From Elsinoe ampelina (Eukaryota), in assembly GCA_010093995.1 (NCBI GenBank), contig ML992504.1:558001-622000 (forward strand): DNA of 64,000 nt, read 5' to 3'. Both the position numbers and the translations under genes were made by a program. This document shows, piece after piece, positions 1 to 64,000 of this stretch. Numbering within the stretch: the stretch's first letter is position 1; each line of letters opens with the position of its first letter. The notes beneath the pieces are model-generated. The model saw only the letters and a list, made by a program, of their open reading frames with translations, was not told the origin of the DNA and did not search any database.

Positions 1-727
1 CGCCAGCGAAGAGCGGCGTTACTTCAAAGGCGTGCAAGGCACCGAAGACCGCGGGGAGATCTTCGGGCTGAAGAACATGTTCAGCTACAAAGACGGCGTG
101 GTCCTCCAGGAAATCGTCAACAAGACCAACGTCGCGGAGAGCAAAGCCAGCGCCGCGAAAGTCGTTGATCTCGGCACCAGCCAGGCCGATGACCCTGCCC
201 CTGACGAAGACGATTGGTTCCGCGACGTAGCCGACAGGCAGGACGCGGCCATCAGCCAGGTAGCAGCCATGGTCGTCGGCGACTCCAAGACCAAGCGGGA
301 CCGCGGGACCAAGAAGACGGACGCCGTGGCTGCTATCCTCGCGGGTGCAGGCGTGGAGTACACCCATGAGAACAGCGAAGTGATCGGCACGTCGAAGATT
401 GAGGGGGAGTTGTCGCGGGCTGCGGAAGCGGCGGGCGGGTTGGGGGATGAGCATGTGTTTGTGCGGAGCCAGGAGGGGGGAAAGGGCCGGGGTGGAGGGG
501 AGGACGAGGATGAGGGGGAGGGGGAGGGCGAGCTGGATAGGATCCGGTATCGCTTTCGCCCGCCGGAGGAGGTGAGGAGGAGGCAGTTTGTGAGTATGGC
601 CAAGGCGGCGGGGTATGAGGATGCTACAAGGTTCGCGTTGGTGGTGGAGGGATGGACGCAGGCGGGGAGGAGGGAGTTTTTGGATAGGTGGTATAAGGGG
701 AGGAGGAGGGCGTTGAGAGGTCGGTGA
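1..727 (+). CDS. C-terminal part of a SNF2-family helicase, Rad26/ERCC6L2-like (5' end lies outside the window)
   Basis: The frame is open from base 2 (ASEERRYFKGVQG...GEIFGLKNMF). It contains YTHENSEVIGTSKIE, the VIGSSK helicase-associated motif. Stop TGA at 725-727. Confidence 0.8.
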   Translation, partial: ASEERRYFKGVQGTEDRGEIFGLKNMFSYKDGVVLQEIVNKTNVAESKASAAKVVDLGTSQADDPAPDEDDWFRDVADRQDAAISQVAAMVVGDSKTKRDRGTKKTDAVAAILAGAGVEYTHENSEVIGTSKIEGELSRAAEAAGGLGDEHVFVRSQEGGKGRGGGEDEDEGEGEGELDRIRYRFRPPEEVRRRQFVSMAKAAGYEDATRFALVVEGWTQAGRREFLDRWYKGRRRALRGR

Positions 728-869
728 AGGGGGATTCTGCTTTCGGCGTATTGGACTGTCAGGGCTTTGGCATGATACCCCGCTGTATTGACACGGCAAA
801 TCACATCATGTACACTTGGGCAACGGCGTCCGGGTATCTATTCTTTTCATGCGATCCTCTCCAACGGAT

Positions 870-2515
870 CTAGTCTTTGTCTAGCCTCACAGCCGCATTC
901 CCCTCTATGAACCCCAAATCGACCTTGTGCCCCAACAAATCCCTAATATTGCTCAACTTGTATTTAATCATCGTCGGCCTCTCCAACGACAACCCAAACC
1001 CGTACACCCTCAAATCCTCGGGCAAGCCCATCGCCTCCAACATCTCCGGCCTGAACATCCCACTGTTCCCTATCTCAACCCACTTCCCCAGTCCCTGATG
1101 GTACCCGAAAACCTCCATACTCGGCTCAGTATAGGGGTTGTAAGCCGGCTTGAAGCGCAGATTCGTGATGCCCAGCTTCCCGAAAAATCCCTCCAGGAAA
1201 GCCATCAACCCCCCGAGAGTGAGATTGTAATCCGCGATCACGCCTTCGATCTGGTGGAACTCGGCGAGATGCGTCGCGTCGACGGATTCGTTGCGGAAGA
1301 CGCGGTCGATGCTGAAGTACCGGCAGGGACGCGGGTCGCGGGCGAGGCGGTGCAGGCAGTAGGTCGACACGGCGGTGGTGTGGGTGCGGAGGACCAGGCG
1401 GGCGGCTTCGGCCGGGTTCCACGGGTAGCGGTAGCCGATGGAGCCGTATTTGCCGGTTTCGTGGACGGCGCGGACGTTGGCGAAGTAGGTCTCGTAGGGG
1501 GTGGGGTGCGGGGTGTCCGTGGGGGCGAGGGACTCCATGGCGTCGAGGGCGGCGTCGGCTTCGGGGTCGGCACGCGGGGGGTCGGCGAGGGGTGGGTCCG
1601 AGACGTAGAAGGTGTCTTGCATGTCGCGGGCGGGGTGTTGTTGGGGGACGAAGAGGGCGTCGAAGTTCCAGAAGCCGGAATCGACGAACCTGGNNNNNNN
1701 NNNNNNNNNNNNNNNNNNNNNNNNNNNNNNNNNNNNNNNNNNNNNNNNNNNNNGGGCATTTCTATGAAGCCTTGGTGGAAGAATATCTTACGGAACTCTT
1801 CCCGGACCTTGTTCAAGGGATGCAGAGCGCCCGCTTGTTGAGGTGCGCCGAGTGATTTGAAGTTGTATGGTTTCCAGTTTGCGGTTTGCCATGAGCCATT
1901 CTCGAGCATGTCTGGTGTGAGATCTGTGACCTCGACCTGTATCTCCTTGGCATACTTTGGGCCCTTCTTGACAATGTAATGGATGACCTTGGCTGTCGTG
2001 ACCAGCTTCCGCTTCTTGTAGTCTGCGAGTACCTTTGCGTCTGCAATGCTGGCCGAGTCTTGAGCTCCTTGAAGCACTTTCCGTGTAGAATCCTCAGGCG
2101 CATCCACAAGAGGTACGAGGGAGTCGCCATCTTTCTTGATCCATTTGACTCTGAAAGCATTGCCTTGACCCACTTTGGCTGATTCTGCGCCTACTGCGGC
2201 GGTAAGATCCTTCACTGGCATCTTTCCGGCTTTCTTGACAGCATCCCAGACCTTATACTCGTGACTTCCCTCATCGCATATCTTCTGCCCTTCTGGTGTG
2301 AGGACGACCTGCTCTTTGTCCTGCGTCTCATACACCAACATTGATCTCGAGGCGAGCCTATCAAGAGCGGCCTTGATCTCTCCTTGTGACACATCTGGGA
2401 AATCGGTATTGGTTTGGAGAGGTTCCTTTTCGTCCAGCTTGTCCAGAAGTTGCTGTGTGAGATCGCGACCATTCTGCTCCAGTGGAACGGGCACCGGGCC
2501 TCGTGTCCCCGGCAT
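870..2515 (-). CDS. FRS2: Cytoplasmic phenylalanyl-tRNA synthetase alpha subunit; interrupted by an N gap that probably hides an intron
   Basis: [20 protein letters not shown] precedes the gap. [65 protein letters not shown] and GLSLERPTM follow it. A cag acceptor lies right at the gap edge. Confidence 0.95.
1694..1753. other. Assembly gap (60 N)
   Basis: Run of n in the sequence. Confidence 0.99.
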
Positions 2516-3793
2516 TTTCGAATCGTGATCGTGTCAATGTCAATGTTGAATGTCTATGGCATGCCCTAGAACCATAGACATTAATTTTTGGACGACGAAG
2601 GAGTCACGATGAGAGTCATGTATATCTGGACGGATCATGTGAACGAGTCATGCTAAAGCGACATTCCGCCATGCTTCTCTGCTTGAGCGAGCATTGATTG
2701 GTGGTGTTTCAAGTCCTCATTCTCAGACCGGTCTTTTCAATTGACGATTGCGACACGTCTTATATTCTGTGCATCAAGAATGATGCCTGCGATGAGCGAC
2801 ATCGCCGAAGTGGACTTGACAAGCACGTCTAGTAAACATCAGGCTGTGACACACTTCGATGATGAGATGCTCCGCAAGAGCAACCTCAAACGCCTCGGCC
2901 AGATACCCAAATGTCATGTCGGCGGTCTGTTTCAGGCTATGATAAGAAGACTATCACATCACATGCAAGCATCTCAGACGTTGGAGTTTGTTGTGTTGAT
3001 GATGCATGCTGGTGGCGTGGTGTGTTGTGACCATCACTATGGTTAATGGCTGCGCTTCCAGACCTTGTATCTGATCGTGGCGTTATCTCTTTATCCATGC
3101 CCGGTCTTGATTCAGACATGAACGATATCGTTCTTGAGAACCCTTTTGATCGAGGCATCCAGATGCGTGGGATGAGGACATCTGACGGATCCGTCGCTTG
3201 TTGACCCGACACTGCCAACGAGTGGTTACCCGTGGATTTGACTTCTACTCCACCCGGCAGTGATCCGAAGTAGCAAAAGACGTTGATGATAATTGATAGA
3301 AGCCGTACGGCAATTTTAAACAGGGTCAGCAGACTGGCCCATGCATGTCAGAACCGTGGGATGCAGCGGATCATGTCGTCTTCGGCTGCGCGGGCCGATC
3401 TGTTCGCCTGGGAAACGCTCGAATAAACAATCCGTCCTTCGTTTGTACTGACATGTGATAGTAACTGTCAAAGAAGACAGTACTCCGCCAAACCAAGCCA
3501 ATCGATCAGTACAAGGGTCTCATGGGTTCCCGGGTCGCTACGAAAGTCATTTTGGTCCTTTTCTTGAGCTCGGTCAAACTATTCGGACAGACGAAGTAGT
3601 GGTCAGTCCAACTTGCATCCACAGCCAACCATCGTCAAGCACTTGCATTCCACACGATCACGAACCACAATGGCGTAATATCCTCATGATTATCATGCAT
3701 TACTAGGAGTTCAGAGCATCATCTAGCATAAAATTTGGAGTTCAAGGTCTTCACTTCTGAAAATACCTCCTCTGTCGGTACCGCTCCATCAAC

Positions 3794-6253
3794 ATGGATG
3801 CTACCCCACTTACATTCGATACCTTGACACCAGATTCGGCATCTGGATCAAACAAGCAGGCGCGAAAGCTGCAATTACGAAAGGCCGGGTTCAAGGCCAA
3901 AGACTTGCCCACCTCACACATGTCACCAAAGACGTCTGGATCATGGTCGCGAGCCAACATGTCCGCCACCCTCGCATCCAAAATATCAGAGTCAGATCTC
4001 AAGTCACCGAGTGCTGATATACAGCCCATTCACAGCATTCTGAAGGAGGTTAGCAACTCTAGCAGACGACGGAAGAAGCAGATCCGTCCCCGTATCGACG
4101 ATTCCATCTTCATCTACCAAGACGAAAATGTCACAGCGTCTCCGAAGCCTAATCAGGTGGAGCTGGAATGTGTCCCAGAATACTCACCGAGATGGTCAGT
4201 AACCAGAAATCAACCAAGAGACATCAAAACTAACAGCGACAGTGCTACACCAGGATCGAGGCCGCGCAGCTCAAGCAAAGCGACCCCAGCGTCACGCATG
4301 CGCCGACAGTCCGTCAGCATCGACACCGTCAAGTACATCGAACACCTTGAATCGGAACTCGCGGCAGTCCAGACGCAGCTAGCAGCTATGACCTCGCCAA
4401 CTGTGCTGCAAGCTAAATCCCTCAAGATGCGCGCACTGAATGCGGAGACCCGTGCACTACAGGATGAAGTCGCCGGTTGGGAGCACAAATTCCACGAGCG
4501 GGTGCAGGAGGAGATTGAAGAGCGCACCAAGATCGAGGCCGGACTCAAGGCACGCATCAGACTGCTCGAGGGTGACACAGAAGATTACGCCCAAAAAGTC
4601 AAGGAGATGCAGAGTCAACTTGAGAAAAGCGCAACCTTCATGGCCGCGGCCGAATCGGCCAACTTTGAGCTGGAGAGACGCATAGATGCAATCTCCGGAC
4701 TGGTGGCCTCGCCTCGAAAGTCGGAGGTTGAGAGATCCCACAGCATTGCCAGAAGGCGACATTCGAGGCACAAATCATTGCTACCGAGGTTTCCAACCAC
4801 TGGCAGCTTGAATCTCCCGTCTCGCGGAACCGATGCCACACCTGCGACACCAAATCTATCAAAGCCGATGTCTGTGCGATCATCGAGTGTTGACCAAGGT
4901 AACACCAGACGTGCTCTGAGAGTCGACGTTAACAAAGAGGCGTTGGATGCATTGACGGGTGGTAACATCGCCGAGCAATCGACTCCCTCTTCCGAGGCGC
5001 CATCAAGCACCTGCAGCTCGAAACGATTCAGCTGGGCCACACCAGACTGCTACACATCGCTTGAGACAGTAGCAGCTAGCACTGGCCGGCCATCTCGTAG
5101 AATGAGACGTTTCCACGCCGGGTCAGTCATGCCAAAGCCACTCTTGTTGCCCTCGACAGCATCCTACGCATATGCAGTCCCAGCTACGGCACCCGTCCAA
5201 GAGCGTGAACAGACACCACCACAATTTCCCTTTCCCGAGCTGCCTAATGTGGCTGAGATACCCAGCACAAGACATTTCGACTTCTTGCTCAGTCCCATGC
5301 CAGGTAACGGCAGGCGTAGGGCGCTGACCTGCATCGAGGACGTGGCGGCGGCTATGAGAAGGACGTCGAATCCCTTCATCTCGCCACTTCCGTTCCCTGC
5401 AGCCATGGCCAAATCATCCTCTCAGTCAGGCTCCTCGGGCATTCCATTGTCCGATCGTACGCCTGCTGACCTCTCCTCGATTGATGCGCCCATTGTCGGT
5501 CGTAACCTGTTCGAGGAACTGCAAAAGGCAGCCGAAGGCTCAGACCCGTCCGACCCACCAGAGTTTATCAGCATGAGTAGGACCGTCTCGGCTTCGTCTA
5601 CTGATACTCCTCGGGCAAGTCAGGCAGGATCCATCCGTTTCAACACGTCCCAAGTCGGGCTCCGCAAGCGTGCCTGGACTTCTCACCACCGCACCGTCAG
5701 CGACCAGACCGGCATCGCGGCTGCAAGTCTACACCGCTACGATGATGAAGACTCCGAGGACGAGGACGACGAAGAGACGGGCTTCTTCGCACTTGTCGCC
5801 GACATCTTCCGCCAGACATACGACACGGCTCGGCAAGCACTCATGTACGCGCAGAACGTCACTTTACGCTCGACCACGGTCCAACGACTGCAATGGTGGT
5901 TGGTACAAGTCCTGCTTGGACCAATGATGACCCGTCGAATGATGGCCAAAAGCATGCGCGAAGGACGGCGACAGAGGAGGTTGCACCACGTGCAGACATT
6001 GAGTAGGAGTCCACTGCACAGATCGAGAATGGCGGAGGTGCCAGGACCAAGCATCTGGGTCGAGGGCATGGAGGGCGGCGGAAGGTCGTCGGGACGCAGG
6101 AGTGGAGAGCTCCAGGTCAGCTGGATCAACAGGCACAATCCTTGGTTGTGGATCAGGTTCTCGTTGGCGTTGATATTTGCCATTGGCGCGGCACTGAGGG
6201 ATGGGCCGGGGATGGTGTTGGGTGTGCAGGAGGAAGAGGATAGGATCGATTGA
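3794..6253 (+). CDS. Hypothetical coiled-coil protein with a C-terminal hydrophobic (putative transmembrane) segment, 819 aa
   Basis: Long ATG-initiated ORF. Heptad-rich region YIEHLESELAAVQTQL...ELERRIDAIS and C-terminal PWLWIRFSLALIFAIGAALRDGPG. Confidence 0.75.
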   Translation: MDATPLTFDTLTPDSASGSNKQARKLQLRKAGFKAKDLPTSHMSPKTSGSWSRANMSATLASKISESDLKSPSADIQPIHSILKEVSNSSRRRKKQIRPRIDDSIFIYQDENVTASPKPNQVELECVPEYSPRWSVTRNQPRDIKTNSDSATPGSRPRSSSKATPASRMRRQSVSIDTVKYIEHLESELAAVQTQLAAMTSPTVLQAKSLKMRALNAETRALQDEVAGWEHKFHERVQEEIEERTKIEAGLKARIRLLEGDTEDYAQKVKEMQSQLEKSATFMAAAESANFELERRIDAISGLVASPRKSEVERSHSIARRRHSRHKSLLPRFPTTGSLNLPSRGTDATPATPNLSKPMSVRSSSVDQGNTRRALRVDVNKEALDALTGGNIAEQSTPSSEAPSSTCSSKRFSWATPDCYTSLETVAASTGRPSRRMRRFHAGSVMPKPLLLPSTASYAYAVPATAPVQEREQTPPQFPFPELPNVAEIPSTRHFDFLLSPMPGNGRRRALTCIEDVAAAMRRTSNPFISPLPFPAAMAKSSSQSGSSGIPLSDRTPADLSSIDAPIVGRNLFEELQKAAEGSDPSDPPEFISMSRTVSASSTDTPRASQAGSIRFNTSQVGLRKRAWTSHHRTVSDQTGIAAASLHRYDDEDSEDEDDEETGFFALVADIFRQTYDTARQALMYAQNVTLRSTTVQRLQWWLVQVLLGPMMTRRMMAKSMREGRRQRRLHHVQTLSRSPLHRSRMAEVPGPSIWVEGMEGGGRSSGRRSGELQVSWINRHNPWLWIRFSLALIFAIGAALRDGPGMVLGVQEEEDRID

Positions 6254-6965
6254 AGGGTGAAAGCAGCATTGTTCGGAGTTGGGGCATTGTACAGTACTAG
6301 ATACCCAGTAATTTGAAGTTTTTGACTACGAGATGGTAGAGTGAGAATAACGAGCAGTGAAAAAGGGGGTCCCGGAGTCGGCTAGGGTCGGAGTCGGACG
6401 TGATTCAAGCTCCGACATGGTTGTTACTTTTACTCGCACACGCGTTTTCATTTGAGTGATTGAGACCTGCTAGATTGACAGCCATGACTACAGTAGCGAA
6501 GTGTCAAATATAGTAGTCTACATCAATACACCGGAGATGGCTTTGTGATCAGCAACCTATGTACGAAAATCGAGGAATCCCCCGCAGACCGGGCCTGAAC
6601 CACCTTGGCCCAAGCGTTCTTGGCCCGAAAAGTGACGTCGAAAAAACTCGAGAGGCTGCCTTCTCCCAAGACAGCGCAGAGTGGGGAGTCAAACAACTTG
6701 CAAGAGCTGAACAAACCCCCGAGCCAACCATTTGTTCCCTCCCACATCTCCCGCCCGCATCCCTGTTATCAACTCTTGCATGTAACTTGTGCAAATCCTC
6801 CTGGTGCCTTGCACATGGACTGAATTGCGACAATAACCACCGAACCGCCGTGCTGACCGCTCACGCTCACCCTCGTGGATGACTCGCGCGCTTGACTGCA
6901 CTTCAGGCTGCCATTGATATCCCAACTGCCCCGACGGCTGAGATACTCACCACACCGCGCCCAAC

Positions 6966-8923
6966 ATGGTTTTGGGTCACAGCCACCGGCGACACTCGTA
7001 CGCGAGCAGTCGCTCCTCCATGGACGACAATGTCGACGACGAGACGGTCGTGGACGACGATCAGGGGAATGGTAAGCCGGCTCGACCGGGTTGGGAGATA
7101 GTCAAGTCGCTCATGACAGTACAGTTCTCTCGCACATAATCAGCCAGCTACGGCCAGGTGCCGACCTTAGCAGAGTGACACTTCCGACCTTCATTCTTGA
7201 GCCGCGGAGCATGCTGGAGAGGATCACAAAGTGAGACATGATCAAGCGCGAGCAGAGCCGACCAATGCTGACGAGGACAGCTTCATGGCGCATCCAGAGA
7301 CTCTCCTACCAATGCCCGAGATTGACGATCCAGTCCAGCGATTCGTGGCGGTCACCAAGTTTTATCTGAGTGGGTGGCACATCAAACCACCGTACGTCCT
7401 TGGGAAACAGCAAGATCAGGCGGGCAGGGCTGACACATATGCAGAGGAGTCAAGAAGCCACTCAATCCTATCCTGGGAGAGACCTTCACAGGCTACTGGG
7501 ATTACCCGGATGGCACGCGAGGATACTACATCTCGGAACAGACATCGCATCACCCGCCAAAGTCGAGCTACTTTTTCATGGCACCAGACCACAACATCCG
7601 CATAGACGGTACTCTCAAACCTCGCAGTAAGTTCCTCGGCAATTCGGTCGGAAGCTTCATGGAGGGCATAGCAGTCATGCGCTTCACGAACCGCAACGAG
7701 AGATAGTACGTCATGTCCATCTTGAGCTGCGCACCGCGACTAATGATTCCAGCTTCATCACACAACCAAACATGTATGCTCGAGGTATACTTTTCGGCAA
7801 GATGAAATACGAGCTTGGTGACCACGCTTCAGTAAAATGTCCAGAAACAGGCCTTGAGGTGGATATCGAGTTCAAGGTCAAGGGCTGGGTAGGCGGGACC
7901 TACAACGCCTTTGGCGGCTACATCAAGGATTCAAAAGGAAAGGCCTTGTTCGAGCTCAGCGGTTTCTGGAATGGCGACATGCACATCAAAGATCTCACGG
8001 TAAACACCCCCACTCCCCCGACAAGTTGGGGTCCTTGGACAGGACTGACCACTGTTGTTGAACAGACAGGAAAGAAGCAATTGCTTTTTGACGCGACGCA
8101 TGCGAGACCGTCTCACCCAAAGTCACGACCGATAGAGGAGCAAGCAGAGCGAGAAAGTCAAAGATTATGGTCGAAAGTCACCGCCGCCATCAAGAAGGTC
8201 GACCACCGAGCAGCGACTGACGAGAAGACATCGATCGAAGATCGACAACGCGAAGAGGCAGCACAACGTGGCGAAGGCGTAGAATGGAGACCGAAGCTCT
8301 TCCGCAAAGCCCTCGGAGCAGCCGGCCATGGTGGACCCGGCGATGAGCCAGGCGAAGAGAATCTCGACTGGGTCATCGACGCGGTAGTGTACGCATCCCC
8401 TTCCCCCTTCCTCCCCGCTTCTTCCAGGGGCCCCACTAACCAATTCCTTAGCGATGGCTCCAACCCCTCCACCCTCACAGAACAAATCCTGTCTATCGCT
8501 CCCATCCTCCCCGGCCAGCAGAACCCAACCCTCAACCAACCACCCTACCCTCCCTCCCTCGACCCCACAACCAAAGGCCAAGACACACCTTTAGCCTCCC
8601 AAACACCCGAGAAACCAAAACCCACCACCCAATCACCGAACCATAAACCCGCCGACTCGCACCACAACAACTCCTTCGACGGCGCCACAGATCTCATCGA
8701 TTTCGGCTCTGCAGAAACGACCAAAACAACACTACCCACTCGGCCAAAAGAAGCCGCAGTGCCGCCGCCGCCGCCGCCGCCAGGGGCAGGGGACAAGAAG
8801 CCGCCGCCGGGGATGGGACAAGGGCAGGGCATGAAGTTCTCGATGGAGCCGTTGCAGCCCAAAGTGCTCAGGGCGGATTCGGTGGACGGCGGGAGCGAGG
8901 AGTTTGTCGATGCTGAGATGTAG
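6966..8923 (+). CDS. Oxysterol-binding protein homologue, Osh6/Osh7-like; about 7 exons
   Basis: The spliced product reads [46 protein letters not shown] and SEQTSHHPP (OSBP signature). Introns at approx. 7072-7124, 7231-7280, 7392-7444, 7706-7752, 8000-8065 and 8389-8451, all with GT/AG ends. Confidence 0.9.
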
Positions 8924-9180
8924 GAGGCTTGGCGGAGACGGATCGCTGGGGAACTGAGGGGCAAGGATGGGGGAGGGGAGAGGGGGAAGAAGGGGGTGAG
9001 GGGGGCCATGGGAGGGAGGAGGGAGAGGGTGATGGCTTGGAGGAGTGTGGGGTGATTGAGGCGGCAGAACATGGATACGAAGAGGGCGAGGAATTGATGG
9101 ATAGGGCAGGAGTGCGTCGAGGGATGGTGATGAGGCGAGGGCGGGTTCGTGGATGATGGATCAGATCAAGGACGGATAGG

Positions 9181-9218
9181 ACGAAGGATGAAGAGCACGA
9201 AGGATGAAGAGCACGAAG
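9181..9218 (+). repeat. Tandem duplication of the 16-mer ACGAAGGATGAAGAGC (2 copies plus a partial copy)
   Basis: Directly visible downstream of the OSBP stop codon. Confidence 0.85.
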
Positions 9219-9571
9219 CATAGCATAGCGGTCGACAGAACCCCGGATTGGTAATGAAAAAAGATTATTCCTCTACAGATGCCGCTGGTGGCTCTTTCTC
9301 TTCGTACCGTTCACGGACTTTTCGACGTTGATGTGCCCGTTTCGCCAGCAATCTGCGACCAAGACGACCCGAATATGACTGGATCCGTGAGCGGTGGAAG
9401 CGAATTCGCACTTGTGATGCACGGCAGGATCCTCAGGGGCACGAGCATTCTTGGGCATTGGATCACTCCAGAGGGTGCTGTAGAGCAGAAGTAGCTATCG
9501 TTTGGTATCCACCACGTAGCTCTGTACGTGCCAGAGACGGCGGGTGCCATCTCCGGATGTGTGGTCTCGTT

Positions 9572-12500
9572 TCAATCGTCAATCGTGATGGCTTCAAAAG
9601 GTCTCTTTCTCGGCACCAGAGAAGTGGCCGTCGAGCCTGCACTCGGTCTGGCCATATCTTCCGCATCCGGCCCCATCGGACGCTGGCTGTCGCTGGCAGG
9701 TGTGCTTCTCGGGATCCTAAGCTCGGTGATATCATCGTACCAGTCGCCCAGCATGCGTTTCAAAAAGTCCTGGTCGATATCGGGCGACGAGGGTTTCTTG
9801 CCCGGTTGCGTTCGGCCGGCCACGTTGGAGCGGACGTAATTGGCTCTGTCCTCCCACGCTCTGTAGGCGATGTGGTGCGGTGTTTGCCCCTTTGCGACGC
9901 TCAAGGTCCCCGAGAAGTCTGATCTGTGGAGATTGCTGATGATGCCGGATTTCTTGAGTTGTCGGCGGAGGTGGACGCGATGCTTCGGTGATAAAGGAAT
10001 GTCTTGCGAGCTGATGGTTGGGCTTTGGAGGAAGTCGTCGAGGCTTCGGCAGGCGGTGCAACGGCATGGTAGTGTGCTGAAGCGCCATGTTGGTGGGACT
10101 GGTGAGGGACCAATGTAATGCTTGATGCAGCAGGCCAAGAGCCGCTTGAAGCATTTCTGTAACGTTTGAAGGAGCGTCGGCGGACGCTGCTGGAGCTTCT
10201 CCATTTTCGATAGGCGGTAGAGTAATGGTATTGTCAGATGGAAATGCACGAACGGGTACGATTGAGAGCAAGATGCCACTCCGTCCGTAACAAGATCAAT
10301 CAGGGTTTCGACCATCCCAGGCGCATCGTAGCTTAGGAAAGCCTCCACTACTCCAGCAATCGGATGTGGATACAGGACATCGGCTGGGAGTCTTCGATCG
10401 AGACCACCTCTGCCAGGTGTGGTAGGGAAGGTTGCGAATTTGAAATGACCAAAGGCAGAGGCGTACAGATCCATCAATGTCTCCTCAATATACACTTTGT
10501 CGAGGATTCTGCCATCCTTGCCAGCATCCCACAGTCTGTCACAGATAGCGAGTGTGAATGCGGTCTTGTGTGTCCATGCTTTGGCCCAGGGGATGATACT
10601 GATAGATCAGACAGGCGATCGCTCGATATCATACTAACTCACCGCTCTGTAATCAGATCGGAGCTGCGCTGCTCTGCGAAATCCATGATGTTACCGCCGT
10701 CCCGAGATGTGGTCGGCTCCAAGGCGAGAACCTCATCAAGCTGAAGATTGGACCACTGGGTCACAATGGCGACTTCCTCCGCAGAAAATGAGGTTCTGCT
10801 TCGCTGAGTGTGGGCAATCGGCATTTCCGGTCGACTTTCAATCCATTCTGAGCCTTCATCCTCAATGATGCCAGCCAGCCTAGCGGTGATATCATCTTCG
10901 TTGTAGCTTGTCGCAGGAGGATCCGCGTCGTCTTCCCAGTCTTCGTTTTCATGCTCATAGCATACCTCGCCAGATTTGAAGCCCATCTCGAAATACATTG
11001 CGGCCATAGCTCTCGTTCCGATGTGAGCGTACCGACGGATCACAACTGAGAGACTGTGATTCATTAGCGTCCGCATAGTGCGAGGAAGGAAACGGACCTT
11101 GGTAGAAACCTCTGCATGTCGCTTGGATGTACAGCCTGGCCGTACTCTTCGAACTTTTCAGTATCCGGCATTTGGCATGCTCGCATTAAAATATTTTCGA
11201 ACATGATCTCATCCCCTAGATACGCCGCACAGCGAGCAGCGTAGGGTGGAACTTCTTCATGGACTCTCTTGCTGGGTCTTCTACCTCCAGACCGAGGTGT
11301 CCTACTAGTCTTTTGGCACAAAAGTGTTTCTTCAACGATGCCACATGCAGCCGCCAGTTGAGCGCGGCAGATGTCATCGTGCGGTGTAGCAAGGAAGCGC
11401 TCGGCGAGTTCTTGGAGATATAGCGTGACATCTCTGCCTCCTTTCAGCTCAGGCTCCAGCTTCAAGACAGGAATTCTCTCGTTGGGTATGAGAATCATGA
11501 CCTGTCAAAGCGTCAGCATGACTACCTTGAGGCCGTGGGCTTGCCTTACGGTGCGTGTGTGGTACTGTATGCAACTACCAGAGATACCGTCTTTCTCGAA
11601 ATCTTCTCTGTCAGGGGTCGAGTCGCCAAATTCATCCTTTCCAACCAGATTGACTTCACAAGTTTTGAGATTCATGATCACTTCTTTGCCCTGCATGTCT
11701 TGCAATGCAGACAAAGACCACGATATCTCGTCTACGTCATTTATTTCATGAAATTCATTGAACTCATCCATGCCAAAAGATAGCCCGGCTTCTCTGTATT
11801 CAAGGGTTGAGAGATACACCGAGAACTTTGCTCGCTCAGCAATATGGCAAGTGCGTTTGACGAGCTGGCGATCGCTGCTTGCCAGGGACGACAAGCTCAG
11901 AGCCCCACGCTTGTGGCCAAAGTCCAAGGAGTAGCATAGATACGACAAGTCTATGGACTTTCGCCATGCTTCCAAGAGATCATGTAGGCGTTGATTGGCT
12001 TGTGAGAGATGGGCCGCGCGCTGGGTCGTAGCACGCAGTGTGCTGTCATGGAGCCGGTACAGCAAGGCAAGCCGATGACCCTCACGGACTGGTCGTTGGA
12101 CGTGCTCAACATCGGCGTACCAGGCAGCGTAGGATAAGCTGAAGCTTGATTCGTGGCTCGTCTGCCAAGTCCGTACAGCTTCCTCGTGCCGAAAGAGTAT
12201 CTCGCCACCCTCATGGAACGACGAGAGGCATACCATTAGGAATCCGACCGTGTGATCAGGTACTGTCGGTCTGTACATGTCAACAAATCATCAAATCACA
12301 ATGCAATGTACCTTACAATGGATAGTGATCGCTGGTCGCTGCTGGTCCGTGCAAGATGAGCTTGTAGAGGTCTGCGGAGATATCTCCTCTAGACAAGTCC
12401 TCGATTCCAAGCTCCTGGAGGACATCCGGCAGAATGACATTCGTGATCCATTTCTGGAAGAGAGGGTTGAGGAAAGTCACGCGGCTGGCATCCACTTCCC

Positions 12501-12771
12501 ACGTGGTAGAGTCGACATCAGTCGGAGCTTCTCGAGCGGTCGCGACCGTCTTGAGCGCTGTCGCATCGCTCAATGGCAGACCTATACCCCCGATGCCCTC
12601 GACCTGAAGTGTCGGATTAGGATACTGCAGATATCTTGCATGGTATGCGGCAGTCCCGCTGGCGAGCTGCGAGGTGAAGCAGTTCTCGAGGTCAGACTTC
12701 AGACTTGCCAAAGATTGGGCATTTAGACGTCCAAAATCATTGGCGTTAGTGCTGGCAGTCAGCCCAGGCAT
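9572..12771 (-). CDS. Large fungal protein with an N-terminal 2OG-Fe(II) oxygenase-like domain (degenerate HxD); 5 exons
   Basis: Motifs PNPTLQVEGIGGIGLPLS, TWEVDASRVTFLNP, ADLYKLILH, VCLSSFHEGGE and YAAWYADVEHVQRPVREGHRLALLYRL. Introns 12271-12316, 11502-11549, 11054-11097 and 10599-10642 join five ORF-track fragments in frame. Confidence 0.75.
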
Positions 12772-13016
12772 CGGAGCGATGGCCTCGGGGTGATTGAAAG
12801 GTTTGCCGGCTTGGAATGAAGATCTCGTGTTAAAAGACGCGACGCGGACGAGATGTCGACCATCTCGGCCGCATCTCGGCCGAAACACGGATCCACTTCC
12901 CCAGATTCTCATGTGCGTCGGCAGAAAAAGTTCACATCATGCATCCCACTTCGAAGCACTCCATCTGTTTTACCACAAGTGCACGATGTTAGCCTAGGCT
13001 GTCGGACTTGCACAAT

Positions 13017-14669
13017 ATGCCGGCTCCTCCTTCGAATCAAACATCCCTGACCCGGCTCAGTCGCCCGAATGAGGATCCATTAGCAGAGGTTCGCCGGCGC
13101 AAAGCCCACCTCGCCTCAGCACAACAATCTTATGGCCGTGGCTCGCCGGTCGCCGTCCGGAACATTCGCGACAAGAAGCTTCGAGGTAACCTTCGTCAGT
13201 TAGAGCAGCGGTACCAGGATGCTGCGCTCCAAGCCAAGGACGCGGAGATCCTGCATGAGAATAGCTCAGGCTTTCTTGAAGCAGAGAGCGAACTCGAAAA
13301 GACGTACAAGGTCAGCCAGTCGGAGATTAAGCAAAGTGTCGGCGTAGAGACGGCGAAGAAGGGTTTCGAGCTACGACTTGATGAGCTAGGACCATACACA
13401 TCAGATTACACACGAAACGGACGGGAATTGCTCCTCGCTGGACGAAAAGGGCATGTTGCGACTTTTGACTGGCGAGAAGGCAAGCTAGGGTGTGAGATGC
13501 AGCTGGGCGAGACGGTACGAGATGCGAAATGGCTACACAACAATCAGTTCTTCGCTGTGGCGCAGAAACGGTCAGTATACATATACGACTCGCAAGGCGT
13601 AGAGTTACACAACCTGACCGAGCATATCGACCCCCTGTACATGCACTTCTTACCATACCACTTCCTGCTCGCCACAGTCGGAAACGCAGGATGGATCAAA
13701 TGGCACGACACATCAATAGGCAAGCTAGTAGCACAGACCGGCACTAAGCAAGGCACCCCTACCTCCATGGCCCTCAACCCCTGGAACGCCGTCAGCCACG
13801 TCGGCCACCAAAACGGCACCGTCAGCCTCTGGGCTCCAAGCAGCAGCACCGCCCTCGTCAAAATGCTCTGCCACCGCGGCCCCGTGCGCAGCATGGCCAT
13901 CGACCGCAGCGGCAACTACATGGTCTCCACGGGCCAAGACATGAAAATGGCCGTCTGGGACATCCGCACCTTCAAAGAAATCCACTCCTACACCCTCCGC
14001 CGCCCCGGCACCGCCCTCTCCATCAGCGACCGCAACCTCACCGCCGTAGGCTGGGGCACGCAAACCACCATCTGGAAAGACCTCTTCGTGCGCTCCCCCG
14101 CCGACATCCCCCCTCCCAAACCCACCTCCCCCTACATGTCCTTCCCCGGCGCCGGATCCCCCGTGCAATCCCTCCAATGGTGCCCCTTCGAAGACGTCCT
14201 CGGCATCTCGCACTCCACCGGCTTCACCTCCGCCCTGGTCCCCGGCGCAGGCGAACCCAACTACGACGCACTAGAAGCCAACCCCTACGAAAACGCCAAA
14301 CAACGCCAGGAAGCCGAAGTCAAATCCCTCCTCAACAAACTCCAGCCGGAAATGATCTCCCTGAACCCCAACTTCATCGGCGACCTGGACCTCGCGTCCC
14401 ACGAACAGAGGGAGAAAGAACGCGATTTGGACCGCGACGGGAAGCAGGAGGAGAAGGACCACCTGGACAGGTTGAAGAATAGGGGCAGGGGGAAGAATAG
14501 TTCGCTGCGCAAGTTTTTGCGTAAAAGGGGCGGGAGGAACGTGGTTGATGAGCGAAAGGTGAGGGTCATGGAGATGAGGGAGGGGCAGAAGAGGGAGAGG
14601 AGGAGGAGGTTGGAGGGGGGGAGGGGGGAGTTGGGGCCGGCGTTGGGGAGGTTTGCTGGGAAGGGTTGA
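13017..14669 (+). CDS. UTP7: U3 snoRNP/SSU processome WD40 protein Utp7 (BING4CT domain)
   Basis: LGPY..YTRNGRELLLAGRKGHVA, FLPYHFLL, GHQNGTVSLW and VPGAGEPNYDALEANPYE..KQRQEAEVKSLLNKLQPEMI. First ATG at 13017. Confidence 0.95.
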   Translation: MPAPPSNQTSLTRLSRPNEDPLAEVRRRKAHLASAQQSYGRGSPVAVRNIRDKKLRGNLRQLEQRYQDAALQAKDAEILHENSSGFLEAESELEKTYKVSQSEIKQSVGVETAKKGFELRLDELGPYTSDYTRNGRELLLAGRKGHVATFDWREGKLGCEMQLGETVRDAKWLHNNQFFAVAQKRSVYIYDSQGVELHNLTEHIDPLYMHFLPYHFLLATVGNAGWIKWHDTSIGKLVAQTGTKQGTPTSMALNPWNAVSHVGHQNGTVSLWAPSSSTALVKMLCHRGPVRSMAIDRSGNYMVSTGQDMKMAVWDIRTFKEIHSYTLRRPGTALSISDRNLTAVGWGTQTTIWKDLFVRSPADIPPPKPTSPYMSFPGAGSPVQSLQWCPFEDVLGISHSTGFTSALVPGAGEPNYDALEANPYENAKQRQEAEVKSLLNKLQPEMISLNPNFIGDLDLASHEQREKERDLDRDGKQEEKDHLDRLKNRGRGKNSSLRKFLRKRGGRNVVDERKVRVMEMREGQKRERRRRLEGGRGELGPALGRFAGKG

Positions 14670-15206
14670 GGGGGTGGGTTGTTTGGGTGGGTGCGGCCAA
14701 GGGGGGAGAAGAGCGTGGCAGGGGGCCAGCATGGAGTTGCACGAATGAATACCACCGAGCGTGCGCGAGCTGGGGTGTGCCCTGCCTCGGGAATGTGGCT
14801 GGGGACGTCGAGGAGAGACGTGCATGAGTCGGCGTTGAAGATGGCTATTTGCTTCCCGTTGCAGCATAGACAGCATTGTGGAGTCGTGGCACGAGGTTTA
14901 TGATCATAGAGGCTTGGGTGGTATCACGTATCATTGCGGTTAGATACTCTGTGCCATGCGCACGTAATTTACACATCTCAGATACTGCGGTGGGTCCAGG
15001 CGCCTCGGCTGACTATCTCTTCCGCCATGCTGCCTCATTCTTGAACGATCATGGCTGTTATGGAGCGATCCCTCATCACACCAATCAGTCGCGGGCCAGG
15101 TCGGGTGTCATCGTCCTCATTGGACCCGAGTGTCTCTAGCTCTGCTTGGCGCACGAACACCGCCGTCGAGGTGTCGAGTAGTCCTTCATCTGATATCCAT
15201 GGTCTT

Positions 15207-16415
15207 TCACCTCCCCCTCTCAGTCCGATCACTCCTCGCACTATTCTCACTCCCCGTACTCCCCAAACTTCCCTGCCTCTCCGCGTCATCCTCCTCCCCA
15301 CGTTTGCCCCTACCACTCGACTCCTCCGTTTCCGTCTCTTCCCCTTCGTCGATATCACCCTCTCTACCTCCCCGCTCGTGCTCCGGCGGACCATCACCCC
15401 ATCCTTCAATGTCGCGCAGTAACCGTACGTATTCCTCCGGAACCAGCCCTTGTTCGCCAGTCTCGAGATTCATGGCGACTAACCAGCCTTGACCGTGGCG
15501 GTAGCCGACCTGGATGATTTGTCCTTCGCGGAGTTCGAGCTCGTTGTCGTTCTCGGGGCTGAAGTCGTAGAGAGCAAGTGATGGGCCGGCGAAAGATTCG
15601 TCGAGGCTTGCGCTCTCGGGGCGGTGTTCTTCCAATGCTGACGGGGAGTAAGGGACTGTGTCGCCATCTTCTACGAATGGGGGATGTCGTCCATCGGCGT
15701 TGATGCTGATCTCGTAGCCTGGCCCGCGATTGTCGCGCGATTGCCGGGCGAATTGATTGCTGTAGGCTGAGTCATTGCGGTCGTACGGTTCGGAAAAGTA
15801 GCCAACGTACGCTGATGAGTTCGTCGAGTGTTGCGCCGTGTTACCTGCGCCTGCTCGCTGACTCGATTTGTGTTCCCGTGATGACCGCCGCCGGCCTCGC
15901 GTGTAGGCTTCCATGTCTGCGTAAGATTTGCTCTTGCGATGTTTTGATATCCGCCGTGATGATCTGCGGTTGCCTGTGCCGTCATCGTCCGAGTCGTCGC
16001 CGAATCCGAACGAGGTTGAGGGGAGTTGTTGGCCGGTGTTGTCGAAAGAAGAGTCTCGCCAGGGGCCCGCGGAGGCGTCCCATGGTGGCGGGTCACTAAC
16101 CCGCCGCGATGAATCATATTCGCCATCTGTGGATGAGTAATAGCTATGCCTGTCTGGCATGGGCCCGTAATGCATTGGGTTATAAGGAGGATATGCAAAA
16201 TCTCGTACTAGTGCATATTGTAGCGAGCTGTGGAAAAGAGGAAAGACGGTTGATGTATGCCGCGATCGTGATTGCGAATATGAAGACAAGCGGTGCGGAA
16301 GGGTATCATGTCGCTGTACAGAATCGAGAGACAGTGCTGGTGGTGGAGCGTTCTCTTCCGACCTGGAAGGTCCAGACGCAGTCGAATCATGGTGTGGCTG
16401 GAGTACGTCGGCCAT
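15207..16415 (-). CDS. NBP2: SH3-domain adaptor Nbp2/Skb5-like (HOG pathway regulator)
   Basis: SH3 domain ALYDFSPENDNELELREGQIIQVGYRHGQGWLVA...GLVPEEYV and N-terminal LVRDFAY motif. Start taken at the first ATG (MADVLQ). Confidence 0.85.
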   Translation of the reverse strand: MADVLQPHHDSTASGPSRSEENAPPPALSLDSVQRHDTLPHRLSSYSQSRSRHTSTVFPLFHSSLQYALVRDFAYPPYNPMHYGPMPDRHSYYSSTDGEYDSSRRVSDPPPWDASAGPWRDSSFDNTGQQLPSTSFGFGDDSDDDGTGNRRSSRRISKHRKSKSYADMEAYTRGRRRSSREHKSSQRAGAGNTAQHSTNSSAYVGYFSEPYDRNDSAYSNQFARQSRDNRGPGYEISINADGRHPPFVEDGDTVPYSPSALEEHRPESASLDESFAGPSLALYDFSPENDNELELREGQIIQVGYRHGQGWLVAMNLETGEQGLVPEEYVRLLRDIEGWGDGPPEHERGGREGDIDEGEETETEESSGRGKRGEEDDAERQGSLGSTGSENSARSDRTERGR

Positions 16416-17638
16416 CTTGTCACGGCGGCAAGCTGAAGGAGAATCTACCGACTCGGTGCTTGCCGCCCCTCCTGTTGCTGTTGCCAGATGCACCACGGCT
16501 GGCTGAAATAGAAATGCCTATGCGCCTTGCTCTTTACAAAACCGACTTGTCTTGATCGTAGACTCCAAATGTGTCGCCGAGTAGGGTGCGGCCTGGGTCG
16601 CGAAGCGGTACAATGAGTCCTTGGTAGCCGCAGCTTTAAGTTCGCAGGAGTCCGCTGTCACTTTGCAGAGAGGGCCGGGATAGCGTCCAAGAATAGCTCG
16701 ATATGTCCTTCACCTGTTGTGATTATACAATACTTGACAAGCCCAGAGATGGTCGCGAGGGTTATAGAATCATTCTTCCACGTGGAACATCCAGAACGTG
16801 GCACCAGTCCGGTGGTTGGGTGAAGGTCAAGAGGGCCTCGGTCGTTCGCGTCGAATCGCGAGTGGGGCACCTCGATTGCGTAGTACTCGACAGATGTCGC
16901 AAAGTCAATCTCGAGGGCTGTTGAGGAGCAAAACTTTGGTTGACGTACACGAGATGGTAAAGTGGTGGTGGTGTGGTGGTGGGAAGGTCAGCGAGTCGCG
17001 GAGGGTGCGGGCCGTTTGCTATTCTTAGATTTCAGAGAGAGACACGAAACGGCCACGGCGTCGAGTACTGTATGTGGCCTGTCATGTACAGTCTCGGTTT
17101 TATCGACCGTTGGACCGCAGAGACGGACAGATGTAGGTGCAAAAATCGGTATATAGGACAGTGCTTCCAGTGACGAGGGAAGTCGGGAGGAAGGAGCCTC
17201 GAGAGCTTCTTGGTAGTCTTCGTCTGCTTCTTCAGCAGCTTGAGCCTTGAGACGATCATGGGCCGGCGCTAGGCCTGACTGACGGTCGCTTTTTTCGACC
17301 ATGCCAGCCAATGGCGGCCAATGGCATGTCGCGAACCAGATCCGCCTTTGTGTTTCAGATTCTGCAGCTAGAGCAAAGTCCAGCACAGAGGGAAGAGAGA
17401 CGGGGCGGGGGTCTGATAATGCTGACCGCCAGACACGCCATCACATTTTGGTAGTGATATGCTTAGATGCGGCTAGAGCGAAGGCGCATGGGATAGGTGC
17501 AGATGAGATGAGCTCTGGCATTGTTCTATCATTGCTAATCTCGACAATCGCATGTCAAAAATAATGGGTATCACAAACGTATCCACTAGCCGGGACCCCC
17601 GAACTAACTACGCCGCATCACATGCATATTGCCTCGTC

Positions 17639-18592
17639 TCAAAACCATGCAAGCGTCCACAAGGCAGGAAGATGCGGCCATCTCTCCTGCCACTCTGCGA
17701 GAATATCCGGCACTCGGGCATCAAAGCCTTCTCTCGCTCGTGGGTGTGCCTGGTCCCAAGAGTTGTTGCCATTGCTCTGGGCCCCCAATGCCCATGCATC
17801 TCGTTCTTCCTTTGCCGCCGCATTCAATGCATCGGCTAATTCGAGAATGGCTCTTCCCCCAACCAAAGCCTCTTCATGATTATCCTTGATGTCCACGTTG
17901 AATACATGAACCGGACGATTGAGTGGCGATCCTCGCGACAACAAGTCGTCCACGACGGCATCCCAGCATCGTTCTTCGCATGTAAAGACAATATCGACTA
18001 GTCCAGATTCTGTTCCCTCATGGCCTTTATCGTTATTGTAGTCTGGGTCAACATTACTGCCCACACGCATATCGTCAGCGGCGACTATGCGCTTTCCGAC
18101 TCGTGGCACTCCGACTTTCCAGTCCTGCCATCTCTCCGGTCCCCATTTGACGCCTCGGTTCCGCTCGAGCATGGGTAAGATGCCATTTGCTTTGTACAGG
18201 CGAGGATCTTTCGACTCGAGCTCTCGATACATGGCATCGTATGACGTGTTGTTGAAGTTGTACACATTCGGTTTGTCAATGCTCGGACCGGGAAGGCGAA
18301 CTAGAGACCCGGTACCAAATGATATGACCGGATATTGTGCCTGTGATGTCGACAATCGGAGATGTGCTTCCATGGAGCGGTTATTGTTGCTGGCGCACAC
18401 GGTGCAGAATCGCAACTTGTATCCGCCTTCTTCAGTGCTTTTGGCCTCATTCTGAGATGCTCCATTCGTGTTTGCCTGCCCGTTTTGCGGTGCCGGACTC
18501 GCTTGTGCTGCCTCTGGAGGGGGTGGAGGAGGTGGCGGTGGAGCAGAGGCTGCCGCGGCCGCCGCTCTACGACGTCGAGGATCTTCAGACAT
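17639..18592 (-). CDS. SSU72: RNA polymerase II CTD phosphatase Ssu72
   Basis: Catalytic motif [13 protein letters not shown], plus [23 protein letters not shown] and DIKDNHEEA. Confidence 0.95.
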
Positions 18593-19452
18593 GGCGTCCC
18601 AGGGATGTTGTGCCTATAGAAAGCTGTTCTGGCTGGTACCGTCGCGTCACCGTCGAGTGAAAGGACTCGCTGCACCCATGCTGTGGACAGCACTTGTTGG
18701 ACTGCGCACAGGCTATGAAAACGTCAGCCCAAGATGGCCAGAATCGTGGTTGAACATCTTGAATAACTCGAAGTAATCAGACAACGGATCTGCGTATGTA
18801 ATTTTGCTCCTCATGCTTGGACCTACATCCAGGCAATAGGACAGCTCCAATATGAATGTATCATCAGGTGAAGTGGGACAATGACCAAGGAAAGAGGGCA
18901 TCACTCACAGATCAGCAGATCGGCTACTGGGCGCAGAAAAACAATGTTCGCGTGCAGTCGGCGAGGTTGATATCAGTTTTGTGTGGGTGACGAGGGAAAA
19001 GCTGTCCCGGCTGCGGAGCTTCAATTCCAGCCGCTTGAGCTGTCACTCGTCAGGGCTTTCAAGACTTTGGTACTCTTCGTATCTCTTCCACATTTCAACT
19101 CTTCAGCCCCAGTCGTCATTCAACCGATTTGCAACACCAGCGACTTACGAAACGACAATGACAGTCCCTCAGTAGCATGATACCAGAGCAGATGCCGGAT
19201 CTCAAGCCATGTCCGGGACCGGCATCGCGATCCGGATCTACTCCTCCATCCCCGCTATCCCACCTTCCTCATTCGTGGTTGTTTCACTGTTGAGGAGGTA
19301 TACATGTTCAGAAGGTGGAGTGCCCGACGTCAGATCGCTGAGGGCAAGCCAGAGTGTGCGTAATGGGAATGATTGGGTCTGGAGCAGCGAGGTAGTATGC
19401 CTTTTCCTACTCTTCTCTTCTTCCCTATCTCGTCTCAAACAGCACAATCACA

Positions 19453-20566
19453 ATGGCAACCAAAGACTCGCTCTTGAATATCACCGACCCCTCTCTGCGT
19501 CAGCCTCCACCAGGCCAGACGCGCTCTTATCCCTCTCCCACCAGCACAGGCAAAGTCCCCTTCGACATTCCCAAGCACTCCACAAGCAGCGAAACCTGGT
19601 ATGCCCTCTTCGGCAAGCTCGACTCCTCCTCTATCCCATTGATTGCACTCCACGGCGGCCCGGGCTGCGGACACAACTACCTCAAAACTCTCTCCCTCCT
19701 CTCCACTGGCCCCTACGCTCGCCCTGTAATCCTCTACGATCAAATCGGCTGCGGGCACTCCACCCGGTTCCGAGACCGCAGACAAGACGACTCCTTCTGG
19801 CAGCCGCAGCTCTTCATCGACGAGCTCAACAACCTCATCTCCCACCTCAAGATCAGCCAATTCGATCTCCTAGGCCAATCATGGGGCGGTATGCTCGGCG
19901 CACAGTACGCGTCACTCCAACCCAAAGGTCTCCGCAAGCTCGTCATCTGCGACAGCCCAACGGACATGAGGACCTGGGTTGCCGTCGCCAACCAAATGCG
20001 TGCCCTCCTCCCCAAGGAAGTCCAGGAGACACTCACCCGGTGTGAAGAGAAGGGCGAAACCAGCAGTGAAGAATACGAGCACGCGGTCCTGGAATTCTAC
20101 AAGTTGTTCGTGTGCAGAGTCCAGCCTTTTCCGTTGGAATTCAACGAAACAATGGACAACCTCAAAGACGACGACACGGTGTACTTCAGCATGGTGAGTC
20201 CCTTTCTCTCCCCCACCTCCCTCCCCGTTTCCCCTCCCTCCCCCTCCCCTCCCTTCCATTTCCCCCTTCCCTCCATTCCCATTTCCCCCCCATCTGACCA
20301 CCCCAAAGAACGGCCCCTCGGAATTCCACGTCATAGGAAACCTCAAGACCTGGGACATCCGGCCCGAACTCCACAAGATAACCGCCCCGACCTTGCTGGT
20401 CAACGGCAAATACGACGAGGCGCAGGACGTGACCATGGCGCCCTTTTTCCGCGGCATCAAGAGCGAGGTCAAGTGGGTCAGGTTCGCGGAGAGCAGTCAC
20501 ATGCCGCATTTGGAGGAGACGGAGGATTTCGTGAGCGCTGTTGGGGGGTTTTTGGGTGGTGATTAG
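19453..20566 (+). CDS. Proline-specific peptidase / L-amino acid amidase (alpha/beta hydrolase, S33-like); 2 exons
   Basis: HGGPG, YDQIGCG and nucleophile elbow GQSWGG. Intron 20194-20308 restores MNGPSEF..GNLKTWD...NGKYDEA...SSHMPHLEE. Stop TAG at 20564-20566. Confidence 0.9.
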
Positions 20567-20569
20567 AGA

Positions 20570-20616
20570 NNNNNNNNNNNNNNNNNNNNNNNNNNNNNNN
20601 NNNNNNNNNNNNNNNN
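20570..20616. other. Assembly gap (47 N) next to a polypurine tract
   Basis: Run of n followed by GGGGGAGGAAGGGGAGG... Confidence 0.99.
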
Positions 20617-20983
20617 GGGGGAGGAAGGGGAGGAAGGGAGGAAGGGAGGAGAGGGAGGGGGAGGGCCGGGGAGAGAAGATGAGGCAGGTAGAGATCGGAG
20701 GGCATGGAGAGGGGTAGAGTATACACGGCGTCACCGTCATATCATAACCACATGTGTCACGATCCGTACGCTTGATCTACAAATGCCATGCACGTTCAAA
20801 TCCAGTGACGGAAATTTCAAATCCCCTGTATTCAGCCCCTCAGTTATGAACCGCTAAAGGACCTCTTCTTCTCGATGTACGCCGCGTGACAAGCAGCGAC
20901 GTTGACGCTGACGTTGACGCCTGTCCTGCTTCCCATGCCATTGTTCGTTTCCCGTGCATGCCTCTCCTCAGTCTGCTCTCCCT

Positions 20984-22008
20984 CTACATCACAACGCCCG
21001 AGTTAGAGGCGATACGGGGCCAGAGCTCGGCGGCCTCCTTGCCTACTGGGCCGGTGATGGCGGAGCCCTTCATTTCACCCTTGGGGTTAACGATCTGTAA
21101 ATCGGAAGTCAGCTCATTTATCCTGGTCAGCGGTTCTCCAGCCTGCGATCCCAGCCATCACGCAGTGCTTCTGCCTGTCCAGCCCCGCCTGGTGGCGTCG
21201 AGTTGGTTCCTGTATCCAATCTTACGACCTCCAAGTCATCCTCTTCACCCCTCCTCTCTCTCTCCCCCTGCTCATGCATTCACCACTCCTCTTGGCCAAA
21301 CCGACAGATGCAAACGGAGAGGGGTGTAACGTACCACACCAGCGTTGTCCTCAAAGTACAGATAAACCCCGTCCGCCCTCCTCCACGGCTTCGACTGCCT
21401 CACCACCACCGCCGGCATGACCTTCTTGCGCAACTCGGGCTTGCCCTTCTTCACCGTCGCCATGACCATGTCGCCCACGCCCGCGGCGGGGAGACGGTTG
21501 AGGCGCGCGCCGATGCCCTTGACGCTGATGACGTACAGGTTGCGGGCGCCCGAGTTGTCGGCGCAGTTCATTACTGCTCCGCTGTGGGTGATTGTTAGCA
21601 GTCATTCGCAGGGGTGTGGTCGGGTTGGTTTGTGGAGGGGTTGATGGGCTGGGTGGTGAGCGGTTGTGGCAGAGGTGATGTCTGCTGCCGGTTTTTCAAG
21701 GAGTGGCGGTGACGCTTTGCGCTGCTCGAGTGGTGTTGGTGAATGGTGGAGGGGGAACGTACACGGGCAGGGCCAGAGTCATCTTCAGCTTCTGTCCCTT
21801 TGCACCACCGCGACTGGAGAACAGTCAGTATCCGTCCATGAATGCCACCTTCTTTGATTCTCTCCGCATCCAGTCCCGGATCTTCCTCTTGCCATCACCC
21901 AGCTTGACTGCCTGTGCCCTCCTCTTTCATCTCCATTCTCCCTCGCTCTCTTCTTCCTCCTCTTTTCTTCGGGATCAAAGGGTCAACGTACGCTGCTCTT
22001 CCAGACAT
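20984..22008 (-). CDS. RPL23: 60S ribosomal protein L23 (uL14); 4 exons
   Basis: Exons 22008-21992, 21813-21763, 21581-21335 and 21094-20984 give [39 protein letters not shown]...[25 protein letters not shown]...NSGVVM. All three donors are gtacgt. Confidence 0.97.
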
Positions 22009-22519
22009 TGTGACTGTGTATTATCGAATTGACGTCGGAGAAGGATAGGTCGCTTCGTCGCTGCTGTTTCTTGTCGATTGGGTGGTTCAACTTCTCGCTG
22101 TCGTTGTGCGGAGATTTCGCTAAGGAAAAGCGTGCGCACGAAGCGGGTGAACTCCGGCTGAATTTGTGGTGGGAGAAATCTTGGCGGGATGATCCCCGGC
22201 CACTTTCGCGGTGGCGGGTCGCGTTGCTTTGCCTACTGCATCAGGCCGATTGATTGAGTGGCTGTGGGATTTTCGTGGTGCCTGTTGCTTGAAAAAGACT
22301 ATCATTATTATGTACGAGTATTCGCTATGTGCCATACTATGCAATAGACAAGACCTCAAATGTTCAGGGTATTCTCATCAAAATCATCTTTCCTCTTCCA
22401 GTGCCTCTGCTATCATCCTCATTTTCTCCCTTTGATCTTCCCTCTGTACTCTCATCAGATGTAACACCCTCTCTCATCAGGCCCCAGACCCTCATCACCT
22501 CTCCGCTATGTCTCGTGTC

Positions 22520-25500
22520 TCACATAACAACACACTTCTTCTCCCCCGTTTGACTCCACGTCCCATCATCATACATCTTCCCCCTCGGCGTCCTCCTCCC
22601 ACTGCTACTCCCCCTCCGACTCCCCCACCTCTTCTTCCTCCTCCCTCCCCCATCTCCCCATCCACCGGGCGCACTACTCGGCCTACTCCCAACGCTACTC
22701 CTTCCATCATACCCTTCGTCGCCATAACTCCCCATCTCCCCTCCCGGAGCAGGTGGTCGCCACCCTACGATCGGGTGCGCAACGCTGCCCGCTGGTTGAG
22801 CCGAGTGCCGCCTGTAATGCGGGTTCAGCGGGAAGAGGGAACTGGAGACGTGTTGTGGGTTGGAGGAGTGAAAGGCGTCTTGCATGGCGAGAACGTGGGG
22901 GGGCAGGTTGCGGCGGAAAGGGGTGGAGGTGCTGGCGCTGCGGACGAGGGGTGGGGGTGGGTCGTTGAGGGGATCGTGAGGAGGTGGAGCGGCGAAGTTG
23001 GCGCGGGCGAAGGGGTTGCCGGGGGCGGAGGGAGATCGAGATAGGTCGGGCAGGATGGCAGAGGTAGGGGAGTTTGGGAGCGCGGGCAGTTCTTTGATAT
23101 TGCCGATGTAGGTCGATGCTGTGGGGGAGCGGACGGATGGGAGTTCCTGTGGAGGAGGGACGAAGTTTGGGTTGGTAGGAGATCGGACAACAGGCATTTC
23201 TTGGGGAGCTGGGGTGAAAGCGAGCTCTCGAGGGGAGCGGAGTGCGGACAGTTCGACAGGTGGTGGTTCCTTGGCTACAGGAGATGGCGCGTAGCTGGAG
23301 TTCGAGACGCGGAGTGACTGTGAGCTGGTGGAAGGTCGTGGCACTGTTCGGCCTCGTTGCTCAATCTCTTCCCGTGTCGACCTATTCCGTTTCGGAGGTT
23401 TTGATGATTCGACTGTGCCGATGAGACTCGCCATGTTCTCCAGCCTTTCACTCTGTTTCTCTTTCTTACTGGCTTCTTTGGCCTCACGCTTGCGCTCTTT
23501 GGCTTCGCGTTCAGCACTCTCCTGTTTCTCGAGTTGCTCAAGCTGCTCCAGTTGTTCGCGAGCCTCTCGCTGCTCTCGCTCCTGTTGTTCTCTCCTCTCA
23601 CGTTGCGTGCGTTCTCGATACTCGCGACGCTCTTTGTCACGCTGTTCTCGTTCTTGACGCTCTGCACGCTGCTCCCACTCCTTGCGTTCTTGCTCTTGTC
23701 TTTCGCGGTGGTGCTGTTGCTGTATGCCAAGCCCTGCGCGGTCACCATTCTGCGTCGATGGACCGATGACAGGGGATACTGCGGACGGCTGACTGATGTT
23801 AGACCCATTGCCTCGGAAGCTGCCATGTGGACTGTTGCTATTGGTCCCGCCACTTCGCTGCATGGGCGAGATGGGATCGAACTCATAATTCCGCTGAGGC
23901 GGCGTCCTCAGGTTATTGGTGTTGACGCTGATAGGGCTAACAGCATTACTGTAGGCTCTAGCAAGACCGCGAGGCACAAATTGTCCTTGGAGCTGTTGTG
24001 GCGTACGGACCTGAGCCCTATCCGCATCTTGCTGCCGCGCAGATGGTCCAGCGACGATTGCATCTAGTGATGGTTGAGATGCCAAGACATCCCGTGATGA
24101 GCTCGTCGTCCGACCATTCGTGAGCTGTGGCGAAGATGTCGACTTCTCCATCATTTTTGGATGGTCCAGACCAGCTAATGATCGATATCGGCTCGGTAGG
24201 GGCGCATTGGGCTCTTCAGTATACTGTGGGAGTGGCATGAACCCATTCTGCCGTGCGCTCACACTCTCAGCAGCCCGCTCCTGGAACCTTTGTATCCTGT
24301 GACTGTCCACAGCACTCGCTGACCGCAGTAGGGAAGCGACCGATCTCGGATTGTTGCCGTCGTATGGCTCTTCGAGTGCTTCGGTGACCTCCTCATCAAC
24401 ATTCGGCAGAGCTTCCGATTGCTGATACGACAGCTCTGAAGAAGGGTTCGGTCGAGCCCGAGCCGCAGCTGCAGGCGATAGCCTCTCGACAGGACTTTGT
24501 GACCCTGCATCATTCATACTCTGGTTCCGTTGGAGTCCGCTAGTCTGCCTGTTCGACCCTGAGCGGTTGACGATCGATGCAGCTCGCCCGAGTGTCGGTG
24601 TGCGCTGGATGATTTTGTGATTCGCGTTGACCGTTCTCCGTCTGACGAGGTCTACCTCCTGTGCGACATCGATCTCCTGTTCGTCCAGGTTCTGTGGCGG
24701 CGCCTTTCCGAGCGTGAGGGTGAAGGTCTGTCCTGGCTGACCAGCGTACTGAGGGTCAAAGTCGAACAGAATGATTCTGCCACCTTCAATGTCCGCCACC
24801 GACTCTTCGACCATGCTCGGATCCACGACTCCGCCGGGACTGACTACTACCAATCGACCGCTGACTTGGGAGGGATCCTTTGTCGGAGCTGGTAGGTTCG
24901 CAGGAGATCTGACCCATCGGATATCGCTGAAGGGGCAGCCGAACTCCTCATCGAGTTCATGATCGATACTGTGTGCCTCGAACTTGGTCTCATCGTCATC
25001 TACATGTGGTACCACGTACAGACGAATGGTGCGATCATTCACGATCATGCCGACGGTGTCACCTCGCTCGTCGATCGCTGGGACTGAATGGACCGCCGCT
25101 CCGAGGCCACCGCAGGTTGATAGAGGAGGTGAGATGGTCACTGGAAAATCGACATTACTGTACTGGACATCCTGCGTGTTCAAAATGCCAAATGTATCCT
25201 CTGAAGCATTCCAGGAGAAGAGTCGCTCGTTCAGCATATTTCCCTCTCTTCGCAGGAATGTAGCGTGGCTGCTATCCATGATGTTGATCGGCTCAAGCAT
25301 GTTGGTACACCAGGCTTCCTTCAGCTCCTCGTGAGTCGGGATGTTGTCTTCCGAGGACGGGAAGACGGGTACTGAGATTGCGACTGTGGCGGCTGCATTG
25401 ATCCTGGTTGTCGTGCCGATCAAGGTAGAACCATCATCGGAGAATTGCAACTTGTCCATCTTCGCCGAGCGAGCTGCTCGTCGATCCGTACTCAGAGCCT

Positions 25501-26272
25501 CCGGATCTAAGGAGAAGACTTCCACCCCTCCCTCGTACGCTGCTGCCAACACACCTCCGGTCGGCGACAGAGCAATCGCATTTGTGGGAAAGTCCGGCTT
25601 GAACGTCTTCAGCCGCCGAACCCTGTGATGTGACAGGTCGTAGACATTGATTGTGTGTTCGTCCGACAAGACCGCGAGTATACCTCCCTCATCCACAATT
25701 TCAATCGCCAGGGGCCGTCTCTTCAATGAGTACTCTTGTGAAATGTTGACCGGAAGCGCCGCGGTCTGCAGAATGAAGAGCCGAGCAGAGTTGTATATTG
25801 CGATCCGCCGTCCTCCAGGGGATATCGAGAATCCAAAAGCTTCTCCTCCAGGCAGACCTGCCGAGGCAGTCGCCGTGTTTGAGACGATCTTGATGACATG
25901 GATGCGGGGTCTGTTTGGCTCGTCTCCATGTATCGATTGCCAGCTATACCTGACCCTGTCCTGCCTGCTGGGCACGAATGTCGTGGGTGAAAGGAGGCGA
26001 GAAGAACGTAGGGAAGTCCTTCGTGAGCTAGGCGTGGTAGGATAGTCGAGCCTCGAGTATGATCTGCCCGTGTTGTTCACCCATTGCTGAGCTATGCTCT
26101 CCCTTGGATTCTCTCTGAAGCGAGGTGTTGCTCGTAGCTCTTCTGTAGTGACTGCTCGGCCAATTTGGCTGGCGCTATCGTCGGGGCCCAGCTCGGAGAA
26201 ATCATCGCGGCTGTAGAATTCTTCTATGTCGCTTCGCAGACTGTACCTGTGCTCGTACTGGTCGAACGACAT
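22520..26272 (-). CDS. Uncharacterised 1250-aa protein with a WD40-like beta-propeller region, a charged coiled coil and a C-terminal CaaX-like end (KKCVVM)
   Basis: Single long ORF. Repeats such as FSISPGGRRIAIY, IALSPTGGVLAAA and LQFSDDGSTLIG; E/R-rich helix; ends in CVVM. Confidence 0.75.
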   Translation of the reverse strand: MSFDQYEHRYSLRSDIEEFYSRDDFSELGPDDSASQIGRAVTTEELRATPRFRENPRESIAQQWVNNTGRSYSRLDYPTTPSSRRTSLRSSRLLSPTTFVPSRQDRVRYSWQSIHGDEPNRPRIHVIKIVSNTATASAGLPGGEAFGFSISPGGRRIAIYNSARLFILQTAALPVNISQEYSLKRRPLAIEIVDEGGILAVLSDEHTINVYDLSHHRVRRLKTFKPDFPTNAIALSPTGGVLAAAYEGGVEVFSLDPEALSTDRRAARSAKMDKLQFSDDGSTLIGTTTRINAAATVAISVPVFPSSEDNIPTHEELKEAWCTNMLEPINIMDSSHATFLRREGNMLNERLFSWNASEDTFGILNTQDVQYSNVDFPVTISPPLSTCGGLGAAVHSVPAIDERGDTVGMIVNDRTIRLYVVPHVDDDETKFEAHSIDHELDEEFGCPFSDIRWVRSPANLPAPTKDPSQVSGRLVVVSPGGVVDPSMVEESVADIEGGRIILFDFDPQYAGQPGQTFTLTLGKAPPQNLDEQEIDVAQEVDLVRRRTVNANHKIIQRTPTLGRAASIVNRSGSNRQTSGLQRNQSMNDAGSQSPVERLSPAAAARARPNPSSELSYQQSEALPNVDEEVTEALEEPYDGNNPRSVASLLRSASAVDSHRIQRFQERAAESVSARQNGFMPLPQYTEEPNAPLPSRYRSLAGLDHPKMMEKSTSSPQLTNGRTTSSSRDVLASQPSLDAIVAGPSARQQDADRAQVRTPQQLQGQFVPRGLARAYSNAVSPISVNTNNLRTPPQRNYEFDPISPMQRSGGTNSNSPHGSFRGNGSNISQPSAVSPVIGPSTQNGDRAGLGIQQQHHRERQEQERKEWEQRAERQEREQRDKERREYRERTQRERREQQEREQREAREQLEQLEQLEKQESAEREAKERKREAKEASKKEKQSERLENMASLIGTVESSKPPKRNRSTREEIEQRGRTVPRPSTSSQSLRVSNSSYAPSPVAKEPPPVELSALRSPRELAFTPAPQEMPVVRSPTNPNFVPPPQELPSVRSPTASTYIGNIKELPALPNSPTSAILPDLSRSPSAPGNPFARANFAAPPPHDPLNDPPPPLVRSASTSTPFRRNLPPHVLAMQDAFHSSNPQHVSSSLFPLNPHYRRHSAQPAGSVAHPIVGWRPPAPGGEMGSYGDEGYDGRSSVGSRPSSAPGGWGDGGGRRKKRWGSRRGSSSGRRTPRGKMYDDGTWSQTGEKKCVVM

Positions 26273-27085
26273 GTTGACCGTCGAGGAAAGGTCATGATCT
26301 GTGGTTGGAGCTCATCTGGTCCGGCGAGAGTGTCTGCGAATATCGGCGACGGTGTGCTACAGTCTCGCCCGACTGACCTCAATCAGTCGAGTCGTCTTGT
26401 GTAATGTCGTGTCAGCCCTCCTGTTCCCAGCTCTTCCAGATTGACAGCAGCTGGCGGTAGTGAGCCGAGCTAGTGATGTGATTCGTCAAGCGGCCTTGAT
26501 TGCGGCTGAAGGGTCCGCGGTTAGTCGTGTTCCTTCGGCGTAGGCGTGCTCGCGTAGAGGCAAATTTGGACAATGCGAGGTAGGAAGCTCTCCAGCAATA
26601 TGTACAGGTCCAGAGCAGCTCAATTGACGGGCCGACGACAACATCCACTGATCCCCCCGACCGACGTGCAAACCTTTTGCGGGAGAGGGGGATGCTCTTG
26701 GCGGATAGTTTGATTCATTAAGCGCGTAGGAGATGCAGTCTAAAACTCGGGTTCGCACGCCTCCATCCTTGATCGGGTAAAGCCTCTCAATTTCCCCATC
26801 AATTTAATATCGCCATGTCTCTGACATCGGGCTGCAGCTGCCATGCTGACTTTTGTCGGCACAAGACCACCCCTGAACAAGGGCAGGAATTGCTCAACGA
26901 ATTGCCTAGTAATGATGCCATGTGCTCAAAGTCAAATGCTGCCGGGCGTGAGACCATCGTCAAAAGTTGCTCAAATGTTGGAATTAGTCTATCGAGGGTT
27001 TGCTGCTGTTCAACGCTGATACGCAAAAACGTCCCTCTCTTCTCACCTTCAAGCAGACGCTAAACACAAAAGTATCGCTGATCAT

Positions 27086-29372
27086 TCACATGCCTGTAGG
27101 TCTCTGTGCCTTGGCAACTCCAAATCTCTGTCCAAGAATTACCCATTCTGCAACGACAATGGCGTATCGCATGGCCAGGGGATTCTGCTCGCTGAACGCT
27201 TTGTGAACCAAGTCATGACATCGGTCCCAATCCACGAACCCTAAAGAGTCGACCTTGTCTTTGGTAATAATGCTGTCAAGCAATTTGTGCAACGGGCCAC
27301 CAACTGGCCATGTTGTAGGGGCAGAGTAGGGGTGCTTCTTTCGCTCGTAGAGCTCCTGAGTGATGAATGGTTTACTTGCTTCCCTCAGCACCCACTTCTC
27401 AAGGAAGCGCTGGCCCTCAGGGTCCCATCGGATCTTGCTTGACGGTGGAAGATTGTTGACGTACTCAGTGAGACGGTGATCGAGGAAAGGTGTACGAGCC
27501 TCGATACTGTGTGCCATCTCCGTTCGATCACCTAGACAAGTAAGAAAGATGTTGGCGAGATGTCCTTTGGACCACACATATTCCGCTGTATGCAGAGGAT
27601 GCCACGAGTCTGTCATCAGCTGACGTGTCCGGCCATCCGCATTGTTGGCAATGGTCGTTTGCGGGTCACTCTTTCCAAAGCATTGTGTCCAGGGTGCGAA
27701 GATATCGAGTTGGAAGGCAGCCATGGAAGACACTGTGGTGATGTCGTTCAGCATCCTTCGTGCCACGCTTGGCCCTCTGTTGGTACCGTCTGCGCCGACG
27801 CTCGTGTAGTAGTCCCTTGCCGCATCTTCTGTGATCTGCAGTTGCTTGATCCGCTCCGCCTCGTCAATCGTGTTGAATTGCTGCCAAGCATGATCGGGCT
27901 CGCGGAGATAGTCGGGCAGATACATAGGATACCCGGCAAAATGCTCGTCTGCGCCCTCGCCAGTGATGACCACTTTGTAGCCCACCTCACGCGGGACCTC
28001 GCTGAGTGCGTACTTGCCGACAAAGTTGAAGTCCGGATTGTGGTGTTCGCAGTGCCATGTGGCGTCCTCGAAGCGCTTGGCCAGCTCTGCTTCATTCATG
28101 TGCTTCTTGATGTACTTGACACCGAGCCATTCGGCTGTACGATTGGCGATACTGGACTCGTCGAAACCAGATTCTTCGTCAAATGCGATACTAAAGCACG
28201 TTATGCGATCTTCAGGGCTTGCATTCCCGATGCCAATGCCTTGCTCCTTGACCAAGTGCGTCACCATGCCTGCAAGGACTGACGAATCGATACCACCGGA
28301 CAAGTAGATGCCAATGGGGACATCAGCTCTGAGTCGCAGCTTGACGGCTTCGAGCATGCGTTCGCGGACACCCTTGATGATCTCGTCCGGCGTACGAGTG
28401 TCCGACAAATGCTTCGTCATTGTCAGGAGGATTTAAATGACAAGACTTAGCTGTCTCACCTTATTTGGATACGATTGATCCCAGTATTGTCGCTGCTCAA
28501 TGTGGCCGAACGACTGACATATCAAATAGTGGCCGGGGCGAACCTTTGGAATTTGTCAGCTCGACATCTACCTCTCAAGTATTGGTTTAGAGGTACCTTT
28601 GCAACATCCTTGAAAATGGTCCGCTCATCGTGGTTCCATCCAGCGTCGAGCAGACTCTTGACGTCCCACTCCGGCTTCCACCCGAGGGATAAGAAAGCTT
28701 TCATTTCTGCAGCAACGAGCAAGCGGCCTTCTTGGACTGTCCAGAATAATGGCTTGATGCCATAGCGATCACGAACGCCGATGAACAACTGATTGGCTTC
28801 ATCGAATAAGACGCAGGCGAACTCTCCCCGGAGATGATGAACGAAATTGAGGCCGTAATACTCGTACAGTGCAATGATCAATTCCGAGTCGGACCGACCA
28901 ATAAAGTCGTACTCTGACTTCGTCTCCAAGTCGGCTCGGATGCGGTCGTAGTCGTAGAATTCGCCATTGACGACTGCATGGATTGATCTCTTCGGATCGT
29001 GAAATGGTTGGGCACCATCTGGCGACAAATCATTGATGGCGAGTCTCACATGACCGAGGACTATATCACGTATTAGTAATGTTTGACAAGGGCTTTGCCA
29101 CAGGGGACCGGGTTCGTCAGAGGACCGACTCGAGTATCCGAAGAGATCCAATGTCCTCTGGAATCGGGACCGCGATGTTTGATGAGATCTAGCGAGTCGT
29201 TGATCTCCTTCGTCAAGCCGTCACGGGAATGGTCGCCATCGAGTTCCGTGTCTTTGGAGCCATTTGTGTAGCCGTTGGTGTAGCCATTGGTGTGGCCATT
29301 AGTTGCTGGTGGTACGTGATGAACGTTGTGGGTGGCGTGTTGCAAGCTCAAGATACAGGAGATACCACACAT
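27086..29372 (-). CDS. Asparagine synthetase (glutamine-hydrolysing)-like amidotransferase, AsnB type; 4 exons
   Basis: N-terminal MCGI (Ntn Cys), HRGPD, LGHVRLAINDL, VNGEFY, RDRYGIKPL, YLSGGIDSS, TGEGADE and EARTPFLD. Introns 29061-29125, 28544-28596 and 28412-28459. Confidence 0.9.
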
Positions 29373-30157
29373 GTTTGTTGCGTACAAGATATGATGAGGT
29401 TGGAGCAATAAGGAGAGATGCAGGAATAGAAGCGAATGTATTCGAGCGAATGATCTAGGTTTCGAACAGGTGATTAGGGAATATTGCTTATAGGAATGCT
29501 TGTCGACTAGAAGCCAGAAGTACTTGAAGGGTGAGTCTGTTTCTCGCAGGGAGCATCGGGGGAGACGTTGCAAAGGTTGATAACTCTGGGCAGGTACGAT
29601 GCAGCTTTAAATAGCGCTAGATAGGATCCGGTCATGCGCGATATATCGGTCACAGGTCGACTTGCAACTCCCCTCATTTTGAGAGGACGTGGGGGAAGGT
29701 CAGTGGATCGGATATGTGCCAGAAATGACGTCGGAGGTCTTATCTACCCTGGAAGAGGACGTTTATGGATCCATTACATACAGTAGAGCCAGGATCGTTA
29801 TTTGAAAGGATGGAAATGGGAAAGCCACAAGTCGGTGAGAGGCATGTTGATGAGGTCTGCATGACCGTTCGAGGGAGCTTCACATGTCGATGCTGTGCGA
29901 ACTGCTGCAAGCTCTCACAGACGAGGTCGTCGTTCGTGACATGAGGAGCCGCCCGGCTGATCAAGAGCAGATCAGGAACCGTCAAAGCCATGACTCGCGT
30001 CGATTCTTGATGGAGCGGCAAATCACCGGCGTACCTAGAATCTTCTCGCGGGGTGGCTCGGCATCTTGTGCTGACTGTCCGTTGACGTCGACGTGCTTGT
30101 TCATAAGAATCCTTTATTCCTACCACGCAATCACTCAGACAAGAAACATCTCACATC

Positions 30158-31224
30158 ATGGCGTTCGTCCTACGGCGACCATTTGCCATCACACAGGCCC
30201 TCAAGCAAGCACCGTCAGCTTCACGAACCGTCTTCAGAAGCTTCCACCATGAAGCGCCTAAGCAAGCCTTCAAGCGCTTCAGTCCGCTGCAAGAGTCCAG
30301 CAAATTCGCCTCGGCTCGAGAAGTCTTCCAGAAGACTTTCCGTCGATACCAGTCTCAGTCTTCGTTCAACCCAGCTGCCTCGGGCGATCTCCGACAACGA
30401 CTCTTGTATGGCGGCGCAATTTTCGGAGGAACTCTTCTGGCTATCAATCTGATCTTCAACCGTGAGACTCGAGAGGATGGTGGCATGCCAGGGTTTGAAT
30501 CGCGATACCTCAATGAAACGTTCATGCACACTGGCCTTGGGATCGGAATCATCGCTGTCGCAGCTAGGGCTATGCACGCAAACGGCTGGAGCTACAGGTT
30601 GATGTCTGCGAACCCATGGCTGGTTCTCGGTGTTGGTCTCGTCGGATCTATTGGCACCATGATTGCTTGCCGCGCGACACCTCCTGAGAAGTGAGTACTC
30701 TACATGCACAAATATCCGGCAGCCGACTAACGAGTAATAGCTATATTCCAAAGTACGCTCTATGGACCGCTTTCAACTTGACCCAGGCAGCGCTACTATC
30801 GCCCATGCTGTTCTTCGCACCCCATATTCTTGCTCGAGCTGGTCTGTACACCGTCGGAATGATGGGATCCATCGCATTTGTTGGCGCCACTGCCAAGCAA
30901 GAGAAATACCTATACCTTGGAGGACCTCTGCTCGCAGGCGTGGCAATCGTCGCACTTTCTGGTCTAGCTCCACTCGTCCTTCCAGTCACAGCGGCACGAA
31001 CTCTCATGTGGTCTGAGAACATCTGGCTCTACGGAGGTTTGGCAGTCTTTGGTGGCTTCACTCTTTACGACGTGCAGAAGGTGTTGCACCACGCTAGACT
31101 GTCTGAAAGGGGCTTAATGAAGCGCGATCCAGTGAACGAGTCGATCTCATTGGAGCTTGACTTCATCAACATCTTTGTGCGTATGGTACAGATCCTGGCC
31201 ATGCAGGGAGGCAGGAGAAAGTAG
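30158..31224 (+). CDS. Bax inhibitor-1 family protein, mitochondrial GHITM/MICS1-like; 2 exons
   Basis: Basic N-terminal presequence-like region. Motifs ARAGLYTVGMMGSIAFVGATA, LYGGLAVFGGFTLYDVQK and DPVNESISLELDFINIFVR. Intron 30691-30740. Confidence 0.9.
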
Positions 31225-31398
31225 GAGTATTCCGGGGACAAACCATGATGGAACGAGAATGCATACTTCTGGGTAACAAGCACAGCGACTTGATAGTTTC
31301 GATATCTCTGCTCTTGGCGTGCCAGCCTTGTAACAATACACCTACCTCGAAGGAATAAAAAATTGTACTTGTAGTAAATGTCTGTGATCACAACTTCA

Positions 31399-32205
31399 TC
31401 ATGTTCGCTTCAGCATTCCGCAGAGCACGACATCATCGCCCAGCTGGTGCCATCGAGTGCGGACAAGTCGCGCAACATCCAACTTGCCTCTCTCATCCTC
31501 TTCATCACGCTGTGGTGAGACCCTCAAACCGTCCGGGCCAAGCCATACTGGGGCTATGGTCACAATGATCGAATCTATGAGATGTGATTGCTTGGGTGCC
31601 AGCAGCGTGTTGATGATATTCGCGCCGCCCTCAATCATAACACTTCTCATGCCCCGTTTGAAAAGCTCAGCAAGGATAGATGTCCAGCTGATGGAAGCAA
31701 CCGCGTCCTCAGCCAGGACTATGTACTCCCCACCAGCACTCTGTAACACCGCTGCTTGCTCCGCTGGCGGCGGTCTGCGGGTCACAACCCACGGTGCTCT
31801 ACCACGTCCAGTCATAGCGAGCTGTATAACCTTTGTCTGCTCCGTGAACGCCCACCGCGCCTGCGGATCTATTACCACTGGCCGCGGCTGACCATCAAGA
31901 CCACGACCACCATAACCACCAGTACCTTCCAGTCGACAATTCAAGCTCGGATTGTCCGCTACCGCAGTACCTACACCCACCAAGATAGCATCATGTCTGG
32001 ACCTCAGATAATGTGTCATGGCTTTGGACTGCGGTCCGGATAGCGCAGTTTGCACACCAGGACTGATAGCCAGCGCCGAGTCGAGCGACGTCGCAAATGT
32101 CAGCGTCACGAAGGGTTTCGACGTCGTCACATCGTGCTTGGGCATATAGTCTTCAAGCCACTCCCTAGTGGCACTGGGGAAGTGCAGCGCGTCTCGATTC
32201 GCCAT
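31399..32205 (-). CDS. RIB7: 2,5-diamino-6-ribosylamino-4(3H)-pyrimidinone 5'-phosphate reductase (RibD C-terminal domain)
   Basis: PFVTLTFATSLDS, SKAMTHYLRSRHDAILVGVGTAVADNPSLNCR and SVMIEGGA. Confidence 0.92.
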   Translation of the reverse strand: MANRDALHFPSATREWLEDYMPKHDVTTSKPFVTLTFATSLDSALAISPGVQTALSGPQSKAMTHYLRSRHDAILVGVGTAVADNPSLNCRLEGTGGYGGRGLDGQPRPVVIDPQARWAFTEQTKVIQLAMTGRGRAPWVVTRRPPPAEQAAVLQSAGGEYIVLAEDAVASISWTSILAELFKRGMRSVMIEGGANIINTLLAPKQSHLIDSIIVTIAPVWLGPDGLRVSPQRDEEDERGKLDVARLVRTRWHQLGDDVVLCGMLKRT

Positions 32206-32959
32206 GGCGTGCGGCTGATGGGATGGGCTATTGATCACTAGGCAGCAAACGCGCTCCGGTGGCTGCAGTCCATGAGCTGAAGTCGGAAACTATTCTCCTT
32301 GCGAAAGTCCGTGGTCCTGAGCCTCGAGGAGTCTTTAGCTGAAGTTACCGAGCTGGAGGCGGCGCTTCTTGTATCCACCTCGTATCTTCTTCAGCGCGAT
32401 CGTTTCGTGATGGGTCGGCCTCAGACAAATCAATTTCGGACTGACCGAGGGGGATTTTTGAACGCCTCGATCACAGCAAAAGTTTGGGGCGGGAGGGGCC
32501 CGATAGTGGGGTGGCCCTACTCTTCGTATCCAAATGCCGGTTAAACAATTCGAAGCACTAATGAAATCATTCTCAGGGCTGGCAGCTGCACAGAAATGCG
32601 GCACGGGAGGCCCTGCAAGGAACACATCGCACATCCTGCGCTTGTCCCTTTGGTCCCTCCGTCTGCCGCTGGAACTCTCTCCACCCATCATTGTGGTGGT
32701 CAGGGTCCTGCATCTTGCTGCACCGCAACTCCAAGCGTGGGGATACGTACCGCCTGTTCTTACATTTCTCCCTTATATGCTTCGCCAAGTTGGGTACTCG
32801 TAAGTCTTGCTGGCAAGACAGTATCCCTGGCATTGCGACAAGTCATCACGACCATAATATCCATGCAATCAACCTCGACGACTTCACCGCCTGCGGAGGT
32901 GACTGCAACTCCAACTCCGGCGTAGCGCCCACCACCCAAACTTGCATGCACTCGCGACC

Positions 32960-35900
32960 ATGACCGAGGAACCACAGAGTCGCCGGAACATGTTCAAGTC
33001 AAAATGGGGAAAGATCATAAAGGCAGACGACGCACACAAGACTGGCAAGAATGCTGCATTCAGCGACGATGTCTCCGACTTCCTGCAGAGCGCCTCGAGG
33101 TCAAACTCCGTGGCCAGTGGAGGCACGCGACCACTAAACTTGGACATCGCTGCTGCTCAGAGATGGCCGAATGCGAACCAACTTCAACAACTGTCGACTG
33201 GAGAGTACAAGGTCCCTTCGCCATTACCGGTGGACAGATCAGGAAGAGCAAGGAGAAGGAAGGACCTCACTGTCCGCTTCGTATCCACCACCCCGGAGAT
33301 CATAGGTCATGGCGGCGACGAGACTGAGGTACCGCCAATGGAGATTGGATATGTTCGAGCAGCGCTGCAGAGATCACTCTCAGAGCGTCGACCGGAGCAA
33401 TCTCCTGAACTACCAGAAAGAGCAGCGGCATCGCCAATTCGCCCTGGTATGCGTGATCGTGCACAGACGGCCCGAGGTAATACTGAGGCCTACTCGAGTC
33501 TCATGTCTGCTGGTGTGTTCGGGGACAGGCCGCCCTCGAGGGACAATCGCGGAGCAGACGACAACGAGCTTTCACAGCCTGGCCTAAAGCGAACACAAAC
33601 TGGCTTCTCCTCGACAGACGACTCTCCCCCTCCTGGTAATCATTCGGCGTACCCTGTACCTCCCCCGCCTATACCGCCGCGGAGAGCCCTGCCACCTCGG
33701 ATAGAGGTAGCGACCGAAGATGCGCCTGGACGGATGTCGGACGACCGACTGCCCTCAGAAGAGTGGAACCAGGACACAGGAAGGGTACCCAGGATATTAC
33801 GAAAGGAGTCGTCAGAGGCAATATTGAAGTCGCAACAACGTATGCGGGTAGAAGAAGGTCAAGCTTTTGCTCGAGCTTATCGACTCAGCCAAACATTCCC
33901 TGCAGGCCAGGAAGATGTTCGGCCAGGATCACGGTCGAGCGAGCTGTCATACCCACCACCTTCCACAGGTTCAGGGGAGCATATCCCGCGGAAGCAAGTC
34001 CCACATCATGACCCGAACGATACTCGAGAAGGCATGCCGGTCAGGACGAGGCCACCTCCCTCGCCAAATAGATTGTCTGGTGAACGATTTTTGCAACCTG
34101 GCGGTATGCAGTCGCAAGAACGTCTGACGCCGCCCATTACGCCACCAATGGCAAACAACAAACCCGCTGCGCTGGCGCCACAAGACTATATCGAGTTCTT
34201 CAAAGCGAAGACCAGGTCGAGATCAAACTCCGCCACGAATAGACCACCGTCAAGGGACACACAGAACACTACACATGATTCTCCATTACAATCTTCGGGC
34301 ATGATTCCTGATAACCCGCGCTTGAGGGTCGAGAGGACACGAGATGGCTTGCAAGCGTCTTCACAGGACGGTGCATCACGTCCTGAGTATTCAGCACCAC
34401 GTTCCAGAGAACCCACCCCAACTAGCCCGGCTGTCCCAGCTAGGCGAGCAGTGCCGGCAGCCTCACCCGAGCAAAGTCCTCAATCCGCTGCAAGGGAATT
34501 TCATAGTCACGAGCAATCACCACTCAAGCATGCGAGAAGGCGATCGACTGATCAGAGTGCACACAGTGCAGGTTCTGGTCACTCTACAACAGAGGCACCA
34601 ACTCGCAAGGTCGACCCCAACGCAGCCATTGCCTTTGATGACTTTGCCTCACGAGTCAATCAGATGAAAGGAGTCTTTCGGTTGACCGCTCAAAAGGAGC
34701 GTCCAGACTCGTCGATCCCAACTCGACAGTGGAGTAGATGTGCATACTGGTGGCTACACAAGGGCAGACTGGAGCTGGAAACGCTGGTCAGATCCAGACA
34801 AGAGCAAGGTCGGCTCACACAGGCTCATGTGGATATCGCAAAAGCCTGGTGGGTCCTGGTCGAGATATTCGAAGATGATGCCAGTGCAAATGATGCCCAA
34901 GATGCCGAAGATATAGCTTCATTGCGCTATCACCTCCAGAACTTGTCATTATGGATGGAGAGACAACAGTACTTGCCTCCGGTTGCATCTCTGATCCAAG
35001 GGCAGGATACCAGGGTCTGGCTACCATACCCACCATTTTCTCCCGATGTCGAGTATCTTTTGGGATGTACTGCTGGTACAAACAAGGCCGGCGAGGTGCT
35101 GCCACTTGGCGATACCAGAGACTACTTCTTCTACCAAAGAATATTTGTAATTGCTTCTCTCAACACTGATGATCCGAGATCAGACCGGGTTCGACTTCCT
35201 TGCACCCTTAGTATGCTACGACATCGCTCACACTATCGCGCTTCTGTTGTGATTGCAAGCCAATCCGATTTGATCAATGTACTGGTCGGACCTGAGCTTG
35301 GATCTGAAAAGAAAGGTCCGAACTGGCATGATGTTGCGTGGATAGCAAAGTCATGCACAATGTCAGTCAATTTGCCACGGGGTCTGGCTTTGAAGGTCAA
35401 CATCGAAGAAGCAGACTACCGTTCACTTTCAAACATGATCGAGTATACAAGGGCTTTAGACAAGAGCTTCCAACCTGGAGCTGGCGAAACACTCATTTAT
35501 AGCTCGCAGCTTGCGGAGGCGCAGTACGCAGATCGCAGCAAGACGCATACATTTCCAGAAGGGAAGATCCGAAGATCATACATTGGTGTTTTCGAGACGA
35601 TGCACGAAGCCAGCTACGAAAACTACGTTCAGAAATCGCATCAGGGGTTCCGCTTGATGCTTATCACGCCCAGCACTTCCCGCACACTTGGACTGGTCAG
35701 TCGACCGTTTGACGCCAAATCACCTGTTCTATACGAGATACCAGATGTTCCTTCAGACAAAGCCAACCCAGCCATAATTCTCCACTCACCCGATCCAGCA
35801 CACCCATGGCGTCTCCTCCTCGTTTTCGAGTCAAGAAACGCTTTCCAGGATCTCCTCTCCCTCTTCCACGGGACATTCAAAACTCCCCTCGAACAAACCA

Positions 35901-37047
35901 AAGTCTCCCTCTCCCTCCGCTCCTTCACAGCCGAAACCCTCCTCGACTCCTCCTCCTCCAACACCAACCTCTCCGTCCTCTCCCGCCTCCAATGGCACCG
36001 CGCCGAAATCATCACGGCCCCCACCTCCAGCACCTCCTCCACCCCCATCCTCTCCCCCTCCCTCCGCCTCATCCTCTCCCACTCCACCGGCACCATCACC
36101 GACCGCCTCAACTTCCTTCCAGGGGACCTCCTCCTCCGGCTCCCCGTCGACCCCCAATCCCCACCCACCATCCACCTCGCCCGCCTCCCGCAACCCTCCA
36201 TCACCCAATCCCTAGACCGGCGCACCACCCTCCCCGGCTCCCTCGACAAACTCCTCCCCATCACCGCCTCCCTCTCGCTCCTCCCCACCATCCGCACCCT
36301 CACCTTCTCCTCCCGCCCCGACCTCCACGCCTTCGAACAAGAACTCACTTCCTACCGCGTCCTCGCCGACGTCAGCCCCAGTCTCTTCTCCATCACCCGC
36401 CGCCGCATGGTCGTCAGCATCGTCAAGAAACTCGAAGCGACACGGTGTCGGGTGCAGGTTTTGCGGCGCGAAGAAGGGGACGTGCGCGTCGCGGTCTGGT
36501 TCGAGGATTTCGGCCACGCGGAGAGCATGGCGTTTACCGTCAGGGGCAGCGATGAGTTTGAGAGGTGCAAGGGGGAGAAGGGCATGCGGGCCGGGGGCGT
36601 GAGGCTGGTGGAGGCAAAGTTCAGCTTGCCGAAACGGGGAGGGCAGTGCGGGGGAGGCGAAGGGGAGGTGGTGGCGGGGTTGGAGGGGGTGAAGGGGAGG
36701 TTCGTCAATCTGGAGGGGCTGGAGTACATGGAGGAACACGATGATTTGGTGGTGGGGTTCGAGGGGCAGGAAGGTGAGATAATCATTCCGTTCGCCATTT
36801 TTTTTCGTCCTGTGTTTTCGTTCCTACGGTGCTCAGAGCTGGCGGTGTCGGTCCGGCTTCTGCGCCGCCCTACTTGCGTCGCTCGGGCGATGACAGTCTT
36901 TCCCCTCACGAAATCTTCCCTGTTTTCTCTCGTCTGGATCTCTCGTCTGCGTTATGTTACTGACTTGGACCAGACCTAGACTCCCTCGTCGCCGCCCTCC
37001 CGGGCCCGGTCCACGCCCCGCGAACTTTTCTCTCCAAGCGCCGCTAG
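32960..37047 (+). CDS. Conserved-looking hypothetical protein (~1300 aa): disordered Pro/Ser-rich N-half and folded C-half; 2 exons
   Basis: Long ORF. A predicted intron at 36774-36973 (gtgaga...tactgac...cag) replaces the aberrant ORF tail with DLDSLVAALPGPVHAPRTFLSKRR*. Confidence 0.75.
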
Positions 37048-37533
37048 ATACCCATTGTTTTCATACGCCTCCTTTGTATACACTTCCTTTGCCATACAAC
37101 TCTTACAAGTGCATCTCTACGGATCATCCCTGGCGAGACTTGGACTCGGCACGCGAGCCGAGCCGCGCGGTGCTTTTGCTTTGTTGATATTCTTGCATGG
37201 CGTGGAGGTCCGTTCATACATTCCCGTTCTATCTGGGACTGGTATAGAAGCATTCATATGAGAACCTTGTCAAGCGATCATGCTATGTCTGCGGTGATTC
37301 TGCTTCTCGTGGTCTCGAGTCTTTGTAACATGATCCCATTCGTCTGCGCCCGAAATATGAAGACCATGTGCCACTCGACAGCTATACAGGGCTTCTTGAA
37401 GGGTACAGAGACCCCACCAACGACGAGGCAACATCCACAACACCACAGGGACCGCAAAATTTCATGTTGCCGAGAAAGAAGCAATGGAGATGAGAAAACA
37501 TTCAAGATTCTGTCGCACTAATATCTCTAGCCC

Positions 37534-37596
37534 CTCTGCCCTCTCTGTCCTCTCTGCCCTCCCTGTCCTCCCTGTCCTCCCTGCCCTCCCTGCCCC
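37534..37596 (+). repeat. Minisatellite: 7 copies of the 9-mer CYCTGYCCY
   Basis: ctctgccct ctctgtcct ctctgccct ccctgtcct ccctgtcct ccctgccct ccctgcccc. Confidence 0.9.
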
Positions 37597-37977
37597 CCTC
37601 TACGATCCGTCCTCTTCTCTCGCCTTCCCCATGCCACTCTCCCATACCTTTCTCTAAAGAAGGACAGATCATCTACCTAAGACTTCTTCCCCTTCATCCC
37701 AGACGAAGATCCCACTCTCCTTAAACGCCGTGCAATCCAATTCCCATGTCGCAACAATGTAGCCTCTCGCTTCGCGCTGAGGAGAAGACTGTCTGTTTCG
37801 CCAAACATTCTCGCTTCCTGCCCGACTTTGCATATTCCTCGTACTGCGTTCGCTGTCTGTACCAATCGCTTCACAGCCTCTAGCACCGACCTTCCATACT
37901 GGTCTTTCTCATGCAGACTCTCTGTAGAACATCGACATACCCATGTCTATCAGGGCATGCCGATCAAGTGAATGGGA

Positions 37978-40300
37978 TTAGACAACAGTCTGCTCCCTCA
38001 ATCCACTCGGATCCTTCTTCCCTCTTCTTCCGAGCAGAGTGGCGTTATCCAAGCTCAACTCAAAGGGACCCTTGTTCCGCACCTGTTTCCGTGCCGCAGC
38101 AGCGACAGCGGCAGAGTGCTGTCCGTAACCCTTCTCCTCAGCCCTACCACGAGGTTGCTCACGTTGCCTCGCCTGAGCGGCGGCAGAAAGGCTCGTGTTG
38201 CGCATCGCCTTCTCCATGCCACCGACGTCTGGCTGACCGGCCTTTGGTAGTTTGGCGGGCAATTGTGAGGTGTTGGCGTCATATGGAGCCGAAGTGGCGG
38301 CAAATTCATCCTCATCGTAGTCTTCGTCTTCGTCGAGGGCGTTGAGAGAATTGAGGCCGGCGGCACCACGGAAGCCTTGTTTGAAGTTCTTGCGGCGTTT
38401 GGTCTCTTCTTCTTGCCTGTGGACAGCGTAACCCACGTCGAAGACTTCTCGAAGGTTCACGGCACCAGGAGATCTGAAGTCCATCCGACGTCCGACACCA
38501 CCTGGCGTCTCGTCGAGGAATGGTTGGAGGAACTGATTGTCCTTTGCCGCCTGTTGTCGCTGTTCTCGGATGAGCGGAGTTGCGAGTGGTGGTGCGTCGG
38601 CGGCGGCTGTGGTGGCTTCTTGTGATTCGCGAATCCACGGGTGAGCCAGGAATTGCTTGATGTCGTAACGCTTCTCCGGATCGACAGTGAGAAGATGGGA
38701 CACAAGATCTTGTGCAGACTTTGAGATGTCGTCCCACCAGGGCGAAAGGAATGTGTATTGACCTCTTGCAACCTTTTCAGTGAGGACCTGAATCGACTCG
38801 TCATAGAATGGTGGGAAACCGCAGAGAAGAGTGTACAACACACATCCCAGTGCCCACATGTCAACCGACTTGGAGTACCGCTCATCCTTGACAATCTCTG
38901 GTGCAGTGTAGCCGACAGTACCGCAGGGCGTCATTGTCTGACTGTCCCAAATGACCTTTGACAGACCAAAGTCGGCAATCTTGATGACGCCGATGCCGCC
39001 GGAACCCTTGCCCTTGATGAATTCACCTTCGTCTGCCTTGTCTTCGTCGTCGGGGCCGCGAGGCTTGGGGTTTCTTGTTGGGATGAACGGGGTGGGGTAG
39101 AAAAGCAGATTTTCTGGCTTGATATCACTGTACGATGTTAGCCATTGTACGCGACAATGCCAAATTGTGTCTTACCGATGCACCACGCCAGCTTCTTCGT
39201 GCAAGTATTCTAATGCGTTTGCCACTTGAGTGATGACGTGTCTTGAGAGATCCTCGCTAAAGTACGTGAGACGAACAATCTGGTGGAAAAGTTCGCCACC
39301 AGGGCAAAGCTCGAGAACGATGTAGTAGTACTGGTTGGCTTCGGAGAATTCGACCAGCTTGACGATATTCGGGTGATCGAGTTGTCGCATAATCTGCACC
39401 TCCTTGAGGATGTTTGCGCGCTGAGAGTACGTCAGTACGGTTGACCAATTTGGATTTCTGGTGTTCTATAGTCGACTGGATTCGACATGCAGAACCTCGA
39501 ACAACAAAAGAAACTGAATATGCGCACCTCCACTGTCTTTGGAGCCTTTTTAAAGTCCGGATGTAAATGGTTGTTGCCCTGAAAGACTCGCGTCGGTACA
39601 TGTTTGACTAATATCATACAGAAATATGAAGAGTAAAAAAGGCGAAGCCAAAGACAGCATCACAGGTGCCGATAACAAAAAAAAGGAAAAAGAAAAAGAA
39701 GGAAAGTAGAAGCGCACTGATGATACGCACCTGAGTAGCGTTCATCTCAAACTTTCGGACCACCTTGATGGCGACCTCGTTATACTGTCCCTTCAGATCG
39801 CGAGCGCGATAGACGTTTGAGAAGGCACCATCACCCATCTTCTCGATGAGTTGGTATCGTTCCAGTCCGGGGTATCGTGGCAGACGGCCTTTTGCTTCTC
39901 TTTCTTCGGCGACGATGCGCTCGAGCACCTCCTTGTCGACATTTTGTTGTTTTGCGGCCTTTGCGGCAGCAGCGCGTTGTTGTTGGTCCGCGGCATGAGC
40001 GGCGGCATTACCTGCTTGAGCGGCGACATTTCTATTGTCGACGGCAGCGGCGGAGAAATCTCCTTGAGGGGCATTCGCCTGGAGCGGCTTGTGACCGTAA
40101 ACATTGGGATCGCTTATACCACCAAAGTGGGCAGCTGCAGGTTGCTGGACCGGCTGTTGCTGACGCGGTTGTTGGTAGTCATTGTATCTCTGTTGCTGAG
40201 CGTGGACATTTGATACGGCAGGCTGATCGGGAGGTGACTTGGCATCCCTGGCCTGCTTGCCGTGTCTGATGAAGTTTTTGAGATTCTGTATGGTAGACAT
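37978..40300 (-). CDS. SRK1: MAPK-activated CAMK-group Ser/Thr kinase Srk1/Rck2; exons 40300-39731, 39578-39528 (optional), 39420-39176 and 39127-37978
   Basis: MSTIQNLKNFIRHGKQ, MGDGAFSNVY, VAIKVVRK, HRDIKPEN, Gly-rich insert GSGGIGVIKIADFGLSK, TPCGTVGYTAPE and C-terminal FELSLDNATLLGRR. Confidence 0.93.
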
Positions 40301-42530
40301 TGTGGTCAGTGGTGAGTTGAGCTTATGACGAAATGAGCAAGGGGTGAGTGTCGAGTGAAGTGAGGGCAGCAGTAGTTGGCAGTCGATTGGGCAGCGACAG
40401 GAAAGATCCGTCCGACGCTGAGCTCAATGCAAGCAGCAGCAGAAGAGAAGATCCGAGTGTGCGATATAAGTGAAGGAACAAGAGAGTTGGTGGGGTTGGA
40501 AAAGAAAAGGCGTTCCTGCAACAGCAACGAGGTGTGAGAGGTGCAGGTGAGGTGCAGTTGCAGGTCAGAGTCGACGTCGATGCAGTGACGGTGACGGGAT
40601 GCGAGTCGGATGACGTCGGTGGGGCCCGTGCGAAGCGGTGGTGATTGTCCCGTCGCTCTCTGCAGGGCAGAAGACACCTATTGCTGCACAAAAAAAAAGC
40701 CACTGCAGTACTGGTGATGGTGATGGTGGGAAGGGTCCTTTGTCTCTGCTCGTGCGTCTTGATGATGCACCGTGGTCAGGCGTCGTCCGTTTCTGGTCTG
40801 CCAGATCGCAAGTATCCCTATACAGGTTGATGATGCAAGTTATATAATCTGGCAAGAGTCGACCATGAATCGCCAAGGGCCTGGAAAGTGGAAGGCTGCT
40901 GGATGCCTGGACCTGTTCTGCCCACTGACTGCCAACTACTCTGCCCTATGATCACGTCCTCGGTAACAACTGGAAAGGAGATGATCAACTCACCTCAATC
41001 AACATGTCGCCAGTCGATAGTCGGAGACGATCTCCGCCTGGTCATACACTTTCGGTTAATACTGTGATTGAAGCAAGCACCCTTTGGTGGCTGAGTCGCT
41101 TCCAGTGGATGTTGTGTGTCTGGCAAAAGCCGCAAGTACCCTCGTTTTGGATCAAAAACGAACTCGTGAAAGGTGGATATGCAGAGAGCAAATAATGTCA
41201 CACAATTGTGGTAGCTTGTATTGAAGGCTAAAACCCAGTGCGTAGCGATGATGGAACTTGGCCCGGCAAAGGCGCCTGTCTTCCACTGTCTGTTCCCACC
41301 AGAACCCGGCCTCTTACGGGTCAGGTCCTCTTCACAATCTCCGGAAGACGGATGGATGAAGGAAAAAGCATCCGAATTGATCGTATTCCACTGTATCTCG
41401 CCGTGACTCCGTGACCGCATGAACATTTGGTCTTGTCCGCATCAAACCATCGACAGGCGGAACGACGCGGACTATCAGTGTCTAGCATGAGTAAGACGGT
41501 GACTGTTGAGGTAGTGGTGTTGGTAAAGCTTGTCTTTGTCTTTGTCTTGATCTGATACTTCTATTCATCCTATACAGCTATCCATGGTTGTGTACCTCAT
41601 GATACCCACCACCTATCATCCACCATCTCCGAGACGCGGTCAAAAGACCATCTTCTCCACAGGATTGACAGCCGCAGTGGCCGATCTGGGAATGACGCCA
41701 GGGCTCACTTTTCAATCTCCGTGCACAGAGCTCAACCACGAGCAAAGACTCAGCAAGTCCTTGGTACTGTTCAGAGTGGGGGTGGCCTTCTCGATCGACC
41801 GTCAGAGAGCCGCTTTCAGCTTGTTTGATGTGTTTTGCTGCAGCGTCCACGAAAGCTGACTGCGCGTTTCAACCGCCGTGCATGCATGCATACAGCGACC
41901 AAGAGGTGAGATTGTTTTGCTTTTTCCAGGCTAATCTCGCATGATAGATCGTATGGGCAGTGACACTGTAGCCTGTACCTTGTTCACGGCCGCAGTGCTG
42001 GTACAGCATCAACCATGATGAAAAATCTCCGTCCTCCACCACCTGCAACACACGAAACCTGTCAAAACGTCATGTCCCATCCCCCTTCATCATGCGGCTC
42101 AAATATAATTATCCTGGCACCCGCGTGGGTGGGTCCCCGGCACGGTTCAATGATGCCATGGCAATTCAGGGTTCAGAGATCCTGGATGACTTTATTCCGT
42201 CATCGCGTCACTTTGTCCCGGCCGACGCGCAAACTTGGCGTATGTTGTATGTTGTGTACCGTCTGCTCGTTCACGGAACCGAGGAGATGAGACTGTGCAG
42301 GGCAAAAAGGCGGCATGAACTGCGAAAGGGTGACGTATCCGTCATGGCTTGTCATGTGGTCGAGCACGTGCCGTGTTCTTGTCTCTGACTACAGTGGTCG
42401 CACTAGATCAGGAGCCATGTGCTTCGGGCAGAGAGGATGGCAGTGTGATGCATTAAGCGGATATCAATTCCTACCAGTGAATGTGCCGGACGCCATGAAC
42501 CCATCCCAATAGTGTACCTCATACAATCAT

Positions 42531-44077
42531 TCAAACAGCTCTGGCGGCTTCGCCAGCTGAATCTTCCTCTGCTCGTACTCTTGCCTTGCCCCTTCCAATG
42601 CCCCCCTCGCCGACACCCATTCTCTTTGCCACGTACCGCTGAGCCACAACACCAATTGACAGGTTCAATGTCTCCTCGAGCCACTCGCTGACCCATTCCC
42701 TCGCGTCGACACCGCCTGACTCAATCATCTCCCTAATGCTGTCTGGCAGACCTTCCTCGCCCTCTGCCGTGGCATCCATCCACTCTATCCACTGACTTGG
42801 GAAAGACTGGCTGACTGTCGAGAATGTGATAGAATGGATGGGATCGTGCAAGTAGATTGCAAACAATGTCACGCCTTCGTCCTTTGGTTCCGGCTCAATC
42901 ACAGCGCCCTTCTCCTCCTTCTCCTTCTGACTTCCAGCGAAAAGTGCCCCATCAGACTTTTGATTGATAGCTTGGATCGCAAGGAAGATATCACTGCTTC
43001 TGACCGGGTTGCTCTCGCTCAACACCTCGGTCGCCTTCTTGGCTGCCTCTTCCACTCCGCCGTGCGAGGCAAAAAATTCAGTGGCGTATGCCTCTGCGTT
43101 CGCTCGTGCCAGCTTCGTGCCCTCTATGAGACCGACGACTGCACCTAGGTCGCGTTTGGTTTGAGCGTCCCGCCACCATGGCCCGTCTGACCAGCTGGGG
43201 CTGCCACCTCCAAGTAGGTTGCCTCTGTACCCGACGTCTGATACACTCCTATCTCTTGCTCGTGATTCTGTACCGCGTTGTATGACGAGGAGGTCGCCGC
43301 CTTCCACTTGCGACATGACGCGGGCAAAGACCGAGTAGACTATGGGGTCGAGTGAGGGGTAGCCAAGGATGTCATGTGTCGTGTGGATCTGGAGGCGTTC
43401 GTGTGCTGAGATGGGAGGCGCAATGGTCTGCAGAATGTTTGTGAATGTTGGCATTGCCAGTGATTTGACGTTTCCACCTGATATGTGTTAGTATGATGTG
43501 GTGCCTTGGAACATGTACTCCTACCGTATGCGCGAAGTGTCTCCACGTTTCCTCGCATTCGCTCAGTCCACTTGAGTGCTTCCTCATTATTCTGCACCTC
43601 TTTCACCGCAGCTTCTGCTTGCTTTACCGCAGCTGATGCAGCTGTGAAGACACTGCCCCACCAACCTCCTCCTGCAGCTTTCGATGGGGATGCATCTGAT
43701 GGTCTGACCGTCTCGGCTGTGGACTGCATACTTGTTCTTGGCACTGCAGCCTCATTCTGTATCCCGACAGGCCGGTCCTCGCTGTTCCTTCCACTCCCTA
43801 CTCCAGAGCTTGGTGGAGTCGCGACTTTAGGTCCAGTCGTCCCAGACGCTGTTGAGCTCGATAATCGTGGAGTGTGTGGTCGTGAGATGGGCTTTGCGGA
43901 TGCGAGCGCAGATAACTCTGCCAACGGATCATCCTCAGGAGCTGTCGCGGGTGCTGCGGGCTTGCTCGCTTTGGATGCGCCTTTGGTCTTTGGAGCAGAT
44001 GCGTCTGGTGTCGAAGAGGGGATATCTTCGAACTGAGCGAACAGCTCCTCGTCAGTCAGAGCTTTTTTGGACGCCAT
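42531..44077 (-). CDS. MTC1: Maintenance of telomere capping protein 1-like; 2 exons
   Basis: GGGWWGSVFTAASAAVKQAE, TIAPPISAHERLQIHTTHD, YSVFARVMSQVEGG and SIGVVAQRYVAKRMG. Intron 43478-43524. Confidence 0.85.
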
Positions 44078-44721
44078 GACTGTGAAGAATATCTGGTTGG
44101 TAAAGCCAAGGTCTGAACAGTCGTGTGTTGTGAGACAAGGAAACAAGAATGGTCAAGATGGAATGCATGGACAAGTGAGCGAGCTCCCTCTCCAAACGAT
44201 CCAGGACCGAGCGACCAACTCCCAGACGCATCTGAGCTATACCCAAAGCGTCTTTAGCTCAAACGCTAATCGCGGCGGAGCGGCGACGGACCAAACATCA
44301 AAATGATCAATTCTTGTTCGCATCCATTATTGTACGCTGTATTCTCATCGTCTCATCTTCGGATTGCTGTAAATTGCCTCTTCTCATCTCAGTCATTTGT
44401 CCCTGTCTACTCTCCTCGAGGAAGTGGATATTTGCCCCTGTCGTTGCGGCATTCGTGTCTCAGCCGTGGCGTCTCGGATGGTCACGACGAAAAGCATTAC
44501 TCCATCACGACATACAACCAATTAGGTGCCACAACGGCGGACAATATTCATTACAATCAAGTCATCGGACTTTCATCATGTCATTTTCCAGCTAGAGTCG
44601 TCTTAGAATCTTTGGCGAGTGGTTTGGACCCGTTTCGTCTGCTGGCCCTCGAGTCCATTGTACCAGGAGCAGACCGGGTCCATTACATTTACACAACAGA
44701 ATCAGCGCAATTCTTATCAAC

Positions 44722-47394
44722 ATGACGGCACGGACCGAAGTCCTCGAAAAGGCCAATTCTCAGACTTCTGCTCCCTCGAGTCAAATTACAAAAGCACAAA
44801 GTCTGTCGCCGCCTAACGCACGCCACAATCCGCCAAGAGTCACGAGATCAACATCAAATCAGTCTTCGCAAGACAGCAATGAATCTAATCCGATCGAGAA
44901 GATCCCGACGGTTCGAGCCACATGGACTGGAAAGATTCTGTTGATTACTGGCTTGAGTGCTGACCAATTTCCTGTCGGTCCACCTTCGACTCACGTGAAG
45001 TTGAATGGCAACGGCGTATCGAGAAAAGGTGCGAGAGGCAATAATGCCAGATCGTCTGCACCATCTAGGAACCTCTCACCGGCAAAGGGACTCCGGACAT
45101 CGCTGAAACGTAAACGCTCTGGCACCAATGCTTCGGTGAATGGAGTCTACGGGGATTCTCAGGCGCCCAGCGACGAGTCAAGAAGAGCTTCGCAAGCTAA
45201 TTCGCTGGAAGGAGAAGATGAAGATCAAGATGATTCGCCCGAGGCCGAAGAGGGAAATGGTGACGCTGCAGACGGCCACGAAGAAGCTCAAGCTGGTTCC
45301 GGGAGTGGCAATCTCGACAAAGCACAACAGCCAGCCAAGCCAAAGAGACGGCGGCGTGGACAACGATTGCTCGAACAAGCTGTAGAAGTTGCCAGAGCGC
45401 CTTCACCGCAATTGCCACTTGTGCCGGAAGAAGACGACAAGCTCGAAGCAATCGACCTGCCAGCGGCGTTTCTGTCGCACTCGCCTACACCGGACCCAGA
45501 TGACCCAGATGATGTCGCCACCAAACTTTACAAGCAGATATACGAACCATTGACAAAGGCCGAGGCATTTGTGACTGCCTTGTCCAAGATCAATCCTGCT
45601 CAACGACGGACAGAGAATCTGATCGAGCTTGCTGCGAATACTGCTGCTGTATTACGGATTTGGCAGGACGAATATCTCGAAATCGATCGCTTGACAGCGC
45701 CGCATGCGCCGATCCCGAGAAAGCCGGCGACCGGTAATCGACAGCTCATCGACTCTTACCTGTTCGAAGATCAAAAAGAAGCCGATATCTATGATTACAT
45801 CCTGGATATGAAGAAGATTGGCCATCAAAACCCCATCGCTCAGAAAATTGTCCGGGATGCTTCTGGTCGTGAGCTGCGGATGAGAGGGCCAAAGACCAGA
45901 GTGACCGCCGACCATCAGCTATTGAATGCTGCAAACATCAGCGAAGACGATATTGGTCGACGTCATCGAGCCCGCAAGCCTGTCAGTAAGTATGACGGGA
46001 TTGTGCCAGAAGAGCAGCGACAGCGGAGGAAGAGAGGTATTGGTCAAGTCTCGGAGTCTGTCGAAGGCGAAGGTGCAGTCAAGCGAGGGAGGTGGACAAA
46101 CGGTAGGGGTGGTCGAGGTCGTAGCCGAGGCGGACGTGGCGGTGCCAGTCGGCTGCTTGATAAGCGTATTCGAGAGATGCGTGAAGAGAGCGTCGGGACT
46201 GCCGTTTCCTACGGCGACGATGACTCGGGATCTGATGTTGGAGCACTTGACCCATACTCCAGAGATGGCTCACTAGCCCCCAGCCAGGATGGACAAGATG
46301 ACTACGATGGAGATGATGTCTTTGGACCTGATGGCGAGCGGAGGAAAGGTCGGCCAAAGGGGAGTAAGAATCTCCATTTCCGATCTGACAAGGGCATTCC
46401 TAAAGGACCCCGTCCGCCGAAGACAAGCACTGGTACTCCAGAATCAAATGCTGGTTCGCCAGCTCTGGTCAACGCACAGCCTGTGCAGACCAGTGCTCAT
46501 TCTGTGAACGCGAAACCTCTGCGACCTGGTCAGAAGCCACCGAAATCGGAGAAGCGCAGTGAGAGCATGACTATTTGGTGGGCCAAGCGGAAAGCAGCTG
46601 CAGCAGAAGCACGACGGAAAGAGGCCGAAGCTGCTGGTCTTCCGCCTCCCGTGGAGAAGCCGAGATCGAGGGCACCAAAGACCTCAGCAACAGACAAGGC
46701 TCAAGCAGCTACCAAATCTGCCACACAAGCTGCTCCTCGACGACCGTCGGCAGGCTCACCTCACACACAGCAACCGCCACCAGCGACCACATCGTACACT
46801 CTCCCACCGCGCTACTCGAATGGTCCATCTCCTCCGAACCCACATGTACCACTTGGACCACTGCCGCCGCACTCTCAACCTATGACTACACATCACCCTG
46901 GCTACTCTCAACCACCATCATACCCGCCACCAATGTCAGCACCGCTCTACCATTCTCAGGGTCCCCTCCCACCATCCATTCTCGCAGATCCTCGGAGAGG
47001 TACAGCTGGATCTCCACCTGTCAACCATGATCGCCTTCCATCTCTACATGACATCCAAGTCGGCCGCGGTAGCATCTTCCGCGACCCTATGCAGCGTGAC
47101 CCGCGCGATCCGCGAGATCACTTCGCATCTGCTCGAGACCGATTTGATCCCACCAGGCCATACGACAGACGAGACGTCCCGCCGCCTCAGCACGGCTTTC
47201 CTCCGCGACCAGGTCCGCCACCGCATCCGACTCATGGACAATTCCAACAAGCACTGCATGGGGTCCCGCCACCTCCGCCGCCAACTTTTCTGGGCTATCC
47301 ACCTCCACCGCCAGGAATGCAGCAGGATCCGAGGTACAGGCAGCTAGGGCAGCAAGGACCGCCAAGGGATGGGCGAGATGGTAGGCGGTATTGA
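44722..47394 (+). CDS. Hypothetical nuclear protein with an AT-hook-like motif and a Pro-rich tail, 890 aa
   Basis: Long ORF with RKGRPKGSKN, RGG repeats and several basic NLS-like clusters (KPKRRRRG, LKRKRS). Confidence 0.7.
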   Translation: MTARTEVLEKANSQTSAPSSQITKAQSLSPPNARHNPPRVTRSTSNQSSQDSNESNPIEKIPTVRATWTGKILLITGLSADQFPVGPPSTHVKLNGNGVSRKGARGNNARSSAPSRNLSPAKGLRTSLKRKRSGTNASVNGVYGDSQAPSDESRRASQANSLEGEDEDQDDSPEAEEGNGDAADGHEEAQAGSGSGNLDKAQQPAKPKRRRRGQRLLEQAVEVARAPSPQLPLVPEEDDKLEAIDLPAAFLSHSPTPDPDDPDDVATKLYKQIYEPLTKAEAFVTALSKINPAQRRTENLIELAANTAAVLRIWQDEYLEIDRLTAPHAPIPRKPATGNRQLIDSYLFEDQKEADIYDYILDMKKIGHQNPIAQKIVRDASGRELRMRGPKTRVTADHQLLNAANISEDDIGRRHRARKPVSKYDGIVPEEQRQRRKRGIGQVSESVEGEGAVKRGRWTNGRGGRGRSRGGRGGASRLLDKRIREMREESVGTAVSYGDDDSGSDVGALDPYSRDGSLAPSQDGQDDYDGDDVFGPDGERRKGRPKGSKNLHFRSDKGIPKGPRPPKTSTGTPESNAGSPALVNAQPVQTSAHSVNAKPLRPGQKPPKSEKRSESMTIWWAKRKAAAAEARRKEAEAAGLPPPVEKPRSRAPKTSATDKAQAATKSATQAAPRRPSAGSPHTQQPPPATTSYTLPPRYSNGPSPPNPHVPLGPLPPHSQPMTTHHPGYSQPPSYPPPMSAPLYHSQGPLPPSILADPRRGTAGSPPVNHDRLPSLHDIQVGRGSIFRDPMQRDPRDPRDHFASARDRFDPTRPYDRRDVPPPQHGFPPRPGPPPHPTHGQFQQALHGVPPPPPPTFLGYPPPPPGMQQDPRYRQLGQQGPPRDGRDGRRY

Positions 47395-47776
47395 AGTGAA
47401 GATATCTAGGGACGAGTGACATATCGTGATGTTGGCCACTATGAGATAGAACTTGGTGGAGACCAGGTCGAATCAGAGAGATATTGCTACCAATTGGCTT
47501 GCCCGTGTTATGACCTGCGTTCGACCCTGCCAAATCCCCTATACGATTGATCATTTACCTGGCCTTCAAGCTGCTCTCACAGCCAGGTGTGTTATGACCA
47601 GCTTTTACAAGTACTTAAAAATGACGCCGTCCCGCCCCGCCCGCTCGTCTAGGCACCCTTTCAAACAGCATACGTTATGATCACGTGTCATAAAATTTGC
47701 CCACCAGGCACGATCACTACGCACCAAAACGTCCACGCTTCAATTCGTCCTCAACAGTACCCATGTCTAGCTCCCA

Positions 47777-49492
47777 CTACAACGTATACCTAAACGTCAC
47801 CGCCTTATCCCCCGCATCACTCAACTCTTCCGGCGTATACCTCAAATGCTCGCCCCTCCCCACCGCCTCCTCCCTTTCCCTGTTGACCACCCTATAATAC
47901 CCCTGCAACCCCACCAACGCCACGATCCCCGCCGAGATAAACCCAACCTCCAACCCGTGCCCCAGCCTATACCTTGGCGAATCCCGCTCGCGATAGAAAT
48001 TACTCGCCATGTGCCCCGGCCAGATTCCCCACGGAAATCTGGATCCCCATCCCGACCGCCCGCTTGTAGCTCCCCGCCAGATTATTGCTCAGCCACGTGA
48101 TGTTGCTCGGTTGGCACTGGTAGAGTGCGGACCCGGCGATGAAGATCCCGGCGTAGGTCACGCCTGGGCTGGAGGTGGAGATGCACATTGCGAAGCCGAT
48201 GAGTTGGAAGACGAGGCCGGCGAGGATGAAGGGGGAGCGGAGGCGTTTGCGGTCGGCGAGGAGGGCGACGATGATGGTGATGATGGAGGCGGTGATGTAG
48301 ATGGGGACGGTGAGGAGTTGGGCTGTGGTGGTGCGGTGGCCGAGTTCGCGGATGATGGTGGGGAGGAAGAGGGAGATGCCGTAGAGGGGGCAAACGTACC
48401 CCCAGTAGACGATGATATTTAAAAAGATCTGCGGGTCTGAGAAGGCCTGGCGGACGTAGTGCCAACCGAATTTGTTGGATTGCACGACGCGGTGATGGGA
48501 GTCGGTCTTGACGTCTTGTCCATCGAAGTTCAGGCGGTGGACGATGAAGATACGTTCTTCGATGGTGAGGAAGGGAGCAGTCTGTGGGTAGTCGTAGAGG
48601 GTGTAGAATGCTATGAATGCGACTAGGACGGTGGCAATACCCTCGAGGATGAAGATCCAGCGCCAACCTTCGAGGTTGCCGACCCCATCCATAAAGGAGA
48701 TTCCGTAGGCGAGGAGGCCAGAAAAGGCGCCAGCTATGGATGCTGCGGAGAAGAAGAGAGCTTGTCGGGTCTGGACTTCGAAGCGGCAGTACCTAGAATA
48801 TGTGAGCAGATATTGCTCGCGGTAAGGTGAGCAAATTTACGTACCACATTGTAAGGAAGTACGCTACTCCTGGAAACAGCCTGACAGAGGTCAGCACAGA
48901 GAAGGGATGGAAGGGAAGGGAAAGCGAACCCAGCTTCAGCGATACCAAGGAAGATTCTAGCAATGAGGAGACCAGTATAGTTCCGTACAATCCCCATAAG
49001 TGTCATGACTGTACCCCAAGCAACCATGATGGAAGCCAGGTAGATTGACGGCCGGAATTTCTTGAGCAGCATGTTGCTGGGCACTTCGAAGGCGCAGTAG
49101 GTGAAGAAGAAGGCCGTCAAGCACCAATTGTACTGCGATCCAGTCATACGCAAGTCTTCTTGTAGTCCCTCGATCTTTGCATTGCCGATGTTGCCTCTGT
49201 CGAGGAAGGACAAGAGGTAGAGAAGGGCCAGCATGGGTATCAGTCGAAGATCTATCTTGCGCAGGATCTTCTGGAGATCCAGATGAGCAAAGGTCTCGAG
49301 AGAGACATGAGGGTCGTTGGCAATCTCATCCACAAGACGAATGACATCTGCACGAGAGAGATGCTTGTCATTGAGACCTAGATACTCGATACGCTCGTGA
49401 AGCGCAAATGATCGTTCCGGCGAAGGAGATTCTTTCGAGGCTTCCGATTGCTCTACTGAGGACTTCTCGGATGGTACTGTGTCTATAGCCAT
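47777..49492 (-). CDS. MFS transporter of the anion:cation symporter (Tna1/Dal5) family; carries an apparent +1 frameshift near 48011
   Basis: KIDLRLIP..LYLLSFLDRGNIGNAKIEG, FEVPSN, LEGWRWIFILEG and WLSNNLAGSYKRA. Introns 48881-48929 and 48793-48844. Confidence 0.88.
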
Positions 49493-50102
49493 CTCTGCTA
49501 GTGTGTATTGCAGAATTCAAGAGATGAAGCAGAACAACATGATGAGAATGAAGCAGAGCATGACACGGATACGAAACTGGATACATACCTGGTTCTTCGA
49601 TCTGTTTTGTACGTTCAGATCTCACCCCGGAATACCTCCCACATCATCTCGCCGCACTTCTCCATCCCCCACACTTAACACATCGTCTCAAGCCGCCGAC
49701 ATCGACACTCACTAAGCTCTCCACATCCTTACCCAGGCCAGAGGGCTTCCCGTGTCCAGCCAAACGAGCAGATCCTCCGCTATCAAGCTCCACAAGCACC
49801 TGTTCCCCGCAGCGACAAGTGTCCTTCCCGCTCCTTTGCCCAGCATCAAGCAACTCTTGGTATGCTGGGCGCACGACGCAATGACAGCTTCTCCTCCAGC
49901 ACGAGCGGGGACGACGAAGGACGTCAAGCTGCATGTCCAACGTCGGGCTTCGCTCGGCCTTTGATCTGCCAAGACACTTCGGCCGACTTGCCCCTTTTGC
50001 CGACCCTACGAAAATACCCTGCAACTCCACTGTATACCCAGCTCTATCACGTGCCCACCATCTTACCTCCCTCGACCTCTCCGCGCAGACTGCGGGTCCG
50101 TA

Positions 50103-51563
50103 ATGGCCCTCCTACCTCTGCTCCTACGCATCTGGAAACTTCTCTTCCTCCTCTCCCTCCTCAGCACAACCTACGTCTACCTCTATCCCCTTTTCCGCGG
50201 CTGCAACTTCCAGCTCTCCAAAGAAGGGGAAGTCGCATCCTTTCGCCTCCTCGCATTCGGCGATCCCCAATTAGAAGGGGACAGTAGCCTTCCCTCGTCC
50301 ACCACAAGCAAGAGCACGGGATCACAAGGATGGGCTAGATACAAATCCATAATCCCGGGCAAAGAGCTAGGAACACAAATCCTGGATCACCTCCACGTCT
50401 ACAGAAAACGCCTCGACCTCTGGGGCAACGACCGCTACCTCGCCCACATCTACCGTACGACCCGCTGGTTCACCTCGCCCACCCACACCGTCGTCCTGGG
50501 CGACCTCCTCGGCAGCCAATGGATGTCCGACGCCGAATTCGAGACCCGCGCCCAACGCTTCTGGAACACCACCTTCTCCGGCGCACAACCAGTCCCTGAA
50601 CCCCTCTTCGACTACGAAGACATAGCCCACGAACATTCCGTCCAATGGCCCTCCACCCTCATCACGGTCGCGGGCAACCACGACATAGGCTACGCAGGCG
50701 ACCTCGACTCCAACACCGCGACCCGCTTCGAGAAGCGTTTCGGACGCCTGAACTGGGACATCACATTCGGCCTCGAAAACGGTCATCTGCGCACCCTCAC
50801 ACGGAACCAGGCTGCCTACGCCGAGGGGCCGCGGCTGAAGCTCGTGGTGCTGAACACGATGAACCTCGACTCCCCGGCACTGGATAAAGAGCTACAAGGG
50901 GACACGCGACGGTTCCTCAACGGCCACGTGGGGAACGCAATGGGGCAGACATACCTCGACGCGACGGTAGTGCTCACCCACATCCCTTTGTACAAGAAAG
51001 AAGGCATCTGCGCCGACGGGCCATTGTTCACGCATTACTCGGCGCAGGACGGCGGGGGCATACGCGAGCAGAATCACCTGACGGAACAGTCGAGCAGGGA
51101 GGTTTTGGACGGCTTGTTCTATTACCAGAATACCTGGGCGCGATCGGGCATCGTGCTCAACGGACATGACCACGAGGGGTGCGATGTCGTGCATACTCGC
51201 AACCTGAGGAATGCGCTGCCCCAGGGGAATGTCTCCAGGATCGGGGAGTGGACTTCCTTGCCTCATGAGCTGGTGCACGAGGGCGGCGTGAGTAGGGACG
51301 AAAGTGTACGGGAGGTGACGCTACGCAGCATGATGGGGGCGTACGGAGGTAATGCCGGGTTGGTGAGCGGGTGGTTCGACCGGAACGATCGCCGGTGGCG
51401 GTTCGAGTACAGGTCTTGCATGTTTGGCGTTCAGCATATCTGGTGGGCGGTGCATATTTTGGATCTGGTGACGGGATTGGTTGGGATGGTGGTAATACCC
51501 TTGTCGTTCCGGGCGGCATCGAAACATGGCAGTGCGGTCGGTAGAACGAAGAAGAATCAATAG
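50103..51563 (+). CDS. TED1: Metallophosphoesterase, Ted1/PGAP5-type GPI-remodelling enzyme
   Basis: N-terminal TM segment; FGDPQLEGD, LDLWGNDRYLAHIY, LGDL, GNHDIGY, THIPL, NGHDH; C-terminal GVQHIWW followed by a TM segment. Confidence 0.85.
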   Translation: MALLPLLLRIWKLLFLLSLLSTTYVYLYPLFRGCNFQLSKEGEVASFRLLAFGDPQLEGDSSLPSSTTSKSTGSQGWARYKSIIPGKELGTQILDHLHVYRKRLDLWGNDRYLAHIYRTTRWFTSPTHTVVLGDLLGSQWMSDAEFETRAQRFWNTTFSGAQPVPEPLFDYEDIAHEHSVQWPSTLITVAGNHDIGYAGDLDSNTATRFEKRFGRLNWDITFGLENGHLRTLTRNQAAYAEGPRLKLVVLNTMNLDSPALDKELQGDTRRFLNGHVGNAMGQTYLDATVVLTHIPLYKKEGICADGPLFTHYSAQDGGGIREQNHLTEQSSREVLDGLFYYQNTWARSGIVLNGHDHEGCDVVHTRNLRNALPQGNVSRIGEWTSLPHELVHEGGVSRDESVREVTLRSMMGAYGGNAGLVSGWFDRNDRRWRFEYRSCMFGVQHIWWAVHILDLVTGLVGMVVIPLSFRAASKHGSAVGRTKKNQ

Positions 51564-51573
51564 ATGAGGGCTG

Positions 51574-52345
51574 TCATGTTGATAGCTGTTTGACGCGGTC
51601 GATCTCTGGTCCGTCGGACGTGATGATGTGGACGTTGTTGCGGCGAAGCTCTTCTTCTGTCGCTGAGATGGCGTCTTGCTCGGTGTGCACGGGTCGGGAT
51701 GCGTCCTTGATGATGTATGTGGTGAAGCCTTCTTTGACAGCGTCGATGGCCGTGCATTTGACGCAGTAGTCGTAGGCTAATCCGACGGTGAAGACGTGAG
51801 TGACGCTTTTGTCATTTAGCAGTCTTGCTAGGTCGCTCACGGCTATGCGAGGGTTGGAGAAGGGGGCGCCAAAGGCCGAGTACATCTCGACGCGAGCGTC
51901 TTGGCCCTTTTCGATGATGTGGTCGCACTTGGTCACGTCCAGCTCGTCGACTAGGTTGCTGCCAGGAGTGCCTTGCACGCAGTGATCGGGCCAGAGCCGG
52001 GTCGTTTGAGTCTCGTGGGGATTCTCTGGGTTGTTGACCGTGAACATGGACTCGAAAGGCTTGTTGTTGGGTGGGCCGTGGTTGGATGCAAATGAAATGT
52101 GACTTTGAGGGTGAAAGTCTTTGGTGGCGACCTTGAGGACAAAAGGAAGGTCGAGTAGTGAATTGACAATGGGTGCGATATCCCTACCTCCTTGCACGGC
52201 TAAGGAGCCATTCTGACGGGGTGGGTCAGATCCTGGCGCGCTCTTGTATTTACTTATCCGTTCTTACCGGAGGACAAAAGTCATTCTGAAAGTCGACTAT
52301 GACCAGAGCAGGCTTGAAGACCTCACTGCTTTGCGTCGACGACAT
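51574..52345 (-). CDS. PNC1: Nicotinamidase/pyrazinamidase (isochorismatase family); 2 exons
   Basis: ALVIVDFQNDFCPP|NGSLAV, TKDFHP..HISFASNH, LWPDHCVQGTPG, EMYSAF and GLAYDYCVKCTA. Intron 52213-52267. Confidence 0.93.
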
Positions 52346-54115
52346 GGGTTACGGTCGTGCAGGTGAGTTGAGCCGGCAGAGTGTCTCGTACTGTTTTGCC
52401 TACCTCGAGTCAAGTTTCGATGACAAGTGTGTACTTGTCGTGATCGGCGTCCAGCGAACAAGGAACGTTGCCGGGGAGGATCGTTCGGAGGCGAGCTACA
52501 GCTGCATGTGTCGTCACTAGTCGGCTACCATGTAGATTGGATATACGAGATGTGCGGAGGAGGGGCGGGAAAGCCAAGAGATGGACGAATCCGGAGGGCC
52601 GGCAGTCGGCTACCTTTTCGACGGACTTTGGTCTATCGATGAACGGGACGAGTGTATACTTCCAAATGCCAAAGCACTAGCAACTACCATGTGATGCTCA
52701 AGCATTTGCAGACAGACGCGCGTCTTCCTGGCAATGTCGGAAATTTCGACGGGTCGATCAAGTTCATGAGCTGAGGATGAGCCTCATATGTGCCGATGTT
52801 CCTCCAATTGGACGCAGATGGTGCATGCATGAGCGGCGATTGGCTGACGATCTATTCGCGGTACTGACTCGAGGTCCTGCTAGACATGTTCCAAATGAAA
52901 TTTGCTGACGGTGGACCTCTATAGGGTTGATCATTAATTCATGTCTGGTCCTGAACAACCACGGCTTGTCCAAGAGATGCCATGTCCGTGGGACAAGCCG
53001 GACCAAGAGCGATGATTTGGAGATCTCATCGCGGGAACCCCCATGCACGCGGTGAGAACCAGGGAGGAACAAGTTGGAGACTCCGTGGGCGGAAAACCTA
53101 GCGCACAGAGCATCTCTGGACACTGCACTATTTCGGGCCCAACCCATGTCGGGTCCATCACGCATCACGAACAGTGCTCTTTTTAACCAACGAGGGCGGC
53201 TGTGAAGTGCGCTAGTCAGGTCACCCTTGCCGAGAAGATGAAGCAGATTGTCCTCGTTGGTCTTTGTCGCATGTCGCGAGCTGATACAGACAGACTGTGT
53301 TGACGTGAAATGAAGCAGCCGTTGTGTAGCCATATCAGATGAACGTTGGCAAACTCTGTTCGTGCCATGTGGGAATCGCATCTTTGGCTGTTGTGTCTCG
53401 GTAGAAGAGCTACGGCCAAAAAACGAAGAATACCTTGGACTCTTTTGACCCCCATCTGAACTCCCAGCCAATAATCACGCAACGCAACTCTTTCCGATCT
53501 GCTGGAGGGACAGAGAGAGCCCTGCCCGTGCGGTCTTGGACTTGTCTAGTGTCTCAGACTCGAAACTCTTCTGGTCAAATACCAACTCTACTCCCTCTCT
53601 GCGCGAACCTTTGATCCTCCATCCCACTACCGCAGTGAGGCAGGCCATTCCACGACTCCTCCCATCAACGACTTGCCGAAGCTCCCTTGTATTCTGATTG
53701 TATTCTTTTCAACCCATAATTCTTTCGGCATTGCACCCATTGCCATAACGACATTTGCTGGATCCACTACCGTCATTCGGTGCCAGAACGCAGGTCCACC
53801 CCTTTTGACAACCGTCCAAACTGTCACACCTCCATACTCAAACTCGCACCAAGCCGCAACTTTGCTTGCGACATCCACTCGCTTGTTCACTACCTGTACA
53901 CTACGAACGAAATATTAATCACATCCGACACAAGCACCAGGAAATAAATCCATCGTCTGCGACACACGTTCTCTTGGCTAAAAACCGCCAAGCTGGAGGG
54001 CGAGAAGACCCCCGTGTCGCGCAGCAGTCGAAGCGCGAGCGACGGTAGCGATTATCCAAGAGACGAACAATACCTGTTGGGAGGATACAGGAATGCTAGC
54101 GACGGCAGACCGACA

Positions 54116-56282
54116 ATGACCGACAGACTGAAGAATCTCAATCCTCTCAAACTCATACAGAATGGCTCGGCCTTCTACCAACGACTACCAGGAGACAGTC
54201 CCCCAAACGGATCACCCTTCAACCTCCAACACATCAAGAATTACCGCTGGCCGTCACCGCGGGGTACTGAACGCTTCCTACCGGCACGTTTTTCCCCTTC
54301 GCGATTGCTCTGGATTGTCATATCCGCTCTTGTCTTGCTCTTTCTGCTAATAGGAGGTTATGAACATCGCGCGGCAGAACAGCAGAAGGAGGCTGACAAT
54401 CAGCCAGAACCCTTCTTTTGGCAGTGGTATCCGAGGTTGGTCCATCTACCACCGATGTGATTTCGCTTAAGCTGACCCCTGCAGGTTAAATGGCTACTAC
54501 AATGGTATTCGGACGCTGGTCCCGGCGTCAGAGTATGTCCCGGAAAATGGCTACAACAAGTCCATGCCACTCGAATTACTACCCCCATCAGAGGCCAAGA
54601 AGCTGCCAAAGATGCCGCCTCTCAATCCTGTCCCATTCAACCCCTACCCCAAGTTTGAGTCGAAAGAATACCTGGCCAATCACTACAAGGTGGAAAAATG
54701 CTACATGGACGAGGATGAGAAGGTGCCGGCACCTGATGTCTATGTCTACCCTGGTCTGCCTCAGAACATGTCAATGCCATTCTTTGGCTCTTATGAAAAT
54801 TTGGGTCTCGAAGGCAATGTCTGCTTTGAAAGATTTGGCAGGTTTGGACCTTATGGCTATGGTTACACTATGGAGCAAGGTGGTCTCGGTCCTGGCAACA
54901 AATCTGAAAAGGTCGGCGCGGACAAGGTCTACTTCCAGACTGGCATTATCAACTACACCAACATTGATTGGGGCACTCTGCAGGACAACTGCTTTGAGAA
55001 GAATCGCGTTCGCTTCGAGGGGACGAACAATAAGCGACTTCAGACCACTAAGCGTCACGCCTATGTTCTGCGCATTTGGGAGGATTTCTACTTTAACGAG
55101 CACCAAATGTTCTCATTACGCGCCATGATCAACGAGCTTTCGCTCAAATCTGGAGGAGAGTACGATGTGCACTTCCTGCTTCATGTCAAGAACACCAGCA
55201 TCCCCATCTGGGCCGACAACGAGGTCTATGCTCAATTCGTCCGCGACAACATGCCGCAAGAATTCTGGAACATGACAACTTTGTGGTCCGAGGCTCAAAT
55301 GGCCAACTATTACCCAGATCCATTTGGCGAGTCTTTTGAGAATATTGCCGGCTCGAGCATCCATGGTGTTTACAGATCTGCTCACTTTGCTTTGCAATGG
55401 TTTGCCCAGCAACACCCTGACTATGACTTCTACTGGAATTGGGAGATGGATCTGAGATACACGGGTCACTACTACGAATTCAATACAAGACTTGGAGACT
55501 GGGCCAGGAAGCAGCCTCGGAAGGGTATGTGGGAGCGCAGCGAGCGTTACTACATCCCCGCAGTCCACGGCACTTGGGACAACTTTACCGACCTGGTTGA
55601 ACGCGAAACCAAAGAGAGTGGAAGGAAGCCCATCTGGGGCCCCGTCGCATTCGACAACAGTGGCATGATGGATCCACCCGCAGAGAACATTCCCAAGAAG
55701 ACATACGACGAGGACAAATACGAGTGGGGTGTCGGCGAAGATGCCGATTTCATCTCCTTCAACCCGATTTTCGATCCTGCAAAGACCAACTGGGTATTCC
55801 GAAATGACATTACTGGATACGACATTACCAAGGAGAAGCCACCCCGACGATGCGCCATCATCACTGTGGCCCGTCTGTCCAAGAAGCTCCTGCACATCAT
55901 GCATGAGGAGACATGGAAGATGAGGCATTCCATGTTCCCGGAGATGTGGCCACCTACGGTAGCTCTTCACCACGGACTGAAGGCAGTCTATGCACCACAT
56001 CCCGTGTACTTTGACCGGGATTGGGACCTTAACTACATGGACAACGTCTTCAACAAGCCCAAGGAGGAGTGGGAATCCCCCTTCGGTTGGGGTGAGCACA
56101 ACCAGCTCGGAAGTTCCTTCTACTACAACAGCGGCTTTAGTGGCGCCTTATGGAGACGATGGCTCGGCCAAGCAGAGAACAACGAGGGTGGCCGTAAGAG
56201 TGAAGAAGAGTCGTCAGGCCGCATGTGCCTACGCAGCTCGTTACACCATCCCATCAAGCATGAGCTCGGCCCAATGGACTGA
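54116..56282 (+). CDS. DUF3405-family type II membrane protein; 2 exons; start codon uncertain
   Basis: TM segment LLWIVISALVLLFLLIGG, then CFERFGRFGPYGYG, LRAMINELSLKSGGEYDV, FYWNWEMDLRYTGHYY and HHGLKAVYAPHPV. Intron 54436-54484. Confidence 0.8.
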
Positions 56283-57268
56283 GAGACGAACAAGACACGA
56301 TATCATACATTGCGGTTGATTATTTTACTGTGCAGAGCCTGAACCCGCGTTTCCATCAGGCGGTGACTATCAGGCATGGCGTTTGGGAAAGCAATCCTGT
56401 TGGACTAGCTCTTTTTGTTTTTTTGTCAAAGAAGCAGGCCGAAAAACGGCCATTGATACCGAATATTGCTCATACAAGGCATTGCGGAATTTTGAGGGTG
56501 TTGGATGCGTAGATGCAGCTGGCGTCGAGACGTCTCTACGTTTCTTGCCTGGCAGCGATGATGCTGTAGGTTGTATCTAGAGAGATGAGAGACGTAATTG
56601 TTAATACCCGATCAACAGTCCCTGTCTCTGATCTGTGTTACTATTCTTGTCGAATGTCACCCTGCAACGACCGGCATTATCCCAATAAGCTATCCCTGCT
56701 CTCTGGTCGACTCCGATGCTCCCGTAACCGTTCCATCGACCTTCGAAACCACGTCATTCCAAACCTTGAACTCCTTGAAGATCAAACCTAAGCTCTACTT
56801 CTCCCTTTGTTACACAGCCTGTGAAAAATGTCTCACCCGCCGGACCATGTATCGCCGAGCGCCACTCTTCACAACACCCCACAAGGCGTGCACCGTTCGG
56901 CGTCGTCGGCAACGGACCCTTTCTGCCAAACACTCGTCTGTAACTTTCGGTCAGACAATGTCACATCGCCACACCGCACGAGGAGAAGTCTAATTGTAGC
57001 TTGATTTTCGACGTCGCTTGACGGATACCCCTCTCTTTAGCCTTTACCCTGGCGGGTGCGGGAGAGCGTCACGAGCCTAAAGAGCTTATCTTCACTCGCT
57101 CGGAGGGGGTCGTGGCTTGTGACGTTGCTTGACCGCCTGTAGATCGTCGTGCATTATTGGAGTGCTGGTTGCTGATCACCTCGTATACCATCGCTTGAGC
57201 ATCAACGTCGGGTAGAAAGGTGGGATTGTGTTCAGACAGAAAGGCAGAGGGGGAGGGAGACAAAAGGG

Positions 57269-57276
57269 TATATAAG
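57269..57276 (+). promoter_or_regulatory. Putative TATA box of the secreted-protein gene
   Basis: TATATAAG about 145 bp upstream of ATG 57417, followed by a C/A-rich leader. Confidence 0.5.
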
Positions 57277-57390
57277 GTAGGTGTGCAGCTGCATGGTGTA
57301 TTCTCTCATCATCAATCCCTTCAATCACTTTATCAACCATACCACAAATCAAACGAACCAGACCCAAATCTCCCCAAGCACAACCCACCG

Positions 57391-57414
57391 CCACCACCAC
57401 CACCACCACCACCA
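57391..57414 (+). repeat. (CCA)8 microsatellite in the 5' leader, ending 2 nt before the ATG
   Basis: Directly visible. Confidence 0.95.
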
Positions 57415-57416
57415 CA

Positions 57417-57983
57417 ATGTTCACAACAACCTCCTTCCTCACCCTCCTCACCACAGCCCTCGCCCTCCCAGCCCCTCCATCCACCCCCTCCCCCGCCCCA
57501 GCCCCCCAACCCTTCCTCGGCATCGCAATCCGCTCCGCCTCCCCCATCCAATACGCCCCCATCAACGCCACCTCCCTCGCCATCTCCCTCCTCCGCCCCA
57601 CCACCACCTACTGCCCCTCCATCCCAAACCTGCCCTGCCCCTCCAACCCATCCACCCTCTTCGTCGGCCCCAGCTCGTCCGGCACCCTCAGCCTCAAGAC
57701 CAGCGTCCCCGGGGGTCAGCAGGTGTACATCGCGGCCGACGGGAGGGCGAGGTTCACGCAGGCGCATAGCGCGGATACGAACGGGGGTGCGGTGACGGGG
57801 TTTGGTGTCGCGGGTGGGGCGTTGCAGTGGCGGGGGAATGATTGGTTGGCGTGTCCTGAGGGGGAGGAGGGGTATGCGGTGTATGCCGCGCAGGGGTGGA
57901 ATCGGACTGATGCTGGGTGTTTGGGGTTTAGGTTTCGGGTCGAGGACGCGGGGTCGGCTGAGGGGGCGTGGCAGTATGCTTAA
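57417..57983 (+). CDS. Small secreted cell-wall protein (fungal IgE-binding protein / PhiA-like family)
   Basis: Signal peptide MFTTTSFLTLLTTALA. Motifs RSASPIQYAPINA, TTTYCP, VPGGQQVYIAADG..FTQAHSA, WLACP and AWQY. Confidence 0.8.
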   Translation: MFTTTSFLTLLTTALALPAPPSTPSPAPAPQPFLGIAIRSASPIQYAPINATSLAISLLRPTTTYCPSIPNLPCPSNPSTLFVGPSSSGTLSLKTSVPGGQQVYIAADGRARFTQAHSADTNGGAVTGFGVAGGALQWRGNDWLACPEGEEGYAVYAAQGWNRTDAGCLGFRFRVEDAGSAEGAWQYA

Positions 57984-58200
57984 GCTTCCCTAATCAGGGC
58001 TCACGGAATGACGGTGGAGGAGACGGGAGGGGAGAAACATCAAACTGAGGAGGATCGGGAAGGGTCATGGTGAAGTGCTATGGAGGAATAATGTACAATA
58101 GATTTGCATAATGACACGGCTGGTTTTTTTGGATCGAATGTCCAAGTTCTGCTTTATATCGTACATGTCTACTTCGTATCGTACATCCCGGATATTGAGG

Positions 58201-59856
58201 TCATAGTCCCTTTGTCTTGGCTTTATACACCTCCCAGCATCGCTTTGTTCCGGTACCAACCGTGGCATTCTCAACCCCTTCGAGGTCGACCCACTTCTGC
58301 CTCGGTTTCGTCTTTGGAATCTCTTCGAGCTCGATAACAATGGAGTAGACGTGCATGTTCAGCTTCAAGTGGCTGAAGACGTGCGTCACACTCCCTAGCT
58401 TTCCTTTGAAAGCCAACTCGTCCCTATCCAACCCTTTGACTAGTCCAGTTGCGCCATCCAGGACTTCCTCTTCTCCTAGATCCGAGTCTGCCGGGATTGT
58501 GAAGGAGGGGAACTCCCACATGCTCGCCAACAGGCCTTTATCTGGTCGCTGCTGGAGGAGGTAGTGTAAGCCCCCAGAAGTCTTGACCCGAAAGATGCAC
58601 ACTGCTGCGTCCTCTTCCGGTACCGCCTTCTTCACTGCTCGCTTCGGAAAGAGAGAGCAGTAGGCCGTGATCTTGTCGTTCGAGTGATCTGTCGGAGACG
58701 GTACGGACGCGGCTTTCTTGGGTGCAGAAAAGGCAAAGTCGGCGAGAGAGCGCTGCTTCGGTCCTTTCTGTGTGGGTCTGGACTTTGTGGCGTTCTCTTT
58801 GTCGGGTTCGTTAGGAGCCTCGACAAGCCCTAGAGCAGCTGCGGAGACGAGATCCGAGGGTAGCGGGTCGCATACAGCGCAGGCGTCTTCGATATCAGGG
58901 GGAGGCTGCTTGACAGACGATGGCTTGAGTAACGCCTTGGCTTCGGTGTAGACGCGGCAGGTTTCTTGGATGGGACAATCTCCACATCTCGGTCGAGGCG
59001 TGCAGATTGTGCTGCCTAATTCCATGAGACCTTGATTCCACCGCCCTGGTATGTCGGAAATGTCCTGATCCTGATCATTCGTGTGTTCGGATGACTCGGA
59101 TGCACCCTTGACCAGATTTCGTGCGATGTCCCAGATCATGTTGTCGACCTCCTTCTTCTTCATATCGGCGTAGAGTCCGGTCTGCCGACTGAGCACCCGC
59201 GCCACGTTTCCATCGACGAGCGGGACAGCTCTGCCGAATGCAATGCTGGCAACAGCGCCTGCAGTGTATGGACCGATCCCAGACACCTTAAGCAGTCCAT
59301 CCACAGTGTCGGGGACCTGCCCACCAAGCTCTTCTATGATCATCTTGGCGCCCTTCCATAGTCGTGTTGCCCTACTGTAGTACCCCAACCCCTTCCATGC
59401 TGCTAGTACATCGTCCTGATTCGCGTCCGCCAAAGCTTGAATGGTTGGCCACTTCTCAATCCAATTGTTGAAGTAAGGAATGACTGTACTGACCCGCGTC
59501 TGTTGAAGCATGATTTCAGATACCCATACCTCGTATGCCCTCCGTGAAAGCAAGTCTCTCTTTGCTTCGGGATCCTTGGGCAGATCTGATGTGGTAGGAA
59601 ATGGCTTTCGCCATGGCATGTTCCGAGTTGTGGAGGTCGAGTCGTACCATTGGAGGAGGTCCTGGGCTGTCGACTCGTGGCTAAGCATGAGAGGGCTATG
59701 ATAGACCCGATCGTGGTGTCGAGCAGGAGGGACACCATCTCCCACCTCCATAGCAGACGCGTCTGTGATGGTGGCCGCAAGAGTGTTTGTGCTGGCGCTC
59801 ACCTTCTGGCGCTTGCCAGGCCTGATAGCAGCAGTGGTGCCTCTCTTGGCCATCAT
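58201..59856 (-). CDS. MYH1: A/G-specific adenine DNA glycosylase (MutY/MUTYH)
   Basis: YEVWVSEIMLQQTRV, WKGLGYYSRA, HhH motif GIGPYTAGAVASIAF, VDGNVARV, Fe-S motif CTPRPRCGDCPIQETC, NUDIX-like QRPDKGLLASMWEFP and HVFSHL. Confidence 0.95.
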   Translation of the reverse strand: MMAKRGTTAAIRPGKRQKVSASTNTLAATITDASAMEVGDGVPPARHHDRVYHSPLMLSHESTAQDLLQWYDSTSTTRNMPWRKPFPTTSDLPKDPEAKRDLLSRRAYEVWVSEIMLQQTRVSTVIPYFNNWIEKWPTIQALADANQDDVLAAWKGLGYYSRATRLWKGAKMIIEELGGQVPDTVDGLLKVSGIGPYTAGAVASIAFGRAVPLVDGNVARVLSRQTGLYADMKKKEVDNMIWDIARNLVKGASESSEHTNDQDQDISDIPGRWNQGLMELGSTICTPRPRCGDCPIQETCRVYTEAKALLKPSSVKQPPPDIEDACAVCDPLPSDLVSAAALGLVEAPNEPDKENATKSRPTQKGPKQRSLADFAFSAPKKAASVPSPTDHSNDKITAYCSLFPKRAVKKAVPEEDAAVCIFRVKTSGGLHYLLQQRPDKGLLASMWEFPSFTIPADSDLGEEEVLDGATGLVKGLDRDELAFKGKLGSVTHVFSHLKLNMHVYSIVIELEEIPKTKPRQKWVDLEGVENATVGTGTKRCWEVYKAKTKGL

Positions 59857-60532
59857 TCGTGCCGCTGGCCTGGCTGAAGTCACAGCAGCAATTCAAGGTG
59901 CACAAAACATGGTTGGATGCGGTGGTTGATGGAGGACGCGTCTGGAAACCAGGGACAAGCATTCGCGTGGGCGGGCCCCATTTCAGGAACCGGTGGAGCA
60001 CGGCACGGCCAAATGCACGGACCACGTTTGACGACTTCTCAACAAAAGCTTCTCTTGATGTTCATCCCACTCTTCTCCCCTTCTCCCATGCCACCTCTTT
60101 CCCCTTTCATGCTTGACTTCTTTCATTTGCCTAGCCCGACTTCCCGTGCCACATTTCTGCGGAAACTTTCAGCTATGCTTCGAACACCGGAGCCAACATG
60201 CTCTAAATGGCTTGTCATCAAGCCACGACATCATGATCTGGTAGTGCTCGACAGACGGTCCTCTTCCTGAAACCGAAAATGCGGATTCTGATTTGCAGCA
60301 TGCCCGCTGTCTGTGGCTAACTTGGCTCCCCTCATCACAGCTTGCAACACTATACCACCCTGGACTATTTCTATGATTGTGCGATAACACCATGCCTCTG
60401 TCCTTTCGGCATTTCCCGCTCACACGGCGCGACCGGTGCAGTTTCCAAGTCGTCTTGCTTTATATGGTCCGCTATATAATCTGTCAGGTAGTAGATACTT
60501 TCCATCCCCTTGTGAAGCCTACAATCCTCAAA

Positions 60533-61632
60533 ATGCTGTTGCCAACGAGCATCTTCTCTGGTTTGGACGGTGTGGAAATCATTGCATCCGTCTTTCTTGC
60601 GCTGATCATCCTCTCCTTTATACTACGCCTCTATGTACGCCTGAATGTGCTTCGGCAATTCGACGTCGCCGACTGGGCTATGGTCTTTACATTCATTGTG
60701 ATGACCTCGCAATGCGTCGTATCGATCGTGTCTGGCAGATTCGCTCGAAACTATTTTGCGACCGGAGATATAGCGTCCGCCCTGGTCAATCGAAAGGTAT
60801 GAGTGTGCTAGATTGGGCCCTGTATTGTATCTGACCATGAAAGATGACCAAAGCATCGAACGGCATGTACTGCCTCATCCTGGCTGGACTCAAAGTCTCA
60901 CTGGGAGCCTTCTTCCTAAAGATCTTCAGCCACAAGAAGATGCAGAAAGTCATCATCTACCTTGTCGTCGGCCTGACGGGTGCATGCGCCATCGTCTATT
61001 TCTGCTTTGCTATAGTCACCTGCGCCCAGCTCAAGACACCCCCTATCGAGCGGGGACGATGCGAATGGCAGGATGCATACAACATCGTCTTTTACATCTT
61101 CTCCGTCCTGAACATTGCCGGAGACTTCATCTTCACCACCATGGGTATTGCAGCGCTCTGGATGGCCAAATTACCAGTATACACCAAAGTACCGGCCTGC
61201 ATCCTCCTATCCATGGGCTGTATGAGCGCTATCGCCGCAATCATTCGCTTCATCCTCCTACTTCAGCCGTCCGAGCAACGCACTTTTACCGAGCAAAGCC
61301 TTGCCGTAGGGCAGTGGACGCTCGTTGAGCAGGGATCTGGCGTGGTCGCTGCGAATCTACTTATGCTTCGGCCGCTGCTCTCTGCTTTCTTGAAGAAGCT
61401 TCGAGGGGTCACATCACTGGGTAACAGGTCGAACGGCACAAAGCAGTCCGTCGCTCGTCTACCAGCTTTACATTCAGCGACAAAGCCACAAGTCGATCAT
61501 ACAGATGGGGAGGCGTACCTGCTCAAGGACATCACCAGGGAGATGACCTTCCGCATCGACGAGGAGAAACGCAGCACTCGTGAGACTTGGTCGCACTCTT
61601 CGATCCAATCCATGAGGCCGCAGAGGATGTAG
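60533..61632 (+). CDS. PTH11-like integral membrane protein (fungal rhodopsin-like domain, no CFEM); 2 exons
   Basis: LRLYVRL...DWAM, LKVSLGAFFLKIF, NIAGDFIF and EQGSGVVAANL..LRPL; about 7 hydrophobic segments. Intron 60797-60843. Confidence 0.8.
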
Positions 61633-62252
61633 CGTGATCGGCCCGGATGAAAACACGCTCGGCCTATTTGTTTGTGCCAAAGCACGCCTCGGCCTGCAAC
61701 GTTATCAGCAATATATGTTCCGGTGAAGTGGTTGGCGCTAGTCAGTCCCTGCGTCTGCCAAGCTTGCCGGAACCAACAAGATCATCAATTCACGACACCG
61801 ACTTCTTCGCCTCCGTGCTTTCAACCGTATCGATAGCTAGCTTTCACGCCGTCTAGACCGAGCCGTCATGTAAAACCCTCCTCATTACATCGGAACTTGG
61901 CAATATTGCTTCGCCGCATCTTTTCTGTCCCACATTGGCAAAACGCATCAGGCAGGTATCTACCTCGCTTGCTTCAAGCGAGGATTGTCTCTCACCACAA
62001 TATGGATTACCCTCTTCTGCATCTCTTGGTACCGATGATATTGCTAGATGAGGGCCGTGCCTCCACCGATCTCGAATTATACGCTGCACAACTTTCCGAT
62101 TGCCTGCAGGGATCGTACAAGATCTGCTATTTCGGAAATCGGCCAGCACACAAAGGTAGTAGGGCATTATTAACTACGAATTTATACCACATGGACCGCC
62201 GCATTCTCTTCGCTGTCATCCACCCCTTTGCTCTGCCTCAACTTTCAACACC

Positions 62253-63882
62253 ATGAAGACCGCAATCCTCTCTGCCTTTATTGGGGCTGCCCTGTGTACT
62301 CCGCAGGGTCCCGACTACAGCCGTATGACATCTTCTGGACGTGCGAAAGCGACCTGTGAGATTCTACGGTTCACGAACAGAGCCGCCACATCGTTTCCCA
62401 ACGAGACTGCTTATGATCTGGACAATAATGGTAATTACAGTTGCCAATTGTGGACGCAACCCTTACTCACTGCCGCCAGACTACTACTCGATGGCATCCT
62501 CATTAGGACCAGCCTGCGTATATGCACCGAGCAGTAACAGAGATCTTAGTGCTGCCGTGCTACTGCTTCGTGCTACTAGAGCGCCTTTCGCTGTTCGCAG
62601 TGGCGGTCACATGCCCGTAGAGGGGGCCAACGGTATCGGCTCGGATGGTGTACTCTTGTCAATGACAAACTTCACCCAGCTATCTCTCAGCCAAGACAAG
62701 ACATCCGTGAGAATTGGAGCCTCGACGATTTGGAATCAGGTGTACAAATTGCTTGAGCCAGAGGGACTCGTGGTAGTAGGTGGTCGTATTGGTCTACCAG
62801 GCGTTCCCGGTCTGGTACTTGGAGGCGGCATCAGCTTTCTGGGTCAGCAGTACGGATGGGCGGCTAACAACGTCCTGAGCTTCACCGTGAGTAATGCCAC
62901 CTCGATACACTTCTCCTACTGATGCATGCAGTGCGTATTGTCTGATGGTCGGATCGTGGCAGCATCAGCCCGGCAGAACCCCGACCTCTTCTGGGCTCTT
63001 AAGGGGGGCGGTAACTCTTTCGCCCTTGTCACCGAGCTCGAACTGAGAACCTACCCTTCAGCAACGGTCTCCGTCGGTCAAGTCGAGTATGGTACCGGTC
63101 CCGACGTTCGATCGAAGTGGATCAGCGCCATCGTCCACTTCGCCCACAACGGGCCCTCTGACCCTCGCGCCGCCATCATCCCCAACTCCGGCCGCAACCC
63201 CCGCCAACCAGTGGAAGACTACGCCGCCTTCCGCTTCCTCAACGGCGCCGATCCCGCCCCTAAGATCCTCGAGAACTTCACCGCCCCATTCCTTCCCAGC
63301 GTGACAAACGACACCTACCGCGCCCGCTCCCTCTACAACTGGACCCTCGAGATCGACCCTCAACTCGACGCAGGCCTCGCCGGTTTCCGAAACCGCTATA
63401 CCGGCCTTAGCATCCCAGCCGACGAGCGTGCATTAGACATCACACTCCAGACCTTTTTCCAGGTGCTGGATGAAAGCCCCATTCCCAGCTTCCCGTACTA
63501 CATCGCCAGCATCATCCCCATGCCCATGACGAAAGCTTACTTCCAAGCCGCGGTCGACCGGGGTGGGGATCCAATGGGCTTGACGCCCGACGATGCTCCG
63601 TTTCTCTGGGTGGAGATGAGCGAGACGTACACTCTCCCCGAGCAAGATGCGATTGTGACCAAATTTGTGAAGGATGTGGATGCGAGGATCAGGGGGGCGT
63701 TGAAGGAGGCTGGGTTCAAGGAGAACAAGTATGTGTATCTGAACTCGGCGGATAAGTGGCAGGATGTGTTCGGGGGCTATAAGAGGGAGAATGTGGATAG
63801 ATTGAGGAGGATAAGGAGGAGGTATGATCCGGAGGGGCTGTTTACTACGCAGATGAGGGGTGGGTTCAAGGTTGGGCTCTGA
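62253..63882 (+). CDS. Secreted FAD-linked oxidoreductase (FAD_binding_4 / BBE-like); 3 exons
   Basis: Signal peptide MKTAILSAFIGAALC; PACVYAP, FAVRSGGH (covalent-FAD His), GVPGLVLGGG, DLFWALKGGGNSF and YLN...YDPEG. Introns 62431-62479 and 62887-62931. Confidence 0.9.
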
Positions 63883-64000
63883 CATACTCACATACAGCTT
63901 CGTGAACCAACTATAGATCGTAGGGGTACTATCTCTGTTGCATCTCGACATGTAGTACAAAGCGGTGTGGCTCAATCCACCCCGTAGAGGCGCTAGTGTG

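Follow-up and report, generated by a model that had tools for sequence, protein, structure and literature searches.

What causes GC skew within fungal genes is a question that has been standing since 2011. It is raised in an extreme form by the window analyzed here, a 64-kb stretch of the Elsinoe ampelina genome (contig ML992504.1, positions 558,001 to 622,000; protein match to this species 100%), where the fourfold-degenerate sites of one gene change from being 68% C to being 57% G. So strong a signal could make mutation bias, biased conversion and selection testable against one another. The skewed blocks also distort codon-usage and selection statistics, G4-like motifs arise in them as a by-product of composition, and both assembly gaps of the window coincide with them. 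A preliminary description of the window reported that about half of the genes switch abruptly from a C-rich to a G-rich sense strand in their 3′ part. Is this switch real, what is it anchored to, and which process could have produced it?

Detection of the Skew Flips

All counts come from a single sample, i.e., one 64-kb window with 25 genes and stop codons, several of these stops (those of the OSBP gene, the "secreted" ORF and the DUF7611-7614 gene) being ORF-based only. With 250-nt arms, the window contains 12 C-to-G flips of GC skew with an amplitude of at least 0.6, located at 1215, 8782, 14407, 15459, 20453, 21486, 22031, 22769, 36444, 48097, 57711 and 63560. An amplitude of at least 0.8 is reached by 7 flips, with a maximum of 1.19. 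None of 100 mononucleotide shuffles yielded any flip of at least 0.8, and the largest amplitude among them was 0.53. The C-to-G switch near gene ends is confirmed as real. Of the 14 flip points proposed in the preliminary description, 11 have a counterpart no more than 45 nt away; three, placed at 340, 5950 and 50820, are present in weaker form, as cumulative-skew minima at 201, 5885 and 50822 that fall below the 0.6 list. The flip at 22031 is a site absent from that description, and segmentation of the window returned weak additional flips at 18166, 38223, 43261 and 58645.

Averaged over 17 flips, the GC-skew profile takes values of −0.3 to −0.4 before the flip and +0.2 to +0.6 after it, and the module extends for ~400 nt on each side of a sharp point. 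Over all sites of the window, AT skew shows no flip alongside GC skew. A motif shared by the flips was sought and not found.

Anchoring to Gene 3′ Ends

Randomness of flip positions with respect to gene ends was a check set beforehand, and the positions proved non-random: all 7 flips of at least 0.8 (P = 2e-5) and 11 of the 12 flips of at least 0.6 (P = 4e-7) lie 50–600 nt upstream of one of the 25 stop codons, a zone that makes up 21.5% of the window. Counted by gene, a flip of at least 0.8 is found in 8 of 25 genes versus 9% of 2000 random anchors, and a flip of at least 0.6 in 11 of 25 versus 14%, in agreement with the earlier estimate of about half the genes. The genes noted earlier as lacking an evident flip (AsnB, RIB7, Ssu72, DUF3405 and MutY) indeed have low amplitudes, between 0.17 and 0.39. 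The strengths of the C block and the G block are coupled across the 25 genes (Spearman −0.48, P = 0.015). G blocks span stop codons, relative to which their position is given, and their end varies from ~200 nt before the ORF stop to ~300 nt after it. The 3′-end anchoring of the module holds even in 4-kb genes, and Pfam domains and reading frames continue intact through the skewed blocks. The switch had also been called independent of strand. The pattern does occur on both strands, but this is automatic and hence no finding, because the reverse complement of a C-rich block followed by a G-rich block is again a C-rich block followed by a G-rich block.

Map of the Modules

At the left end of the window, a helicase C-terminal fragment on the + strand (201–770, stop 724) retains its G block, the C block being lost beyond the window start. 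The PheRS-alpha gene (FRS2) follows on the − strand (771–1928); its sense strand is C-rich from 1928 down to 1215, flips at 1214 and is G-rich from 1214 down to 771, with the ORF stop at 873. Its fourfold sites count C60/G16 before the flip and G27/C6 after it. The N gap at 1694–1753 lies inside this module, and the second N gap, at 20570–20616, lies inside the G block of an alpha/beta-hydrolase gene on the + strand (19019–20719; C block 19019–20392, flip 20392, G block 20393–20719, stop 20559), so that both gaps fall in skewed tracts, as previously described. A weaker module occupies an 830-aa ORF on the + strand (4734–6516), with a weak C block, a flip at ~5885 of amplitude 0.47, a G block at 5886–6516 and a stop at 6250. 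In the OSBP-like gene (8394–9220, + strand), the C block covers 8394–8781, the flip lies at 8781/8782 and the G block reaches ~9220, past the ORF stop at 8920. UTP7 (13533–14943, + strand, stop 14666) has its C block at 13533–14402, its flip at 14402 and its G block at 14403–14943, strongest to ~14730. Convergent with it is an SH3 (NBP2-like) gene on the − strand (14944–16000), which flips at 15494 and whose sense strand is G-rich from 15494 down to 14944 (stop 15210).

RPL23 (20720–21772, − strand) is C-rich on the sense strand from 21772 down to 21483, including intron 1, flips at 21482 and is G-rich from 21482 down to 20720, including intron 2, with a stop at ~20984. The neighboring DUF7165 WD gene (22300–23341, − strand) is C-rich from 23341 down to 22746, flips at 22745 and stays G-rich beyond the stop at 22523. 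The DUF7611-7614 gene (34962–36778, + strand) carries a C block at 34962–36433, a flip at 36433 and a G block at 36434–36778, followed by a terminal intron at ~36790. The MFS gene (47600–49580, − strand) has a C-rich body on the sense strand from 49580 down to 48097, a flip at 48096 and a G block extending beyond the stop at 48003; the frameshift attributed to it earlier is a canonical GT...AG intron of ~52 nt. Next to it, a 532-aa ORF on the + strand (49581–51560), named TED1 in the preliminary description and without a match in a Pfam search, is C-rich over 49581–50822, undergoes a weaker flip at 50822 and is G-rich to its stop at 51560. The two remaining modules are also on the + strand: a small ORF in a putative frame, formerly labeled a secreted protein (57301–58140; C block 57301–57710, flip 57710, G block to 58140), and a FAD/BBE oxidase gene (62054–63876), C-rich to 63549, where it flips, and G-rich to the stop at 63879.

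Site Classes Carrying the Bias

Fourfold-degenerate sites were counted in 9 ORFs with strong flips, over the 400 nt preceding the flip and at most 400 nt following it. Against a background of A393 C372 G308 T274, the counts are C440 G91 A69 T47 before the flip (C 68%, G 14%) and G180 C60 T46 A31 after it (G 57%, C 19%). The reversal of G versus C across the flip is very strong (Fisher P = 1.5e-54), and a weak reversal of A versus T accompanies it, with A exceeding T before and T exceeding A after (P = 0.012); third codon positions are rich in C and A ahead of the flip and in G and T beyond it. The G+C fraction at fourfold sites rises from a background of 0.50 to 0.82 before the flip and 0.76 after it. 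The two halves are mirror-image compositions, both GC-enriched, in which neutral sites move toward C and then toward G. Twofold sites shift as well: G-ending K/E/Q codons go from 0.60 in the background to 0.29 in the C block and 0.78 in the G block, and C-ending pyrimidine codons from 0.58 to 0.88 and 0.44, respectively. Such shifts indicate base avoidance, not optimal-codon use.

The skew extends to introns and past the stop, as the preliminary description had also observed. Intron 1 of RPL23 contains C 0.47 and G 0.12, intron 2 contains G 0.36 and C 0.21, and the 300 nt following the OSBP ORF stop contain G 0.50 and C 0.10. The bias acts on DNA or on the primary transcript, not on codons or spliced mRNA. 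Upstream of genes, skew averages −0.25 over the 100 nt that precede the first ATG (13 ORFs, a small sample with approximate starts); just before the 3′ flips it is stronger, at −0.3 to −0.7.

Amino-Acid Replacements and UTP7 Relatives

Amino-acid choice follows the blocks, as had been noted, and replacements head for P/S/T/L in C blocks and for R/G/V in G blocks. When polarized amino-acid changes are scored at codon positions 1–2, the C block of UTP7 shows a net change of G −17.5 and C +10.5, that of the DUF7611-7614 gene G −9 and C +7.7, and G blocks show A −3/G +3 and A −4.5/G +2; polarized changes upstream of the blocks have no consistent direction. The UTP7 changes are common to E. ampelina and E. 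batatas and are not found in E. fawcettii. At the sequence level, these results indicate that the bias drove amino-acid replacements in the E. ampelina/E. batatas lineage. Conserved residues are overridden by the bias, and so are optimal codons in the ribosomal-protein gene RPL23.

The survey of UTP7 covered 39 intron-free orthologues of other fungi, taken from metagenome contigs. Terminal fourfold skew is at least +0.36 in 16 of them, and 5 have a flip amplitude of at least 1.0, the UTP7 of the window having 1.24. In distant fungi with different neighboring genes, the UTP7 flip occurs at about the same codon.

Proposed Origin of the Modules

It appears probable that the modules are fungal genic GC skew of unusual strength and with sharp boundaries, with a transcription-linked, strand-asymmetric substitution bias behind it. 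Such a bias is the most likely candidate cause. A 3′-anchored module of ~0.8 kb comprises ~400 nt, in some cases more, in which the sense strand is C-rich and G-poor and then, after a switch within a few tens of bases, 300–600 nt of G-rich, C-poor sense strand crossing the stop codon. The cause would be a mutation or repair bias tied to the late elongation/termination phase of Pol II, one process acting on opposite strands on either side of the switch. Sense R-loops probably form readily in the G block and antisense R-loops in the C block, and both could reinforce the bias. An asymmetric mutation footprint had been among the earlier proposals; it is the best reading, but its anchor is the 3′ ends of genes rather than replication origins.

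In yeast, transcription-associated mutagenesis as described by Kim and Jinks-Robertson reportedly involves abasic sites on the non-transcribed strand, with Rev1/Pol zeta inserting C. Changes of A, T and C to G on the exposed strand would fit the GC enrichment as well as the shift of all other bases to G in the G block, but the G-rich template strand of the C block is not accounted for by this process itself. Two simpler candidates fall short: C-to-T deamination of the non-transcribed strand is incompatible with a GC3 of ~0.8, and simple sense transcription leaves the G-rich template strand of the C block unexplained. There is a fairly small chance that each module was left by a single process, bidirectional, strand-asymmetric and of the W-to-S type, running ~400 nt both ways from a point 100–550 nt upstream of the stop; the average pattern published for fungi would then be a blurred image of such modules. 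Candidates for this process would be self-reinforcing sense and antisense R-loops, the displaced strand drifting to G, or breakage and repair at the 3′ ends of genes.

Alternative Explanations

The modules could instead be selected elements, a reading with a limited but appreciable chance of being right: the G-rich 3′ sense strand would promote co-transcriptional R-loops or pausing, making termination efficient in a compact genome, and the preceding C-rich run would keep the nascent RNA unstructured or set elongation speed. About 2000 human genes combine terminal GC skew with R-loops and are enriched at close neighbors (Ginno et al., 2013, PMC3787257). Genes are densely packed in the window, convergent ones having stops 17–612 nt apart, and introns are skewed, as a nascent-RNA signal would predict. 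A strong flip is present in 9 of 16 convergent-pair genes versus 1 of 6 tandem genes, but this trend is non-significant (Fisher P = 0.16). Moreover, the flips have no common motif, conserved residues give way to the bias, and selection on each site would have to be implausibly strong to keep hundreds of fourfold sites in every such gene at ~70% C. Neither G-runs (180 observed, 182 shuffled) nor G-quadruplex motifs (9 versus 7.9) exceed what base composition gives in the shuffle comparison; termination assisted by G-rich RNA or R-loops, as suggested earlier, is possible for the G block. The suggestion that the C block pairs with the G block as a fold-back in the mRNA 3′ region could draw on the complementary third positions, but it is extremely unlikely. 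The MFE of ±200 nt lies within 1.4 SD of shuffles at 8 of 8 flips (z from −1.14 to +1.17 against block-preserving and from −1.31 to +0.77 against whole shuffles, 12 each), and introns are skewed too.

Start sites of recombination or break repair are an improbable source, by which repair synthesis or strand-biased GC-biased gene conversion would proceed ~400 nt both ways and enrich C on whichever strand has its 3′ end toward the break. Consistent with such sites are the symmetry of the module around its sharp point (~400 nt per side), the mirror-image halves coupled in strength and the GC3 raised in both (0.82 and 0.76 versus 0.50). In Zymoseptoria, another Dothideomycete, exons contain many of the inferred hotspots (PMC5844332). 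However, retained 3′ single-strand damage and G/T-mismatch-biased repair would, by our own reasoning, predict the opposite polarity, and the flip of UTP7 at about the same codon in distant fungi despite different neighbors fits a gene-end rule better than mobile hotspots. Replication origins, like those at bacterial or mammalian skew jumps, are very improbable: the negative-to-positive polarity and the weak matching A/T flip at fourfold sites would suit them, but an origin anchor is rejected because blocks are merely ~400 nt long and 7–12 flips occur in 64 kb, 11 of 12 being placed 50–600 nt upstream of stop codons. That assembly or sequencing created the blocks artificially, as the two N gaps inside them might suggest, is scarcely credible, given that the UTP7 protein of E. 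batatas, taken from another genome record, has the same skew-driven replacements, that independent metagenome contigs of other fungi have the same layout, and that frames and Pfam domains are unbroken across the blocks.

Comparison with Known Skew Systems

Skew jumps at replication origins, in bacteria and in mammalian N-domains, are many kb long and tens of kb apart. They share with the Elsinoe flips a C-rich to G-rich polarity on either strand, whereas the Elsinoe blocks measure ~400 nt and are tied to stop codons. As given by Ginno et al. (2013, Genome Res 23:1590, PMC3787257), human terminal skew starts near the poly(A) site and decays 1–2 kb downstream. Both systems have a positive, co-oriented skew at the ends of a subset of genes. 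Human skew is linked to dense gene spacing and has been proposed to act in termination, and the Elsinoe skew starts 90–550 nt upstream of the stop, inside the coding sequence, with an equally strong C block preceding the G block.

The preliminary description found no ordinary annotation feature behind the pattern and left open whether it had been described. It is in fact already described as a general feature of fungal genes, although its shape differs here. McLean and Tirosh (2011, BMC Genomics 12:638, PMC3315797) reported for most fungi, among 64 species that did not include Elsinoe, a C-biased coding strand whose 3′ end has a short stretch of G bias that continues into the UTR. The skew affects fourfold sites and amino-acid usage in many genes, not all, and both mutational and adaptive hypotheses were proposed, including CTP limitation of elongation speed (PMC3315797). 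Elsinoe shares the C-biased upstream part and the G-biased 3′ end, the fourfold bias, the amino-acid shift and a bias beyond the coding region, as in the 300 nt downstream of the OSBP stop. In Elsinoe, however, single genes switch abruptly, with an amplitude of up to 1.2, and C bias peaks right before the switch, whereas the published peak is at the promoter/5′ UTR. The Elsinoe module is 3′-anchored, both of its halves are strongly GC3-enriched, and its AT skew, which does not flip over all sites, flips weakly at fourfold ones, the AT skew of the published pattern being flat and positive.

Skew Switches at the 3′ Ends of Genes

Along the window, which has a G+C content of 54%, the sliding GC skew jumps repeatedly from strongly negative to strongly positive values. 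We refer to the sense-strand switch from a C-rich, G-poor block (C block) to a G-rich, C-poor block (G block) as a flip, to the two blocks together as a module, and to the change in GC skew across the flip as its amplitude. With 250-nt arms, 12 C-to-G flips have an amplitude of at least 0.6, including seven of at least 0.8. None of 100 shuffles contained a flip of at least 0.8, and the top amplitude was 0.53 in shuffled sequence against 1.19 in the window. Eleven of the 14 flip points listed in the preliminary description are recovered, at most 45 nt off, while the other three are present in weaker form, as minima of the cumulative skew. The statement that the switch is independent of strand carries no information, since the reverse complement of a C block followed by a G block is again C-rich and then G-rich. 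The informative property of the flips is their location within genes, not their strand.

The orientation of approximately 25 genes was set by Pfam matches. Among the 17 flips examined, both strong and weak, all lie 93–738 nt from the downstream stop of their own ORF. The zone 50–600 nt upstream of the 25 stops, some of which are defined by an ORF only, covers 21.5% of the window, and it contains all seven flips of at least 0.8 (P = 2e-5) and 11 of the 12 of at least 0.6 (P = 4e-7). Counted by gene, a flip of at least 0.8 is carried by 8/25 genes compared to 9% of random anchors (P = 0.001), and one of at least 0.6 by 11/25 compared to 14% (P = 0.0003). Averaged over flips, the skew lies at −0.3 to −0.4 for about 400 nt and then at +0.2 to +0.6 for roughly another 400 nt, and the strengths of the C and G halves are coupled across genes (Spearman −0.48, P = 0.015).

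In convergent pairs, such as helicase/FRS2, UTP7/NBP2-like and hydrolase/RPL23, each gene has one module and the G blocks join between the stops; strong flips show a trend with convergent versus tandem arrangement that is not significant (P = 0.16). The stops of the helicase fragment (+, 724) and of FRS2, encoding PheRS-alpha (−, 873), have 149 nt between them, with the G blocks joining at about 770–838. The stops of the 532-aa ORF (+, 51560) and of the isochorismatase gene (−, 51577) are separated by only 17 nt, so their transcripts must overlap; neither gene has a clean module of its own.

Several local features accompany this analysis. The apparent frameshift in the MFS gene is a canonical short intron of about 52 nt (48792–48843, −; GTACGT...TAG) linking two MFS ORFs. 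Both N gaps (1694–1753 and 20570–20616) do fall within strongly G-rich blocks of the + strand, and G-rich tracts probably hinder short-read assembly. At about 36790–36976, the annotated E. ampelina protein P0121 departs from the long ORF of the DUF7611-14 gene after "...VVGFEGQE"; hence a terminal intron precedes a short last exon in this gene, whose real stop is not the one closing the ORF at 36976. In the OSBP-like gene, a poly-proline-coding (GCC)n run (8764–8781) stops exactly at the flip, and a candidate GT...AG intron (8384–8451) is 68 nt long, a length not divisible by three, but the ORF is open across it. The spacer between the WD gene stop and the RPL23 start (21773–22523, both genes −) has a sense strand rich in G and A and holds an extra flip, at 22031, absent from the preliminary list.

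Sites Carrying the Bias

Fourfold sites were counted in nine ORFs with strong flips. The background composition (A 393, C 372, G 308, T 274) gives way to A 69, C 440, G 91, T 47 before the flip and to A 31, C 60, G 180, T 46 after it, so that the two blocks are near mirror images. Fourfold G+C rises from 0.50 to 0.82 before the flip and 0.76 after it, and A/T at these sites flips too (P = 0.012). At twofold sites, K/E/Q codons are A-ending before the flip, and F/Y/H/N/D/C codons are T-ending about half the time after it, a pattern of G avoidance followed by C avoidance and not of optimal-codon use. In RPL23, codons switch from C-ending to G-ending mid-exon, intron 1 has C 0.47 and G 0.12, and intron 2 has G 0.36 and C 0.21; G makes up 50% of the 300 nt 3′ of the OSBP stop. 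The bias therefore acts on DNA or the primary transcript.

Evolution of the Modules in Elsinoe and Other Fungi

The UTP7 protein is 96% identical to that of Elsinoe batatas and 85% to that of E. fawcettii, and an annotated E. ampelina protein matches the DUF7611-7614 protein at 100% identity. These matches place the window in Elsinoe (Dothideomycetes) and most probably in E. ampelina. Both proteins were aligned with relatives, and replacements in the window lineage were polarised at codon positions 1–2. In UTP7, the net change is G −17.5 and C +10.5 in the C block and A −3 and G +3 in the G block; the corresponding values for DUF7611-14 are G −9 and C +7.7, then A −4.5 and G +2. Upstream of the blocks, the replacements in these two genes follow no uniform direction. 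E. batatas shares the UTP7 replacements and E. fawcettii does not, and thus the pressure has been active since these lineages split. Their presence in both the window and E. batatas also speaks against an assembly artefact.

Scanning of metagenome contigs of other fungi yielded 80 UTP7 loci, including 58 near-full-length matches, 39 of which are intron-free and in frame and were used (L007/L009, L018/L019 and L026/L028 being near-duplicate pairs). Only fourfold counts are taken as evidence, third-position tracks being partly confounded by G-ending K/E/Q codons. In the segment corresponding to the C block, fourfold skew is negative at 35/39 loci. For the final 88 codons, the skew is at least +0.36 in 16, at most −0.2 in another 16, and intermediate in seven. 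Flip amplitude is at least 1.0 at 5/39 loci, compared to 1.24 in the window. The C-then-G fourfold layout is found in L012, L032, L036, L037, L050 and L052 despite only 55–66% UTP7 identity, and some of these six match the extremity of the window, e.g., L012 with G23/C0 in the last 88 codons. An NBP2-like gene lies downstream of UTP7 in only 1/39 loci; the recurrence is therefore independent of this neighbour, and synteny with a convergent NBP2 gene does not account for it.

Possible Causes of the Bias

Of the explanations proposed in the preliminary description, fold-back of the mRNA finds no support, as the sequence at eight flips (±200 nt) has no extra stability relative to 12 shuffles of each kind. 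Nor do the flips fit the scale or the location expected of replication origins. G-quadruplex motifs and G-runs show no excess over base composition at 11 flips, and no common motif occurs at the flip point among the 14 inspected. The observations are best read as the result of a transcription-linked, strand-asymmetric substitution bias, which would work on opposite strands on either side of the switch. The exposed strand would drift from all bases to G. Insertion of C opposite abasic sites is known in yeast and would fit such a drift, as would self-reinforcing R-loops. One rival to this substitution bias is still selection for R-loop-assisted termination, and a weaker one is a break-repair footprint.

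Comparison with Published Skew Patterns

Terminal GC skew together with R-loops is described for some 2000 human genes that lie in dense gene neighbourhoods (Ginno et al. 2013, PMC3787257). In the limited literature searched, queries on Elsinoe with GC skew and on GC skew, R-loops and Neurospora returned nothing relevant, and one on GC skew in basidiomycetes gave mitogenomes only. On the main text of McLean & Tirosh 2011 (PMC3315797), whose supplement may contain per-codon-position curves bearing on the comparison, the pattern in the window is the phenomenon of that study, whose authors find that the skew affects amino acids and fourfold sites, that AT skews are flat and that the link to expression is weak, and put forward two hypotheses, one mutational and one adaptive. 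Six details of the module, for which no prior description was found in the limited literature searched, differ from that main-text account. In the window, the module is abrupt and paired; in genes as long as 4 kb it is still fixed to the 3′ end; the C skew peaks directly before the flip and not at the promoter, with a mean of −0.25 upstream of 13 start codons; the blocks are GC3-enriched; A/T flips at neutral sites; and the two halves are coupled across genes, with the Spearman coefficient of −0.48 (P = 0.015).
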